A stretch of 64,000 bases of DNA from Squalus acanthias. Lineage: Eukaryota. Positions 1 to 64,000 of the stretch are shown here, piece by piece. Location: assembly GCA_030390025.1 (NCBI GenBank), contig CM059432.1, forward strand, positions 56,856,001 through 56,920,000. The letters run 5' to 3'. The first letter of the stretch is position 1. Each line of letters starts with the position of its first letter. The position numbers and the translations under genes are program-made. The notes under the pieces were generated by a model. That model saw only the letters and a program-made list of their open reading frames with translations, searched no databases and had not been told where the DNA came from.

Positions 1-127
1 ATCTAAGATACTGGAGCTCAAATAATCTAAAGGTAGAATGGTAGAAAAGATCCAAAAGTGTCAGATTCAATCTTCGTTGTGGTCTTATTAAATGAGTACA
101 ATCTTATAAATTATGTTTAAAAAACCA

Positions 128-1030
128 GATGACTCAAAACTTGGAAGTATAGTGACCAGTGAGGAGGATAGTGATAGACTTCAGGAAGACATAGACAGGC
201 TAGTGAAATGGGCAGACACGTGGCAGATGAAATTTAACGCAGAAAAGAGTGAAGTGATGCATTTTGGTAGAAAGAATGAGGAGAGGACATATAACCTAAA
301 TGGTACAATCCTAAAGGGGGTGCACGAACAGAGAGACCTGGGGGTATGTGTGCATAAATCGTTGAAGGTAGCAAGGCAGGTTGAGAAAGCAGTTAAAAAG
401 GCTGACGGGATCCTGGGCTTCATAAATAGAGGTATAAAGTACAAAAGTGTGGAAATTATGATGAACCTGTATAAAACACTGGTTCAGCCCCAACTGGAGT
501 ACTGTGTCCAATTCTGGGCACCACACTTTAGGAACGATGTGAAGGCCTTAGAGAGTGTGCGGGAAAGATTTATGAGAATGATTCCAGGAATGAGGGACTT
601 CAGTTACGTTGATAAACTGGAGAAGCTGCGGTTGTTTTCCTTGGAGCAGAGAAGATTGAGAGGAGATTTGATAGAGGCGTTCAAAATCATGAGGGGTCTG
701 GACAGGGTAGATAGAGGGAAACTGTTCCCATTGACGGAAGGGTCGAGAACCAGAGGACACAGATTTAAGGTGATTGGCAAAAGAACCAAAGGCGACACAA
801 GAAAAAACTTTTTTACACCGCGAGTGGTTAAGATCTGGAATGCACTGCCTGAAAGGGTGGTGAAGGCAGATTCAATCTTATCTTTCAAAAAGGTGTTGGA
901 TAAGTATCTGGAGGAAATAAAAATGCAGGGCTACAGGGAAAGGCCAGGGGAGTGGGACTAGCTGAGAGTCGGCACGGGCTCGACGGGCCGAATGGCCTTC
1001 TTCCGTGCTGTGTAACCATTCTATGTTATA
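128..1030 (+). mobile_element. CR1 LINE, 5'-truncated (RT C-terminus and 3' tail)
   Basis: ORF 113-961 has DD..KLG, WQMKFN, QRDLGV, LEYCVQFWAP and RRLRGDLIE CR1 motifs; gggccgaatggcc hairpin and ctatg tail. Confidence 0.93.
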
Positions 1031-2186
1031 GAATCATAGAATCCATGATTCTATCACGTTTCTTTGGATTTTTAACATTGGTGTTATTACCTTTGTTACT
1101 GATGGATGGAAAAATGAAGTTTGCAATTGTGAAATTTATATACTTATACGTTGTGATACTTGTATAATGATTCCAGCTGAGGCGTGAGCATAACTCATCT
1201 TTGATTAAGTAATAATAAATGGATAATGACTTTTTTTGTTGTGCTAAGTACATTGCTCATGATTCTGTTGGACCTTTACGCTGCTTGACCCACACATCCC
1301 TACAATAAGATGATGTAGTCTGGGAAGGCAAATATGTAAGATTAGATTAAATATAATATTACTGCTTAACGCTATTTTTATCGAATTTTTTTGCTTTTTA
1401 TAAACATATGTATATTCTCAAGAATTATCGCAACTTTAACTATGGGTTCAAAACAATGTAATTTTTCATTATTCCATGCTCCAGATTTTTAAAGTAACAC
1501 ATCACTTACAAATTATCTTCACCAGCACAAGCGCAGGTAAATTTCAGTGTAGGTTAGTATGAATGATTCTTTTCATAGGTGTTGATTATAGTTAATTAGA
1601 TCTAAGTAGAACAGTAGAGCTAAAAATAGCATCAGGCGAGAGAAATGAAAATGCATATGTAAATACTGAAGCAATTTTCTACTGAGATTTTCATAAAATG
1701 GCATGCACTGAAAACTAGGGATGACCTGTGATTGAATCTCTTCTCAGAATTCTGGTTATATACTCTGGTATTAAAGAGAGGAATAAAATTGAAGACCACA
1801 GTGTTAAAGGAGCAATTGCTTTGGAAAGGCATTAAAAGTTTGAGGAAATGGCAAGCTGATTTTTCTGTGAAATCAAATATAACTTAATAGAATGTCACAG
1901 ACACAAATTGATTCAACATTTAAATTATCAGAAAAATTAGTAATCATTAACATAAAAGCACACCAAACTCTACTTTGTAGTTCTTTTATAATAGTGCGAC
2001 ATGCTCAGGGATGTTTTTCAGAGTGTCATTTTCCACAGGATCACTGAAATTCCATAATACTGCAGTGTTCAGCAAATCGCCACAATTTTCTATGAAGTCT
2101 TAGCAACCTTAAAAAGTCGCTTTTGTTGTTTAAAGACAGCACCTGAAGATTTTGTTAAATGAAGGTGGCAGAGTACTTTCAATATA

Positions 2187-2754
2187 CAGGAAACTCTTGT
2201 TTAACGGGCACCTAAATATCCGGAATTCTCTCTTAACCGGCAAAAATCATACTCCGAAAACTCCCCTCAAATAACCGGCAATGTTGCCGAGTCCGAGTCC
2301 GAGTCTCCCGCGAACGCCGAGTACTCCGAACACTCCTCTCAAATAACCGGCAATGTTGCCAAGTCAGAGTCCGAGTCTCCCGCGAACGCCGAGTTAGTCA
2401 GTGGGGGTAGTTCTCCAAAGTGCCACTACTCAGCCTCCTGGCGCTGTCGGAAGTCCGAACACTGCAGTAACAGGAGTCAGATTCTCCCGCGCTGCCGGGA
2501 GTCTCACTTACTGTTAAGTAATTAAAGAGTTATGGATTATCCTCAACTGGCAGTACTGTACTTAATCAAGCATCTTCCACCAACCATTTAACACAACATT
2601 CTGTAGGTGAGTAACCAAATACTGTATACTGCACATTTCTTGATTTTTTTATGTTAAAAATAGCCTCGGTAGATATAACTCTCCGTTATCCGGAACTTTC
2701 GATCAACCGGCACCACGCCGGTCCCGTCGGTGCCGGATACCAAAGAGTTTCCTG
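2187..2754. mobile_element. Tc1/mariner-pogo (Tigger-like) MITE
   Basis: TIRs CAGGAAACTCTT / AAGAGTTTCCTG; TA on both flanks (2185-2186, 2755-2756); internal 72-bp tandem duplication. Confidence 0.85.
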
Positions 2755-3156
2755 TAATCTATTTATCTTTACACCTAATTATTGTAGAAATACACATTTA
2801 AAAAAAGATGTGGGGTAGAATTTTCTGTAGCAGCGTAATCGGGAAATTACGCCTGAATTTATGTCCATTTGTGCGGCAATTTTGCCGATTGTCAATTTAC
2901 ATCAGAATTTTCTGTGCCTCTAATTAGACTATACCGGAGCATCAAAAAACAACGCAACGGGAAACTGCCCTCTGCTTCCATGATATATTGAATGGTTCCA
3001 GCGTTGTTCTGACTGTCAAATCTCTCTACAGCACATTGTCACATTAGTTACTCACCACTATTAATTGTCCTAATAATACTCTTCATAGACTAGGCTGTAA
3101 AGAGAACAGACAGAATGTTTTGCATGCTCTTCATAACATACGTATATAAAAAGATC

Positions 3157-3886
3157 GGCCCGTATTTTCCGATGCCTACGGGTGTGTACAGGCTGTGTAC
3201 ACACCCGTAGGGACATCGGAAATGCCGGTTTCAGGCATGCGAAGCGCATGCGCTGAAAACCGGCATTTCCGATCTGTCAAGAATTCTCTTGACAGATCGG
3301 ACGCCTGCCCTGGAGAAGGGCCTCTGCGGGCGGTGAGTTCCGTTTTCTGCAGAACCTCCGTCGGCTAAAAACCCATAGAAATCTTACGCCTGGTAAAATC
3401 AGGCGTAAGGCCTCCTTTTACCAACATAAGAGTCGAATTGTAATTTTAAAATACTTTTTAAAAAGGTAAGTTTATTTTTAGCCCCGTAAAAAAGTTTAAT
3501 TATTTTTTTCAAAAAATTTAATTTTTGTTTAAAATATTTAATTTAATGTAATTTTAACTCATTTTAAAAACGTGATGGTTTTTAAAAAATTGATTTAATG
3601 TTTTAGTGTCTTTTTGGGGTGATCTCCATTCATACTTTTGACGGGTCTATCTGTCAAAAGTATGGAGGGGGATTCCCTTCTTTCATTGGCTGGCCTGGCC
3701 CACATGATCCCAGGGACGCTTGCAAACTGCATGCGCCCCTGGGATACGTGGGCCTGCGCATTTTGACTGTAGAGAGGCTCAGCATCGGAAGTGTCTGGAC
3801 CTCGGGAACCCTCAAGTAAGAGCATAGATTTTTTTCCGATAGGAGGCATCCGCACGCAGGGAGCTTCCTGTCGGAAATTACGGGCC
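3157..3886 (+). mobile_element. PIF/Harbinger-like MITE, family A
   Basis: TIR GGCCCGTATTTTCCGA / TCGGAAATTACGGGCC; flanks ATC/ATT; full-length homology to 53600-54372. Confidence 0.85.
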
Positions 3887-4061
3887 ATTATTTTTTTTGA
3901 CCCTGACATCACTTGTTACACACAACAGCATGAAAGGATAGTTTCACAGCTCTCCCAAAAAAGCAGTCAACCAGCTTGCTCTCATCATTTTAACAACCAA
4001 TTAAAAGGTCTTTTAATTTCAACATCACAAAACTTCTTTTAATCGAAAGTTATGTATTCAG

Positions 4062-4223
4062 GGACTTTTATTGATACTACTTTGGAGCTACACTTCAGAC
4101 CCTTCTATGATTCGTACCTTACTTGGGTCAAATGGATTAATTTTGAGGACACTGATAGAGAGACTTCTTTACTTATTTGTTGATCAATGTAATGATTGCA
4201 CGCCAGTCACAACAAAAATGAAG
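4062..4223 (+). CDS. Candidate internal coding exon of an unidentified host gene (GLLLILLWSYTSDPSMIRTLLGSNGLILRTLIERLLYLFVDQCNDCTPVTTKMK)
   Basis: ttcag acceptor, AAG|gtactt donor, 162 nt open in phase 0/0, unique sequence; protein not recognised. Confidence 0.4.
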
Positions 4224-4853
4224 GTACTTTCCAGCCTTTCATTATGAAAAATACTCTGTGATTTATTGATAGATCTACATTTTACAGCTTGATCAATGAG
4301 CACACAGAAGTGAAAGTTCAAAGAAAGCTTGTGTGCCTGAAATTTTGGGTGCAAGTTTACACCCATTCTGAACATGCTTAAATGAAGGAAATTTGTGTTG
4401 TATACTTTTTTTGTATGGGGGTAGAGCGATGCTAATGAGCAGCGGAGGGTTTGATCAAAGGTTTTGAAGAAGCAGTGCAAAAGATCGAGGATATTGGGAC
4501 CTAGAGTAAGAATGGACGCAAGTCACTTGCCGGAATTTCCTCGATCTTTTGTGCCAGAAATCAGCATTGCACTCCCATTATGCTGTTTTTTGGGGGCAAA
4601 TTGCAAGGAAAATCTGGGCCTATGTGTTTCAAAATATTTGCATTCTTTAATCTGCTTTCCTTCTTGTAGAATTTTGCTATACCCTCTTTACACGTAGCAA
4701 TTATTCTATAGTTGATGACGAGGCGACTCAGTGAATGGCTCTATTTGAAATTCTGCTGATTGCGATTCCAGCTGTTATGGAAGGTATTGATCGAGCAAAT
4801 CTTAATACTTGCTCAATACCGCAGGTTAGAATCATGGCAACACTCATACCAGG

Positions 4854-6290
4854 TACGAACATGTGAATTTAACGGCCAGGGAAAAGACCAGCCGGTCCAT
4901 CAAGCCTGCCCCACACCTCATGATGGCTGGAGTATCATGACTAAACAATTCCCCTCCCTGCACCCCCATCCCCCCTCCACCTGACTCCCAGCCATGTATT
5001 CTCCTGGAAAAGGCAAAAAAGCAGAGAAAAACCCTGGGGAAATAAGGGATAAAATGCTCTGGAAGATTCCTCTCCGACCCCCTCAGGCAATCAAAACCAG
5101 TCCATGAGATCACATGGACCAAGTGTTATGTATAAAGACACTGACAGTCTGTGTGATGCGATCTCCGTTCCAGTCAAGAACCGGTCCAGATCCCTCTTGA
5201 AAGTCTGCAGAGTTGGCACCCACCACACCAGCCGACAACGTATTCTAGAGGCTCACTACTCTCTTGGAAAAGAATCATCACCTAACATCCAGTCTATTCC
5301 TACTCTTGCATAATCTAAACTCATGTCCCTTGGTGCTTCCCAATCTGTTAAACTAGAATAATCCATCAATAGGCATGCTATTCAGGCCTTTAATTATTTT
5401 ATAGACCTCAATCAGGCCGCCTCTAAGTCTACGCTGCTTTAAAATAAATAGACCAAGCTCCTTAAGCCTATTTAAGTAGCTAAAGTTCTTTAAGCTAGTA
5501 ATCATTCTTGTAGCTCTCCTTTGGACCACTATATCACCCACCGTATGGGGGGAGCTAAAGTGCTCCAGATGCGATCTGATCAGTGACCTGTATAATGATG
5601 AAATGATGTCCTTTGATTTATACTGAATAGTTCTATTAATACAATACCCCATTAGCTTTAGCTGCAGCTACTCTGCATTGGTCATGAACCTTCAGCAACC
5701 TGTGCACAGAAACACCTAGATCTTTTTCTCTCTCAACCTATTTCATTATTGTTCCCTGCAAATGATACATGTAGTCTGTGTTGGCCCCACCAACATGCAT
5801 GACACTACATCCATGTTATTTTCCATTGTGTACCCATTCCTCTAGCGCATCTAAATGTTGTTGCATTTGATTGCACTCCTCTACTGTCTTAACCCTTGCA
5901 CAGATTTTCGTGTCATCTGTAAACTTACTGACCATACTCCCAACACCGCTTTCCAGGTCATTAAAGACAGTGAACAGTAGCAGGCCTAGGACTGATCCCT
6001 GGGAGACACCACTAGTAACGTGCCTCAAGGCTGAACCACACGCGTTAACTACAACTTTTTGCCTACGGGATTGGAGCCTATACCTAATCCAACACATCAA
6101 ATTTCTACTGATACCACAAGATTCTATCTTGTGAAGTAACCTAGTGTGAGGTACCTTATCAAAGGCCTTCTGAAAGTAGTTATACGATGTCTACTGGCTT
6201 TCCCTCATCTACTACCCTAGTGACTTCTTCAAAAAAAAAACTATCAAATTTGTACGTCACAACCTATTTTTCCAGAAGCCATGTTGTGTG
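4854..6290 (-). mobile_element. Degenerate CR1 LINE (RT to 3' end)
   Basis: Minus-strand ORF pieces SGVSQGSVLG, SKFTDDTK, QRRLRGGLIEVYKI. Confidence 0.88.
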
Positions 6291-7660
6291 TGTTTTGTTG
6301 AATTACATTTTAATATGTACAGTATTTTTGAATTTCCCAGAAGTCCCCTAAAATCTGTGCAAAACAATTCTATGAGATTCATTGACTCACCGACTTTGTG
6401 TAACTTCAGATACTCCATGGGAAAATTGCTGACAGTGAGAAATGGACAGCATATGATATGTTTCAAAAAGGTAAAGTGTAGAGCAAATACTTTCAGTATA
6501 AAGTAGGTATTATAAAGATATAATTTTTTTAAAAGTCCAACCTGGTAGTAATGGTGGGTACTGAATTTTGGTGAATCAGACATCTTCCATGCTGGCTCGA
6601 GTGGTGATCTGCAGAATTTCCAATAGAGCCATTTGCTTACTGGTCTTGTTGCCGACTTTAAAAGATTGGCTTCCTGTAGGGAGGGAATAGCAAAAATGGC
6701 TTGTCTCCACAGGAGGAGAAGCAGATAAAAACTGCATTTTTGTTTTATATATATGTGATCTTTTTAAATTTGTCTTTCTACAGTACGTGTATGGGTGAGA
6801 GGGATGTAAATTATATTGAAATTACATTCTGATCTTTTAAGAGAGACTTTCTGAAGTGTTTTAAAAAATAAAATAGACTTTGAGATTACTATGACTTTTC
6901 AAGGTCATAGAAAACAGCAGCAATTTGCTCAAAATTGCATTAATGGTTTAACATGTGAAAACACCTGCACATCTTGCTGTTATAATGAGGTGCCAGTATC
7001 TAAGGAAAGAATGAGTGGAAGCTTTTAAATAAAATGACCAGCTTTAAGTTTTCAAAAGGACAAAAGAAAGCACAGGTATTTCACATTTTGTCCTTCAGTC
7101 AGATCTGCAATTTTGATAAATATCAATCATGTTGGTATAATAGTCTTTTAACCCAGTATCCTATATTAATCATGCTTTGAACAGATGATGTTTCTCATCA
7201 ATAGCTTAAAATACTGAAATATCAAAGAGGCATAGTTGCTGTTGCAACCTTTATTTGTATAATGGTAGTTGGAATTAAAATAGGGAAAATGTTTAAAATA
7301 AAAGCAGACTTTTAATAATTGATGAGAAACATAATCACAGTTGCCTTCAGGCTGGCAGAGCAATGTTTTGTCAACACATAAATTGTTAATATTTTGAATT
7401 ACCATACATAATGTACACAGATGCTATTTAGGGATAACGAATTCTTCAGATTTAACTTTTTAATTTAAAGAAGTGGGAAAACACATGGGGCACACGTAAA
7501 AATATAAAATCTATGGTTTTCTGTAAGATGATATTTATGTGGACTAACAAATTTTGCAGCACCCTGGAATATTAAATCTATTATGGAATGACACTCGAGC
7601 ACTATATATTTTGATTATAGGCAGTTTACGTGGATTTACAGGTTTTCATTTCAAATATTA

Positions 7661-8080
7661 GGGTGTTAGCCTCTGCTCAGTAGTAACACTTTTGCATCTA
7701 AGTCAGAAGTTGTGGGTTCGAGCCCCACTCCAGAGATTTGAGCACATAATCTAGGCTGACAGTTTAATGCAGTGCTGAGACCTGCTGCATTGTCGGAGGT
7801 GCTGTTTTCCTGAGAATATGTCAAATTGATGCGTCGTCTGCCTGCTCAGGTGGATCTAAGATATCCCATTGCACTATTGAAAGATGAGCTGGGGAATTCT
7901 CCTGGTGTCCTGGTCAGTATTTGTTGATCAGTCAACGCCACTAAAAACAGATTATCCAGTCATTTTATCTCATGCTATTGCTGTGTGCAAATTGGCTGCC
8001 CCGTTTGCCGACATTACTTCATTTCAAACATACTTCATTGGCTGGGAAGCGCAATGGGATGCCCCGAGGATGTGAAAGAC
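7661..8080 (+). mobile_element. tRNA-derived Deu-domain SINE (SacSINE1-like)
   Basis: A/B boxes (gctcagtagt; gggttcgagccc), Deu-like core ctgcattgtcggaggtgc...ctcaggtggat, L2-like tail. Confidence 0.8.
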
Positions 8081-8947
8081 ATTTCTTTTCCTTTCCTTTC
8101 CTTTCCTTTCCTTTATCACCTAGAAAGTGTATCAGAACTCTCTCATTGAACAAGGGCTCACAAAGAAGTATTTATTTCTGTATGATTATTGCTATGTAAT
8201 GCACCATATTGCTTGCATAATTGTATCTCAGTGGAGAATAGTGCTTTTCATCCTGGCTCGACATACATTGTAGTGCACGTTCCTCTGCATAAAGTTGAAG
8301 ATTGATTTTGCTAAACCTGTAAATTTGCTGCACAAAGGAAAATCTAACCCATTCTTTACAAACTGAAGCAGTCTTGCAGGCATATTGCATTGTTGTGAAT
8401 TTGAATGGAACAGATCATACGAAAGCTTGGAACAAGAAAAGGCTACTCGGCTCATTTAAGGTCCATTCCTTCCATGGAGTTGTCTTGAAGAATATCTTTT
8501 ACCACATATGGTAGAATTTTCTGATAATTTTGGCTGTGGTAACTGTTCCTGCCCAGAGATATTGTCTTGTTCTCTCCTTATTGTGGTGTGACAAGAACCT
8601 CACACCTCCTGTGACCAAGAGAGTAATGGCAGGCAACCTTGTTCCAAGATTTTCAATAATGTACCAGAAAGCATGCAGCAAATTTCCATCACCAATGGGA
8701 GGCAAAGAGCATTGTGGATGAAATCAGAAACTCGTGGTATCTAGTGGACCTGTGTCTCCCAGTAAAATCGTGCCAAACGTTGTATGTGCTACCAGTCATT
8801 GTGATATTAAACAAAGATTTGAACTTTTAACTCTGATTTTAAATGGGATATTATCCTGGAACTTAAATGCTGAAAATACGCTGTTGGAAATAGATATATA
8901 TTTCTATTAAATCTGAATAATTATTGCTTATCTTTTTAGTATCTAAG

Positions 8948-9066
8948 GTTCCAAATGCAGAGAACACCAGCTTTATTTTTGCTATACTGGGAAAATGGAA
9001 TATACTGCAGCCTGTGCAAGTCTTCGAGAATTTGTTGTGCATATTTCGAAGGGAGCCCAGAAATAT
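8948..9066 (+). CDS. Candidate coding exon (VPNAENTSFIFAILGKWNILQPVQVFENLLCIFRREPRN)
   Basis: Pyrimidine tract with AG at 8938 and 8946, gtatgc donor at 9067; phase 0 in / 2 out fits both neighbouring candidates; other frames are also open. Confidence 0.35.
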
Positions 9067-10454
9067 GTATGCGTAACTACGACATCTTAAAATTAGAGAG
9101 TCCTTTCATAAATTAAAAGGTAATTTAATTAAGGTTGTATGAGATGATGTAATGCCATTCTGTATAGGTTTCATTGTTTTAAGCAGCTAGTGCCGAACTG
9201 GAATATTTGTATTGTTTGAATTTTGTCACCAACATCAATCATCATGAACAGTTTTTTTTTTGTGTGCTGCTTCCCCCAACAGATATACTCATTCTGTTAG
9301 AGATGGTGAGGGCCTGATCATATTTTGGAAGGGGAAAGGGGTGGCACATTAAGTTTGATTGTCTTCATCAAATATTGCAGCAACATATCACTTTCTTCAG
9401 ACATGACTGGGTAAATGGGCAGCTGTGATCATCTCATCTTCAAAAGATAAGAAGATACAGGGGGCCAGGTCAAAGATTTATGTTCTATCTATCTTTGAAC
9501 ATTACTTTGAAACTGCAATGACTTACTAGTACTTCAGATTTAATTAATGTCTTCCATTTATCTTTCAAAGATTGGATGCTGTGATCTGATGTTTGATGTT
9601 ATGTTACCTGAGAGAAATAATCAAATTTCATGAATACACCTCGCACTCAATAAATGATGTACCCATGTTACGTTCAGAAACAGTGTCATTTGATCTTTCC
9701 AGTGATAGCAACTTATAAGCAGAATCTCTTCCTATTTGTATGTATAGATATTCAGCCTTCCTTTCTGGGATTTTGATTGGTTGATTTAAAATCTTCCTCT
9801 GAGCTCCAAAATGGATGGTGGAGTTTGGAGGAAGAAAGTAAGTAAAACATTTTTTTACTGGAAATAAATGTTTAAAAATACAGGATAGATTCCATTTGAT
9901 AGAAGAAAAGTAAAATGAAAAAAATAGGTGTAGGACGGAGAGAAAACAGATGAAAAATAAGGATGATGTGCTGAACAGCATTACTGTTTTCAACTGTCAG
10001 AGCTGAATTATGCTGCTGGCTGCACCTCATGTTGCTCAGCAGAAAAGGAGCTTTCACAGTGCAGCACTCACTGGGCAAACAATTTAAATATTCAAAGACT
10101 GTGAACGTGAGTGTGACCTCTTTTGGAACATGAGAATAGGTCCCACACTAAGTTAAAAAAATTCTCAGGAGATCCATTGGACCACCTGGGTACTTTTAAA
10201 ATAGCTTCATATCGAGCTGGAGTTATACTATACCTGATTTAAAAAGCCAAGGAAGCACTGAGACCACTTGCCACAGCTGGTCTTGTATTTCTTGGCTTAA
10301 GTGCATTAGAAATCAGATTAGGACCTTTCTTTCTAGTTACACGGTCATTCTTGCATCAATGAAAAAACAAAACACTTCATGTCAAAGGAGAAGTGGTCAT
10401 ACAGTGGTTAATGTTCAAAAGGATGTTTTTACAGTGAGATTCCCAAATGTTAGA

Positions 10455-10780
10455 AAGTAAGATCTTGCACTTGTATAGCATCTTTTCCATCCTCAGGAAT
10501 TGGCAGTGTTTTACAGCCAATGAATTACTATTGCAGTGTAGTCACTGTAAGTTAACTGTGAAACCAGTTTACACACAGCAATGAGATAAATCACCAATTA
10601 ATCTGATTTTACGGTATTGGCTGAGGAATAAATGTTGGGCAGGACACCAAGAGAACTCACTGTGCCTCTTCGAATAGTACATGGTGCCTTTTACATTCAT
10701 CTAACTAGGCAGACGAAGCTTCGGTTTAATATCTCATCCAAAATACACCACCTTCGACAATGCAGCAATCCCTCAGTACA
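10455..10780 (-). mobile_element. Deu-domain SINE fragment
   Basis: Reverse-complement similarity to 7770-8080 (gacaatgcagcaatccctcagtac; tail cttgcacttgtatagc). Confidence 0.7.
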
Positions 10781-10788
10781 AACACATA

Positions 10789-11494
10789 GGCCCGGATTTT
10801 GCTGTAATAATAACGGTGAGGCTATCAGCCCTCATGATTATTATGAGGTAAATAAGACAGCAACTTCTGACGCCCACATATGCGCACTTAAACGCGGAAA
10901 TCCTGAGGTTTCTGTCAGAGATACACCGGTCCTCTGCAGGGTGCGCTGTTGCAATCCTTGCCGATAGACTCGGCACTGAAATGACTGCAATGGCATGAAA
11001 ATACTGTCTTGCCCACTAGTTCCGCACTAAAAATGGCTGCAAAAGTTAGAACTGGTGCCTTCAGAAGTAATGCCATGATGATTAGTGCTGAACAACCTCT
11101 CTGGCCCTAAAAAAAATTAATTTTACAAGTGTGGAGTCTTAGTCCCTCAGAAGAAAATTAGTGTTGGAGATTTAAAAATAAATATTTTTTAACTTTTTCT
11201 GTCTGTCTCTTTTATCTCTTTCCCTTAATATCATCTGTATATCCCAATCTTTATTTCGCTTTCTGTACATCATTTAAATCTAATTTATATTTCCTGCTTT
11301 AAACATCCTGGTTCGGACTCTGCGTATCTCAGTGAGGATTCTTTAGTCTGATTGGTTGAAGAGCCTCGCTGTTTTTTGACCTGCTCACAGATCCCCTGTA
11401 GAGAGTGCTGCACTCTAAAGCCAGTCAAATCTTTGTGGGCAGCGAGGTGATCGGCAAGTGCTGTTCCTTCGCTGCTGACCGCAAAATCTGGGTC
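10789..11494 (+). mobile_element. PIF/Harbinger-like MITE, family B
   Basis: TIR GGCCCGGATTTTGC / GCAAAATCTGGGTC; internal homology to 28016-28731. Confidence 0.8.
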
Positions 11495-11904
11495 AGTGAC
11501 AGCACAAAACCCACAATTGATTGTATAGCATAAACCTCCTTTGCCCTACATAAATATTGTTACTTTCCGGGCCCTTTCACTTAGAATTATCTTAATGTCT
11601 CCATATTTCCTTCTTGGTTCACTTTTTTTCACAGTCAATGGCCCGGATTTTGCGACTATGCATGAGTGTACAGCTTAGGAGGTCACAGAGGAAAGGTGTA
11701 ACAAAGCATTGGAGGTATTTGAAAGTAAGAATGGGGGAGCACTGGAACTTTGCGTTACAAATTCAAGCTTTGTCATGTGAAATAGGGTTCTTTCACTTAA
11801 GAGAACTATCTTCATGTTCACAGTGAATTGCACTTTTCCTAAGTAGACCCATGTCCCCCATGATCCAAAACTTGCAGTCTTAGGCATGTTGCAAACAAGA
11901 ATAA

Positions 11905-12225
11905 AAATAGAATCATAGAATCTTGCAGTACAGGACGAGGTCATTTTGCCCATCATGCCTGTGCCAGCTCTTTGAAAGAGCTATCCAATTAGTCCCACTA
12001 CCCTGCTCTTTCCCCATGCCCTGCAATTTTCTCCCCTTCACCTATTTATCCAATTCCCTTTTGAAAGTTTCTATTGAATCGGCTTCCACCACCTTTTCAG
12101 GTAGTGCATTCCAGATCATAACTCAATACGTAACTTTTGTTGCTCCTCATTTCACCTCTGGCTCTTTTGCTAATTACCTTAAATCTGTGTACTCTGGTTA
12201 CTGACTCTTCTGCCAGTGGAAACAG
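11905..12225 (-). mobile_element. CR1 3' end fragment
   Basis: atagaatcatagaatc tail; antisense WNALPEKVVEADSI. Confidence 0.8.
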
Positions 12226-12781
12226 TTGCTCCTTATATTTTCGAACTAAAGCTTACCCTTTCACAGAGATACTTTGCACCAGACATTGCACGGGTTGCCC
12301 ACCATGCACTTGTCTTCTCTCCTACAACTGGAAAAACACCACACTGTTGGACTATTCAGGCTAAAACTACAGGACAAATTCATGTTGAAGTCATTTACAC
12401 AGAAGAATAAAAATTAGGTTTACAAAGAAGCCAACAAAATCAGAGGGAAATTAGTAGCACTAATGCTGATTTAAAAACAACCAAGATTTGGATCAGTCCA
12501 CAAGAACTTAAAAGTATTTTCTCCAGAACATGTTTCAAGTATAGTCCAATAAACTGAAAATGTGTTTGTATGTGGGTGTGGCAAATGTTCCTACTATCCC
12601 CACAGAGTCCAGTATTGCCTGAGGGATAGGGAGTTGGATCTGACTCAACCAACCGTTGTTTGTTCTGGATTGAGTTAACCTTTCTAAGGGCTATGATGTG
12701 GAGATGCCGGTGTTGGACTGGGGTGGACAAATGTGAGAAGTCGCACAACACCAGGTTATAGTCCAACAGCTTTATTTGAAA

Positions 12782-12818
12782 TCACAAGCTTTCGGAGCGC
12801 TGCTCCTTCGTCAGGTGA
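12782..12818 (-). ncRNA. Minimal type I hammerhead ribozyme motif
   Basis: Exact reverse complement of 12821-12857. Confidence 0.8.
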
Positions 12819-12820
12819 AG

Positions 12821-12857
12821 TCACCTGACGAAGGAGCAGCGCTCCGAAAGCTTGTGA
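12821..12857 (+). ncRNA. Minimal type I hammerhead ribozyme motif
   Basis: TCAC-CTGACGA-A-GGAGC(AGC)GCTCC-GAAA-GC-TT-GTGA: stem I, core, stem II, palindromic stem III AAGCTT. Confidence 0.82.
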
Positions 12858-12999
12858 TTTCAAATAAAGCTGTTGGACTATAACCAGCTGTTGGACTATA
12901 ACCTGGTGTTGTGCGACTTCTCACATTTCTAAGGGCTGAAAGAGGAGTTCAGTACCAAAGTAGGGAATGCAATGTTACAAGCATTGCCTAGTTTGAGTT

Positions 13000-14515
13000 T
13001 CAAGCACAAAGCTTCTGTGTGGGAGATTCTCTGAGTATACAGAGCGGGAGAGGCTGTGAGTATAAAGAGCGGAAGATTCTGTGAGTAAACAGCGTATTTG
13101 GTGAGTATTTCTCTTTTTTTCTCTAAACTTCGGCATTGGCTTAAATTAAGAGCTGTGATTATAGATTATAAACTATATATAGACAATTGAGTGATATTCC
13201 AAACCTTGAAAACCTAATTAGTTAAATAAAATACAATAGAAATGGCAGGGCAGGTGATGTGTTGCAGCTGTAGCATGTGGGAGCTGGAGGACCGACCAGT
13301 GTGATCCAGGCGACCACATCTGCAGTAAGTGTTGACAGCTCGAGGAACTTCGGCTCGGAGTTGATGAGCTGGAGTCCGAGCTTCAGACACTGCGATACAT
13401 CAGGGAGGGAGAAAGTTACCGGGATACTTTGTTCCAGGAGGCAGTCACACCCCTCAGGTTAAGTACTTCAAATCTGGTCCGTGGTCAGGGACAGGAGGGT
13501 GTGACTACAAGTGAGGCAGGTATGGGGATCCAGAAGGTAGCATTGGAGGAGCCTCAGCCATTGCACTTGTCCAACAGGTACGAGGTTCTTGCAGCCTGTG
13601 TGGACGAGAGCAGGGACTGCAGGGAGGATGAGCAAACTGACCACAGCACCGTGGCACAGGGGGCCATTCAAGTTGGGGGAGTAAAAAGAAATGTAGTAGT
13701 GGTCGGGGACAGTATAGTTAGGGGGATAAATACTGTTCTCTGCAGTCGAGAGCGTGAGTCCCGAAGGCTGTGTTGCTTGCCCGGTGCCAGGGTTAAGAAC
13801 ATCTCCTCGGGGCTGGAGAGGAACTTGGAGTGGGAGGGGAAAGATCCAGTTGTCGTGGTTCACGTAGGTACCAATGACATAGGTAGGACTAAGAAAGAGG
13901 TTCTGCTGAGGGAGTATGAGCAGTTAGGAGCCAAATTAAAAAAAAGCAGAACCACAAAGGTAATAATCTCTGGATTACTACCTGAGCCACGAGCAAATTG
14001 GCATAGGGTCAATAAGATCAGAGAAATGACTGTGTGGCTCAAAGATTGGTGTGGGAGAAATGGGTTTCGATTCATGGAGCAGGTTGGGCCTATACTCATT
14101 GGAGTTTAGAAGAATGAGAGGTGATCTTATTGAAACATACAAGATTCTGAAGGGGATTGACAGGGTAGATGCTGAGAGGATGTTTCCCCTCGTGGGGGAA
14201 TCTAGAACTAGGGGGCACAGTTTCAGGATAAGGGGTCTCCCATTTAAAACGGAGTTGAGGAGGAATTTCTTCTCTCAGAGGGTCGTGAATCTTTAGAATT
14301 CTCTACTTCAGAGAGCTGTGGAGGCGGAGTCATTGAATATATTCAAGGCGGAGATAGACATATACTTGAGTTACAGGGGAACCAAGGGTTATGTGGAGCG
14401 GGCAGGAAAGTGGCGTTGTGGCGAAGATCAGATTAGCCATGATCTTATTGAATGGCAGGGCAGGCTCGAGGGGCCGAATGGCCTACTCCTGCTCCTATTT
14501 CTTATGTTCTTATGT
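13000..14515 (+). mobile_element. CR1 5' UTR and ORF1 (zinc finger + SGNH esterase) joined directly to a CR1 3' end
   Basis: CCSCSMW..HICSKC, VVGDSIVRG, VHVGTNDIG, then an abrupt switch near 14078 to RLGLYSLEFRRMRGDLIE and a ttcttatg tail. Confidence 0.85.
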
Positions 14516-14594
14516 GTGAGATTTCCTGAATGATCAGGCTTTGGTTTCCTACCCATTAATATTAATTGGGAATATTTTTTGTTCAGCTGCATGA

Positions 14595-15485
14595 TTTACA
14601 AGGATGACACCAGAACCTAGAGGTTATAATTATCAGGAAAGATTGAACAGGCTAGGGCTTTTTTCTCTAGAAAAGAGAAAACTGAGAGGTGACCTAATCG
14701 AGGCCTTTAATATTATGAAAGGCTTTGATATGGTAGACGTAGAGAAGATGTTTCCACTTGTGGGGCGAGTCCAAACTAGGGGCCAGAAAAATAAGATAGA
14801 CACTAAGAAATCTAATAGGGAATTCAGGAGAAACTACTTTATCTAGAGAATGGTTAGAATGTGGAACTTTAAGTGGTTACGGCAAATATCATAGATGCCT
14901 TTAAGGGGAAGCTAGATATGTACATGAGGGCGAAAGGAATAGAAAGATAGGCTGATAGGGTTAGATGAAGTAAGGTGGGAGGGGGCTCGTGTGGAGTATA
15001 AACACTGGCATAGACCAAGTATCGGGTAGGGTAGCATAGTGGTTATGTTACTGGATGCTTAATCCAGACGCTTGGACTAATCCGGAGACATGAGTTCAAA
15101 TCCCAGCTGGGGAATTTAAAATTCAATTAAATAAATCTGGAATAAAAAGCTAGTATCAGTAATGGTAACCATAAAAGTACCAGATTGTCGTTTTAAAAAC
15201 CCATCTGGTTCACGAATGTCTTTTAGGGAAGGAAATCTGCTGTCCTTACCTGGTCTGGCCTATATGTGATTCCAGACCCACAGCAATGTGGTTGACTCTT
15301 AACTGTCCTCTGAACTGGCCTAGCAAGCCACTCAGTTGTGGCGGCTCACCACCACCTTCTCTAGGGCAATTAGGGATGGGCACTAAATGGTGGCCTTGCC
15401 GGCGATGCCCACATCCTGTTAACAAATAAATTTTAAAAAAAAAGTTAGGCTGAACGGCCTGTTTCTGTGCTGTAAGTTCTATGTA
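14595..15485 (+). mobile_element. CR1 3' fragment interrupted by a SINE
   Basis: RLGLFSLEKRKLRGDLIE; the tail resumes near 15446 after the SINE. Confidence 0.8.
15021..15443 (+). mobile_element. tRNA-headed SINE with body and tail shared with the single-ORF CR1-clade LINE
   Basis: A box tagcatagtgg, B box gagttcaaatcc; body matches 32646-32855(-); tail matches 26125-26223. Confidence 0.8.
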
Positions 15486-15542
15486 GACACAACCAATATT
15501 GAACTGGGGAAATGGGCAGTAGCTTGTCGAACATCTCACAGA

Positions 15543-15645
15543 CAATGTTCCCTTTAAGCAGCTGGCTCACCAGCTTTTAAATCCATGCGTGGTTTTTTGA
15601 ATGGGGGAGGCCACGCAGCCCCAAAAAAAATTAGAGGGAACATTG
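15543..15645. mobile_element. hAT-like MITE, 103 bp
   Basis: TIR CAATGTTCCCT / AGGGAACATTG; 8-bp TSD CTCACAGA/CTTACAGA. Confidence 0.8.
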
Positions 15646-15894
15646 CTTACAGACCAAGAAACCTCTTTGCACAGAGCTACTAGATTAAAAACAAAATGGA
15701 ACATTTTGAACATTCAACCACTTGATAAACCGGTTTACACCTCATCCAGGCCTTACATAGCCAATTAATGATTTCACTTGGCATAATCAGATGAGCACTG
15801 GAATGAGGTGGATTATGGATTTGGCAGTGGTAAGGGCGAGGCAGAGTCGGAAGATGCTGCAAAGGTGGATAAAAGAAGGTCTTGGCAATGTGAT

Positions 15895-17000
15895 GAGTTT
15901 ACGGACAAGTAGCAGAATGGATAGCTAGCTGGCTTCAAGACAGAAAGCAAAGAGTAGGGGTAAAGAGTAGATATTCAGAGTGGCAGAAGGTGGGAAGTGG
16001 TGTTCCACAAGGATCAGTGCTGGGATCACTTGTTCACAATTTACATTCACGATTTAGACTTTGGAATCAAAAACACAATTTCTAAATTTGCGGATTACAT
16101 CAAATTGGGGGGGATAGTCAATACTGAAGAGGACTGCAACAAATTACAGGAAGACATTAATAAACTTGCAAAGTGGGCATATAATTGGCAAATGAATTTC
16201 AACACCGATAAATGTGAGGTATTACATTTTGGTAGGAAGAATAGGGAGGTCACTTAATACTTGGAGGGTACGAGTTTGGGTGGGATAGAGGAGCAAAGGA
16301 ATCTCGGAGTACAAATACACAAATCACTAAAAGTAGCGACACAGGTTAACAAGGCCATAAAAAAAACAAGCATTAGGGTTTATTTCTAGAGGGATAGAAT
16401 TGAAAAGTAGTGAAGTTATGCTAAACCTGTAGCGAACCTTGGTTAGACCACACTTGGAGTACTGCGTACAATTCTGGTCGCCATATTATAAAAAAGATAT
16501 CGCGTCACAGAGAAGATTTACAAGGATGATTCCAGAAATCCGAGGGTATACATATCAGGAAAGGATGAACAGGCTGGGTCTCTTTTTCTCTTGAAAAATG
16601 AAGGCTGAGGGGTGACCTAATAGAGGTCTTTAAAATTGTGAAAGGCTTTGATAGAGTGGATACAGAGAGAATGTTTCCACTTGTGGGGAAGAGCATAACA
16701 AGAGGCCATCAATATAAGATAGTCACCAAGAAATCCAATGGGGAATTCAGAAGAAACTTCTTTACGCAAAAGAGTGGTGGGAATGTGGAACTCGCTACCA
16801 CAGGGAGTGGCTGAAGCGAATCATATAGATGCATTTCAGGGGCAGTTAGAGAAGCATATGAGGGAGAAGGGAATAGAGGGTTATGCTGACAGAGTTAGAT
16901 GAGGAAAGACTGGAGGAGGCTTGAGTGGAGCATAAACATGGCATGGACTGGTTGGGCCGAATGAGGCCTGTTTCTGTGCTGTATATCTTATGTAATGTAT
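15895..17000 (+). mobile_element. CR1 LINE 3' part, frameshifted
   Basis: [31 protein letters not shown]; atgta tail. Confidence 0.9.
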
Positions 17001-17089
17001 TTGCATGCTGAAGCTGACCTCAAACTTCTGGATGACATTGCCTGGGGAGTTAGAGTTAAGAGCAGGTGACCAAGAATGGCGACCTGGGT

Positions 17090-17470
17090 ACCATGTGGAC
17101 ATAGGAAGAGAAACAGTTGGATCAGATGCAATGTGTTCATTGAAATAGCTATGAGTGGAATCAAGAGAGAACAGTGACGTGGATGAGAGTGTGACCTTGG
17201 AGAGATGTTAAAGGACAATGGAGTGCTTGATTGTATCAAAGGCAGTAGAGAGGTGAAGAAGTGACAATGGGCCATGGTCACAGTTGTGAAGAACGTAATT
17301 TGTGATTTTGATCAGTGCAGCTCAGTGCTGTGTGGAAGGCAGATTGAAACAGAGATATGGGATCATGCCTGTGAAGCAATGATGGAAAATGGAGAGACAG
17401 AAGGTGTTTTTTTTTTGAGGAGGGGTAATGACAGGAGATAGAGATAGATTGATGTTGGCAAGCATGGGTC
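17090..17470 (-). mobile_element. Highly degenerate L2 RT fragment
   Basis: Antisense HSTE..LIKITN-like segment, similar to 50600-50900. Confidence 0.45.
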
Positions 17471-17881
17471 AGAGGAGGGAAAGTATACCACAGAATGCAA
17501 TCAGTTAGATACTCTTTATTATTTAATAACAGTTTTCACATTCCATCATTTACAGATTGTAAAAATTGTTAAATGAATTGCACTGTGTGCACATCCCCAT
17601 TGTGAAAATGCATCTAATGACTGAATTATGTGTTTTTTGGAGTGGTGGATTGTGCACATTAAACTTTTGGATATAAAATGAATATTCCTTATTCAACTAT
17701 TGATTTATCATAATGAGTAAGGGAGACATACACAAATTTACTAATGAATTACAGTGGCTCCCCTCAGATAAATTCCATATTTAGTGGCTGACTAAACATA
17801 GTGTATATATATTTTGTAAGCTAACTTTTGTTTTTCTTTCCTTGTCTTTAATGTCTTTATTCGCCATTGCTTTGCCATAAG

Positions 17882-17946
17882 ATGCCTCCTGGTCTTAAGT
17901 CAATATTGCTCTGTATATAGTTACTTCAAGATGTGTACAACCTGGG
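17882..17946 (+). CDS. Candidate coding exon (CLLVLSQYCSVYSYFKMCTTW)
   Basis: Branch point CTAAC at 17821, long AG-free pyrimidine tract, AG at 17880-17881, gtaatt donor; only the phase-2 frame is open, matching 8948-9066. Confidence 0.35.
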
Positions 17947-18275
17947 GTAATTGACCTTCTGATAGTACTTTTTGTCCCCCTGGAGAAGTGCATGATCTCT
18001 GCTTTGTTCTGTTCTTACATGGTTGAGATCAGAAACTCGTCACATAGTAAATCGTGATTCTTAATTCTTAAAGCAATGCTTCTTAATTTGGGAAAAGTGC
18101 AAAAGTGATTCTGGAATATTAAGTGCTAAATATATAACTATAGACTGTGTTCTATACAGCAGTCAAGAGTAACAGAACCCGAATCAAAGTTTCAAATGTA
18201 ACTTGGTATGATATAAGTTCTACGGATATTGTGAAATTTAATAATTTATTTTCATCTATGAAGATGCATATTACA

Positions 18276-19062
18276 TTTTTTGAATTCATTCATAGGGTAT
18301 GGGCATCGCTAGCAAGGCCAGCATTTATTGCCCATCGCTAGTTGCCCTTGAGAAGGTCATGTTGAGCTACCTTCTTGAACCGCTGCAGTCTGTAGTGATA
18401 TTAGGTAGGGAGTGGTCACAGTGCTATTAGGTAGGGAGTTCCAGGATTTTGACCCAGTGACAATGAATGAAACGGTGATATATGTCCACATCAGGACGGT
18501 GTGTGACTTGCAGGGGAACTTTGAAGTAATGGGGTTCCCATGCACCTGCTGCACTTGTTTTTTCTAGGTGGTCGAGGTCGTGTGGTTGGGAGGTGCCGTC
18601 TAAGAAGCCTTGACGAGTTGCTGCAGGGTATCCTATAAGTAGTACACACTGCAGCCACGTTGGAGGGAATCTATGTTTAAGGTGGTAGATGGACTGCTTT
18701 GTCCTGGATGGTGTCAAGCTTCTTGGTGGTAGAGAAGCTTTGCGTGTCAGGAGGTGAGACACTCGCCAAGGAATACCCAGCCTTTATGTGGCTGGTCCAG
18801 TTGAGTTTCTGGTCAATAATGACCTCCAGGTTGTTGATGGTGGGGATTCCACGATGGTAGTGCCATTGAATGTCAAGGGGAGGTGGTTAGAATCTCTCTT
18901 GTTGGAGATGGTCACTGCCTGGCACTTGTGTGACGCAAATGTTATTTGTCACTTGTGCGCTCAAGCCTGGATGTTGTCCAGGTCTTGCTGCATGCGGACA
19001 TGGATTACTTCATTATTTGAGGTATTGCGAATGGAACTGAACATTGCAATCATCAGCGAACG
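18276..19062 (-). mobile_element. Single-ORF CR1-clade LINE, 3' fragment
   Basis: Antisense homology to 25320-26223 including the tail. Confidence 0.85.
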
Positions 19063-19126
19063 TGTTCATGATCAAGCATGCATCATGAAGAATGACAGAT
19101 ATTTAGAAAATGGCAATTCCTATTTA

Positions 19127-20730
19127 AGAATATAAGAATTAGGAGCAGGAGTAGGCCATACAGCCCCTCGAGCCTGCTTGCCATTCAATAAGATCATGGC
19201 TGATCTTCGACCTCAACTCCACTTTCCTGCCTTATCCCCATATCCCTTGGTTCCTCCAGAGTCCAAAAATCTATCTATCTCAGCCTTGAATATACTCAAT
19301 GACTGAGCATTCACAGGCCTTTGGGGCAGAGAATTCCAAAGATTCACAACCCTCTGAGTGAAGGAATTCCTCCTCATCTCGGTCTTAAAAGGCCGATCCC
19401 TTATCCTGAGACTCTGTTCCCTAGTTCTGGACTCTCCAGCCAGGGGAAACAATCTACCCTGTCATTCTCCCTAAGAATCTTATGTTTCAATGAGATCACC
19501 TCTCATTCTTCTAAACTCCAGAGTGTATAGGCCCAATCTACTCAATCTCTCCTCATAGGACAACCCTCTCATCCCAGGAATCAATCTAGTGAACCTTCGT
19601 TGCAAGTATATCCTTCCTTAGATAAGGAGACCAAAACTGTGCACAGTATTCCAGGTGTGGTCTCACCAAAGCCTTGTACAATTGTAGCAAGACGTCCTTA
19701 CTCTTGTACTCAAACTCCCTTGCAATAAATGCCAACATGCCATTTCCTTCCTAACTGCTTGCTGTACCTGCATGCTAACTCTCTGTGTTTCTTGTACTAG
19801 GACACCTAAATCTCTCTGAACATCAACATTTATTAGTTTCTCACCATTTAAAAAATATTCTGTTTTTCTATTCTTCCTACCAAGGTGAATAACCTCACAT
19901 TTTCCCACATTATACTCTATCTGCCACCTTATTGCCCACTCATGTAACCTGTCTTTATCCCTTTGCAGGCTCTTTGTGTCCTCCTCACAGCTTACTTTCC
20001 CACCTAGCTTTGTATCAACAGCAAATTTAGACACATTACACTCGGTCCCTTCACCTAAGTCATTAATATAGATTGTAAATAGCGGAGACTCGAGCACTGA
20101 TCTTTGCGGCACCCCACTGTTTGTCAGGATCAGGATACAGCCTGTCAATCTGAAATGACCCGTTTATTCCTACTTTCTGTTTTCTGTCTGTTAACCAATC
20201 CCCTATCCATGCTAATACATTACCCCCAACCCCATGTGCCCTTATCTTGCGTAAGGGCACATGGTGTTGGGGGTACCACCTTTTATGTGGTACCTTATCA
20301 AATGCCTTTTGAAAATCCAAATATACTACATCCACTGGTTCCTCTTTAACTACCCTGCTGGTTACATCCTCAAAAAACTCTAATAAATTCGTCAAACACT
20401 ATTTCCCTTTCATAACACCAAGTTTACTCTGCCTAATCATATTATGATATTTTAAGTGCCTTGTTACCACTTCCTTAATAATGGATTCCAGCATTTTCCT
20501 GACAACAGATATCAGGCTAACTGGCCTGTAGTTCCCTGTTTTCTCTCTCCTTCCTTTCTTAAATAGCGGGGTTACATTTTCTACCTTCCAATCTGCTGGG
20601 ATTGTTCCAGAATCTAGGGAATTTTGGAAGGTGACAACCAATGCGTCCACTATCTCTGCAGCCACTTCTTTTAGAATCCTAGGATGTAGGTCATCAGGTC
20701 CAGGGGAGTTATCGACTTTTAGTCCCATAA
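19127..20730 (-). mobile_element. CR1 LINE RT and 3' end
   Basis: SPGPDDLHPRILKE, NYRPVSL, YLDFQKAFDKVPH, SKFAVDTKLGG; taagaa tail. Confidence 0.93.
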
Positions 20731-21449
20731 ATTTGTAATTTATCAATTGAATTGAGATAATGTTGAAATTTTCAATGTGCTTCAGATGCAATGAAGATCT
20801 TTTGAAGTACAATAACAGTTCTTGTGTGTGCAATTTGTTGGTTATCAAGATGAAAGCTGGACAATGGAATTTCAGTAGCAGTATCAAGCATCCCCAGGTA
20901 CTATTTAGATCTGTTACAAATTGCAGTTGAATCAGAGTTGAAAATTATAACAGTATAAGGGTGAAATTGCTCTTCGGCGGTAGCACAAAGCAGGCTATAA
21001 TGAATTGACAGCTTGCTTTACACCACGTCTGATTTTTCTTTAGCATTGACATTAATGGAAAAGAAAATTGGGTGGGATAAAACAGGCTGCCAATGGCTGA
21101 ATTGTTCCATCATGAACGTGAAGTTAATGATGGAGCAATACAAATGGATCAAGAGTGGGCTTTTTAAGAATGAAGAGTGATGGTGGTTTTGAAAGGTAGA
21201 GACACAGTGCTTGAATAAAGTGAGCAATTAACAAATATCAGTGACCATTGAGCTGAGGAGGGGATCAAAGAGGCATGAGGTAGGTCTCCTAGAAGAGACT
21301 GTGCACATAGTCTCAATTCTTATGATTAAGTTCTGACGAGTCTTACTATTAAGTCCTGAGATTTATTGGTAGAGGTGAGGGGAAGGGGGTTTAAGGAGAC
21401 AATTTGCCATAGAGAAAAGGAGTCTTGGGTTGTCCTTAACCTCCAGGAT

Positions 21450-21823
21450 TTTTTTTATTCATTCACAGGATGTGGGCGTCGCTCGCATCCTTAATTGCCT
21501 TTGAGAAGGTGGTGGCGGTGAGCTGCCTTCTTGACAACTGAGTGGCTTGCTAGGCCATTTCAGAGGGGCAATTAAGGGTCAACCACATTGCTGTGGGTCT
21601 GGAGTCACATATAGACCAGACCAGGTAAGGACGGCAGGTTTCCTTCCCTAAAGGACATGAGTGAAGCAGATGGGTTTTTACGACAATCCGGTAGTTTCAT
21701 GGTCACTAGCTTTTTATTCCAAATTAACTGAATTTAAACTGGGATTTGAACTCATGTCTGCGGATAATTAGTCCAGGCCTCTGGATTACTAGTCCAGTAA
21801 CATAACCACGATGCCACCGTTCC
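21450..21823 (-). mobile_element. Second copy of the tRNA-headed SINE at 15021-15443
   Basis: Reverse-complement homology across head, body and tail; A-tail. Confidence 0.8.
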
Positions 21824-22389
21824 CATAATAATCCTGGTCGGATCCCCTATCATAGTGTCTTTTATTTTTCTTCCATTTTCTATTTGTAATCTCTTGTGAT
21901 GTATAGCTTGTTGAATCTTGAATTGCAGTGGTTCGACACAGTAGTCACAGTTTTTTTAATATTCGTTAGATTTTTAAATCAAGTGCCTAAAGTATTTGTG
22001 TAGTCAAGCAGCTTTTTTTTATATAACTAGCTGACAGCCTGAAAATGCTGTATTTATAGTCTTGTGTTGTTAAATTGCTGGTTGTCATGGGAGACTACAA
22101 TGCACTGGCTCACATCTCGTGTGCACAAGACTGCATTTGGGTAGCAAAATAGAGCTGCACTTCTAATATTTAGGGGATATTATGCTGTTATGTCCGGTCA
22201 CTTTCAAATTGAATACGTGAATGTGCTTGTTATGTGGTGAGATGTGTTTGAAAATACAAATAATCATTTTACCTTATTAGTTTGTAGTCAAATATGTATA
22301 ATGAAAAGCAGTTTGACAGTTTAAAAAAATTATAGAGGCGAGGGCATGAATGCTTCTAGCACTCAGCCGAATGCTATGATCTATCCATC

Positions 22390-25300
22390 TAATGCCCCAG
22401 ACTTTAATGTCTATCCATCTTTAATGTCCGAGACTCCTCCATCACCAACGTCCAGACTCCTCTATCACCATTCCTGAGTATGTCCTGTCCCACCAGCAGG
22501 ACAGACCCACCAGAGATGGCAGTACAGTCGTATACAGTCGGGAGGGAGTGATCCTAGGAGTCCTCAACATTGACTCCGGACCTCGTGAAGTCTCATGGCT
22601 TCAGGTCAAGCATGGGCAAGGAAACCTCCTGCAGATTACGACCTATCGCCTTTCCTCAGCTGATGAATCAGTATGCCTCCATGTTGAACACCATTTGGAA
22701 GAAGCACTGAGGGTAGCAAGGGCACAGAATGTACTCTGGGTGGGGAACTTCAATATCCATCACCAAGAGTGGCTCGGTAGCACCACTACTGACCGAGCTA
22801 CCGAGTCCTGAAAGACATAGCTGCCAGATTGGGCCTGCGGCAGGTGGTGAGAGAACAATCACGAGGGAAAAACTTAGTTGACCTCGTCCTCACCAGTCTA
22901 CCTGTCACAGATGCATCTGTTCATGACAGAATTGGTAGCAGTGACCACCACACAGTCCTTCTGGAGACGAAGTCCCATCTTCACACTGAGGACACCCTCC
23001 ATGCTGTTGTGTGGCACGAGCACAATGCTAAATGGGATAGATTCAGAACAGATCTAGCAGCTCAAAACTGGGCATCCATGAGGCGCTGTGGGCCATCAGC
23101 AGCAGCAAAACTGTATTCCACCACAATCTGTAACCTCATGGCCTGGCATATCCCTCACTCTACCATTACCATCAAGCCAGTGGACCAACCCTGGTTCATG
23201 AGGAATGCAGAAGAGCATGCCAGGAGCAGCACCAGGCATACCTAAAAATGAGGTGCCAACCTGGGGAAGTTGCAACACAGGACTACATGCATGCTAAACA
23301 GCGGAAGCAGCATGCTATAGACAGAGCTAAGCGACCCCGCAATCAGCGGATCAGATCAAAGCTCTGCAGTCCTGCCACATCCAGTGGTGGTAGACAATTG
23401 AACAACTAACGGGAGGAGAAAGCTCCATGAATATCACCATCCTTAATGGTGGCGGAGCCCAGCACGCAAGTGCAAGACAAGGCTGAAGCATTTTCCACCA
23501 TCTTCAGCCAGAAGTTCCTAGTCGATGATCCATATCCCCACCATCACAGAAGCCAGTCTTCAGCCAATTCGATTCACTCCACGTGATATCAAGAAACAGC
23601 TGAGCGCACTGGATGCAGCAAAGACTATGGGCCCCGACAACATCCCGGCTGTCATGCTCAAGACTTGTGCTCCAGAACTAGCCGCGCCTCTGGCCAAGCT
23701 GTTTCAGCACAGCTACAACATTGGCATCTACCCGACAATGTGGAAAACTGCCCAGGTATGTCCTGTCCACAAAAAGCAGGACAAATCCAATCCGACCAAT
23801 TACCACCTCATCAGTCTACTCTCAATCATCAGCAAAGTGATGGAAGGTGTTGTCGACACTGTTATCAAGCGGTACTTACTCACCAACAAGCTTCTCATCG
23901 ATGCTCAGTTTGGGTTCTGCCAGGACCACTCAGCTCCAGACCTCATTACGGCCTTGATCCAAACATGGACAAAGGAGCTGAATTCCAGAGGTGAGGTGAG
24001 AGTGACTGCCCTTGACGACAACAACAACTTGTATTTATATAGCGCCTTTAACATAGTAAAACGTCCCAAGGCGCTGCACAGGAGTATTTTAAGACAAAAA
24101 ATTTGACACCGAGCCACATAAGGATAAATTAGGGCAGATGACCAAAAGCTTGGTCAAAGAGGTAGGTTTTAAGGAGCATCTTAAAGGAGGAAAGAGAGGT
24201 AGTGAGACGGCGAGGTTTAGGCAGGGAATTCCAGAGCTTCGGGCCTAGGCAACAGAAGGCACGGCCACCAAAGGTTGAGCGATTATAATCAGGGATGCTC
24301 AAGAGGGCAGAATTAGAGGAGAGCAGATATCTTGGGTGTATGGGGTGGGGGGGGGGGGGTGGGGGCGGGGTTGTGGGGCTGAAGGAGATTACAGAGATAG
24401 GAAGGGGCGAGACCATGGAGGGATTTGAAATCAAGGATGAGAATTTTGAAATCGAGGCACTGCTTAACCTGGAGCCAATGTAGGTCAGCGAGCACAGGGG
24501 AGATGGGCGAATGGGACTTGGTGCCAGTTAGGACATGGGTAGCCGAGTTTTGGATGACCTCAGGTTTACGTAGGGTGGAATGTGGGAGTCAAGTCTAGTG
24601 GTAACAAAGGCATGGATGAGAGTTTCAGCAGCGGATGAGCTGAGGTAAGGGTGGAGACGGGCGATGTTATGGAGGTGGAGGTAGACGGTCTTTGTTATGC
24701 TGCGGATATGTGGTCGGAAGCTCATTTCAGGGTCAAATATGACACCAAGGTTTCGAACAGTGTGGTTCAGCCTCAGATAGATGTCAGGGAGATAGATGGA
24801 GTCAGTGGCTAGGGAATGGAGTTTGTGGTGGGGACCAAAAACAATGGCTTCGGTCTTCCCAATATTTAATTGGAGAAAATTTTTGCTCATCCAGAACTGT
24901 ATGTCGGACAAGCAGTCTGACAGTTTAGAGACCGTGGAGGGGTCGAGAGAAGAGGTAGTGAGGTAGAGCTGGGTGTCGTCAGCGTACATGTGGAAACTGA
25001 CGCTGTGTTTTCGGATGATGTTGCCAAGGGGCAACATGTAAATGAGAAATAGGAGGGGGCCAAGGATACATCAAGGCAGCATTTGACCAAGTGCGGCATC
25101 AAGGAGCCCTGGTAAAATTGAAGTCAGTGGGAATCAAGGGGAAAACTCTCCACTGGCTGGAGTCATGCCTAGCACAAAGAAAGATGGTTGTGGTTGTTGG
25201 AGGTCAATCATCTAAGCCCAAGGACATCGCTGCGGGAGTTCCTCAGGACAGTGTCTTAAGCCCAACCATCTTCAGCTGCTTCATTAATGACCTTCCCACA

Positions 25301-26223
25301 AGGTCAGAAGTGAGGATGTTCACTGATGAATGCACAGTGTTCAGTTCTATTCGCAACGCCTCAGATAATGAAGCGTCCATGCCCGCCTGCAGCAAGACCT
25401 GGTCGACATTCAGGCTTGGGCTGATAAGTGGCAAGTACCATTCGCGCCACACAAATGCCAGGCAATGTCTATCTCCAACAAGCGAGAGTCTAACCATCGC
25501 CCCTTGACATTCAATGGCATTACCATCGCTGAATCCCCCACCATCAACATCCTGGGGGTAAGCATTGACCACTAACTTAACTGGACCAGCCACATAAGTA
25601 CTGTGGCGACAAGAGAATGTCAGAGGCTGGGTATTCTGCGGCGAGTGTCTCACCTCCTTACTCCCCAAAGCCTTTCCACCATCTACAAGGCACAAGTCAG
25701 GAGTGTGATGGAATACTCTTCACTTGCCTGAGTGAGTGCTGCTCCAACAACAGATGGAAGCTTGACACCATCCAGGACAAAGCAGCCCGCTTGATTGGCA
25801 CCCCATCCACCACCTTAAAGATTCACTCCCTGCACCACCGGCGTACTGTGGCTGCAGTGTGTACCCTCTACAATATGCTCTGCAGCAACTTGCCAAAGGC
25901 TTCTTCCGCAACACCTCCTAAACCCGCGACCTCTACCACCTAGAAGGACAAGGGCAGCAGGCGCATGCGAACACCATCACCTGCAAGTTCCCCTCCAAGT
26001 CACATACCATCCTGACTTGGAAATATATTGTCATTCCTTCATTGTTGCTGGGTCAAAACCCTGGTACTCCCTCCCTAACAGCACTGTGGGAGTACCTTCA
26101 CCACAAGGACTGCAGCGGTTCAAGGCAGTGGCTCACCACCACCTTCTCGAGGGCAATTAGAGATGGGCAATAAATGCTGGCCTTGCCAGTGACGCCCACA
26201 TCCCAGGAACGAATAAAAAAAAA
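22390..26223 (+). mobile_element. Single-ORF CR1-clade LINE (APE + RT), frameshifted, interrupted by L2
   Basis: LWVGNFNIHH, IGSSDH, GPDNIP..LKTCAPELAAPL, AGVPQDSVL; tail gcccacatccc..aataaaaaa. Confidence 0.9.
24017..25067 (-). mobile_element. L2 LINE, 5'-truncated, nested in a LINE
   Basis: FHMYADDTQLY, LQLNIGKTE, GRAFCCLGPKLWNSLP; tail ggcgctatataaatacaag(ttg)n; host ALD/IKAAF resumes on the other side. Confidence 0.93.
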
Positions 26224-26944
26224 CGATAAAGGGATTTACCAATTGGATAACCCAGTGCTGCCTTCTCCACTTCTGAATCCTACTGTTTTAATGTAAAAGA
26301 AAAGAAAAGACTTGCATTTGTGTCGCACCTTTCATGACCTCAGGACATTCAAGCCTTATACACCAGAAATTAATCACTAAATTCATATGGTATCACTGGA
26401 CGCTTGGTAGACCTTTGGAACTAAGGTATCCTCACAATGTAAAAAGCCATTATGATAGAAACTAATATTAAACCACATCGAGTGTGCAGTTAATTAAACA
26501 AAATTGAGGTTATCCTTTGTCGTCAAAGGAAAGAAAAATTGCCTGGGGTGTATAACAGGCAGTTGATCTGCCACCACCCGTTCTACACTCTTGAAGTTGA
26601 AAGTGCCGCCCAACTAATGTGACAACCAAAATGAAAAATAAGAACCAACTTTTGGAAAATGAGTCTTGCTCGTCCTTATCCTCATCTGTTTGTGTTTATA
26701 TTAAACTTAAAAATGTCTTGGGTGAGACCTCTGTGCTTTACTGAAGCCAGTACTTCTGTGGAAAATGCTAAGAAACCTGCCTCATACTATCAGGACCATT
26801 AAGCTGTAATTAAGTCTCGTTGATCAGCGCTTTATTTACATAGAAGGACCACTCTGATCTCCGACCTTAATATAAAGATGGTATTTTTCAGAATATAACT
26901 TTTTTTAAAGTTCAATTTTTTAGCATGGAATTCTCTATAAACAG

Positions 26945-27616
26945 TGGATGTCCAAAGAAACGGGGGTTCAGGTACATAGATCATTAAAATGTCATGAACA
27001 GGTACAGAAAATAATCAAAAAGTCTAAAGGAATGCTGGAATTTATATCTAGAGGACTAGAATACAAGGGGGTGGAAGTTATGCTGCAGCTATACAAAACC
27101 CTGATAAGACCTCAGCTGGAGTACTGTGAGCAGTTCTGGGCACCACACTTTAGGAAGGATATATTGGCTTTGGAGGGATTGTAGCGTAGGTTTACCAGAA
27201 TGATACCCGGACTTCAAGGGTTAAGTTACGAGGAGAGATTACACAAATTAGGGTTGTATTCCCTAGAATTTAGAAGGTTAAGGGGTGATCTGATCGAAGT
27301 TTTCAGGATATTAAGGGGAACAGATAGGGTAGAAAGAGAGAAACTATTTCCGCTGGTTGGGGATTCTAGGACTATAGGGGGCTTAGTCTAAAAATTAGAG
27401 TCAGACCTTTCAGGAGTAAAATTAGGAAATACTTCTACACACAAAGGGATCAATTGTTAATTTTAAATCGGAGATTGATAGCTTTTTGTTGACCAAAGGT
27501 ATTAAGGGATATGGGCCAAAGGGTATATGGAATTAGATCGCAGATCAGCCATGATCTCATTGAATGGCGGAACAGGCTCGAGGGGCTGAATGGCCTACTC
27601 CTGTTCCTATGTTCCC
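26945..27616 (+). mobile_element. CR1 3' fragment
   Basis: LYKTLIRPQLEYC, RRLRGDLIE; gttcctat tail. Confidence 0.9.
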
Positions 27617-28015
27617 ACATTCCTAAGTAGGGCATCAATCTCAGTTTCGCTGTGGAAGAAAACAGTGGTGATTGGAGGTTCAATTCTAGACCACAGGAAG
27701 GCAAAATCAGAGGGCAAGAAATTTCAGGCCACTCTTGTGCACCTTTGCAAATGGTTACAGTGATATTGGTACAAGCCTGGGAAGTGGATATTTGCCCACC
27801 ACCTTCTCTGCTAAGAAATGGTGATGAGGGACCAAAAGTTGTGCAGAACTTGAGGGAGGGAATTACAATTTGTATTTGGTGGAAGATCGTCTACTTGATC
27901 ATTTAAGCAACAATCTCCTTGATGATTCCCTCTCCCCCCAATAATTGTCAAAATATATCTATGGGAGAAAAGGTGCCTGAGAAATTTTGGATTATTGAAA
28001 TGAACGCAACACAAT

Positions 28016-28731
28016 GGGCCGGATTTTGCGGTAGAAATAACAGTGAGGCTAACTGCGCTCACCGTTATTTACGTGGAAATCGCACAGCAACTTCCAGCGG
28101 CTGCACAGTTAAACGTGGAAATCAGGAAGTTGCTGTCCGAGATGCACTACACCTCCAAAAGCTGCGTGATAATGGTATCTTGCCTAAGACTCTCAATTCA
28201 ATTACATTGAACGGCGTGAAATTGCTGTACTTAACTGATGGATATGGACTAAACTCGCCAGAAAAAGTTAGAGCTTGTCCCATTCCAGTGTAAGCATCCT
28301 TTTAAGGGCGTGATAAGTCTTAATTACTGCCAAACAACCTCTCTGGCAATTAACTTTTACAAGTATGGACTGTCATTCGTTCAGATTTTAATTATTGTGG
28401 AGATTTAAAAAAATAAATAAAGCAAATCATTTTTTTTTACTTTTTCTGTCTCTTTTATTTCTCTCACTTAATCCAATCTTTCTTTCCCTCTTTATTTTGC
28501 TTTCTGTACTTGATTTGACATTGAATTAAATATTCAAACTAACACTTCCTCATGATACTTCAATCTGATTGGTTAAAGACATACACAGTTGCTTTCCCTG
28601 TTCATATCGGTCCCAGATGCTCTGTAGAGAGTGCTGTTCTTTTTGGATAGTTGGCTGACAGGAACTTCCAGTGCAAAAGCCCATAGAAAGTTTATGGGTA
28701 AGTGTAACGGCTGACCGTTAAAATCCGGTCC
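28016..28731 (+). mobile_element. PIF/Harbinger-like MITE, family B
   Basis: TIR GGGCCGGATTTT / AAAATCCGGTCC with perfect AAT TSD. Confidence 0.85.
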
Positions 28732-29195
28732 AATAACTATATCACAAAACAGTTCATTTTTTGGTGACAGGGTTTAAGTATTGTTTGTGCTGTTGACTGT
28801 TAGTCAAACGGTGGTAGAATTGAAATTTTAAATACTATAATATAGCATTTGAAAGGAAATTAAATTATTTTTGTCCCAGTGCTGAACATTGCAGAATAAT
28901 AATTTTAATTGACAATATTGCCTGTCAGTGGAAGCTACTAACAATTCTCATTATACTTTGAAACCCGAAAGGGTGATCTGTGTTTTCGATATTTATAAAT
29001 CTCCCTAATTGTACTGCAATTTTCTAGAGAAGAGGAAAAAAAAACTTTAAAGAACTCAGCACAGTTCCTACAATTCTCCAGGTACAGCAGGTTTCGGAGC
29101 TCAGTAGGTGCTCAACGGACGTCCGGCATTTCAGGACAGAAGGAAAGAAAGGGGAAAACAGCAGACAAGCTGCTCTTCGTACACTTTTTAGCCGA

Positions 29196-32100
29196 TTTTT
29201 TTTTATTCCTTCATGGAATGTGGGCATCGCTGATGATTGAGTGTAGACTGATGGGGCGGTAATTGGCCGGATTGGATTTGTCCTGCTTTTTGTGGACAGG
29301 ACATACCTGGGCAGTTTTCCACATTGTCAGGTAGATGCCAGTGTTGTCGCTGTACTGGAACAGTTTGGCTAGAGGTGCAGCTAGTTCTGGAGCACAAGTC
29401 TTCAGCACGGCAGCCAGGATGTTGTTGGGGCCCATAACCTTTGCTGTATCCACTGTGCTCAGCCTTTTCTTGATATCACGTGGAGTGAATTGAATTGGCT
29501 GAATATTGGCTTCTGTGATGGTGGGGACCTCAGGAGGAGGCCGATATGGATCATCCACTGGCTGAAGATGGTTGCAAACGCTTCAGCCTTGTCTTTTGCA
29601 CTCACGTGCCGGGTTCAGTCATTATTGAGAATGGGAATATTCATGGCGCCTCCTCCTCCCGTTAGTTGTTTAATTATCCACCGCCCATCATGAGTGGATG
29701 TGGCAGGACGGCAGAGCTTTGATCTGATCCGTTGATTGTGAGATTACTTAGCTCTGTCTATTGCTTGCTGCTTCCGCTGTTTAGCATGCATGTAGTCCTG
29801 TGTTGCAGCTTCCCCAGGTTGGCACCTCCTTTTTAGGTATGCCTGGTGCTGCTCCTGGCATGCTCTTCTGCGCTCCTCATTGAATCAGGGTTGGTCTCCT
29901 GGCTTGATGGTAATGGTAGAGAGAGGGATATGCCTGGCCATGAGGTTACAGATTGTGGTGGAATACAATTCTGCTGCTGCTGATGGCCCACAGCGCCTCA
30001 TGAATGCCCAGTTTTGAGCTGCTAGATCTGTTTTGAATCCAACCCATTTAGCACTGTGGTAGTGCCACACAACACGATGGAGGGTGTCCTCAATGTGAAG
30101 ATGGGATTTCGTCTCCATAAGGACTGTGCGGTGGTCACTGCTACCAATGCTGTCATGGCGTCTGTGACAGGTAGATTGGTGAGGCTGTGGTCAAGTAGGT
30201 TTTTCCCCTCGTGTTTGTTCTCTCACCACCTGCCGCAGTCCTAGTCTGGCAGCTATGTCCTTCGGGACTTGGCCAGCTCGGTCAGTAGTGATGCTACCAA
30301 GCCATTCTTGGTGATGGATATTGAAGTCCCCAACCCAGAGTACATTCTGTGCCCTTGCTACCCTCCGTGCTTCTTCCAAGTGGTGTTCAACATGGAGGAG
30401 TACTGATTCATCAGCTGAGGGAGGGCGGTAGGTGGTAATCAGCAGAAGGTTTCCTTGCCCATGCTTGACCTGAAGCCATGAGACTTCATGGGGTCCAGAG
30501 TCAATGTTGAGGACTCCCAGGGCCACTCCCCCCCCCCCGACTGTATACTGTCTGATGGGTGTGTCCTGCCGGTGGGACAAGACATTACCAGGGATGGTGA
30601 TGGAGGAATCTGGGACATTGGCTGAAAGGTATGATTCTGTGAGTATGACTATGTCAGGCTGTTGCTTGACTAGTCTGTGGGACAGCTCTCCCAATTTTGG
30701 CGCAAGTCCCCAGATGTTAGTGAGGAGGACTTTGCAGGGTCGACTGGGCTGGGTCATAAAGTCATAGAGTTATACAGCACAGAAAGAGGCCCTTCAGCCC
30801 ATCGTGTCTGCACTGGCCATCAAGCCCTATCTATTCTAATCCCATTTTCCAGCACTTGGTCCGTAGCCTTGTATGCTATGGCGTTTCAAGTGCTCATCTA
30901 AATGCTTCTTGAATGTTCTGAGGGTTTCTGCCTCTACCACCCTTTCAGGCAGTGAGTTCCAGATTCCAACCACCCTCTGGGTGAAAAAGTTGTTCCGCAA
31001 ATCCCCTCTAAACCTCCTGCCCCTTACCTTGAAACTATGCCCCCTGGTTATTGACCCCTCTACTAAGGGGAAAAGTTCCTTTCTATCTACCCTATCTATG
31101 CCCCTCATAATTTTGTACACCTCAATCAGGTACCCCCTCAGCCTTCTCTGCTGTAAGGAAAACAACCCCAGCCTGTCCAGTCTCTCTTCATAGCTGAAAC
31201 GCTCCAGCCCAGGTAACATCCTGGTGAATCTCCTCTGCACCCTCTCTAATGCAATCACATCCTTCCTATAGTGTGGCGACCAGAACTACACACAGTATTC
31301 CAGCTGTGGCCTAACTAGCGTTTTGTACAGCTCCATCATAACCTCCCTGCTCTTAGATTCTATGCCTCGGCTAATGAAGGCAAGTATCCCATATGCCTTC
31401 TTAACCACCTTATCTACCTGTCCTGCTGCCTTCAGGGATCTATGTACATGTACACCAAGGTCCCTCTGATCCTCTGTCCTTCCTAGGGTCCTACCATTCA
31501 TTGTGTATTCCCTTGCCTTGTTAGTCCTCCCAAAATGCATCACCTCACACTTTTCAGGGTTAAATTCCATTTGCCACTGTTCTGCCCATCTAACCAACCC
31601 GTCTATATCGTCCTGTAGCCTGAGGCTTCCCTCCTCGCTATTTACCACTCCACCAATTTTCGTGTCGTCTGCGAACTTACTGATCATACCTCCTACATTC
31701 ATATCGAAATCATTAATCTACACTACAAACAGCAAGGTACCCAGCACCGATCCTTGCGGTACACCACTGGACACAGGCTTCCAGTCACAAAAACAACCTT
31801 CGACCATCACTCTCTGCCTCCTGCCACTAAGCCAATTTTGGGTCCAATGTGCCAAATTTCCCTGGATCCCATGGGCTCTTACCTTCTTGACCAGTCTCCC
31901 ATGCGGGACTTTGTCAAAAGCCTTACTGAAGTCCATGTAGACTACATCAACTGCACTACCCTCATCCACACACCTGGTCATCCCCTCGAAAAATTCAATC
32001 AAATTGGTTAGACATGATCTCCCCCTGACAAAGCCATGCTGACTATCCTTGATTAATCCTTGCCTCTCCAAGTGGAGACTAATTCTGTCCCTCAGAATTT

Positions 32101-32857
32101 TTTCCAATAATTTCCCTACCACTGATGTTAGGCTCACTGGCCTGTAATTCCCTGGTTTATCCCTACTACCCTTCTTGAATAATGGTACTACGTTAGCTGT
32201 CCTCCAATCCTCTGGCACCTCCCCTGTGGCCAGAGAGGTTCTGAAAATTTGTGTCAGAGCCCCTGCAATCTCCTCCCTTGCCTCACACAGCAGCCTGGGA
32301 TACATCTTGTCTGGGCCTGGGGATTTATCCACTTTTAAGCCCGCTAAAACCGCTAGTACCTCCTCCCTCTCCATGCTAATTTGTTCAAGTATATCACAAT
32401 CCCCCTGCCTGATTTCTATGCCTACATCGTCCTTCTCCATAGTGAACACAGATGCAAAATATTCATTTAAAACCTCACCTACATCTTCCGGCTCTACACA
32501 CAGATTGCCACTTTGGTCCTTAATGGGCCCTACTCTTTCCCTGGTTATCCTCTTGCCGTTGTCATGTCCGAAGCCGGTGCCTCGGTCGATGCCGGGTGGT
32601 CCGTCCGATTTTATTCTTATTTTTGTTTTTCGTAGCGGTTGTGTACAACTGAGTGGCTTGCTTGGCCATTTCAGAGGGCAGTTAAGAGTCAACCACATTG
32701 CTGTGGGTCTGGAGTCACATATAGGCCAGACCAGGTAGGAACGACAAATTTCCTTCCCTAAAGGGCATTAATGAACCAGATGGGTTTTTTACGACACTCC
32801 GATAGTTTCATGGTCACCATTACTGATGCTACCTTTTTATTCCAGATTTATTTAAAT
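29196..32857 (-). mobile_element. Single-ORF CR1-clade LINE with SINE-like 5' region, RT internally deleted, interrupted by CR1
   Basis: APE (QQPDIVILTESYL, WVGDFNIHH), RT N-terminus to NYRPISL, then tail. Confidence 0.88.
30755..32552 (-). mobile_element. CR1 LINE RT and 3' end, nested
   Basis: KSPGPD, YMDFSKAFDKVPHG, SKFADDTKIGG, RRLRGYLIE; host LINE resumes on both sides. Confidence 0.93.
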
Positions 32858-33199
32858 TGTTATTATTAAAAAAATACGAGCAATGTTGTATATTTTTCAA
32901 AGTATGGTACAAACTGGTTACTGATTAATACAGTAACTCCCTTCACTTCTTGAAGTCCAGGGAAGTTATTTTCAATCAGTTCTCCCTGATCTTTAATAAT
33001 CCTTTATTTTAACTGGACCTTAATGGGAAAGCTAATTAAAACCATAACAAGCGATTTCCAGACTCGGTTTATTTCCCAGGCTTGGGTATTTGCCAATAAA
33101 CCAGTGAATAAGGCATGAATAAAATTCTGTGCAACACTGCAATGGAAAAGTACTTCCCGGTGTATAATAAAGCTGTTCAATGTGCAGCTCTGGTTGTAG

Positions 33200-33950
33200 A
33201 ACTAAATGTTTGTAACACTGCTGCTAGCTCCAGTGAAACTGAAATATACACAAAGCTGCTTTGATGTGATGTGATCATAGAAATCTAATTAATGATCAAT
33301 AGCAGTGGAGTAGGTCGTACTAGAAAGTTTCAAAGCTATAAACTCAAGGAAATAGTGAAGTATCCTCAGTTATTGTAATGAGTGTTTTAAATGCATAAAG
33401 TAAAAATTATGGTCTCGAGCAACTGAAACCTGTTTCATATCTGCTGGCATTGCGCTTGTTTTTTGTTCTCCCCTCTTCATCTCCCCACCCATAGTGTAAC
33501 AGGGATCTGCACAATGCTATGTCTGAAGTAGCAGTCTAATATTATTTAAATAGAGCATATGTGGCATTAATGGGTAGATAAAATTGTTTGCTGCAAGCCC
33601 CGGATTAGAGTCCATTAACATGAATACTGAAGGTTTGTTTAATTAACTTGTATAATTAATAATGGTGTTGTGAGAAGATATGATTTACAGGCCTCGCAAG
33701 CAGAGGAGGTGTGTTACCTCATCAGTTTATTTGACGTATTGAGGAGTTTGGAGCAATCCATTCAATTCGCATCTTAATTGCCTTTCTAGCCATCACACCA
33801 GCTATGCAGTATCATATATTGGAATGTACTTTGTCAGAAAATGTTTATGTGACATTAATGAAATTTTAGTAATGAAATTGACCTACCAAAAATTGCTGTG
33901 CTGCATGTTTTGTGCATTAATTTCCTAGCACCTCTCCTGCCCAGATTGGA
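33200..33950. promoter_or_regulatory. Candidate conserved non-coding element / enhancer
   Basis: Unique AT-rich sequence dense in TAAT/ATTA and TGATTTAC-type motifs within a repeat-poor block; inference only. Confidence 0.3.
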
Positions 33951-34254
33951 ACCTTACATAATTTGTAGGAACAAATGAAACCTACAGGAATAAATGAATG
34001 AATGAAACCTATGATTCGGATTTATATCTTTTATCCAGTTAACAACAGTAATACAGCTAAGTACATCTTATTCTAGACATATTCTACAAACTGTTCTCGT
34101 GTTTCATTGTAAATATGACTAGGCTCTGTTTAATGATATTTGTATTGAAGTGTTCTCTGTATTTAAAAAATCTTTGCATATTCCCTCATGCCTCAGTGTG
34201 GAAATGCATCATGCATGATAAGTCTTTAGTTCCACCAGTGAAGGTAACATAGTA

Positions 34255-34495
34255 AAGTCTGATCCTGTCCTCCTCTGACTTTCACTCTACTGATTCTCCA
34301 GTCGGAATCACTGAAATCAGGTGAAACCCTCAGGCTGTTTTTCCTTTGCCTTATCCAAGGTTGCTGAGGCCAATTGGAGCACCCTTGTGTTACCTGGCTG
34401 AGATGAGCTAACTCAGCACAGATTAGAAATCAAACCTTCTGGTCTATATGGCTTTGTTACATGGTGCTTTTACTAACTGATCCATTGGAGAGCTA
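34255..34495 (-). mobile_element. Ancient tRNA-derived SINE (AmnSINE2/UCON3-like; name unverified)
   Basis: Shared motifs gatcctgtcctc..ctga and gagat..gctaactcagcacaga with 43490-44075 and 45420-45785. Confidence 0.55.
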
Positions 34496-34749
34496 TGAGG
34501 AAATAGACCATTGTGTCTGATAGTACCTCAAGTCTCTGATAACTATAGTCTGACTTCTGCCTGTTGCTTCCCCTTAATGGTGTGACAGTTTGCCATATGG
34601 GCAATTGAAAAGATGCTTTTTCTGTTGCCCTGAAGTTTGTTATGGCACAATTGAAATAACGTTAAGATTGATGTGGAATTGAATCGAAGAACGAACAACT
34701 CACGTTAGCTGGACCGGACAGTATCACCTCTTACCTTCCTTCTTCTCCC

Positions 34750-34752
<3 letters not shown>

Positions 34753-34780
<28 letters not shown>
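34753..34780 (+). repeat. Poly(C) tract, 28 nt
   Basis: Direct observation. Confidence 0.9.
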
Positions 34781-36379
34781 AAATCCCTGTTGTATTCACC
34801 AGCATTTTGTGAGAGCCCAGCAACTTAGTTAATCATGGCTCAAGACTATCCTCTTTTGGTCCCTGCTATCTCTTCCTTGTGAATAAACCTCCTCTGTCTG
34901 GGTTCTGGAATTTCTTCCAATTAATTGTACTGTATGTTAAGGAAAGAGGTATTACCTTTATTTAGTCATATGATGCTTTTGTGTAGCCTTCAAGAGCCTC
35001 TGATTAGCCCAACTGCAGCCTTCTCTGTAGCACTGCTGCACCACCATGACTGTATCCAGTCATTTCTTCTTTTGAAATATCCGTGCTCCACTGATGTCTC
35101 TATCCACTACCAACAGTATCCAACCTCTGTTGTGTTGAAAACCAGTTTCTCTTTTCTCCAGCAGGCTTATCTAAACCCAGCAGCCTCATTTTCCTCTCTG
35201 ACCATGTTCTTTAGGTCCCTGTTGTTCTTAACAACCCACTTTGAGTATGACTTCTGATTTTCAGGTTTTGCTTTTTTCAGAAGTAAGGTAAAGAAAATCA
35301 GGTGCAAGAACTGGAAACAAATGCTTGATTTTTTTTGGTGAAAAATGAAAGAAAATGTTTATATTTGAAAACTTTGGGTTTAATCAGCAAAATGAGTTTG
35401 GCATGAACAAATAAGCAATAATTTAAATAAAAATAAAAGCATCTTCGGAAAGTATAATGTGAAAGACATACATCATTAGCTGCATCCTCGGTACTCTTCC
35501 ATCATCGATCTTTGATCAAGCAACTGATGGTGCATTCTGTTACCAATGCTGTCCTCGGTATGGACAGAAGATGAAATGCTTCCGGTGCCAAGCAGGGAAA
35601 GCAGCTGCAGGGATCACACCAGAATTGTAGCAGATAAGCGTTAACATTTCTGTGTTTTATTGGATAGTTTGAGAGGTAGCTATTGGTATTAACTCTAAAG
35701 TCAGAAGGTTTAACGATGTGCTATGTGCAGTATCATAAACTATCTCTGAAACGCACTGCATCTCATGCTAATGGATGCTGCCACCTCAGATACTCTGGAC
35801 TATCCATTTTTTAATCATATTTACACCCCAGACTTTATTGCTCTTTCTTAATTGGTCATTGTATTTTAATATTAAATTATTCTCAGTCATTTCAGATGCA
35901 ACCACTAAGATTCTTTTTCAAGCTTTTGAAAGTTAATTCAAAGAATGTCTTATGAATCTCACTATTCTTTAAAAGGATATAATTTTTAAATAAGCCAAGA
36001 TTTATAACCATAGTGTCTTGGCTTATTAAAGCTTATCGATCCACTGTTGTTCCAAATATATGCATTAATTTTCTTCAGTGCTATGCTGTTGACATCATAA
36101 CAAATCTTGGTATGTTGTAATTCATTTTGAAAGCTCTTATGATTGGACATTTCAACATTTATTTTCCCCAAAAAAGTAGTTGTATTAATTTTTCAATTTA
36201 TCAATTTTTTCAATGAAGAAATTGATCTTACATCATCACAGATAATTAAAATATAACTAATTTTAAACTTTTATTTTGATGTGCATAAATATATTTTATT
36301 CGAAATATGTTCAAATGTTTTGCAATATGTGTTAAATGGCATAAATCTGGCCTCACTTCCCTTTTTGAGGTAACAATTT

Positions 36380-36760
36380 GTTACAGTCCATAATTAAATA
36401 AATAGTTTGCTGCAAAATATTACAGAAATTGCATTTGGAGGAGCTTAACAATTGTCTTAATGACTGCAGTTTGATTAAGTCCTTGTGGAATTGCAGCTGG
36501 GGATGTAATGGTACTACTGAGCTGCCGTTATTGCTGCACTGGTGTTTATTAATATTACAGTAAAAAGCAAGCCTCTAGTGAAAAGTCATTATCGGGATAA
36601 AAGAAACCAAATTGATCTTTTTGGGCTCTTATTGATGTTGTCAGGTTGGGCCTGCTCAAATTTTATCGCTTGGTTGCTCAGTAAATGTCAAGGGGATAGG
36701 AAGAGGTGCTGAAAATTTTAAATTAGATCTCAAAGCAGATGTAAGACTAGTAGTTCACTT
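36380..36760. promoter_or_regulatory. Candidate conserved non-coding element / enhancer
   Basis: Unique sequence with homeodomain (TAAT, TGATTAA), GATA and ACAAT motifs next to a very AT-rich flank; inference only. Confidence 0.3.
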
Positions 36761-37899
36761 TCCAGCTCTCCAGTATTCCAAATAGGGAAAGAAAGTTAAT
36801 TGGACCGTGCAGCCAAGATTTAAACTGTATTCTGCTCCATCTATATAGATATAAACCAAATTTTTTTGGCTAAATTATTTCATTGTTTGAAGGAAAATAA
36901 ACCATAATGAACTGTGAGTGTTGCTGTGCTTTTAAAAGGACTTAGCTGGATAAAACAATCTGTCCAGCACTGAAGTATAAATTGTATCCATGTATTCTAA
37001 CAAAGAGGACAAGGCACTTTTGCTGGGCAGTGCCAGCAAGAAATGGCAGTTGTCTCTCTTAGACTTATCCCCACAGAGTAGAACATTTTTGTTGAATTAC
37101 TTTCAGTGCAATCGAACACGTTAACCATAATGGAAGCTTTCTGTGTAGATGTGTATATATAAATATTTTAAAAATCACTTGCCTGCACAGGTGACACTGT
37201 GGATTACATAGAGATGGAGTTAGTTCTCAATTGCAATAGAAATCAGTAGTTTGAGAAATAATAGTGCAGGTCTGTGGTGCATAAACCCTTAGTAGAGATC
37301 AGCAGTTTCCATCACCAGAAACTACTACTGGAGCACTTGGAGAATATCTTGGCATGTTTGGGTAAAACAAATTCCACCCCTTTTCAAAGTAGAAAAAAAT
37401 TGATTCTTTAACCACGTTCATCTATTTCCAATAGTTAAATTAAATTTTTAGGTTGTGACCCGTAAGTACAGTTGCAAATTGTGTATGCACAGTTTATATA
37501 AGTTTGTCTCGCAGGAGTTCAAGTGCACATGAAAGGGAATGCTAAGTTAGCATTTCGAATGTAAATTCTTGATCAGAACTATAACCTGAGTTTTTATAAG
37601 TATAGGATATTTGAATGAAGAGAAATGCAGTATATTTATCAAACTTGGAAGAGCATTTAGCCCAGATCTTGACTGTTAGCTGATAAATTTTCAAAGTATG
37701 TTCATTGGATAGATACGGGAAAGCAATTTTGGCTGAGCAAGAAAATATAGCTTTTTTTTGAGGGAGCTAGGAATAAGGAAGGGTAGTTGAAACTGAGTGG
37801 TTGATGTTTTTTTTTAAGTAGAGACTAGTTCCATTTCAATTAAGTGGTTTGCTGTTGGTTTGGTTGAAGCGACCTCTAAGCTGATTGGCTGCTGATTGG

Positions 37900-40800
37900 G
37901 TGTAGTAATCAGTATGTGGAACACCCTAATTAGAAAGTGTATAAAATGAAGGCAGGTGAATAAAACAAAATTTTTAGCTGAGCAAGGAAGTATTTTTCTT
38001 TAAGCGAGTTGGGACTGGCGGAGTTAGGGCTGGGAGGAGTTAGTTCATATTGGTGTATTGTGTAGATCTGATTACCTTCAAGACTTTTAATTGAGCTTGG
38101 AGAGGTATAAGTGAGGCAGAACTGAGTGCAGAATTTACAGTGAGTATTTCTTAATGAGAAGTTGGGATTGTGTGGGAATCTGGTATTGGGTGAAGTTGTG
38201 ACACCTTATAACCAACAGAAGAGACCAAAACTAAATAGAATGGCAAAACATGTCTTGCATTGTTTAGACTGTGATCTGTATGACCTCCAGCTCATAAGGC
38301 AGGCTTGCTATATATTCCTCCAATACAAGCTCATTGCAACATTCAGGATACATATTATGAGTCTTGAGGGGTAAATGATGATGCTAAGAGATGTAGGGGG
38401 GTGGAAAGCATGTTATGGATAGCTATGTGACCACACTTGAGGAAGATGAAAAGCTGGCGAGCAGAGGAAGCTGTGCGATGTGGTTACAAATATTGAGCGG
38501 GAACAGACCAGTACAGATTGTGGTAATGAGGGGTGATGAACTTCTGCTGCTTCACCAGAATAGATATGTGCCCTTGGTGGGTGCAATATCTGGGGAACCA
38601 GGAGATGAGGTGCAGGCTACAAAATCTCAGAGCATTGATTCCTGTGACAACCAGAGAGGAGGGATATCAGAAGAATTAAGTCGGGAACCAGAAAAGAAAA
38701 ACTTACGGAAGGACTGATATGGTACCTTTCTTTAATATGGATATAGGGATGCATGCCAGGGTATGGGAAACTTAACTCAAGTATAAGAGTGTGATGTAGA
38801 TTTAGGTTCTAGGGAACTGGGGAGCCGGTTTGGAAAGGGGCAACACAGTGGCATAGTGGTTAGCACTGTTGCCTCACAGCGCCAGGGACCCGGATTCGAA
38901 TCCGGCCACGGGTGACTGTCTGTGTGGAGTTTGCACATTCTCCCCGTGTCTGCGTGGGTTTCCTCCGGGTGCTCCGGTTTCCTCCCATAGTCCAAAGATG
39001 TGCGGGTTAGGTTGATTTGGCTATGATAAATTGACCCTTAGTGTTAGGGGGGATTAAATACGTGGGGTTACGGGGATAGGGTGGGATATGTGTCGGTGCA
39101 GGCTCGATGGGCCGAAATGGCCTCTATCTGCACTGTGGGGATTCTGTGATTCTTCTGTGATAAGAGTGTGATGTAGATTTAGGTTCTAGGGAACTGGGGA
39201 GCCGGTTTGGAAAGGGAAGCTGGTACTAACCAGATGGACTCCATTTGAACAAGAGGGACTGGGGTACTGTCACATAGAATAGGCAAACCATTTTTTTAAA
39301 ATATTCGTTCATGGGATGTGGGCGTCGCTGGCAAGGCCAGCATTTATTGCCCATCCCTAAACTAGGTATCTGAGTGGCTACGGCTAGTACATGTATACCA
39401 GATAACCAGGAAAGTTTAGATGGGAGGCTAAATAAGCAGGAGAACACCACAGTACAGAAAAGCTAAACAAAACCAAAAATAAATCACAGGCAGGATAAGT
39501 AATAAATAACAGGGAATGAATTCACATGTGAATGAAGGAATGGAAAGGGTTGTTCACAAATGCTAGAAGTCTAACAGCAAATATGTCCGGGATAGAAGGA
39601 TTCGTGTGCAAAAAATGTGTAGACATAAGTATCACTGAAACCCTGTGTGGGGGGGGGGGGAAACACAACTGGTATTTGTCACTTGAAGAATGTAAACTGA
39701 ATGGATGTAGGCATACTGGAGAAGTGGTATTATATATTTAAAGGAAAACATAAAGGTGCAGAAAAGGCAAGATAATGAAGATGAGTTAGGAGGAGACTGA
39801 ATCATTCTGGAAAGTTAAACAAAGAAAGCAAAGAAAAGCTACTTGTTGAAATTTGTGACAGATCAAACAGTCAACATCGATCAGATATTTTACAGAGGCA
39901 TAAGTAAGCATCCAGCAAAGATCATGTTTTAATAATGGAGATTTTAACTAATCAGATACAGAATGGACATTGGGTAGTGTTAACAGGCTTTAAAAAGATA
40001 AATCAGAGGGTATAGGCTGAATGTATATTTAGGATTTGTAGAAAAAATGGAAAGCCCAACGTGCATGTTGGGAGGTAACAAAAGTGATTAAAGATGTATG
40101 ACATTCTGATGTATATTATTTGGGGTAAAAGTGTAGTAAGGGTCAGTATAAAGAATACAGAGTGTAAAAAAACTGTTAAAAGAGCAAAGCAAGCTTATGA
40201 AATTAGAATTGCTAAGGAAATTAAAACGAAGTGCATTTAAAAAAAATTACATCAGGGGGAAATGGAATAAGCTCAAGAGTATAGGACTGCTGGTTACAGA
40301 AACGGGAGCCAAGATTAGTGAAACTGTGGACATAGACAAAAAATAGTTTTTCAGTTCAGTAGTTACAAGTGAAAAAGACAATTTTGAATAGAGGAAAATA
40401 TATGTTGCAAGAGAGACAGATTGAGGAGTATAATAGAATTTACATTACCACTGAACTGTGGCTGGATATTTGAATAAGATCAAATAAATAAAACACCTGG
40501 GCCAGATGGACTACACCCAAAAGCTCCTAAGAACTCAAGAATGAGGTTGCAATACCACTCCCAGAGAGACGAAAAAATAAGGATTTGCTCCAAAAGAGAG
40601 GAGGACTGGAGAATGGCAAATGTAGTGCCCTATTTTTTTTTTAAAAAGGTGGTAATCTAGCTAACTATAGACCAGTAAGTCTGACACTAATGCCAGATAA
40701 AATTCTGGAATCCATTATCAAAGACAAGATAGCTGAGCACTTACGGAGATATAAACTAATTGGAAAGAGTCAGAATTGACATACAAAAGGGAAGTCATCG

Positions 40801-41790
40801 CAGCAATTAATAGAATTTTTTGATAAAATAATAAGAGATGTGGGCAAGAATGTAAATTAATGCATTTGGATTTTAGTAAGACATTTGATAAGGTATCTTT
40901 ATAGAAAATTAGTGCACAAAATCATCAGGCCTGATATTGATGGCAGTATGCTAAAATGGATTGAAAATTAGCTGGGTGAGTGACAGCCTGTGATTAGGAA
41001 GTATTCTAGATGCAGAGGTGTGAAAAGTGGATCTCATAGGCTCAGTGCTGGGTGCTCGGTACTTTTAACATTTTCATAAATGTTCTCAAAATTCTCGGTT
41101 GACACCAAAATAGCAGTTGCAATTAATATGGAGGACAAATAAAAGCTACGGGAGGACCTACATTGTTTGAAGAAATGGAAATGGGAAGACATTTTACAGC
41201 TGCTGTCTAATGCAGATAAATGTAAAGTCATATATTTAAGGACAAAGGACAGCCAGAGGATTACAGGATTTATGGGGAAAATGCTGAAAAAGACTGATTT
41301 GCATAAAAAGAGGAATGGGAAGTTGCTCAACTTTGTGATGTTTTGCAACCCACACTACAGAAAGGATGTAAAGCTAAAAAAAAAATAACTACTATGATAA
41401 GGGGGCTAGAAAACAAATGATATGGGGATGGACTCAAGGATCTGCTACTCTTCTCACTGAAAGGAGAAGACTGAGGGAAATATGATTGAGGTATTCAAAG
41501 TAGTAAGCCTTAGGACATAGAGGATTAGTCAGGGCTATTTGTATTTGCACAGGACAACCGAACAAGGGGACATAAGTTTAATCTAAGAAGAGATAGATTG
41601 AAATGGGTTGTGAGAGAACACCAATTTACTGAGGGGAATTGGTTATTGGAAGAGCTTACCAAGGGAGGTTCTAGAAGCAAATAGTTTACATAACTTAAAT
41701 TGGACAAGAGTAACATTATCGGATGTGGCAGGACATTAGGAAGGTAGATGAGATGGACCTACAGGGGCTGAAAATCCATGATGGTTCCAT
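37900..41790 (+). mobile_element. Old, heavily decayed near-full-length CR1
   Basis: ORF1 remnants (C..C, NRYVPL), APE (LFTNARSL, ISITET), RT (TPGPDGLHPK, NYRPVSLT) and 3' region in colinear order. Confidence 0.75.
38840..39159 (+). mobile_element. HE1-like V-SINE (tRNA head, V domain, CR1 tail)
   Basis: A box tggcatagtgg, B box gattcgaatcc, V domain gtggagtttgcacattctccccgtgtctgcgtgggtttcctccggg, CR1 tail; 57-bp direct repeat flanks. Confidence 0.9.
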
Positions 41791-43764
41791 CAGAGTCCGC
41801 TGGTACAGCCAGAAACTATGTTGGGACCCAGATTCGCTGGGTCTTGGCCTTCAGCTTCAATTTCGGAATAGCCTTCTGCCTCCATCTGACTCAAAGAATG
41901 CCATCATCATAAGTGGGGGAGGCGCCTCGGTGGAGTGGAGACAGGTACTCTCTACGTTGGCGGTTCCCATAACTTCAGCCCTCAAAGGGACCCAGCGAAT
42001 TCTTGGCAGCAGTATGAATGGTGATGGTAGGCATACTGGTCACGTCCACAAAAGAACTGGGCATCAAAGATTTTAAAGCTGTAATTTTTTAAAATCTATA
42101 TATAATTATTTTAACCCAAGATTGCAACCTGAGGATAGCAGCAAAGAAATCCTTTGCCGACGCACTACAGTCTGAGACTCCACCTGTCAAAAATGCTTCT
42201 GACTGGATCTCCAAGTGTGGAACTCAAGAACAGTTCGCTGACTTTTATTTTTTTTTTAAATGGACACGTGTTTTCTTTCTAATAACATTGACCAGTTTTC
42301 GAGGGTCCCTCCCACCACTGTCTAAATCTATCGAGTTCTCGAACTCTTGCTGTTTGTAATATATTACAAAGGGAGCTGACTAGGGCCAGAAATTTCTCTT
42401 TCTGGAGCAGGAATGGACCCTGGTACTCTTCCCCCAAGATCTGGCCATGTCTGCCACAGCACCAAGGTGGGTTCAGCGACAGAGGTACTCTGCAGATGTT
42501 TGGAGTCGTGTATTTTCCAACTGTGAGCATTTCTATTCAAGTTGGCAACATCTGCAAGATGAATATTTGAAAAGCATATGAACCACAAGATAAACTGCAG
42601 TTGTTTATTTTTTAATCATTTATTCAAATTTGCTTGCTTATTTTTTTCCTCCAGTACTTTTAAGTTTCCATGTGGCATGCACCATTCCCTGGATAAGGAG
42701 AGCCAGCAGCCTGTTACTTGGCCTCTAATGACACTGCTGTGCAAACACTTGTTGGGAGGTGTATGTGAATGGCTTAGGGTGATTTGACCTTCAGTGTTCC
42801 CTTCCAGCCTTTGGGGAAGTGCCTATTGACTGTTCAACACTTTTCCCTTATGGCGTAGCTAAGGTTGTGAACTCATTGGGGAGGTGTTCTATTGCTGCAT
42901 GAAATGGTGACTAACCTTTGTTTAATCATGTTCAGAAGAGCTATTGTTTCCAGCAACATATGGATTGAAAAAAATGAGGAATGTTTTTGATATTTCTTCA
43001 TGGATACCAATAAGTACATATGTCAGCTCCCAATTAAGCAGAAAAAGCAATATGTAGATGTAAAAGTTGAGATCTAAGATGCCTACTTAGTAAATCCATT
43101 AACAATTGTATCATAAGTTTAAGATATGATAAATGAGTCATTATATAAAAAGTAGATATTCGTGAAAGCTTAAGTCCCAGTTTTAAAACAAAATGCATCT
43201 GCAATATATTGACAACTCACATGAAAATACGGTGTCGGTACTCCAAAATATTGTTTTGCTTTTAAAGTACCAATGCCTTCATGATGAGTATGGCAACTGT
43301 TAATTTTATGCAGACACTGGTCTTGCTACTTTAAACAGGAAATGAGGTATAAACATTGCTATGCTTTTTCTTAAATATATGTATGTTTTTATAAATTCAT
43401 TAAATTAGGATTTTTTTCTTGCGAGTTGCACTACTTTTATAACTTTTTTTTCTGTTTTCTTAAAAATGTTCTCTTCTCTCTTTCTCTTCTGAAGGGATTG
43501 ACTCTTTTAGGGAAGTGGTTCTACAGGATGCCAGACACCCTCTTGTACATTTCCCAAATGCATTCATCAATAGGCTTTGACAGGGAGTTGAGGTAGCATA
43601 TTCAACAAGAGCAAGCCCAATCCTGTCCTCATCTGGCATCCACACATTACTGGATAGTGATAATGATCCAAAATTCTAACCAATTTCTTAACCCGGAATA
43701 GGGTTGTAGTACTCCTAATGTCACCTCAACTGAGATCAACCAATTCAACACAGATTGGGAAATA

Positions 43765-44033
43765 CAGTAGCAAAATACTGCGGATGCTGGAAATCTGAAA
43801 CAACAACAGAAAATGCTGGAAACACTCAGCAGGTCGATGACCCTTCGTCAGAACTGGTTCTTTCAAAAAGTGAGATAAAGGAAACCGGCAATACCTCAAC
43901 AGTTTAGCAATAGGTAAAGACTCTCCCCACTCTTTTTATGGTACTTCTGACGAAGGGTCATCGACCTGAAACGTTAATTCTGTTTCTCTCTCCATGACCT
44001 GCTGAGTGTTTCCAACATTTTCTGTTGTTGTTT
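43765..44033. mobile_element. Head-to-head Penelope pLTR pair, non-coding
   Basis: Inverted arms homologous to the 3' ends at 49776-49910 and 61735-61834; 14-bp TSD CAGATTGGGAAATA (43751-43764, 44034-44047). Confidence 0.82.
43943..43979 (+). ncRNA. Minimal hammerhead ribozyme motif, stem I eroded
   Basis: CTGACGA-A-GGGTC(ATC)GACCT-GAAA-CG-TT. Confidence 0.7.
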
Positions 44034-44394
44034 CAGATTGGGAAATATGTGTTTTAGCAATTCAGTGGCATACTGCTGGGCATATGCCCCTCAAAACTTG
44101 TTCTTTGTCAAGTCAAAGAACTTCAATTATGAAATTATACTTCATTGCACTAATATGTCAGCATGCCAGTCTTGGAAGCATTGCTGCACAAGATTTCAAA
44201 ATGCTCTGCTTGTGGTGGCAAAACATGGAAATGTTACTTTTTCTGCAGCACAAAGAATATAAATTGGACCCAGAGCATCTTTTCCATTGAGGTTTATATG
44301 AATAGAAATCTATAAAATGAGTTTAATGCACACGCCGTTATTAGTATAAATTGTCAAGCAATTTGTGGCGAGGAAGAGATAACACAAGTTACGA

Positions 44395-45338
44395 ATCACC
44401 ACAAATTGCTGGACAATTCGCGCCGCTCCGCCAGTTAGTCTCGCAAAAATGGCAGCTCGCCGTCCACTTCCCTGTGAGTTTAAATTGCTGCATTGTACAT
44501 TCATTACCAATTAAACTCACTGCAGAAAGGTAGGGCTGGTACTTTACAGCATAAGGACCCTTTTAATGATGAGATTTATGTTCTTGCAATGCCACTCAAC
44601 TCCTCCTGCTTCAGAACAGGAACAATTGAAACTGGAATCTCATTCCTGCAGGTTGAATCTCATTCCTGCAGATAGTAAATTGTTCTTGGAGAATTTTTAC
44701 ATTTAAAATGTTTTAATGCTTTTCTTATTTTTCCTTTCTGTCCCTTTTCTGGCTCTCTTCATCAAATCTTTCTTTCCTTCTCTTTATTTCTCCTTCTGAA
44801 CATGATTTGACTTTCATTCACCCTATTTCCTTTTCCGGTTCTTTCTCAATTCATAAATCTCATTGGTTAAGGAGATATAATGTTGAGCCCCCCATTCATC
44901 GAGGTCCAAGAGGGAAATCTAGAACTCGGGGGCATAGTTTCAGAATAAAGGGTCGCCCTTTTAGAACTGAGATGAGGAGGAATTTCTTCTCTGAGGGTAG
45001 TAAATCTGTGGAATTCTCTGCCCCGGAGAGCCGTGGAGGCTGGATCATTAATACATTTAAGGTGGAGATAGACAGATTTTTGCAAATTAAGGGAGTGAAG
45101 GGTTATGGGGAGCGGGCAGGGAAGTGGCTTTGGGCCCAAGATCAGCCATGATCTTATTGAATGGCGGAGCAGGCTTGAGGGGCCAGGTGGCCTATTCCTG
45201 CTACTATTTCTTATGTTCTTATGTTATGTTACCAGCTCGCACTTCCAGCAATTTGCAGGGCAAAACTTTTTCGAGCTGAGGGAAAATGTCTTCACGGGGC
45301 ACACCACGAGATACCCCGCTCCAGCAAATTCTGGGACG
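44395..45338 (+). mobile_element. Diverged Harbinger-like MITE interrupted by a CR1 tail
   Basis: Imperfect TIR cacaaattgctgga / tccagcaaattctg; internal pyrimidine block like family B. Confidence 0.55.
44911..45230 (+). mobile_element. CR1 3' end
   Basis: SRTRGHSFRIKGRPFRTEMRRNFF; ttcttatg tail. Confidence 0.9.
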
Positions 45339-45419
45339 ATATTTCAGCATGATTTAGTTACATAATTGCTTTCTTTTTTTCTTCTTTCCAATTTTCTTTC
45401 CTTCTGACCTGTCTTAAAG

Positions 45420-45785
45420 ACATAGATTAGTTGCTGGATCAATGAGTGCCAGGCATCCTCCAGCACCGCACCAAGAAGCCATTATTCACATATGAGCCTC
45501 AATACTGAGTGTTGGGAGGCTATTGATCACAGCGGAGCCTGATCCTGTCCTCACCTGATAGCTACACCTGTGCACCTTTCAGTAGGAGTTACTGGAAATA
45601 GATTAGGAGCAAGAGGCTTAATAAATTTTCCACCCTAAGTTGGGATTCTAATGTAGCTCTCCTAGCACTTCCCTGGCTAGATAAGATGGAATTCAATACA
45701 GACACGGGATCATATCCGAGACCTGTCTTGTCTGTGTGGCTCTGCTATTCACTAGCTACGCTTACTGAGATATCAGGGAAGTCTA
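45420..45785 (-). mobile_element. Ancient SINE (family of 34255-34495)
   Basis: gagcctgatcctgtcctcacctga and downstream similarity. Confidence 0.5.
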
Positions 45786-47491
45786 GCATTTTTTTTGATC
45801 TGAAAATGTAAAGGTAGTCATTTGGGCAATAATCCACCTCCAGAAAACACACACACACTTTTTAAAACATGAATTAATAGAAACTGCTATTTTTTAACCT
45901 GGGTTGTCTCTCTTTATATCTTTCCTTCCCTCCTTTTCATTTGATGATTTCCCACTTCTAAAGGTAATGATACATCTAGCTAGGGTGTTTCTGCTATATG
46001 CAAGTCATATTCCACTCTATAAATAACTATGTCATTCTCTTATTTAACATAGATATATACTTGGATTGAAATGTTTAATGATGGGTGTTATTATTTGCAG
46101 ATGTAAAATGTGTCATTTTGTATTTAAAATTCATTTTTAAAAAGTGTGTTAGTGTACTAGATGCTTGAAATTGTTCTGCTACCAGCAATTTGCACTAATG
46201 CAGTTCTTGAAAGAATAATTTATAAATTAGATTGCTGTTTGGACCAGGGACAGAAATGTTCTACAGAAGGATTTGCAGCGATTCTTGCAGACATAAAGAA
46301 TGTTTCATCTGTGGGATAAATGTTGCCTGTGCAATACTGTTACTTAGGTTGTCCATTAACCTATTGATTGTTACTATTTTTACCTCATTTAATAGCTCTG
46401 CTTTCTGCTGATTGAACCAGAGCTGTCCATGAACTGCAGAACTTGCAAGACAGAAGAGTAATAACTCTGTCCATTCCTGCCTATTTTTAAACACTGATGT
46501 CAAAAATAAGTGATATGCTCCATTGACATGTTGAAAATTCAATGAAATGATTCCTAAAATGCTTTCCCAATAAGTGCTCCGATGAACTAAGCTCAGCGAA
46601 GTACTTGAGTAATTCAGATATCAAACCTGTTCCCCTTTTACTGCATTGCTACTTAGGATTTGATGTAGCTACATGCAGTATGGAATGCTTTTCATTAGTG
46701 GATGAATTTTTTAATTAAAAAAACCGCAAATGTCCGTTGAGTCCATCAAAGACATTCCAAAATGCATCCTCCAGCAAATTAGGATAGTTTGATCGAGGGG
46801 TAAGTCTTTTGGGGGGAAAAAACATTTGGAGGGTTAGACAAACAATTAACACAGTGAAATTAATGATGACCAAAATGATCATTTCCTAGAGTCCATGTGT
46901 AATTCTTTTCTAAAAGTATATGCATATTAGAATGCAGCAAGAAAAGTACAGAAACAATGAAATAGGTGAAAGAAGAAAATATTGTATATGAAATATATAT
47001 GAATGTAAATATTAATGCGTTGTATTTTCACCTATCTAGTTGGGCAAAAAACGCAGTAAGCTTTAAAATTCTTCTTTCTTGTAGCACAAATTACGTTTCT
47101 AACATCATTTTTAGGTTGCTGGAGAAACCATTACAGGATCAGAACTATTCAGCAAGTGACTCCACTCAGCCCCCACAGATTAATATCTCTATTTCATCTG
47201 GATGCCAACCAGTGATTTTCCAATGTTATCCAAAATATGCTACTAGCCAAGTGCAGGACTGATTTTTTTTTTAATTCTTCATTTCTCCTTTATCCAGTAC
47301 AAAATCGGACACTAACCTGCACTACCCCTTTGTAGAAAGATCATTACTTAAAGTTTTATTTTTCAGAAGCCTAAAAGAATGAAGCTAAAAACCTTTGTCG
47401 TGGCAATGTGGACTTGTGTATTTGAGCACCAAGGTGCTGTGCCACAGAATGGTTGCACACAGGTTTGCACCTTCGATTCCCAAAACACATT

Positions 47492-48220
47492 GAGCTGGAA
47501 ATTGTGGTCGGAGGCTTCCCACGGGCGAATGCCTCCAATCTGCAAGAAAACTACGCACCTATCTGGTTTCTCCGTATCTTCGGACTCTTGCGGTCCTGGG
47601 CCTGCAGGCGTATGCCTGCATAAAGGCCCACGTATCCCAGGGCGCATGCGGTTCGCAAGCGTCCCTGGGATCACGAGGGCCAGCCCAACCAATCACAAAG
47701 GGGATTCCCATTACGCTTATAGGGATTCCATTTACGTACAGAATTCCCATAAGCATAATAGGAATCGCATAAAAAAACACACTTTCACCCCACTTAAATA
47801 AAGATAAATCATCACATGTTAAAAATTAATTAAAATACAATTTAATTAAACATTTAAAACAAAAATGTAATTAATTTTTTTTTAACCTTTTTAAAGGGGC
47901 CAAAAATAACCTAAACTAATTTTAAAGGTTTTTGAATGTTTAAATGATTTTAATAATTTTATTTTAATATTTATTTAAACCCTTACGCTGGTCAAAAAAA
48001 AGGCCTTATGCCTGCTTTTACCAAGAGTTTCGTGGGCAGCAGTTGGGCAAATAGCCCACCTTGCACCAGCAAATGTCCATTTCCTGCGGATTCGTACGAT
48101 CTGTCAAGCTGAAACTTGACATCGCAAGTTCCGGGTTTTCGCGCATGCGCATCGCATGTGGAAACCCAGAACTTGCGGGGCACTTATGACAGCATACGTC
48201 TGTTGAAACCACCAGCACTG
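47492..48220 (-). mobile_element. Harbinger-like MITE related to family A, reverse orientation
   Basis: Antisense homology to 54150-54372 and 53650-53880 (ggcccacgtatcccaggggcgcatgcggttcgcaagcgtccctgggatcac). Confidence 0.75.
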
Positions 48221-48367
48221 GTGAGTGAGCCTTAGTCACTTTTCAGTATGGGGTTATCAGACCAGTTAATCTGTTTTTACCATTATTGGTGGATGGAGGA
48301 CTATTGGCAGTGCAGTACATCTTTACTTCACTTCTCTCTGTCTGTATGTCCGTCTCTCTCCCCCATT

Positions 48368-48393
48368 CTCTCTCTCTCTCTCTCTCTCTCTCT
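48368..48393 (+). repeat. (CT)n microsatellite
   Basis: Direct observation. Confidence 0.9.
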
Positions 48394-49611
48394 GAAGATT
48401 ACTTCTGGGAACAGAGTACAAAAATAAGTGGTAAATATTTTTTATACAAAATATGTTTTCGGTTTCAAGACAATTTAATAGCAGCCAGACCATAATATTG
48501 TAAGGTCTTTAAGCAAGTCCCATGAAATAGTTAAGGGTTAAAGTAAAGCGGAAAAGAACAAATAGAACTGATTTGAATAACAAATGCTAAAACAGTACCA
48601 GCAGTCTGTGGAGTTAATTAGGTTTATTCTGCCATGGTCCTTTAGTGCTCCTTCAGATTCCAATGCTGATGTGGCAAGTGCATTCTTGGAAACAACACAT
48701 AGCTAAATTCAGAATATATTGGTTTCAGTATCTTCCGCAGCAACCACCATTATACATTCTTGTTAGGGATTGACAAATATCGGCTTTGTCCACACAGCTA
48801 GTTAACAGAATCAGATATTTTAATCATTCGTTTAAAAGTTACAGATACCATATTGGAAGTTGCCAGCTTTAGCAGAGTACCTGGAGCATGCCAGCCTGTT
48901 TGAATTTTTTACACATATATTTCATTTATACAATTTTTTATTTGGCTAATATTTGACAGTAAAAAAAAGCATTTATCTTTTGTAACTGAAAGTAGTCATG
49001 CATAAATCTATTTTGTCTTTTTAAAAGAGCTCAATTCTCCAAATTCTAAAGGTAAACACAGTAATGATAGAAAAAGCTGTGTGAAAAATCAGCTGATTGC
49101 TAATGGTAGCAGCAATGTAAAAAAAAAATAGCAACAGTAATGAAAACATAGCACTAGTTTTTTTTCCAACTGTGTTCAGTGCCGTGAAATTCAACAATAT
49201 ATTTTCTAACAAGCTACATATTGACTTCAGGTCAATTTCATCAATTCAGAGTCAGAGTCAATCATCCAATGATCATTCTATAAGCAGGCAGACCTAAGAA
49301 TGAGGACAATAAATATAAAGATTACTGTTCTGAACTACTTTGAGTAGGTAAAAGATGTGCATTAATTTTGTGGATTAACAAAATTAAAAAGCAAACCAGT
49401 GCAATGGTTTGGTTCGTTTGTTTGGTTATAAATGTTACATCCTGGTCAAAATTAAATTGCTCCGTTTACCATTTATTCTTATTGAGCAAAGTCCATCAGA
49501 CCAGTTTTAACCTACCGTCCTGGCTCAAAAATGAAAAATGGCCATGAATTAATTGTGATCACCCATGGAACCGTACCCCAGCAAGAATATATGCCTTCAG
49601 GAGAGAAGTAG

Positions 49612-49775
49612 AAAGAAAGAAGGAACTTGCATTTAAATAGCACCTTTCATGACCTAAAGCACTTTACAGCCAATTAAGTACTTTTTTGAAGCGTCGTCAC
49701 TGTTGTAAGGTAGGAAACGCGGCAGCCAATTTGCGCATAGCAAGGTCCCACAAACAGCAATGAAGTATATGACAC
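49612..49775 (-). mobile_element. Deu-SINE 3' tail fragment
   Basis: Antisense to 7980-8080 (ggcagccaatttgcgcatagc). Confidence 0.65.
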
Positions 49776-50415
49776 AATAGCAAAATACTGCGGATGCTGG
49801 AAATCTGAAATAACAACAGAAAATGCTGGAAACACTCAGCAGGCCAGGCAGCATCCATGGAGAGAGAAACAGAGTTAACGTTTCAGGTCTGGGACCCTTC
49901 ATCAGAACTGGAAAAGGCTAGAGATGTAACAGATTTTAAGCAGGTGCAGAGGCAGGGAGGGTGGGTGGGGGAGGGGAGGAAGGAACTGAAGGAACATTCT
50001 ATGCTAAGGTAGGAGGCAGGAAAGATTAAAATGTTGCAAATGGGGATGGCAAAATCATACAGCCTGAAAAATGGGGGCAGGGGTTATAGTCTGAAATTGT
50101 TGAACTCGATGTTGAGTCCAGTAGGCTGTAAAGTACCTAATCGAAAGATGAGGTGCTGTTCTTCGAGCTTATGTTGAGCTTCATTGGAACAATGTAAGAG
50201 GCCGAGGACAGAGAGATCAGAGTGGGAGTGAAGCGGAGAATTAAAGTGACAGGCGACCGGAAGCTCGGGGTCACCCTTACGGACTGAACGGAGGTGTTCC
50301 GCAAAGCGGTCACCCAATCTGCATTTGGTCTCCCCAATGTAGAGGAAACCGCATTGTGAGCAGCGAATACAGTATACTAAATTGCAAGAAGTCATTGTAG
50401 GTCTCCTCTACATTG
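49776..50415 (-). mobile_element. Penelope-like element 3' fragment (GIY-YIG C-terminus + pLTR) with short terminal inversion
   Basis: LVYCIRCSQCGFLYIGETKCRLGDRFAEH..GLNIEF; hammerhead in the 3' region; 50400-50415 inverts 50336-50351. Confidence 0.9.
49873..49909 (-). ncRNA. Minimal type I hammerhead ribozyme motif, canonical core
   Basis: AGTT-CTGATGA-A-GGGTC(CCA)GACCT-GAAA-CG-TT-AACT. Confidence 0.82.
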
Positions 50416-50419
50416 TAAA

Positions 50420-51652
50420 TGATTCCCTCTCTTCAGATATTGTCACCTTCAAAATCCCTTCTTCAACTGTTTACCCCTCAGTCCTTGCAAACTACTGGTA
50501 CATCTCCAGTCTGCCTTTCCTGTCATGTCGTTGAGTGTATTTTCAACTACCAAATCCATGCCCATTTATCCCATAAGTCCTCATTTGAATCTCTTCAATC
50601 AGTTTACCACCCCTGCCATTGCACTGAAACCAAATTACAATTGACATCCTTTGTGATTGTGACCATAGTGCATTATCTCTCCTCCTTGACCTCTGTGCAG
50701 TCTTTGACATGATCATCCACTCCATCCTTCTTCCAACACCTCGCCTCCATTGTCCAGTTTATTCGCTATGCCCTCACCTGGTTCCACTCTTATCTATCCG
50801 ATTATAGCCAGAGTATCTCCATCAATGGCTTCCCTTTCCACCCCCTCCCTTATGTCTCTGGAGGCTCCCTCTTCCTCTTCATCTGCATGATACCCTGTGG
50901 CAATATCATCCACAGACTTTTAGTCAGCTTCCACGTGTATGCTGTTGATACCAGTTTTAGCTCTCCGTTCCATCAACTCTCTCGATCTCCCCCAGTGCCT
51001 CTGTGTTGTCCGACTTCTTGACCAACATCTAGTCTTGCATGAGCTGCAGTTTCCTCCAGCTAAATGTTGTTGAGACCGAAGCCGTTGTCTTTGGCCACCG
51101 CCACAAACTCCATGCCCTTACCACCAATTCCATCCCCTCTCAGCCACTGCCACAGACTGAACAAGACTCTTTCGCAGCCTTGGCATCCTATTCAACCCTG
51201 AGATGTGCTTCTGATCCCATGTCCCCTCCATCACAAAGATCGCCTATTTTCACCTCCACAACATCCCCACCTCTGTCTCTGCCTCAGCCTACCTGCTGCT
51301 GAAACCCTCTCTCTCTTGGCTAGCCTCCCACCCTCCACCCTCTGTAAACATCAACACATTCAAAACTCTGCTGCCCGTATCCTATCCAGCGCACAGTCTT
51401 GTCCACCCATCATCCGTGTTCCCACTGATCTGCACCTAAGCTACACGCTCTGGAATTCCTCCCCTAAACCCCTAGGAATCTCCTCCTTTAAGACTCTTCC
51501 CAAAACCCACATATTTGACTATACCTTTGATCACCTTCTTAATATCTCCTTCTTCGACAGTGTTCATTTTTTTTCCTTTCAGCTCTGTAAAGCGTCTTGG
51601 AATGCCTTTTCTACATTAAGGGTGATACATAAATGTAAATTGTTTTGTTTGT
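50420..51652 (+). mobile_element. Degenerate L2 LINE
   Basis: HCTETKL, FLQLNVVETEAVVFG, IQNSAARIL, LWNSSP; L2-like tail. Confidence 0.85.
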
Positions 51653-53052
51653 TAAATTAAATTTGATTACATCAGTTTATTTCAACATAAGCATTTTCTT
51701 TTTCTGCCAATACATCAAATGCAGAAACATAAAATTGCATATGCAAATAAATTGAACTAATGAGAGAGGAAATATGAGGGCCAATCTTCTCCTGGTGCTG
51801 TCTGGGGGCAATTAGAGCAGAGCATGCTGAAACACAGAGCTCAGTGCCCGAACTTGCTCTCTGGCCTCATTAAAATAAAGAAATTGCACTTGGGGCATAG
51901 TATTGGCTGCAGTCATGAAGACAGAAGGAGGTCCAAGCACTTTCTAGGCTTTAAAGGCACCAGCACTGTTAAAGAGTCAAGCACAGAGAGCCAGAAAATT
52001 TGGGCTTTTCTTTGCAGATAATGGGGCAGGATTTTTAGATGGACATCTTCTGATTAAGAATGGTAAGTTGTAAATTAATCTATTTGTGCCAGAAGCTGTG
52101 AATTGGATATCAATGGTCTTCACTTTTATTTAATGCTTCTGTTCCGTGTGAATGAGTTTGTGCTGCTGTGCCACAGTTGGGATGGCAACAGTCTACTTTG
52201 TAGGGAACTAGCAAGAGTTGGGTGTCGAGCAGTAGGCAGAGGAACAAGGAAAACCAGTATGTGTATGAGGAACGATGGTGCGGAAACAGGAGGAGGGTTC
52301 TGGTTTGATTGTGAAGCCTCGCTTTTTATTCCAGGTTGCATGGAGCAGGTGCATGGTCAGAGAGAAGGGAGAATTTCTATTCTGGGGAGAGAAACAGTTG
52401 TTAGTGGCTTGAGAGGCTGAGGCAAATGACTTTAGCAGCTATCAAGGGGGCTTATGGTTATCTGATTCTAAATAACTTATAAATCTAAAGGGGGATGTGG
52501 GAGTTGCTCAGTACTGAACACTGCTTTCATTACTAAGTGTAAAAGACTAGCACCATTCTGCAACAAGTCCTGAAGCTGCAAAACCATTTTTTTAATATTC
52601 AATATTCAAAAATAAAGATTTCTCCTAACAATATCAGCTGTCCAATAAGGCAGCACCAAAAGAACCACTCTGGAATCAATTGTGCCAGATTTTTGTTAGA
52701 TCAGTTTGCTCTGAACTGCACCTAATACTATTGGAAGAAAATTGAGTGCAAAGGGCTCTGGTTTTATTTGCATGAACTTTACATTGCTACACCCTCTTCA
52801 GGTGTAGTCATATGCAGACACCAGAAAAGCCACAGTGGAAGTTTGTGTGTACTGCTATTCAGGAGCATAATGAAATGAAAGGATTTATGCCCATTTTCCT
52901 ATTTTTTGCACGTATTTTTTGCACATTTTGGGAGTCAGTGGAAAATCAGCCCTATGAAGTTGCACAAAATGCAAAAAAATTCAACATTCTATGAAATGTT
53001 CTCAGAATAGTGGTAATGACTCCCAATTGAATGGTGTTAAATTTGACATTTT

Positions 53053-54588
53053 GTCCCGAATTTTGCGGTGGGTATGATGGCGTACTCTCAGAATACGCTG
53101 TCATACCGCTTTGAAATCCATCGCAAACTTGGGATTTTTGTGCACCAAATCCTGAACTTGCGGTCTGTCAACGTGCCCATTGACAGGCCATCCGCTGCAC
53201 CACACAAAACCTAATTGCTGGCGTAGAGTTGGGCTATTTGCTCACCAACTGTCCAGTAATTACGTGTGGAAACTTTACGGCTGGTGGAAACAGGCGCAGG
53301 GCCTGTTTCCACAGCGTAAGGGGATACCCGAAATGGAAAAAAATGCTTTTTTTTAATTAAATGACATCAAGGAACATTAAAAGCTTTAATGAGAAGCAAT
53401 CCAAGTGTATGTTAAAGCTGCAGGTTTTTAAAAAAAATAATGTTTACATTTCATTACTTTCTGCACAATGCACAGAATTTGTTTAGAAGTGGGAATTTTG
53501 TGTAAGGAATTGGATTCCCACGATAAAAGCTAAATCTGTATGTATTTTAAAAACTGTAGCAATGAAGTAATGTAGTAATTTAAATGAATGAAAGACAATG
53601 GCCCATATTTTCCGATCCCTACGGGTGTGTACGAGCTGTGTACACACCCGTAGGGACCTCGCAAATGCCGGTTTCAGGCATGCGAGAAGCGCATGCGCTG
53701 AAAACCGTCACTTCCGATCTATCAAGAATCCTCTTGACAGAGCATCCGCCTGCCCTGGAGAAGGGCCTCTGCGGGTGGAGAGTTCCGCTTTCTGCAGAAC
53801 CTCCACCCGCTGAAATCCTTTAAAAATCTTACACCTGGTAAAAGCAGGCATAAGGCCTGCTTTTACCAGCATAAGAGTTTTAAAAAAGTTTTAAAAAAAA
53901 TGTTTTCACTCATTTATAATTTAAAAATACTTTTTAAAAAAAGGTAAGTTTATTTTAGCCCTGTAAAAAAACTTAAATTTTTTTTTCAAAAAATTAAATT
54001 TTTGTTTAAAATATTTAATTTAATGTAATTTTAACTAATTTTAAAAACGTGATTTAAAAAAAAAATTATTTAATGTTTTGATGTGTTTTTGGAGTGATTT
54101 CCATTCATACTTTTGACGGGTCTAAGCTGAGAGACCTGTCAAAAGTATGAAGGGGGATTCCTTTCTTTCATTGGTTCCCTATGGCCCACGTGATCCCAGG
54201 GATGCTTGCGAACCGCCTGCGCCCCTGGGATACCTGGGCCCTGCGCATTTCGTAGAGCAGAGGCCCAGGAGCGGAAATGTCCGGACCTCCGGAGCCCTCA
54301 GGTAAGGGCGTCGATTTTTTCCAGATCGGAGGCCTCCGCACGCAGGAAACCTCCGATCGGAAAATACGGGTCAATCTGTTTTCTGATTGGAGGACCAGGC
54401 CCACGTGATCCCAGGAACGCTTCTGCACAGGCTGCGTCCCTGGGATCCGTGGGCCATTACGTTGCCCTCCAGCACGCAGTGTCAGAGAGCAAGTTTACGA
54501 AGGAGGGCTGGCATCAGGTAGATGTGTATTTCCTTCGCAGGTCGGCGGCGTACTCCGGAGGTACGCTGCCAGCCGCAATTTTTGCCCC
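53053..54588 (+). mobile_element. Older Harbinger-like MITE containing a nested family A MITE
   Basis: Degenerate TIR gaattttgcgg / ccgcaattttt; ggcgtactc..tacgc subterminal hairpins at both ends. Confidence 0.6.
53600..54372 (+). mobile_element. PIF/Harbinger-like MITE, family A
   Basis: TIR GGCCCATATTTTCCGATC / GATCGGAAAATACGGGTC, AAT TSD. Confidence 0.87.
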
Positions 54589-56614
54589 ATTGTCTGTTGC
54601 ACAATTGTCAACAAAGTGAAACACCAGCTAAGAATGGGCATTCGTACTTACTAAGGTAATTATGCTGCAACTTAGTAGAATTATTTTCTGCATTTCTGAA
54701 TAAAAGGAACTGGGTGGTTGAAGTTTTTAAATTAATTTGGATGAGTTGGAATTACTTGGCATTATTCTCTCTTCCTGTTCTTTTTAGTGCCACTGTTTCT
54801 TAGCTGCTGCATTATTCACACAGCAATTGCTAATTGTCCAATCTAATCACACTAACATTAATTAGCAACAGCAGGTGGGTTAATAACAGTACATTCAGTG
54901 GCATTCATACACTGCAACTGTCATATAGGGAAAATCACCTTCTGTTGTCTGGAGCCAGGAATACTGCTACCAATATAACAGACCAGGAGACAAATGCTAA
55001 ATTAGGGCCGATCCTAGAAATATAGGGTGGTCACTCTGCTTCCATGGATTAGCTTTACGAATCCTCAAGGACTATAATGTCAAATTTTATTTGCAGAAAA
55101 ACTTTGGAAGGTATTACAGGCTAAAATATTGACATCAAATGGTAAGGAGTGTTACAAAATAGATATATTTCAGTATTTTAATTTTAGATACGATAAATCC
55201 GATATAAAAAAATAGGCTTTAGCCAGATGTATTTGTAAGGTATGCCTATTATTCCTCAGGCAGCATTGAATACTTAATTCACCAGACCTATCAGCATATT
55301 AGATGCTAAGAATTGGCTGATCGGGATGGGCTCTCTTTGTTTGTTCAGAAATTAATTAAGCCAAAAGCAAACTTGTTTGGTGGCTAGAGCAGCTGAACTG
55401 GAATGTTAATCTATGCAGACTGACAGACCATGGAATAGAGACATTTCTCTGATTGTTTAACCATTAAAGGGAGATGTTTGGAGGAAAACAGTAATACATA
55501 GACATTGACACCCCACTACGAGACTTCAAAAGTTTGGTTGTAATATGAAATAATTTCTATGACATAAATCACCACACAGATTGCTCATGTCTTCAGTTAT
55601 GACTGCAGATCCGAACCCCATGGATCAACTGGGAATCATGTCCCCCACATACAACATTTTCTTGTGAAAGAACATTTCATCCAGAAACACTGCTGATTAT
55701 TAAGCTATGTAAGAAATAATTTATAAAAAAGGATATTTAATTCCCAAGTGGACTGATTGTAACTTTATTGTTAAGTATTGTACATTCTAATTCTCTAGTG
55801 ATTCTTGGTTTCTGTATATTCTACCTATAAACAAATCTGATTTTAGTTTTACTCTGCACACATCACGGTTTGGCATTTTTCAACAGAGACAGGAGAACGC
55901 AGTGATCGTCCAATGTATCTTTGATGGATTATAAAACTTAATTAGGGAGTAATTGTTAATCCTGGGCATGCTACTCTACATAGAGGTTTTGGTTCATAGG
56001 GGACAATGCCTGCTTAAGGAAACCATCTTTTTGCCATGAATATAGGGCAAATGTATCAAGAGAAAACTAAAACTGTAATAGGGAGATTTCATTTTTATTA
56101 AGTTAAAATTTTCCAAAAGAAAAGTTAGTTGTACTTCTCTGCTGTTTATGGTTACATTGAAAGCTCTTTTTTATTGATCATGCCTCTTGTGTGTCTGACA
56201 GAAAGATTGGATGATAGATTTATTGCCACTATCTGTAAGTTATTGCATTTTGTTGTACTACAATTTCAAAAGCTAGTAAGATAATTGTGCTGGCTACTTA
56301 CTATGAATGTGTTTTCTGTTTGGTGAATATAACGAACAGAGAATTTGAAGTTCTAATTAGTTTGTATGAATAGGAAGCACTATTCTCTTTCCCAGTTTTC
56401 TTTTTAATGGTGCAGTTTCTTTGCTGCTGCGTCGTTCACCCAGCAGTTGCTTATTGTCCAATCTAATCATGCTAGCATTAATTAGCAACAACAGGAGAGT
56501 TAATGGCAGCAGAACATTCAATTGCATTAATGAGGTCTCATTCAATAGCTCTTCCTTCCCTGCTTTGTGCCTCTGGCCTGCATTGTGAATGATCTTAGTT
56601 ATAGTATAGGAGGA

Positions 56615-57375
56615 CATTGATGGCAAGGGGATAAATAGAGATATAGAACGGGAGTCTAAAAAGATGATTTAACATAAAGTGAGAGGAAATCCTATTAAAA
56701 ATGAGTGAAATTGTCTGTACAGCAATGCACACAATGTCCGTAATAAAATGGGAGCTGGAGGCAATCATGCGTTGCGAGGAACCAGACATAGTAGGGATTA
56801 CTGAGACATGGCTACAGAAAAATCAGGACTGGGAATTAAACATTGCAGGGTATAACATATTTAGAAAAGATAGAGAGGGAAAAAGGAGAGGTGAAGTAGC
56901 TGTACTTATTAGGGATAACATAATGGCAGTAGAAAAAGGTGACGCAGCTATCAGCAAGACAAAAATAGAATCCATATGGATAGAGATAAAAGATAATAAA
57001 GGATCAATCTCACTAACAGGCATAGTCTACAGACCACCTAATAGTGGAAGGGAGCTGAAGAAAGAAATATGCAGACAAATTAGGGAAATTAGTAAAAAAC
57101 ATAGAATAATAATCATGGGGGATTTCAACTACCCCGATATTAATTGGACAGAAGAGGTAGGTAAAGGGGATAAGGGAATGGAGTTCCTACAATGTGTACA
57201 GGACTCCTTTCTAACCCAATATGTAAAAAGCCCAAAAAGAGAGGATTCGCTATTGGATCTAGTAATGGGAAATGAACCAGAGCACATAAGAGAAATAAAA
57301 GTAGGGGAACATCTAGGCAATAGTGACCATAATATAATACGCTTTAAGATGATAATTGAGAAGGACATAAGTATG
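56615..57375 (+). mobile_element. CR1 APE endonuclease fragment
   Basis: PDIVGITETWL, IVYRPPNS, MGDFNYPDINW, LGNSDHN. Confidence 0.9.
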
Positions 57376-58550
57376 TCTCGAGCGGCTGCAGGGCATTCTG
57401 GAGGGGGAGGGTGAACAGCCAGTTGTTGTGGTGCATATAGGTACCAACGATATAGGTAAAAAATGGGATGAGGTCCTAAAAGCTGAATATAGGGAGTTAG
57501 AGGTAAATTAAAAAATAGGACCTCAAAGGTAGTAATCTCAGGATTGCTACCAGTGCCACGTGCTAGTCAGAGTAGAAATAGAAGGATATTTCAGATGAAT
57601 ACGTGGCTGGAGGAATGGTGCAAGGGGGAGGGATTCAAATTCCTGGGACATTGGAACCGATTCTGGGGGAGGTGGGACCAGTACAAACTGGACGGTCTGC
57701 ACCTGGGCAGGACCGGGACCGATGTCCTTGGGGGAGTGTTTGCTCGTGCTCTTAGGGAGGGTTTAAACTAAAATGGCAGGGGGTTGGGAACCTGTGCAGG
57801 GAAACCGAGGAAAGGGAAGCAAGGATAGAAGCAAAAGACAGGAAGGAGAAAAGCAAAGTTGGAAGTCAGAGAAATCAAGGGTGTAAATCAAACAGGGCCA
57901 CAGTAAATAATAATTCTAAAAGGACTAAGAGTGTTAAAAAAACAAGCCTGAAGGCTTTGTGTCTTAATGCGAGGAGCATTCGTAATAAGGTGGATGAATT
58001 AGCTGCACAAATGGATGTAAACGGATATGATATAATTAGGATTACAGAGACATGGCTCCAGAGTGACCAAGGCTGGGAATTCAACATCCAGGGGTATTCA
58101 ATATTCAGGAAGGACAGGCAAAAAGGAAAAGGAGGTGGGGTAGCATTGCTGGTTAAAGAGGAGATTAACACAATAGTAAGGAAGGATATTAGCTCTGATG
58201 ATGTGGCATCTGTATGGGTAGAGCTGAGAAATACCAAGGGGCAGAAAACGTTAGTGGGAGTTGTATACAGACCCCCAAACAGTAATGCTGAGGTTGGGGA
58301 TGGCATTAAATGGGAAATTAGAGACGCGTGCAATAAAGGCACAGCAGTCATCATGGGTGACTTCAATCTACATATAGATTGGGCTAATCAAGTTAGTAAC
58401 AATACTGTGGAGGAGGAATTCCTAGAGTGTATACGGGATGGTTTCCTGGACCAATATGTCGAGGAACCAACTGGAGATCAGGCCAAAATAACAACAGAAA
58501 ACGCTGGAAAAACTCAGCAGGCCAGGCAACATCCGTGGAGAGAGAAACAG

Positions 58551-58586
58551 AGTTAACGTTTCAGGTCGAAACCCTTCGTCGGAACT
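58551..58586 (-). ncRNA. Minimal hammerhead motif, U4C variant
   Basis: Reverse complement of 61735-61770. Confidence 0.7.
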
Positions 58587-58864
58587 GAGAGAAAAGCAAG
58601 AAATTAAACAGATAAAAATGCAAGGGGGAGGCTGGGGGGAGGAATAAAAGAACAAAAGGGTTGGTCTATGGTGAGTAGAGACATTAAGAGATGCTCAAGG
58701 CAAGACGAGATGGTAATGGGACAGGTTAAGAAACAAAAGCTGAGGTGTGAAAAGCTGGCAGAATGAGACAGCTGCCGTAGGGGGAGAGAGAGAAAGAAAA
58801 AAAAGGAAAAAGGCACGGACCAAAAGGGGTGAATAAAATGTATATATATGTGGGAGGGGCCGGG

Positions 58865-60600
58865 TTATGATCTGAAATTGTTGAACTCGATATTGAGTCC
58901 AGAAGGCTGTAAAGTGCCTAAACGAAAGATGAGGTGCTGTTCCTCGAGCTTACGCTGAGCTTCCGTGGAACAATGCACGAGGCCGAGGACAGTGAGGTCT
59001 GAGTGGGCGTGGAGGGGTGAATTAAAATGACAAGCGACCGGAAGCTCGGGGTCACCCTTACCGACTGAACGGAGGTGTTCCGCAAAGCGGTCACCCAATC
59101 TGCATTTGGTCTCCCCAATGTAGAGGAGACCACATCGTGAGCAGCGAATACAGTATACTAGATTGCAAGAAGTACAAGTAAATCGCTGTTTCACCTGGAA
59201 GGGGTGTTTGGGGCCCTGGAGAGTGGGAAGGGGGGATGTATAAGGGCAGGTGTTGCATCTCCTGCGCTTGCACGGGAAGGTGCCGGGTGAAGGGGAAGGG
59301 GTGCTGGGGGTGATAGAGGAGTGGACTAGGGTGTCTCGGAGGGAGCGGTCCCTACGGAATGCTGAAAGGGGAGGTGAGGGGAAGATACGTTTGGTGGTGG
59401 GATCACGTTGGAGGTGGCGGAAATGGCGGAGGATGATCCGTTGAATGTGGAGGCTGGTGGGGTGAAAGGTGAGGACAAGGGGAACTCTATCGTGGTTCCG
59501 GGAGGGAGGGGCCGGGGTGAGGGCAGAAGTGCGGGAGATGGAACGGACACGGTCGAGGGCCGTGTCGACCATGGTAGAGGGGAATGCTCGGTTGAGGAAA
59601 AAGGAAGACATGTCGGAAGCACTGGTATGGAAGGTGGCATCGTCGGAGCAGATGCGGCAGAGACGGAGAACCTGGGAGAAGGGAATAGAGTCCTTACAGG
59701 AGGCGGGGTGGGAGGAAGTGTAGTCCAGGTAGCTGTGGGAGTCAGTGGGCTTGTAGTGAATGTTGGTGAATAACCTATCCCCAGAGACGGAGACGGAGAA
59801 GTCGAGGAAGGGGAGGGAAGAGTCGGAGATGGACCATGTGAAGGTGAGGGAAGGGTGGAAATTGGAGGCAAAGTGAATGAAATTGTCTAGTTCGGGGCGA
59901 GAGCAGGAAACGGCACCGATACAGTCGTCAATGTACCGGAAAAAGAGGTGAGGGAGGGGACCCGAGTAGGACTGGAACAAAGAGTGTTCCACATATCCCA
60001 CGAAAAGGCAGGCATAGCTAGGACCCATGCGGGTACCCATAGCAACACCTTTGATTTGGAGGAAATGGGTGGAGTCAAAGGAGAAGTTGTTCAATGTGAG
60101 AACAAGTTCAGCCAGGCGGAGGAGGGTGGCGGTGGATGGGGACTGGTTGGGCCTCTGTTCAAGGAAGAAGCGGAGCGCCCTCAGGCCATCCTGGTGGGGG
60201 ATGGAGGTGTAGAGGGATTGTACGTCCATGGTGAAAAGGAGGCGGTTGGGGCCAGGAAACTGGAAACTGTTAAAGTGGCGGCGGGCGTCAGAGGAATCAC
60301 GGATGTAGGTGGGAAGGGACTGGACAAGGGGAGAAAAAATAGAGTCGAGATAGGAAGAGATAAGTTCCGTGGGGCAAGAGCAGGCTGAAACGATGGGTCT
60401 ACCAGGGCAGTCCTGTTTGTGGATCTTGGGAAGGAGGTAGAAGCGGGCTGTGCGAGGTTGGGGAACTATGAGGTTGGCGGCCGTGGGGGGAAGATCTCCA
60501 GAGGAGATGAGGTCAGTGACAGTCTTGGAAACGGTGGCTTGATGTTCGGTAGTGGGGTCATGGTCCAGGTGGAGGTAGGAGGAGGTGTCGGAGAGTTGGC
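58865..60600 (-). CDS. Penelope RT + GIY-YIG endonuclease, 5'-truncated, no stops
   Basis: LPKIHK..GRPIVS, MDVQSLYTSIP, GVAMGTRMGP, FRYIDD, CKRRRCNTC, LVY..C..C..YIGET. Confidence 0.93.
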
Positions 60601-61454
60601 CTTCCTCCCACCCCGCCTCCTGTAAGGACTCTATTCCCTTCTCCCAGTTTCTCCGTCTCCGCCGCATCTGCGCCGACGATGCCACCTTCCATACCAGTGC
60701 TTCCGACATGTCTTCTTTTTTCCTCAACCGAGCATTCCCCTCTACCATGGTCGACACGGCCCTCGACCGTGTCCGTTCCATCTCCCGCACTTCTGCCCTC
60801 ACCCCGGCCCCTCCCTCCCGGAACCACGATAGAGTTCCCCTTGTCCTCACCTTTCACCCCACCAGCCTCCACATTCAACGGATCATCCTCCGCCATTTCC
60901 GCCACCTCCAACGTGATCCCACCACCAAACGTATCTTCCCCTCACCTCCCCTTTCAGCATTCCGTAGGGACCGCTCCCTCCGAGACACCCTAGTCCACTC
61001 CTCTATCACCCCCAGCACCCCTTCCCCTTCACCCGGCACCTTCCCGTGCAAGCGCAGGAGATGCAACACCTGCCCTTATACATCCCCCCTTCCCACTCTC
61101 CAGGGCCCCAAACACCCCTTCCAGGTGAAACAGCGATTTACTTGTACTTCTTGCAATCTAGTATACTGTATTCGCTGCTCACGATGTGGTCTCCTCTACA
61201 TTGGGGAGACCAAACGCAGATTGGGTGACCGCTTTGCGGAACACCTCCGTTCAGTCGGTAAGGGTGACCCCGAGCTTCCGGTCGCTTGTCATTTTAATTC
61301 ACCCCTCCACGCCCACTCAGACCTCACTGTCCTCGGCCTCGTGCATTGTTCCACGGAAGCTCAGCGTAAGCTCGAGGAACAGCACCTCATCTTTCGTTTA
61401 GGCACTTTACAGCCTTCTGGACTCAATATCGAGTTCAACAATTTCAGATCATAA
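60601..61454 (+). CDS. Penelope thumb/linker + GIY-YIG (inverted duplicate)
   Basis: Nearly identical to the C-terminal part of the minus-strand ORF. Confidence 0.9.
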
Positions 61455-61734
61455 CCCCGGCCCCTCCCACATATATATACATTTTATCCACCCCTTTTGG
61501 TCCGTGCCTTTTTCCTTTTTTTTTCTTTCTCTCTCTCCCCCTACGGCAGCTGTCTCATTCTGCCAGCTTTTCACACCTCAGCTTTTGTTTCTTAACCTGT
61601 CCCATTACCATCTCGTCTTGCCTTGAGCATCTCTTAATGTCTCTACTCACCATAGACCAACCCTTTTGTTCTTTTATTCCTCCCCCCAGCCTCCCCCTTG
61701 CATTTTTATCTGTTTAATTTCTTGCTTTTCTCTC

Positions 61735-61770
61735 AGTTCCGACGAAGGGTTTCGACCTGAAACGTTAACT
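61735..61770 (+). ncRNA. Minimal type I hammerhead motif, U4C variant
   Basis: AGTT-CCGACGA-A-GGGT(TTCG)ACCT-GAAA-CG-TT-AACT. Confidence 0.72.
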
Positions 61771-64000
61771 CTGTTTCTCTCTCCACGATGTTGCCTGGCC
61801 TGCTGAGTTTTTCCAGCGTTTTCTGTTGTTATTTAGAGATCAGGCCATCTTAGACTGGGTATTATGTAATGAGAAAGGATTAATTAGCAATCTTGTTGTG
61901 CAAGGCCCCTTGGGGAGGAGCGATCATAATAGGATAGAATTCTTCATTAAGATGGAGAGTGAAGTAGATGACTCAGAGACTGCAGGTCCTGAATTTAAAT
62001 ACAGGGAACTATGATGGTATGAGGCGCGAGTTGGCTAGGATGGATTGGGGAGCGTTACTTAAAGGGTTGATGGTGGATAGGCAATGGCAAACATTTAAAG
62101 ATCGCATGGATGAACTACAGAATTTGTTCATCCCTGTTTGGCATAAAAATGAAACAAAAAAGCTGACTCGACCGTGGCTAACAAGGGAAATTAGGGATAG
62201 CATAAGATCCAAGGAGAGGACATATAAATTGGCCAGAAAAAGCAGCAAACCTGAGGATTGGGAGCAGTTTAGGATTCAGCAAAGGAGGACAAAGGGATTA
62301 ATTAAGAGGGGGGAAATAGAATATGAGAGTAAGCTTTCAGGGAACATAAAAACTGACTATAAAAGCTTCTATAGATATGTGTAGAGAAAAAGATTGGTGA
62401 AGTCAAGCGTAGGTCCCTTGCAGTCAGAATCAGGGGAATTTATAATGGGGAATAAAGAAATGGCAGGCCAATTAAATACATACTTTGTTGTGTCTTCACA
62501 AAGGAGGAGACAAATAACCTCCCAGAGATGTTGGGGAACATAGGGTCTAATGAGAGGGAGGAATTGAATGAAATCAGTATTTGTAGGGAAATGGTGTTAG
62601 GGAAATTGACGGGATTGAAGGCCGATAAATCCCCAGGGCTTGATAATCTACATCCTAGGGTACTTAAGGAAGTGGCCCTAGAAATAGTAGATGCATTGCT
62701 GGTCATCTTCCAAAGTCTATAGACTCTGGAACAGTTCCCATGGATTGGAGGGTAGCTAATGTAACCCCACTATTCAAAAAAGGTGGTAGAGAGAAAACGG
62801 GGAATTATAGCCTGACATCGATAGTGGGGAAAATGCTAGAGTCCATTATAAAAGATGCAATAGCAGAGCACTTGGAAAACAGTGACAGGATCGGACAAAG
62901 TCAACATGGATTTACAAAAGGTAAATCATGCTTGACTAATCTACTGGAATTTTTTGAGGATGTAACTGGTAGAATAGGTAAGGGAGAAACAGTGGATGTG
63001 GTGTATTTGGACTTTCAGAAGGCTTTCGATAAGGTCCCGCATAAGAGATTAGCGTGCAAAGTTAAAGCACATGGAATTGGGGGTAAGGTACTGACTTGGA
63101 TAGAGAACTGGTTGGCAGACAGGAAGCAAAGAGTTGGAATAAATGGGTCTTTTTCCGAGTGGCAGGCAGTGACTAGTGGGGTACCGCAGGGATCGGTGCT
63201 AGGGACCCCAGCTATTCACAATATATATTAATGATCTAGACGAGGGAACTAGATGTAATATCTCCAAGTTTGCAGACAACACAAAGCTGGGTGGGCGTGT
63301 GTGCTGAGAGGAGGATGCAGAGAAACTCCAGTATGATTTGGACAGGTTGGGTGATTGGGCAGATGCATGGCAGATGCAGTATAATGTAGATAAATGCGAG
63401 GTTATCCACTTTGGTGGCAAAAACAGGAAGACAGATTATTATCTGAACGGCAATAGATTGGGAAAAGGGGAAGTGCAACGAGACCTGGGTGTCTTGTGCA
63501 CCAGTCGCTGAAGGTAAGTATGCAGGTGCAACAGGCGGTTAAGAAGGCAAATGGTATGTTAGCCTTCATAGCGAGAGGATTCGAGTACAGGAGCAAGGAT
63601 GTCTTGCTGCAGTTGTACAGGGCCTTGGTGAGACCACACCTTGAGTATTGTGTGCAGTTTTGGTCGCCTTATCTGAGAAAGTATATTCTTGCCATGAGGG
63701 AGTGCAGCGAAGATTCACCAGACTGATACCTGGGATGGCAGGAATGACGTATGAAGAGAGATTGGGTCGATTAGGCTTATATTCGCAAGAGTTTAGAAGA
63801 ATGAGAGGGGATCTCATTGAAACTTATAAAATTCTAACAGGACTAGACAGACTAGATGCAGGAAGGATGTTCCTGATGGCGGAGGAGTCCAGAACCAGAG
63901 GTCACAGTCTAAGGATAAGGGGTAAGCCATTTAGGACTGAGATGAGGAGGAATTTCTTCACCCAGAGAGTGGTGAACCTGTGGAATTCTCTACCATAGAA

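Follow-up and report, generated by a model that had tools for sequence, protein, structure and literature searches.

A head-to-head inverted layout has been described as the form in which Penelope-like elements (PLEs; PMC3846280) are seen most often, and the published record, in the available sections of PMC3846280, PMC8557442 and PMC2377424, also includes a tail on one side only and TSDs of 8–10 bp. How PLEs come to have such inverted ends is treated as an unsettled question in PMC8557442. Antisense self-priming has been proposed (PMC3846280), as has resolution of the tail by the endonuclease (PMC8557442). In vitro, the RT–GIY-YIG protein PAc (Poseidon, Anolis) nicks both strands of its target, extends them and initiates at two internal RNA sites bounding the tail, according to the available part of PMC11167929; that part predicts a dimer, finds hammerhead cleavage unnecessary and gives neither an inverted product nor a TSD length. 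In the literature found, antisense self-priming and two-strand nicking plus extension have not been joined up; no paper there traces the inverted ends of PLEs to dual priming, and shark PLE insertions are not treated in any of it.

The window analyzed here, 64,000 nt from Squalus acanthias, contains three such units (I1, I2 and I3; Table 1). We read them as ordinary insertions of two endonuclease-bearing (EN+) Penelope-like families, A and B, each made in one event, with priming from both target strands as the best mechanism (probability roughly 0.6). The earlier note had reported inserts of 233 bp, 269 bp and 3.35 kb with TSDs of 12–14 bp. Its coordinates and sizes proved exact: the inserts measure 233 bp (I1, 12693–12925), 269 bp (I2, 43765–44033) and 3350 bp (I3, 58486–61835), with TSDs of 12, 14 and 12 bp. 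As in known EN+ PLEs (available sections of PMC8557442, PMC3846280 and PMC2377424), an inverted 5′-truncated copy, a one-sided tail of 30–40 nt, a TSD around the whole unit, a hammerhead in the terminal module, a junction palindrome and unrelated DNA captured between pLTRs are found here. The head-to-head layout is an ordinary, published PLE signature and is not new. The differences are of detail: TSDs are 12–14 bp rather than the 8–10 bp of the rotifer cases consulted, a direct pLTR upstream (partial tandem) is missing from the three units, nothing but the terminal module makes up I1 and I2, and I3 carries a tail on neither arm, the tail being optional.

Table 1. Features of the three insertions, the host LINE of I3 and a fourth family B copy (window positions)
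Feature	Positions	Strand	Details
I1 left TSD	12681–12692	+	12 bp, exact repeat of 12926–12937
I1 minus arm, family A 3′ module	12693–12818	−	tail 12693–12728; hammerhead core 12790–12814
I1 centre	12819–12820		2 nt between perfectly pairing arms
I1 plus arm	12821–12925	+	hammerhead core 12825–12849; tail-less
I1 right TSD	12926–12937	+	exact repeat of left TSD
I2 left TSD	43751–43764	+	14 bp, exact repeat of 44034–44047
I2 minus arm, family B	43765–43857	−	tail 43765–43797
I2 centre	43858–43944		~88 bp, no match to the other family B copies or elsewhere in the window
I2 plus arm	43945–44033	+	hammerhead core 43947–43971; ends at family B short site
I2 right TSD	44034–44047	+	exact repeat of left TSD
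Copy 4, family B, other subfamily	49774–50392	−	endonuclease end, 3′ UTR, hammerhead 49881–49905, tail
Plus-strand element remnant, 16 nt	50400–50415	+	7 nt from the copy 4 5′ end
Left portion of the endonuclease frame of the host CR1-like LINE	57756–58485	+	includes I3 left TSD 58474–58485; Pfam Exo_endo_phos E 3.5e-11
I3 minus arm	58486–60600	−	2115 bp; open frame 58865–60598; hammerhead 58559–58582; ends at short site
I3 plus arm	60601–61835	+	1234 bp and a single unassigned A; hammerhead 61739–61762; ends at same short site
I3 right TSD (61836–61847) and resumed host LINE	61836–62384	+	

The earlier note held that in each unit a minus and a plus copy join at their truncated 5′ ends and that both extend past the hammerhead. 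Minus and plus 3′ ends are indeed present in all three, with the qualification that the I2 arms are joined through the ~88-bp centre, which matches neither of the other family B copies nor anything else in the window. Both arms of I1 and of I2 start just 2–8 nt upstream of the hammerhead core; the I2 minus arm lacks 33 nt that are present in the plus arm, the gap lying between two copies of a 6-mer, and because this deletion removes part of the motif, its hammerhead is broken. The I1 arms align with 86 matches and no mismatch, and the plus arm, which lacks the 36-nt tail of the minus arm, contains an 18-bp tandem duplication at 12868–12903. For I2 the arm alignment gives 55 matches and one mismatch, the minus arm alone carries a tail (33 nt), and the plus arm has 11 nt fewer than copy 4. 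The I3 arms are 99.27% identical across 1235 bp (six substitutions and three one-base indels); the I3 centre is an 882-bp spacer with at most 1–2 shared bases. In L1 twin priming, both target strands prime cDNA and an inversion results within one TSD pair; with the second primer annealing upstream, only one copy of the 3′ end is made. The window units share the inversion within one TSD pair but carry the 3′ module on both arms, which argues against an L1-type inversion. A miniature inverted-repeat DNA transposon, in which terminal inverted repeats extend symmetrically to both ends, was likewise rejected, given the one-sided extension of 33–36 nt in I1 and I2 and the homology of the I2 arms to an RT element's 3′ end.

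The TSDs are exact, true and above chance. Within the window, every TSD string of the three units is confined to its two flanking positions, and among 6000 random boundary pairs spaced 200–3400 bp, with boundaries allowed to shift by ±10 bp, three gave 12 bp or more (one of 3000 in an earlier run). The I3 repeat grows to 14 bp when one mismatch is permitted. If one TSD copy is retained, the frame of the host LINE is unbroken and gapless at that point against a paralogue at 57076–57378; retaining two copies adds four residues. Window positions 43300–60590 were compared with assembled contigs of 4 of 21 listed runs, and in all four runs contigs of paralogous empty host copies (36, 99, 64 and 98) pass 58485 and enter the sequence found after the right TSD. 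The earlier note had named a TSD standing twice at empty sites as evidence against its reading; in these paralogous empty copies, by gapless frame and by contigs, the I3 TSD stands once. No TSD-skipping joint was found for I2 among the joints listed (15 of 6000, contigs of four runs), and the contigs of the four runs yielded an orthologous empty site for neither I2 nor copy 4.

The open frame of I3 encodes 577 aa, is 5′-truncated, and comprises RT, a CX4CX2C linker and a GIY-YIG domain with CCHH. RT motifs and the GIY-YIG motif pair occur in this frame, with RVT_1 at E 1.7e-5, below the curated cut-off. PF01541, which we take to be GIY-YIG, was found on several homologues. Across 34 sequences, C486, H508 and H524 of the CCHH set are invariant and C489 nearly so; in the linker, C443 and C448 are invariant and C451 nearly so. 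The family B protein is 63–70% identical to named shark and ray proteins; no solved structure matches it by sequence, and protein alignment retrieved no relative from viral contigs. DKG is present in homologues, and all window copies are truncated before DKG, the N-terminal region and an upstream direct pLTR. None of 120 homologous proteins contains an antisense-frame piece of the element. In published definitions (PMC8557442), CCHH in the endonuclease belongs to EN+ PLEs and a CX2-5CxxC linker between RT and endonuclease to the Neptune/Nematis clades; RT, linker and GIY-YIG with CCHH make family B, as judged from its sequence, an EN+ PLE of Neptune/Nematis type, an assignment based on the linker that takes Neptune and Nematis together. 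The Penelope/Poseidon clade was rejected, as it requires absence of the linker. Many family B copies elsewhere adjoin a LINE short-repeat tail, which fits the microsatellite bias hypothesized for Neptune (PMC8557442).

Six minimal type-I hammerhead motifs were predicted in the window, all within these elements. They resemble the minimal type-I hammerheads of metazoan PLEs (PMC4209133) in their core motifs, in an extra nucleotide before stem II, in a 4-bp stem I (five of six motifs) and in a palindromic stub that replaces helix III. The Rfam hammerhead models gave no match in the window up to E 1. Three sub-gathering Rfam matches were recorded, two of miRNA hairpin models on the I1 palindrome and one at 54846–54926. 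Family A is placed among PLEs by its hammerhead and layout, features read from a window that holds none of its coding sequence. Its motif had no match in viral, metagenome or prokaryote collections, and family A therefore has no reference outside.

Copy 4 was missing from the list in the earlier note. The 16-nt plus-strand remnant next to its 5′ end probably represents the beginning of a second arm that has been lost, judging by its sequence and position. No credible TSD was found for copy 4, and the host repeat does not resume beyond it. A 12-bp match of its left flank at 53558 was considered as a TSD and rejected as one of many tries, with no resumption of the host repeat there.

The 3′ ends of family B fall at two fixed positions, some 33 nt from each other, with the tail between them; they are referred to here as the long and the short site. 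Among the joints listed (15 of 6000), family B ends are joined to LINE tail at 49774/49777 in 221 contigs and at 49807–49809 in 120, in all four runs; position 49808 corresponds to both ends of I3 and to the right end of I2. Strand-change joints were absent among the same listed joints of the four runs. According to the earlier note, the right arm stops early in two units where the element matches the start of the TSD. The matches themselves hold (3 nt at the I1 right junction, 12926; 6 nt at the I2 right junction, 44034), and they are oriented as primer–RNA pairing would require. With at least 1 nt at the I2 left junction and 0 at both ends of I3, the microhomology summed over five junctions is at least 10, for which chance gives 7e-4. 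What fails is the match as the cause of the short end: the end of the I2 right arm is not set by it, because the same base ends the match-less I3 arms and copies elsewhere in four runs. A TSD match may still help priming. The PAc system agrees in its two internal start sites bounding the tail and in the nicking and extension of both strands; it belongs to another clade, and its start sites are not homologous to the cut DNA in the available part of PMC11167929, unlike the two of five junctions here that share 3 and 6 nt.

Priming from both strands would proceed as follows. Two nicks 12–16 nt apart that leave 3′ overhangs would give rise to the TSD, and from each 3′-OH cDNA synthesis would begin at either the long or the short site, with pairing to the RNA helping at times. 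Both cDNAs would extend toward each other and halt at different points, or both at the 5′ edge of the hammerhead. Host end-joining, at times capturing filler DNA, would then link them into a head-to-head palindrome with a tail on one side at most. The dual-priming proposal of the earlier note thus survives as the best-fitting mechanism, with starts at internal RNA sites; it is not new, the layout being published and two-strand extension having been shown in vitro. The analysis covered only four complete units with a TSD, the three in the window and one in L012, a locus of a distant relative in an unrelated assembly, and it revealed no intermediate.

Palindromes are a known class of assembly artefact, and false ones could come from fold-back chimeric reads; no contig spans I3, whose right arm lies outside the compared region 43300–60590. 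The arms nevertheless differ by substitutions and private deletions, and folding of a read cannot yield TSDs or unequal tails. In addition, an X1 contig (44001–44416) crosses the I2 right junction and runs 33 letters into the arm, and the same plan recurs in L012. An artefact is highly improbable.

Origin in two steps is improbable as well. A reversed second copy could have entered at the 5′ end of a first, PAc being said to nick 'its own pLTR or elsewhere' (available part of PMC11167929), or later repair could have duplicated one arm. Four of the six I3 substitutions fall within 116 bp near the centre (post hoc p ~1e-3), a clustering in line with later rearrangement, and arms may be homogenised after insertion; the arm pairs of metagenome loci L013 and L002 are just 82–88% alike. 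Against this, a single TSD pair surrounds both arms of each unit, with none inside. The earlier note had held that arms from different subfamilies would count against it, and in all three window cases the arms come from one subfamily: private variants are common to both arms of each insertion, yet the window holds at least two clearly distinct family B 3′ UTRs. The arms of L012 are likewise 92.7% alike, compared with at most 89.6% to any other locus.

L012 holds a complete unit flanked by a 16-bp TSD, with its tail on the arm that is shorter at its 5′ end. Among 13 inverted-repeat pairs from 10 metagenome loci, no other was verified as a PLE unit with a TSD; L002 is head-to-head with no TSD even when one mismatch is permitted, and L006 combines an inverted pLTR, a direct pLTR and an ORF. 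Among 80 distant metagenome loci, an antisense copy lies upstream in 11 of 45 (omitting 35 with less than 300 nt upstream) versus downstream in 2 of 31 (omitting 49 without a complete 3′ end plus 600 nt behind it; Fisher one-sided 0.037, two-sided 0.062), a bias we count for dual priming. Counted against it are the 34 of 45 loci in which an automated test, one that overlooked at least L011, found no upstream antisense piece, and the head-to-head arrangements with no detectable TSD in copy 4 and L002. In the L012 family the tail is present on five of five inverted arms, the 5′-shorter ones, versus one of four ORF arms (p 0.048), L039, L047, L066 and L028 being omitted as pieces not clearly inverted or ORF arms.

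A fold-back origin, in which an antisense RNA, or else the first cDNA, primes itself from a folded 3′ end to give a hairpin and the endonuclease trims one end of the integrated hairpin at the tail boundary, is possible, although unlikely. It would account for the near-perfect I1 palindrome around 2 nt, a type of centre read as antisense-RNA self-priming in PMC3846280, and for arms of one subfamily in three of three window cases. Antisense self-priming also predicts the tail on the 5′-shorter arm, and end-joining of a fold-back product would be just as likely to leave microhomology at the start of the TSD. However, the tail of L012 sits on the shorter arm, which is therefore not a copy of the tail-less long cDNA, and folding of that cDNA could not supply one. 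In I3 the 5′-longer arm stops at the short site, and no inverted TSD copy continues the other arm, although copying back along the first arm would tend to produce one; a fold-back would have to halt exactly at the joint of cDNA and target. The I2 centre of ~88 bp of other DNA and the 882-bp spacer of I3 are unlike hairpin loops, and both tail boundaries are start sites of reverse transcription on sense RNA in vitro (available part of PMC11167929).

Two-strand priming could be narrowed to a single RNA, a doubtful refinement not found in the literature consulted. Here a dimer would hold both nicked strands 12–16 nt apart and start cDNAs at the short site and at a long site 33–50 nt downstream. 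The cDNA from the short site would run freely and become the ORF arm, long and without a tail; the one from the long site would have to displace it and would stall early as a short inverted arm with a tail. If true, this would explain the one-sided tail, the single-subfamily arms and the five-of-five versus one-of-four split in the L012 family; TSD length would reflect how far apart the dimer's two nuclease sites lie, and the model would bear on programmed insertion with PLE proteins. The two short ends of I3 would call for a second RNA or for one site being used again.

As a published signature the layout alters nothing, and the value of the shark units is modest and mechanistic. Their families offer clean TSDs of 12–14 bp, nonrepetitive targets and very many copies, so that a genome census could decide between the two published ideas and also gauge how much palindromic DNA these elements add. 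Genome-wide generation of palindromes, as the earlier note envisaged, is plausible and agrees with the literature.

Contigs from other organisms reach into two of the family B copies, those from X12 entering the I2 right arm by 24 letters and those from X10, X12 and X14 the 5′ end of copy 4 by 29 letters. Both overlaps fall below the 31-letter bar and give only a hint that the I2 and copy 4 insertions are shared with those organisms.

Three head-to-head insertions of Penelope-like elements (PLEs), I1 from family A and I2 and I3 from family B, were confirmed at the sizes and positions claimed earlier.

Head-to-head PLE insertions and their target site duplications (TSDs)
Insertion	Insert position	Length	Arms	TSD
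I1	12693-12925	233 bp	minus and plus copy of element 3′ end	12 bp
I2	43765-44033	269 bp	minus and plus copy of element 3′ end	14 bp
I3	58486-61835	3350 bp	minus and plus copy of element 3′ end	12 bp, exact

Each TSD string occurs only twice in the window, at its own two flanks, and random boundary pairs reached a 12-bp match in 3 of 6000 trials. The paired arms are closely alike (86 matches and 0 mismatches in I1; 55 matches and 1 mismatch in I2; 99.27% identity over 1235 bp in I3). A relaxed scan of the window retrieved six minimal type-I hammerhead motifs, all within these elements, and these candidates share the anatomy described for metazoan PLE hammerheads in the available text of PMC4209133.

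The TSD of I3 is real. This insertion lies inside a LINE endonuclease frame that, with one TSD copy, is unbroken and gap-free at the site relative to the paralogue at 57076-57378; with two copies, the frame gains four extra residues. Contigs crossing 58485 into the sequence downstream of the right TSD were present in 4/4 sequencing runs (36, 99, 64, and 98), these being paralogous host copies rather than proven orthologous empty sites. For I2, no empty site appeared among the joints listed for the four runs.

The minus arm of I3 carries an open, N-terminally truncated 577-aa frame encoding RT, a CX4CX2C linker, and a GIY-YIG domain with CCHH, features that place the predicted protein in the Neptune/Nematis type, not Poseidon, by the definitions in the available text of PMC8557442. 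Its nearest named proteins come from sharks and rays (63-70% identity), and at about 50% identity there are many further proteins that are either unnamed or of invertebrate origin. The coding part of family A is absent from the window.

The three insertions, proposed to share one plan, differ from one another in the tail and the centre. The tail, an extra 3′ stretch beyond the short end, occurs on the minus arm only in I1 (36 nt) and I2 (33 nt) and is absent from both arms of I3. The arms are separated by 2 nt in I1 and by about 88 bp, with no match elsewhere in the window, in I2; the 882-bp centre of I3 is the excess length of the minus over the plus arm. Since both arms of I1 and I2 start 2-8 nt from the hammerhead core, they represent terminal modules, not copies truncated at random. 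The I2 filler (43858-43944), unlike other family-B 3′ UTRs, is possibly captured host sequence. Private rearrangements, namely an 18-bp tandem duplication in I1 (12868-12903) and deletions of 33 nt (43830-43836) and 11 nt (near 43995) bounded by short repeats in I2, are compatible with hairpin instability. In I3, 4/6 arm substitutions fall within 116 bp of the centre (59603-59671 vs 60648-60716; post hoc p about 1e-3), possibly reflecting outer-arm homogenisation or a template switch.

A fourth family-B copy (49774-50392), absent from the earlier list, has the tail and, separated from its 5′ end by 7 nt, a plus-strand remnant of 16 nt (region 49774-50415). No TSD was detected at its flanks, and the host repeat lacks its right half and is not resumed; this copy is possibly a palindromic head-to-head unit after loss of its right side or one arm.

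The short arm had been thought to end where the element matches the TSD. The matches are real (at the five junctions that could be assessed, 3, 6, 0, 0, and 1 nt; p = 7e-4 for their total), but the end is a fixed family site that is also used without a match: the right arm of I2 and both arms of I3 end at the identical element position, in I3 with no TSD match, and a second cluster of joints lies there. Among the joints listed, family-B copies elsewhere join the LINE tail at 49774/49777 (tail end; at least 221 contigs) and at 49807-49809 (short end; at least 120 contigs), both clusters being present in all four runs. A TSD match may aid priming without selecting the site; under target priming, the short site would be the start of synthesis, not a stop. 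Many family-B copies, again in all four runs, abut the short-repeat tail of a LINE family (window 45200-45226), which suggests a preferred target. An RNA fold of 49774-49915 (minus strand) puts the short start site where a U-rich loop ends and the long one directly behind a small hairpin; as a whole, the fold does not outperform shuffled sequence (z -1.04).

I1-I3 are new shark representatives of a known PLE insertion type. As far as the available text of these papers goes, a partial tandem with flanking inverted repeats is the structure seen most often in Drosophila virilis (PMC2377424). Inverted units of the PLE terminal repeat (pLTR), most often head-to-head, display TSDs of 8-10 bp, a tail at one of the inverted ends, captured DNA unrelated to the element, and an empty site that was verified, with self-priming on an antisense template as the proposed origin (PMC3846280). 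An inverted 5′-truncated copy with a one-sided 30-40 bp tail is considered typical of PLEs, the mechanism being called open (PMC8557442). A purified PLE protein was shown to nick both strands, extend each of them, and start at two internal RNA sites that bound the tail; hammerhead cleavage is dispensable and a dimer is predicted (PMC11167929). A literature search returned no statement of dual priming as the source of the inverted arm among the papers it reached, and a 2026 preprint on retrozymes proved irrelevant to the matter. The interpretation in the earlier note is supported in part and largely anticipated.

Distant relatives were gathered from metagenome contigs (80 loci). An antisense element piece was located by script directly upstream in 11/45 loci with at least 300 nt upstream, vs downstream in 2/31 (Fisher one-sided 0.037, two-sided 0.062); a twelfth upstream case, overlooked by the script, was recognised by eye (L011). 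Because inverted repeats break short-read contigs, the upstream count is probably a lower bound. One locus, L012, is a complete unit with a 16-bp TSD and a tail of about 50 nt on its minus arm, which is the 5′-shorter arm; its tail-less arm matches the TSD exactly at 2 bases and at 6/8 overall. In the L012 family, the tail is reached by 5/5 inverted arms vs 1/4 ORF arms (p 0.048), ends being imprecise in the more diverged copies. Another locus (L002) is head-to-head with no detectable TSD. A Neptune-like relative (L006:4268-7364) contains an inverted pLTR, a direct pLTR, and an ORF in series, matching the classical full PLE layout. Other short inverted-repeat elements at L011:250-595 and L041:3343-3774 have flanking direct repeats of 9 bp and 13 bp, respectively.

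Dual target priming is the favoured mechanism (probability about 0.6). Two nicks 12-16 nt apart would leave 3′ overhangs, each priming a cDNA that begins at either the long site or the short one; both cDNAs would then be joined, at times with filler. This mechanism is favoured because the I3 arms share a start site without an inverted target copy, the shorter L012 arm has the tail and the longer one does not, most of the centres are something other than hairpin loops, and the chemistry seen in vitro is consistent. Against it count the near-perfect hairpin at the I1 centre and the short-arm tail bias, which would also suit production of the inverted arm by antisense self-priming, a less probable account. 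Separate insertions or subsequent rearrangement fit poorly and are improbable, and an assembly artefact, likewise a poor fit, is highly improbable. The boldest reading, of low probability, is that both primers act on one RNA, one per start site; the tail-bearing cDNA would then have to displace the other and stay short.

Two further repeats were observed in the window: a family of three copies (3157-3900, 47482-48158, and 53600-54500) that are 67-81% alike and contain many short internal palindromes, and an exact 57-bp direct repeat (38783-38839 and 39160-39216) spaced 377 bp apart.

Follow-up and report, generated by a model that had tools for sequence, protein, structure and literature searches.

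Mini-palindromes of a Penelope-like element in Squalus acanthias and their possible origin by cDNA run-off at a capped RNA 5' end

In the standard anatomy of Penelope-like elements (PLEs), inverted, 5'-truncated pseudo-LTRs (pLTRs) are accompanied by a one-sided tail of 30–40 bp (Craig et al. 2021, PMC8557442; Arkhipova et al. 2013, PMC3846280). In canonical EN+ PLEs, the pLTRs lie head to head, a tail is optionally found at one end, TSDs flank the insertion, joins occur at microhomologies, and a palindrome forms at the inverted junction. In rotifers, the pLTRs carry a TATA box and a TCACT initiator, and the head-to-head palindromes were read as products of self-priming on antisense RNA, with a sense template left open (PMC3846280). 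More recently, the protein of PAc, a Poseidon PLE of Anolis carolinensis, was found to cut and extend both target strands in vitro, with two adjacent internal RT starts defining the tail and uncut RNA as the main template (Frangieh et al. 2024, PMC11167929). Hammerhead cleavage was dispensable in that system, and the main text of the paper does not deal with run-off at the 5' end or with the formation of inverted insertions.

The minimal hammerhead ribozymes of metazoan PLEs have a short stem I, an extra base between positions 9 and 10.1, a G10.1-C11.1 pair, and palindromic positions 15.2–16.2 (Cervera and De la Pena 2014, PMC4209133). As reported there, they do not cleave as monomers and cleave at a low level as dimers, and dual motifs on opposite strands, about 100–700 bp apart, were linked to truncated PLEs. 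Non-LTR retrozymes are short and non-coding, carry type I hammerheads, and plausibly use PLE machinery; they are arranged as direct tandem repeats, from which monomers are excised between hammerheads on the same strand and then circularised (Cervera and De la Pena 2020, PMC7229834).

The insertion analyzed here lies in a 64,000-nucleotide stretch of the S. acanthias genome (hereafter the window). It is a PLE remnant and one of thousands of small back-to-back PLE leftovers in this genome (Table 1). An earlier note, made from the sequence alone, had described it as a palindromic insertion flanked by a 12-bp TSD, with inverted arms around a 2-nt loop that are identical apart from an 18-bp tandem duplication. 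All of these features are present. Within the 64-kb window, the 12-bp direct repeat is found only at the two flanking positions. Comparison of the insertion flanks with the family loci gave no match and no empty allele among them, and the TSD is read from the direct repeat. With the duplication set aside, the arm at 12729-12818 is the exact reverse complement of that at 12821-12928; the duplication itself has a single match in the genome, which is the window copy. The insertion as a whole is not symmetrical, as the 36 bp at 12693-12728 lie outside the arms and had been overlooked. These 36 bp can be identified as a Penelope tail because the minus-strand match to the parent element extends through them: from 12821 to 12693, the minus strand is 97.7% identical to +1..+129 of the parent copy L191 and breaks off after the AT of its start codon. 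Here and below, +1 denotes the initiator A of the parent, that is, the A of its TCACT-like initiator. The boundaries proposed for arms and TSD stand as well, except that 3 bp (TTT) are common to the end of the right arm and the beginning of the right TSD.

Table 1. Features of the palindromic insertion, in window coordinates
Feature	Position	Strand	Remarks
Left TSD	12681..12692	+	12 bp, direct repeat
PLE tail	12693..12728	-	36 bp; parent 5'UTR +94..+129, up to the AT of the ATG of the parent ORF
Tailed arm	12729..12821	- (sense)	parent +1..+93; first base is exactly the initiator A (12821)
Minimal type I hammerhead	12782..12818	-	predicted cut between 12786 and 12785
Apex loop, 2 nt	12819..12820	.	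exact apex in 463 copies genome-wide
Tail-less arm	12821..12925	+	parent +4..+90, contains the private duplication
Minimal type I hammerhead	12821..12857	+	stem I 12821-12824/12854-12857, stem II 12833-12837/12841-12845; predicted cut after 12853
G preceding +1	12822	-	parent has C/T there; putatively cap-derived; part of a 2-nt overlap common to the other arm
18-bp tandem duplication	12868..12903 (12868-12885/12886-12903)	+	private to the window copy
Right TSD	12926..12937	+	first 3 bases also match parent +91..+93, a microhomology at the tail-less end

The insertion was said to contain no ORF. This is correct in substance, although a TTG-started open frame of 108 aa crosses the left arm on the minus strand; it is an in-frame reading of the 5'UTR into the flank, and the ATG of the element is cut after AT. 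Promoter, start codon, and ORF sequence are all absent from the window copy. Whereas its head-to-head pLTRs, one-end tail, TSDs, microhomology join, and palindromic junction are those of canonical EN+ PLEs, it differs from published EN+ PLEs in that the whole insertion consists of two pLTR heads (233 bp) and is present in thousands of copies. TSDs of 8–10 bp are given for the rotifer examples (PMC3846280), compared to mostly about 12 bp here. The 257-nt region folds with a predicted energy of -184 kcal/mol (z = -25.3; none of 200 shuffles was as stable). Rfam matches to two plant miRNA families were rejected as identities since both fall below the gathering score (MIR7807, 64.7 bits, cut-off 90; MIR396, 36.8 bits, cut-off 80), and they are explained by the perfect hairpin. 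The search at E<=1 also returned one weak sRNA match outside the insertion. For annotators, this means that such hairpins score as miRNA or MITE-like but are PLE debris.

The assignment to Penelope had been proposed together with a search for an ORF-bearing parent. Both were borne out, as arms and tail match such a parent in the same genome and two intact copies (L191 and L192) were found. The route led from a tail-anchored copy with the 3' part of the ORF (L115) via 140 scored matches to 14 with long open frames. Both intact copies consist of a pLTR, an 892-aa ORF starting at an ATG, and a pLTR with tail. As in canonical EN+ PLEs, the parent pLTR contains a TATA box and a TCACT-like initiator (PMC3846280). 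While the ORF of PAc starts inside the hammerhead and its RT starts lie inside the ORF (PMC11167929), the shark parent has its hammerhead in the 5'UTR and a tail reaching up to the ATG. The L191 protein matches Pfam RVT_1 (E=1.3e-8, 35.2 bits, cut-off 29.6), so that a single ORF with RT is present in the parent and absent from the window copy. Searches of Pfam and PDB returned no match to a GIY-YIG endonuclease. By eye, motifs of the VY..YIGET type are found near the C terminus of L191, which we take to be those of the endonuclease. A cysteine cluster between the RT and these EN-type motifs, also seen by eye, gives the protein a Neptune-like appearance; a Zn-finger-like motif between RT and EN is the criterion given for the Neptune clade (PMC8557442).

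Exact matches to the 40-nt hammerhead region number 12,865 in the 3.7-Gb genome, and those to the arm-tail junction 17,689. Direct pLTRs flanking the ORF and partial tandems, which are typical of EN+ PLEs, are found in L191, L192, and an array on contig C2. In this array (G000:C2:211213571-211223010), four ORF-start junctions are spaced by approximately 3,138 bp, corresponding to apparently full-length units in head-to-tail order. Contigs from 4 of 24 runs, most of the 24 being only presumed to be of RNA origin, were aligned to the parent; they showed no intron-like joint in its 5'UTR and carried no information on transcript starts, ends, or strand.

The insertion itself is ordinary for a Penelope-rich genome. 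Its interest lies in a signal seen across the population of copies, namely a sharp stop at the initiator and an extra G, in both arms. The 30 best BLAST loci all have the apex of the window copy and were rejected as a population sample; because this set was selected for the apex, we used a census anchored in the tail instead. It comprises 90 of the first 100 tail-junction matches, all from one 14-Mb stretch of one contig (C1, 0.8-14.4 Mb), and its exact-match patterns favour young copies. An inverted arm, in EN+ PLEs a 5'-truncated pLTR beside the direct one, is adjacent in 68 of the 90 copies, distant in 5, and absent in 17. One copy (L111) with the same flanks as another (L110) was dropped, leaving 67 two-arm insertions.

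In 15 of the 90 unselected copies, the tailed arm begins at +1, the largest single position, and 13 of these 15 have a G before +1, a position occupied by C or T in the parent. Of the 67 two-arm insertions, 35 have a longer arm ending at +1..+5. Among the 60 distinct upstream contexts that contain a TATATAT motif, its start lies 30 nt above +1 in 46 and 31–32 nt above it in the other 14, although the sequence in between varies among the subfamilies of read-through copies. Genome-wide, the base before +1 is G in 3,112 matches, A in 366, and C/T in 19,191, the latter being mostly read-through. As a control, the +2 boundary was counted by eye in the first 100 of 2,786 rows, which show no G excess (G 21, T 31, C 48); partner arms seen from the opposite strand confound this comparison. 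A near-full-length copy (L195) also begins at G+1, and two head-to-head pairs among the first 100 G-type rows, identified by position only, have arms that both start with G+1 (C1:43394121-43394168 and 80769881-80769930). Of 30 G-type loci examined by script, 12 were flagged as having a G that the other arm does not template, and nine were left after removal by eye of a CpG variant (L205), a double apex (L206), and an ORF-side overlap (L227). Seven of these nine have TG at the joint, as snap-back would add. In the remaining 21 of the 30 loci, the G is readable from the other arm or ambiguous.

At the full-length 5' ends of L1 and SVA, an untemplated G is the accepted sign of cap copying (PMC4859970). 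Considering this precedent, the TATA spacing, the pile-up at +1, and the extra G, we infer that transcription from a TATA/initiator promoter in the pLTR begins at +1 and gives a capped RNA. The same picture would result if RT or repair were biased towards adding C at a run-off end. The available sections of PMC8557442 and PMC3846280, which favour an antisense template, do not describe such a G, and searches of the literature, which covered few subscription papers, turned up nothing on a cap-derived G or on run-off at the 5' end in PLEs. If the reading is true, more than 3,000 copies with an extra G at one fixed TATA/initiator start would identify capped sense RNA as the template.

Other joints also involve +1. 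In 5 of 30 ORF-start loci (L252, L258, L262, L267, and L273), +1 is joined onto parent +199..+209, about 70–80 nt into the ORF, with a G at the joint in two. The position hints at internal priming at a third site or at the 3' end of a short RNA, and the joins look as a template jump from an RNA end would make them. A second recurrent junction consists of the other arm cut at +20, an untemplated TG, and then +1; it was found in 4 of the 30 G-type loci (L215, L216, L221, and L223), across different loop II subfamilies, and also in L157, L158, and L175. Furthermore, in L213, L222, and L303 (the same locus as L213), G+1 is immediately preceded by a short direct repeat of the opening bases of the arm, as though the end of the cDNA had re-annealed a few bases back on its template.

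The two arms were then compared with each other. The tail-less arm extends further 5' than the tailed arm in 29 of the 67 two-arm insertions and the reverse holds in 22, indicating that neither arm is a simple copy of the other. Both arms share the +53 allele in 59 of 64 scored pairs, and their loop II alleles differ in 12 of 36 (one of the 12 being a parsing artefact). Since the 5' and 3' pLTRs of L195 differ at loop II, the templates can be either both pLTRs of a single transcript or a pair of transcripts from a single donor. For the copies sharing the exact apex of the window insertion, we used a set of 31 (the window copy and the first 30 of 463 matches), in which the tailed arms end at +126..+138, compared to mostly +86..+95 for the tail-less arms.

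Judging from these sequences, the insertion in the window is probably a dead-on-arrival product in which the first ~130 nt of a PLE RNA were inserted twice, head to head, likely made by priming at both nicks and run-off at the capped 5' end. The GIY-YIG/RT protein would cut both strands about 12 bp apart, and cDNA would start at two internal sites, about +129 and +90, one from each nick. With the 5' pLTR of a sense, mostly uncut RNA as template, the cDNA would run off at +1 and gain a C opposite the cap. Its end may then snap back on itself (2 bp, 2-nt loop) and be extended, or it may anneal to the second cDNA via microhomology. A snap-back extension would be complementary to the second cDNA and would therefore resolve to exactly the apex seen in the window. 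Otherwise, the ends would join at other microhomologies, which would make this apex one of the commonest of many junctions. In L1 twin priming, two cDNAs are reportedly primed from two target ends and cover adjacent, non-overlapping parts of one RNA. That model shares with the present one the two target ends and the microhomology join; in contrast to L1, a perfect palindrome arises here because both cDNAs cover the same ~90 nt. The two internal starts would correspond to the adjacent RT starts that define the tail of PAc (PMC11167929).

For PLEs in general, we lean towards the view that they routinely make cDNAs resembling strong-stop products: primed internally from both nicks, run off at the capped 5' end of sense uncut RNA with the cap copied, and sealed as mini-palindromes after snap-back or annealing. 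Thousands of such fossils would then map the transcription start to the base, and head-to-head palindromes would form without an antisense template. Architecture, head-to-head pLTRs, and opposite-strand minimal hammerheads were already known; new is the mechanistic reading of the population signal. It can be tested in vitro with an enzyme class that can now be purified.

The perfect hairpin could also come from a single priming event, in which cDNA runs off at +1 and copies itself by fold-back, the variable apexes being later deletions at an unstable centre. We regard this as unlikely. The tailed arm does hold +1 in 26 of the 31 exact-apex copies, but among the 67 unselected insertions +1/+2 is reached by 14 tail-less arms, a frequency close to that of tailed arms rather than a ratio of 4:26. 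Microhomologies of 1–6 nt at many junctions are what deletions would leave; however, deletion cannot yield insertions in which both arms keep +1/+2, as seen in the two pairs with G in both arms and in 8 of the 30 G-type loci, where the other arm also reaches +2. Similarly, the arms usually carry the same alleles, including rare ones (L076, L077, and L090), yet their differences at loop II and sometimes at +53 require two template copies. The TG additions do indicate real snap-back. Taken as the general route, single fold-back is thus weakened.

The earlier note had left a choice between an extreme truncation product and a self-contained retrozyme/MITE-like unit, adding that variable apexes would speak against a propagating unit. 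They do vary: the 67 unselected two-arm insertions have 54 different junctions. Although the exact apex of the window copy is common to 463 copies, these compare with 17,689 tail junctions, and in the census it appears three times (four when one mutated copy is counted), with three other junctions also found three times each. The truncation branch was right, with the difference that the 5' stop is sharp instead of random. It is therefore very unlikely that the exact-apex palindrome is a non-autonomous unit spreading from one or a few masters. That all 30 best BLAST loci have the layout of the window copy would fit such a unit, but that set was selected, and exact-apex copies fall into several +53 allele classes (A/A 12, G/G 9, T/T 1, and A/G 1 in 23 scored). 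Their tail is on one side in 26 of 31, on the opposite side in 4, and absent in 1, and some tails extend into ORF sequence, to +138. Exact TSDs of 8–15 bp were found in 24 of the 31 (modal length 12 bp, in 12 of 31), the other 7 having only 3–6 bp exact repeats under a no-mismatch rule. Since junctions, alleles, and tail side vary among copies, the exact apex was made repeatedly from different donors. The 3.1-kb parents could provide protein in trans, and pLTRs alone are described as having mobilised a host gene in a rotifer (PMC3846280), but the palindrome has no TATA box, and its opposite-strand hammerheads leave no monomer to excise. MITEs have terminal inverted repeats at both ends, a fixed TSD length, and uniform copies; here, a 36-bp tail lies outside the arms, on either side across copies, and TSD length and junctions vary. 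In place of the same-strand hammerheads in direct repeats of retrozymes (PMC7229834), the insertion has one hammerhead per strand, in inverted orientation, and is a piece of the PLE itself.

Self-priming on antisense RNA from a bidirectional pLTR promoter, the published reading of palindromic PLE junctions (PMC3846280), is highly improbable here, for although the TATA sequence reads both ways and antisense transcription is compatible with the strandless contig data, it predicts neither the hard stop at the sense initiator with its extra G nor the jumps from +1 onto +199..+209. Head-to-head geometry would need no antisense RNA, because first-strand cDNA is itself antisense and its snap-back would suffice. 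Priming at both nicks with run-off at the capped 5' end thus bears on whether the inverted ends of PLEs form on a sense template or on an antisense one as discussed in PMC3846280.

The claim of a minimal type I hammerhead on each strand holds at the level of sequence, with cleavage being predicted only. Both motifs have the core CUGANGA / GAAA / NUH, stems I and II, an extra base after A9, and palindromic 15.2-16.2, and thus correspond to the minimal metazoan PLE hammerheads, including the short stem I and the G10.1-C11.1 pair (PMC4209133). Unlike the dual motifs described there, the two abut, with 10 bp between their cores, inside one perfect hairpin. Rfam hammerhead families gave no match at E<=1 in the window, perhaps since these models do not cover motifs that lack helix III. 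Among the loci compared, stem II retains at least 5 pairs in most variants despite loop-length changes, and stem I covaries from TCAC/GTGA to TTAC/GTAA. A subfamily of a few thousand arms (L281-L310) has C at the cut base (CUC for CUU) and keeps the NUH rule. The persistence of stem II, the covariation of stem I, and this variant indicate selection on the hammerhead fold in the parent.

Within the palindrome, forcing the plus-strand hammerhead costs a predicted 62 kcal/mol (-118.3 versus -180.1). This agrees with the suggestion that a rod-like transcript would lock the ribozyme, and the hammerheads of the window copy are predicted to be passengers in any read-through hairpin RNA. Cleavage as a dimer in cis is not expected because the two motifs are never in sense on one RNA. 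The cut site (+37) was considered as a second 5' stop and rejected, as there is no strong pile-up of boundaries. There are 4,076 matches with a non-T base at this site; of 30 such loci, 25 are a read-through subfamily variant and 5 are boundaries, two of which are explained by GTGA microhomology. The missing pile-up would be in line with uncut RNA as the main template in vitro and with the dispensability of hammerhead cleavage for PAc (PMC11167929).

The hammerhead had also been called distinct from that of an AACGTT family elsewhere in the window, and motif comparison confirmed this. Two AACGTT-family hammerheads with stems GGGTC/GACCT lie at 43800-43990 (+) and about 49870-49910 (-). The copy near 43947 has an inverted partial arm ~90 bp upstream, which is a head-to-head layout in a second family.

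Downstream of the palindrome, which ends ~85 bp before them, three 25-bp repeats are found at 13021-13095 (+). The region 13021-14300 further contains a 226-aa frame (13429-14109, +) followed by a fragment. By eye, both resemble parts of a CR1-type LINE, the frame its esterase-type ORF1 and the fragment its RT end.
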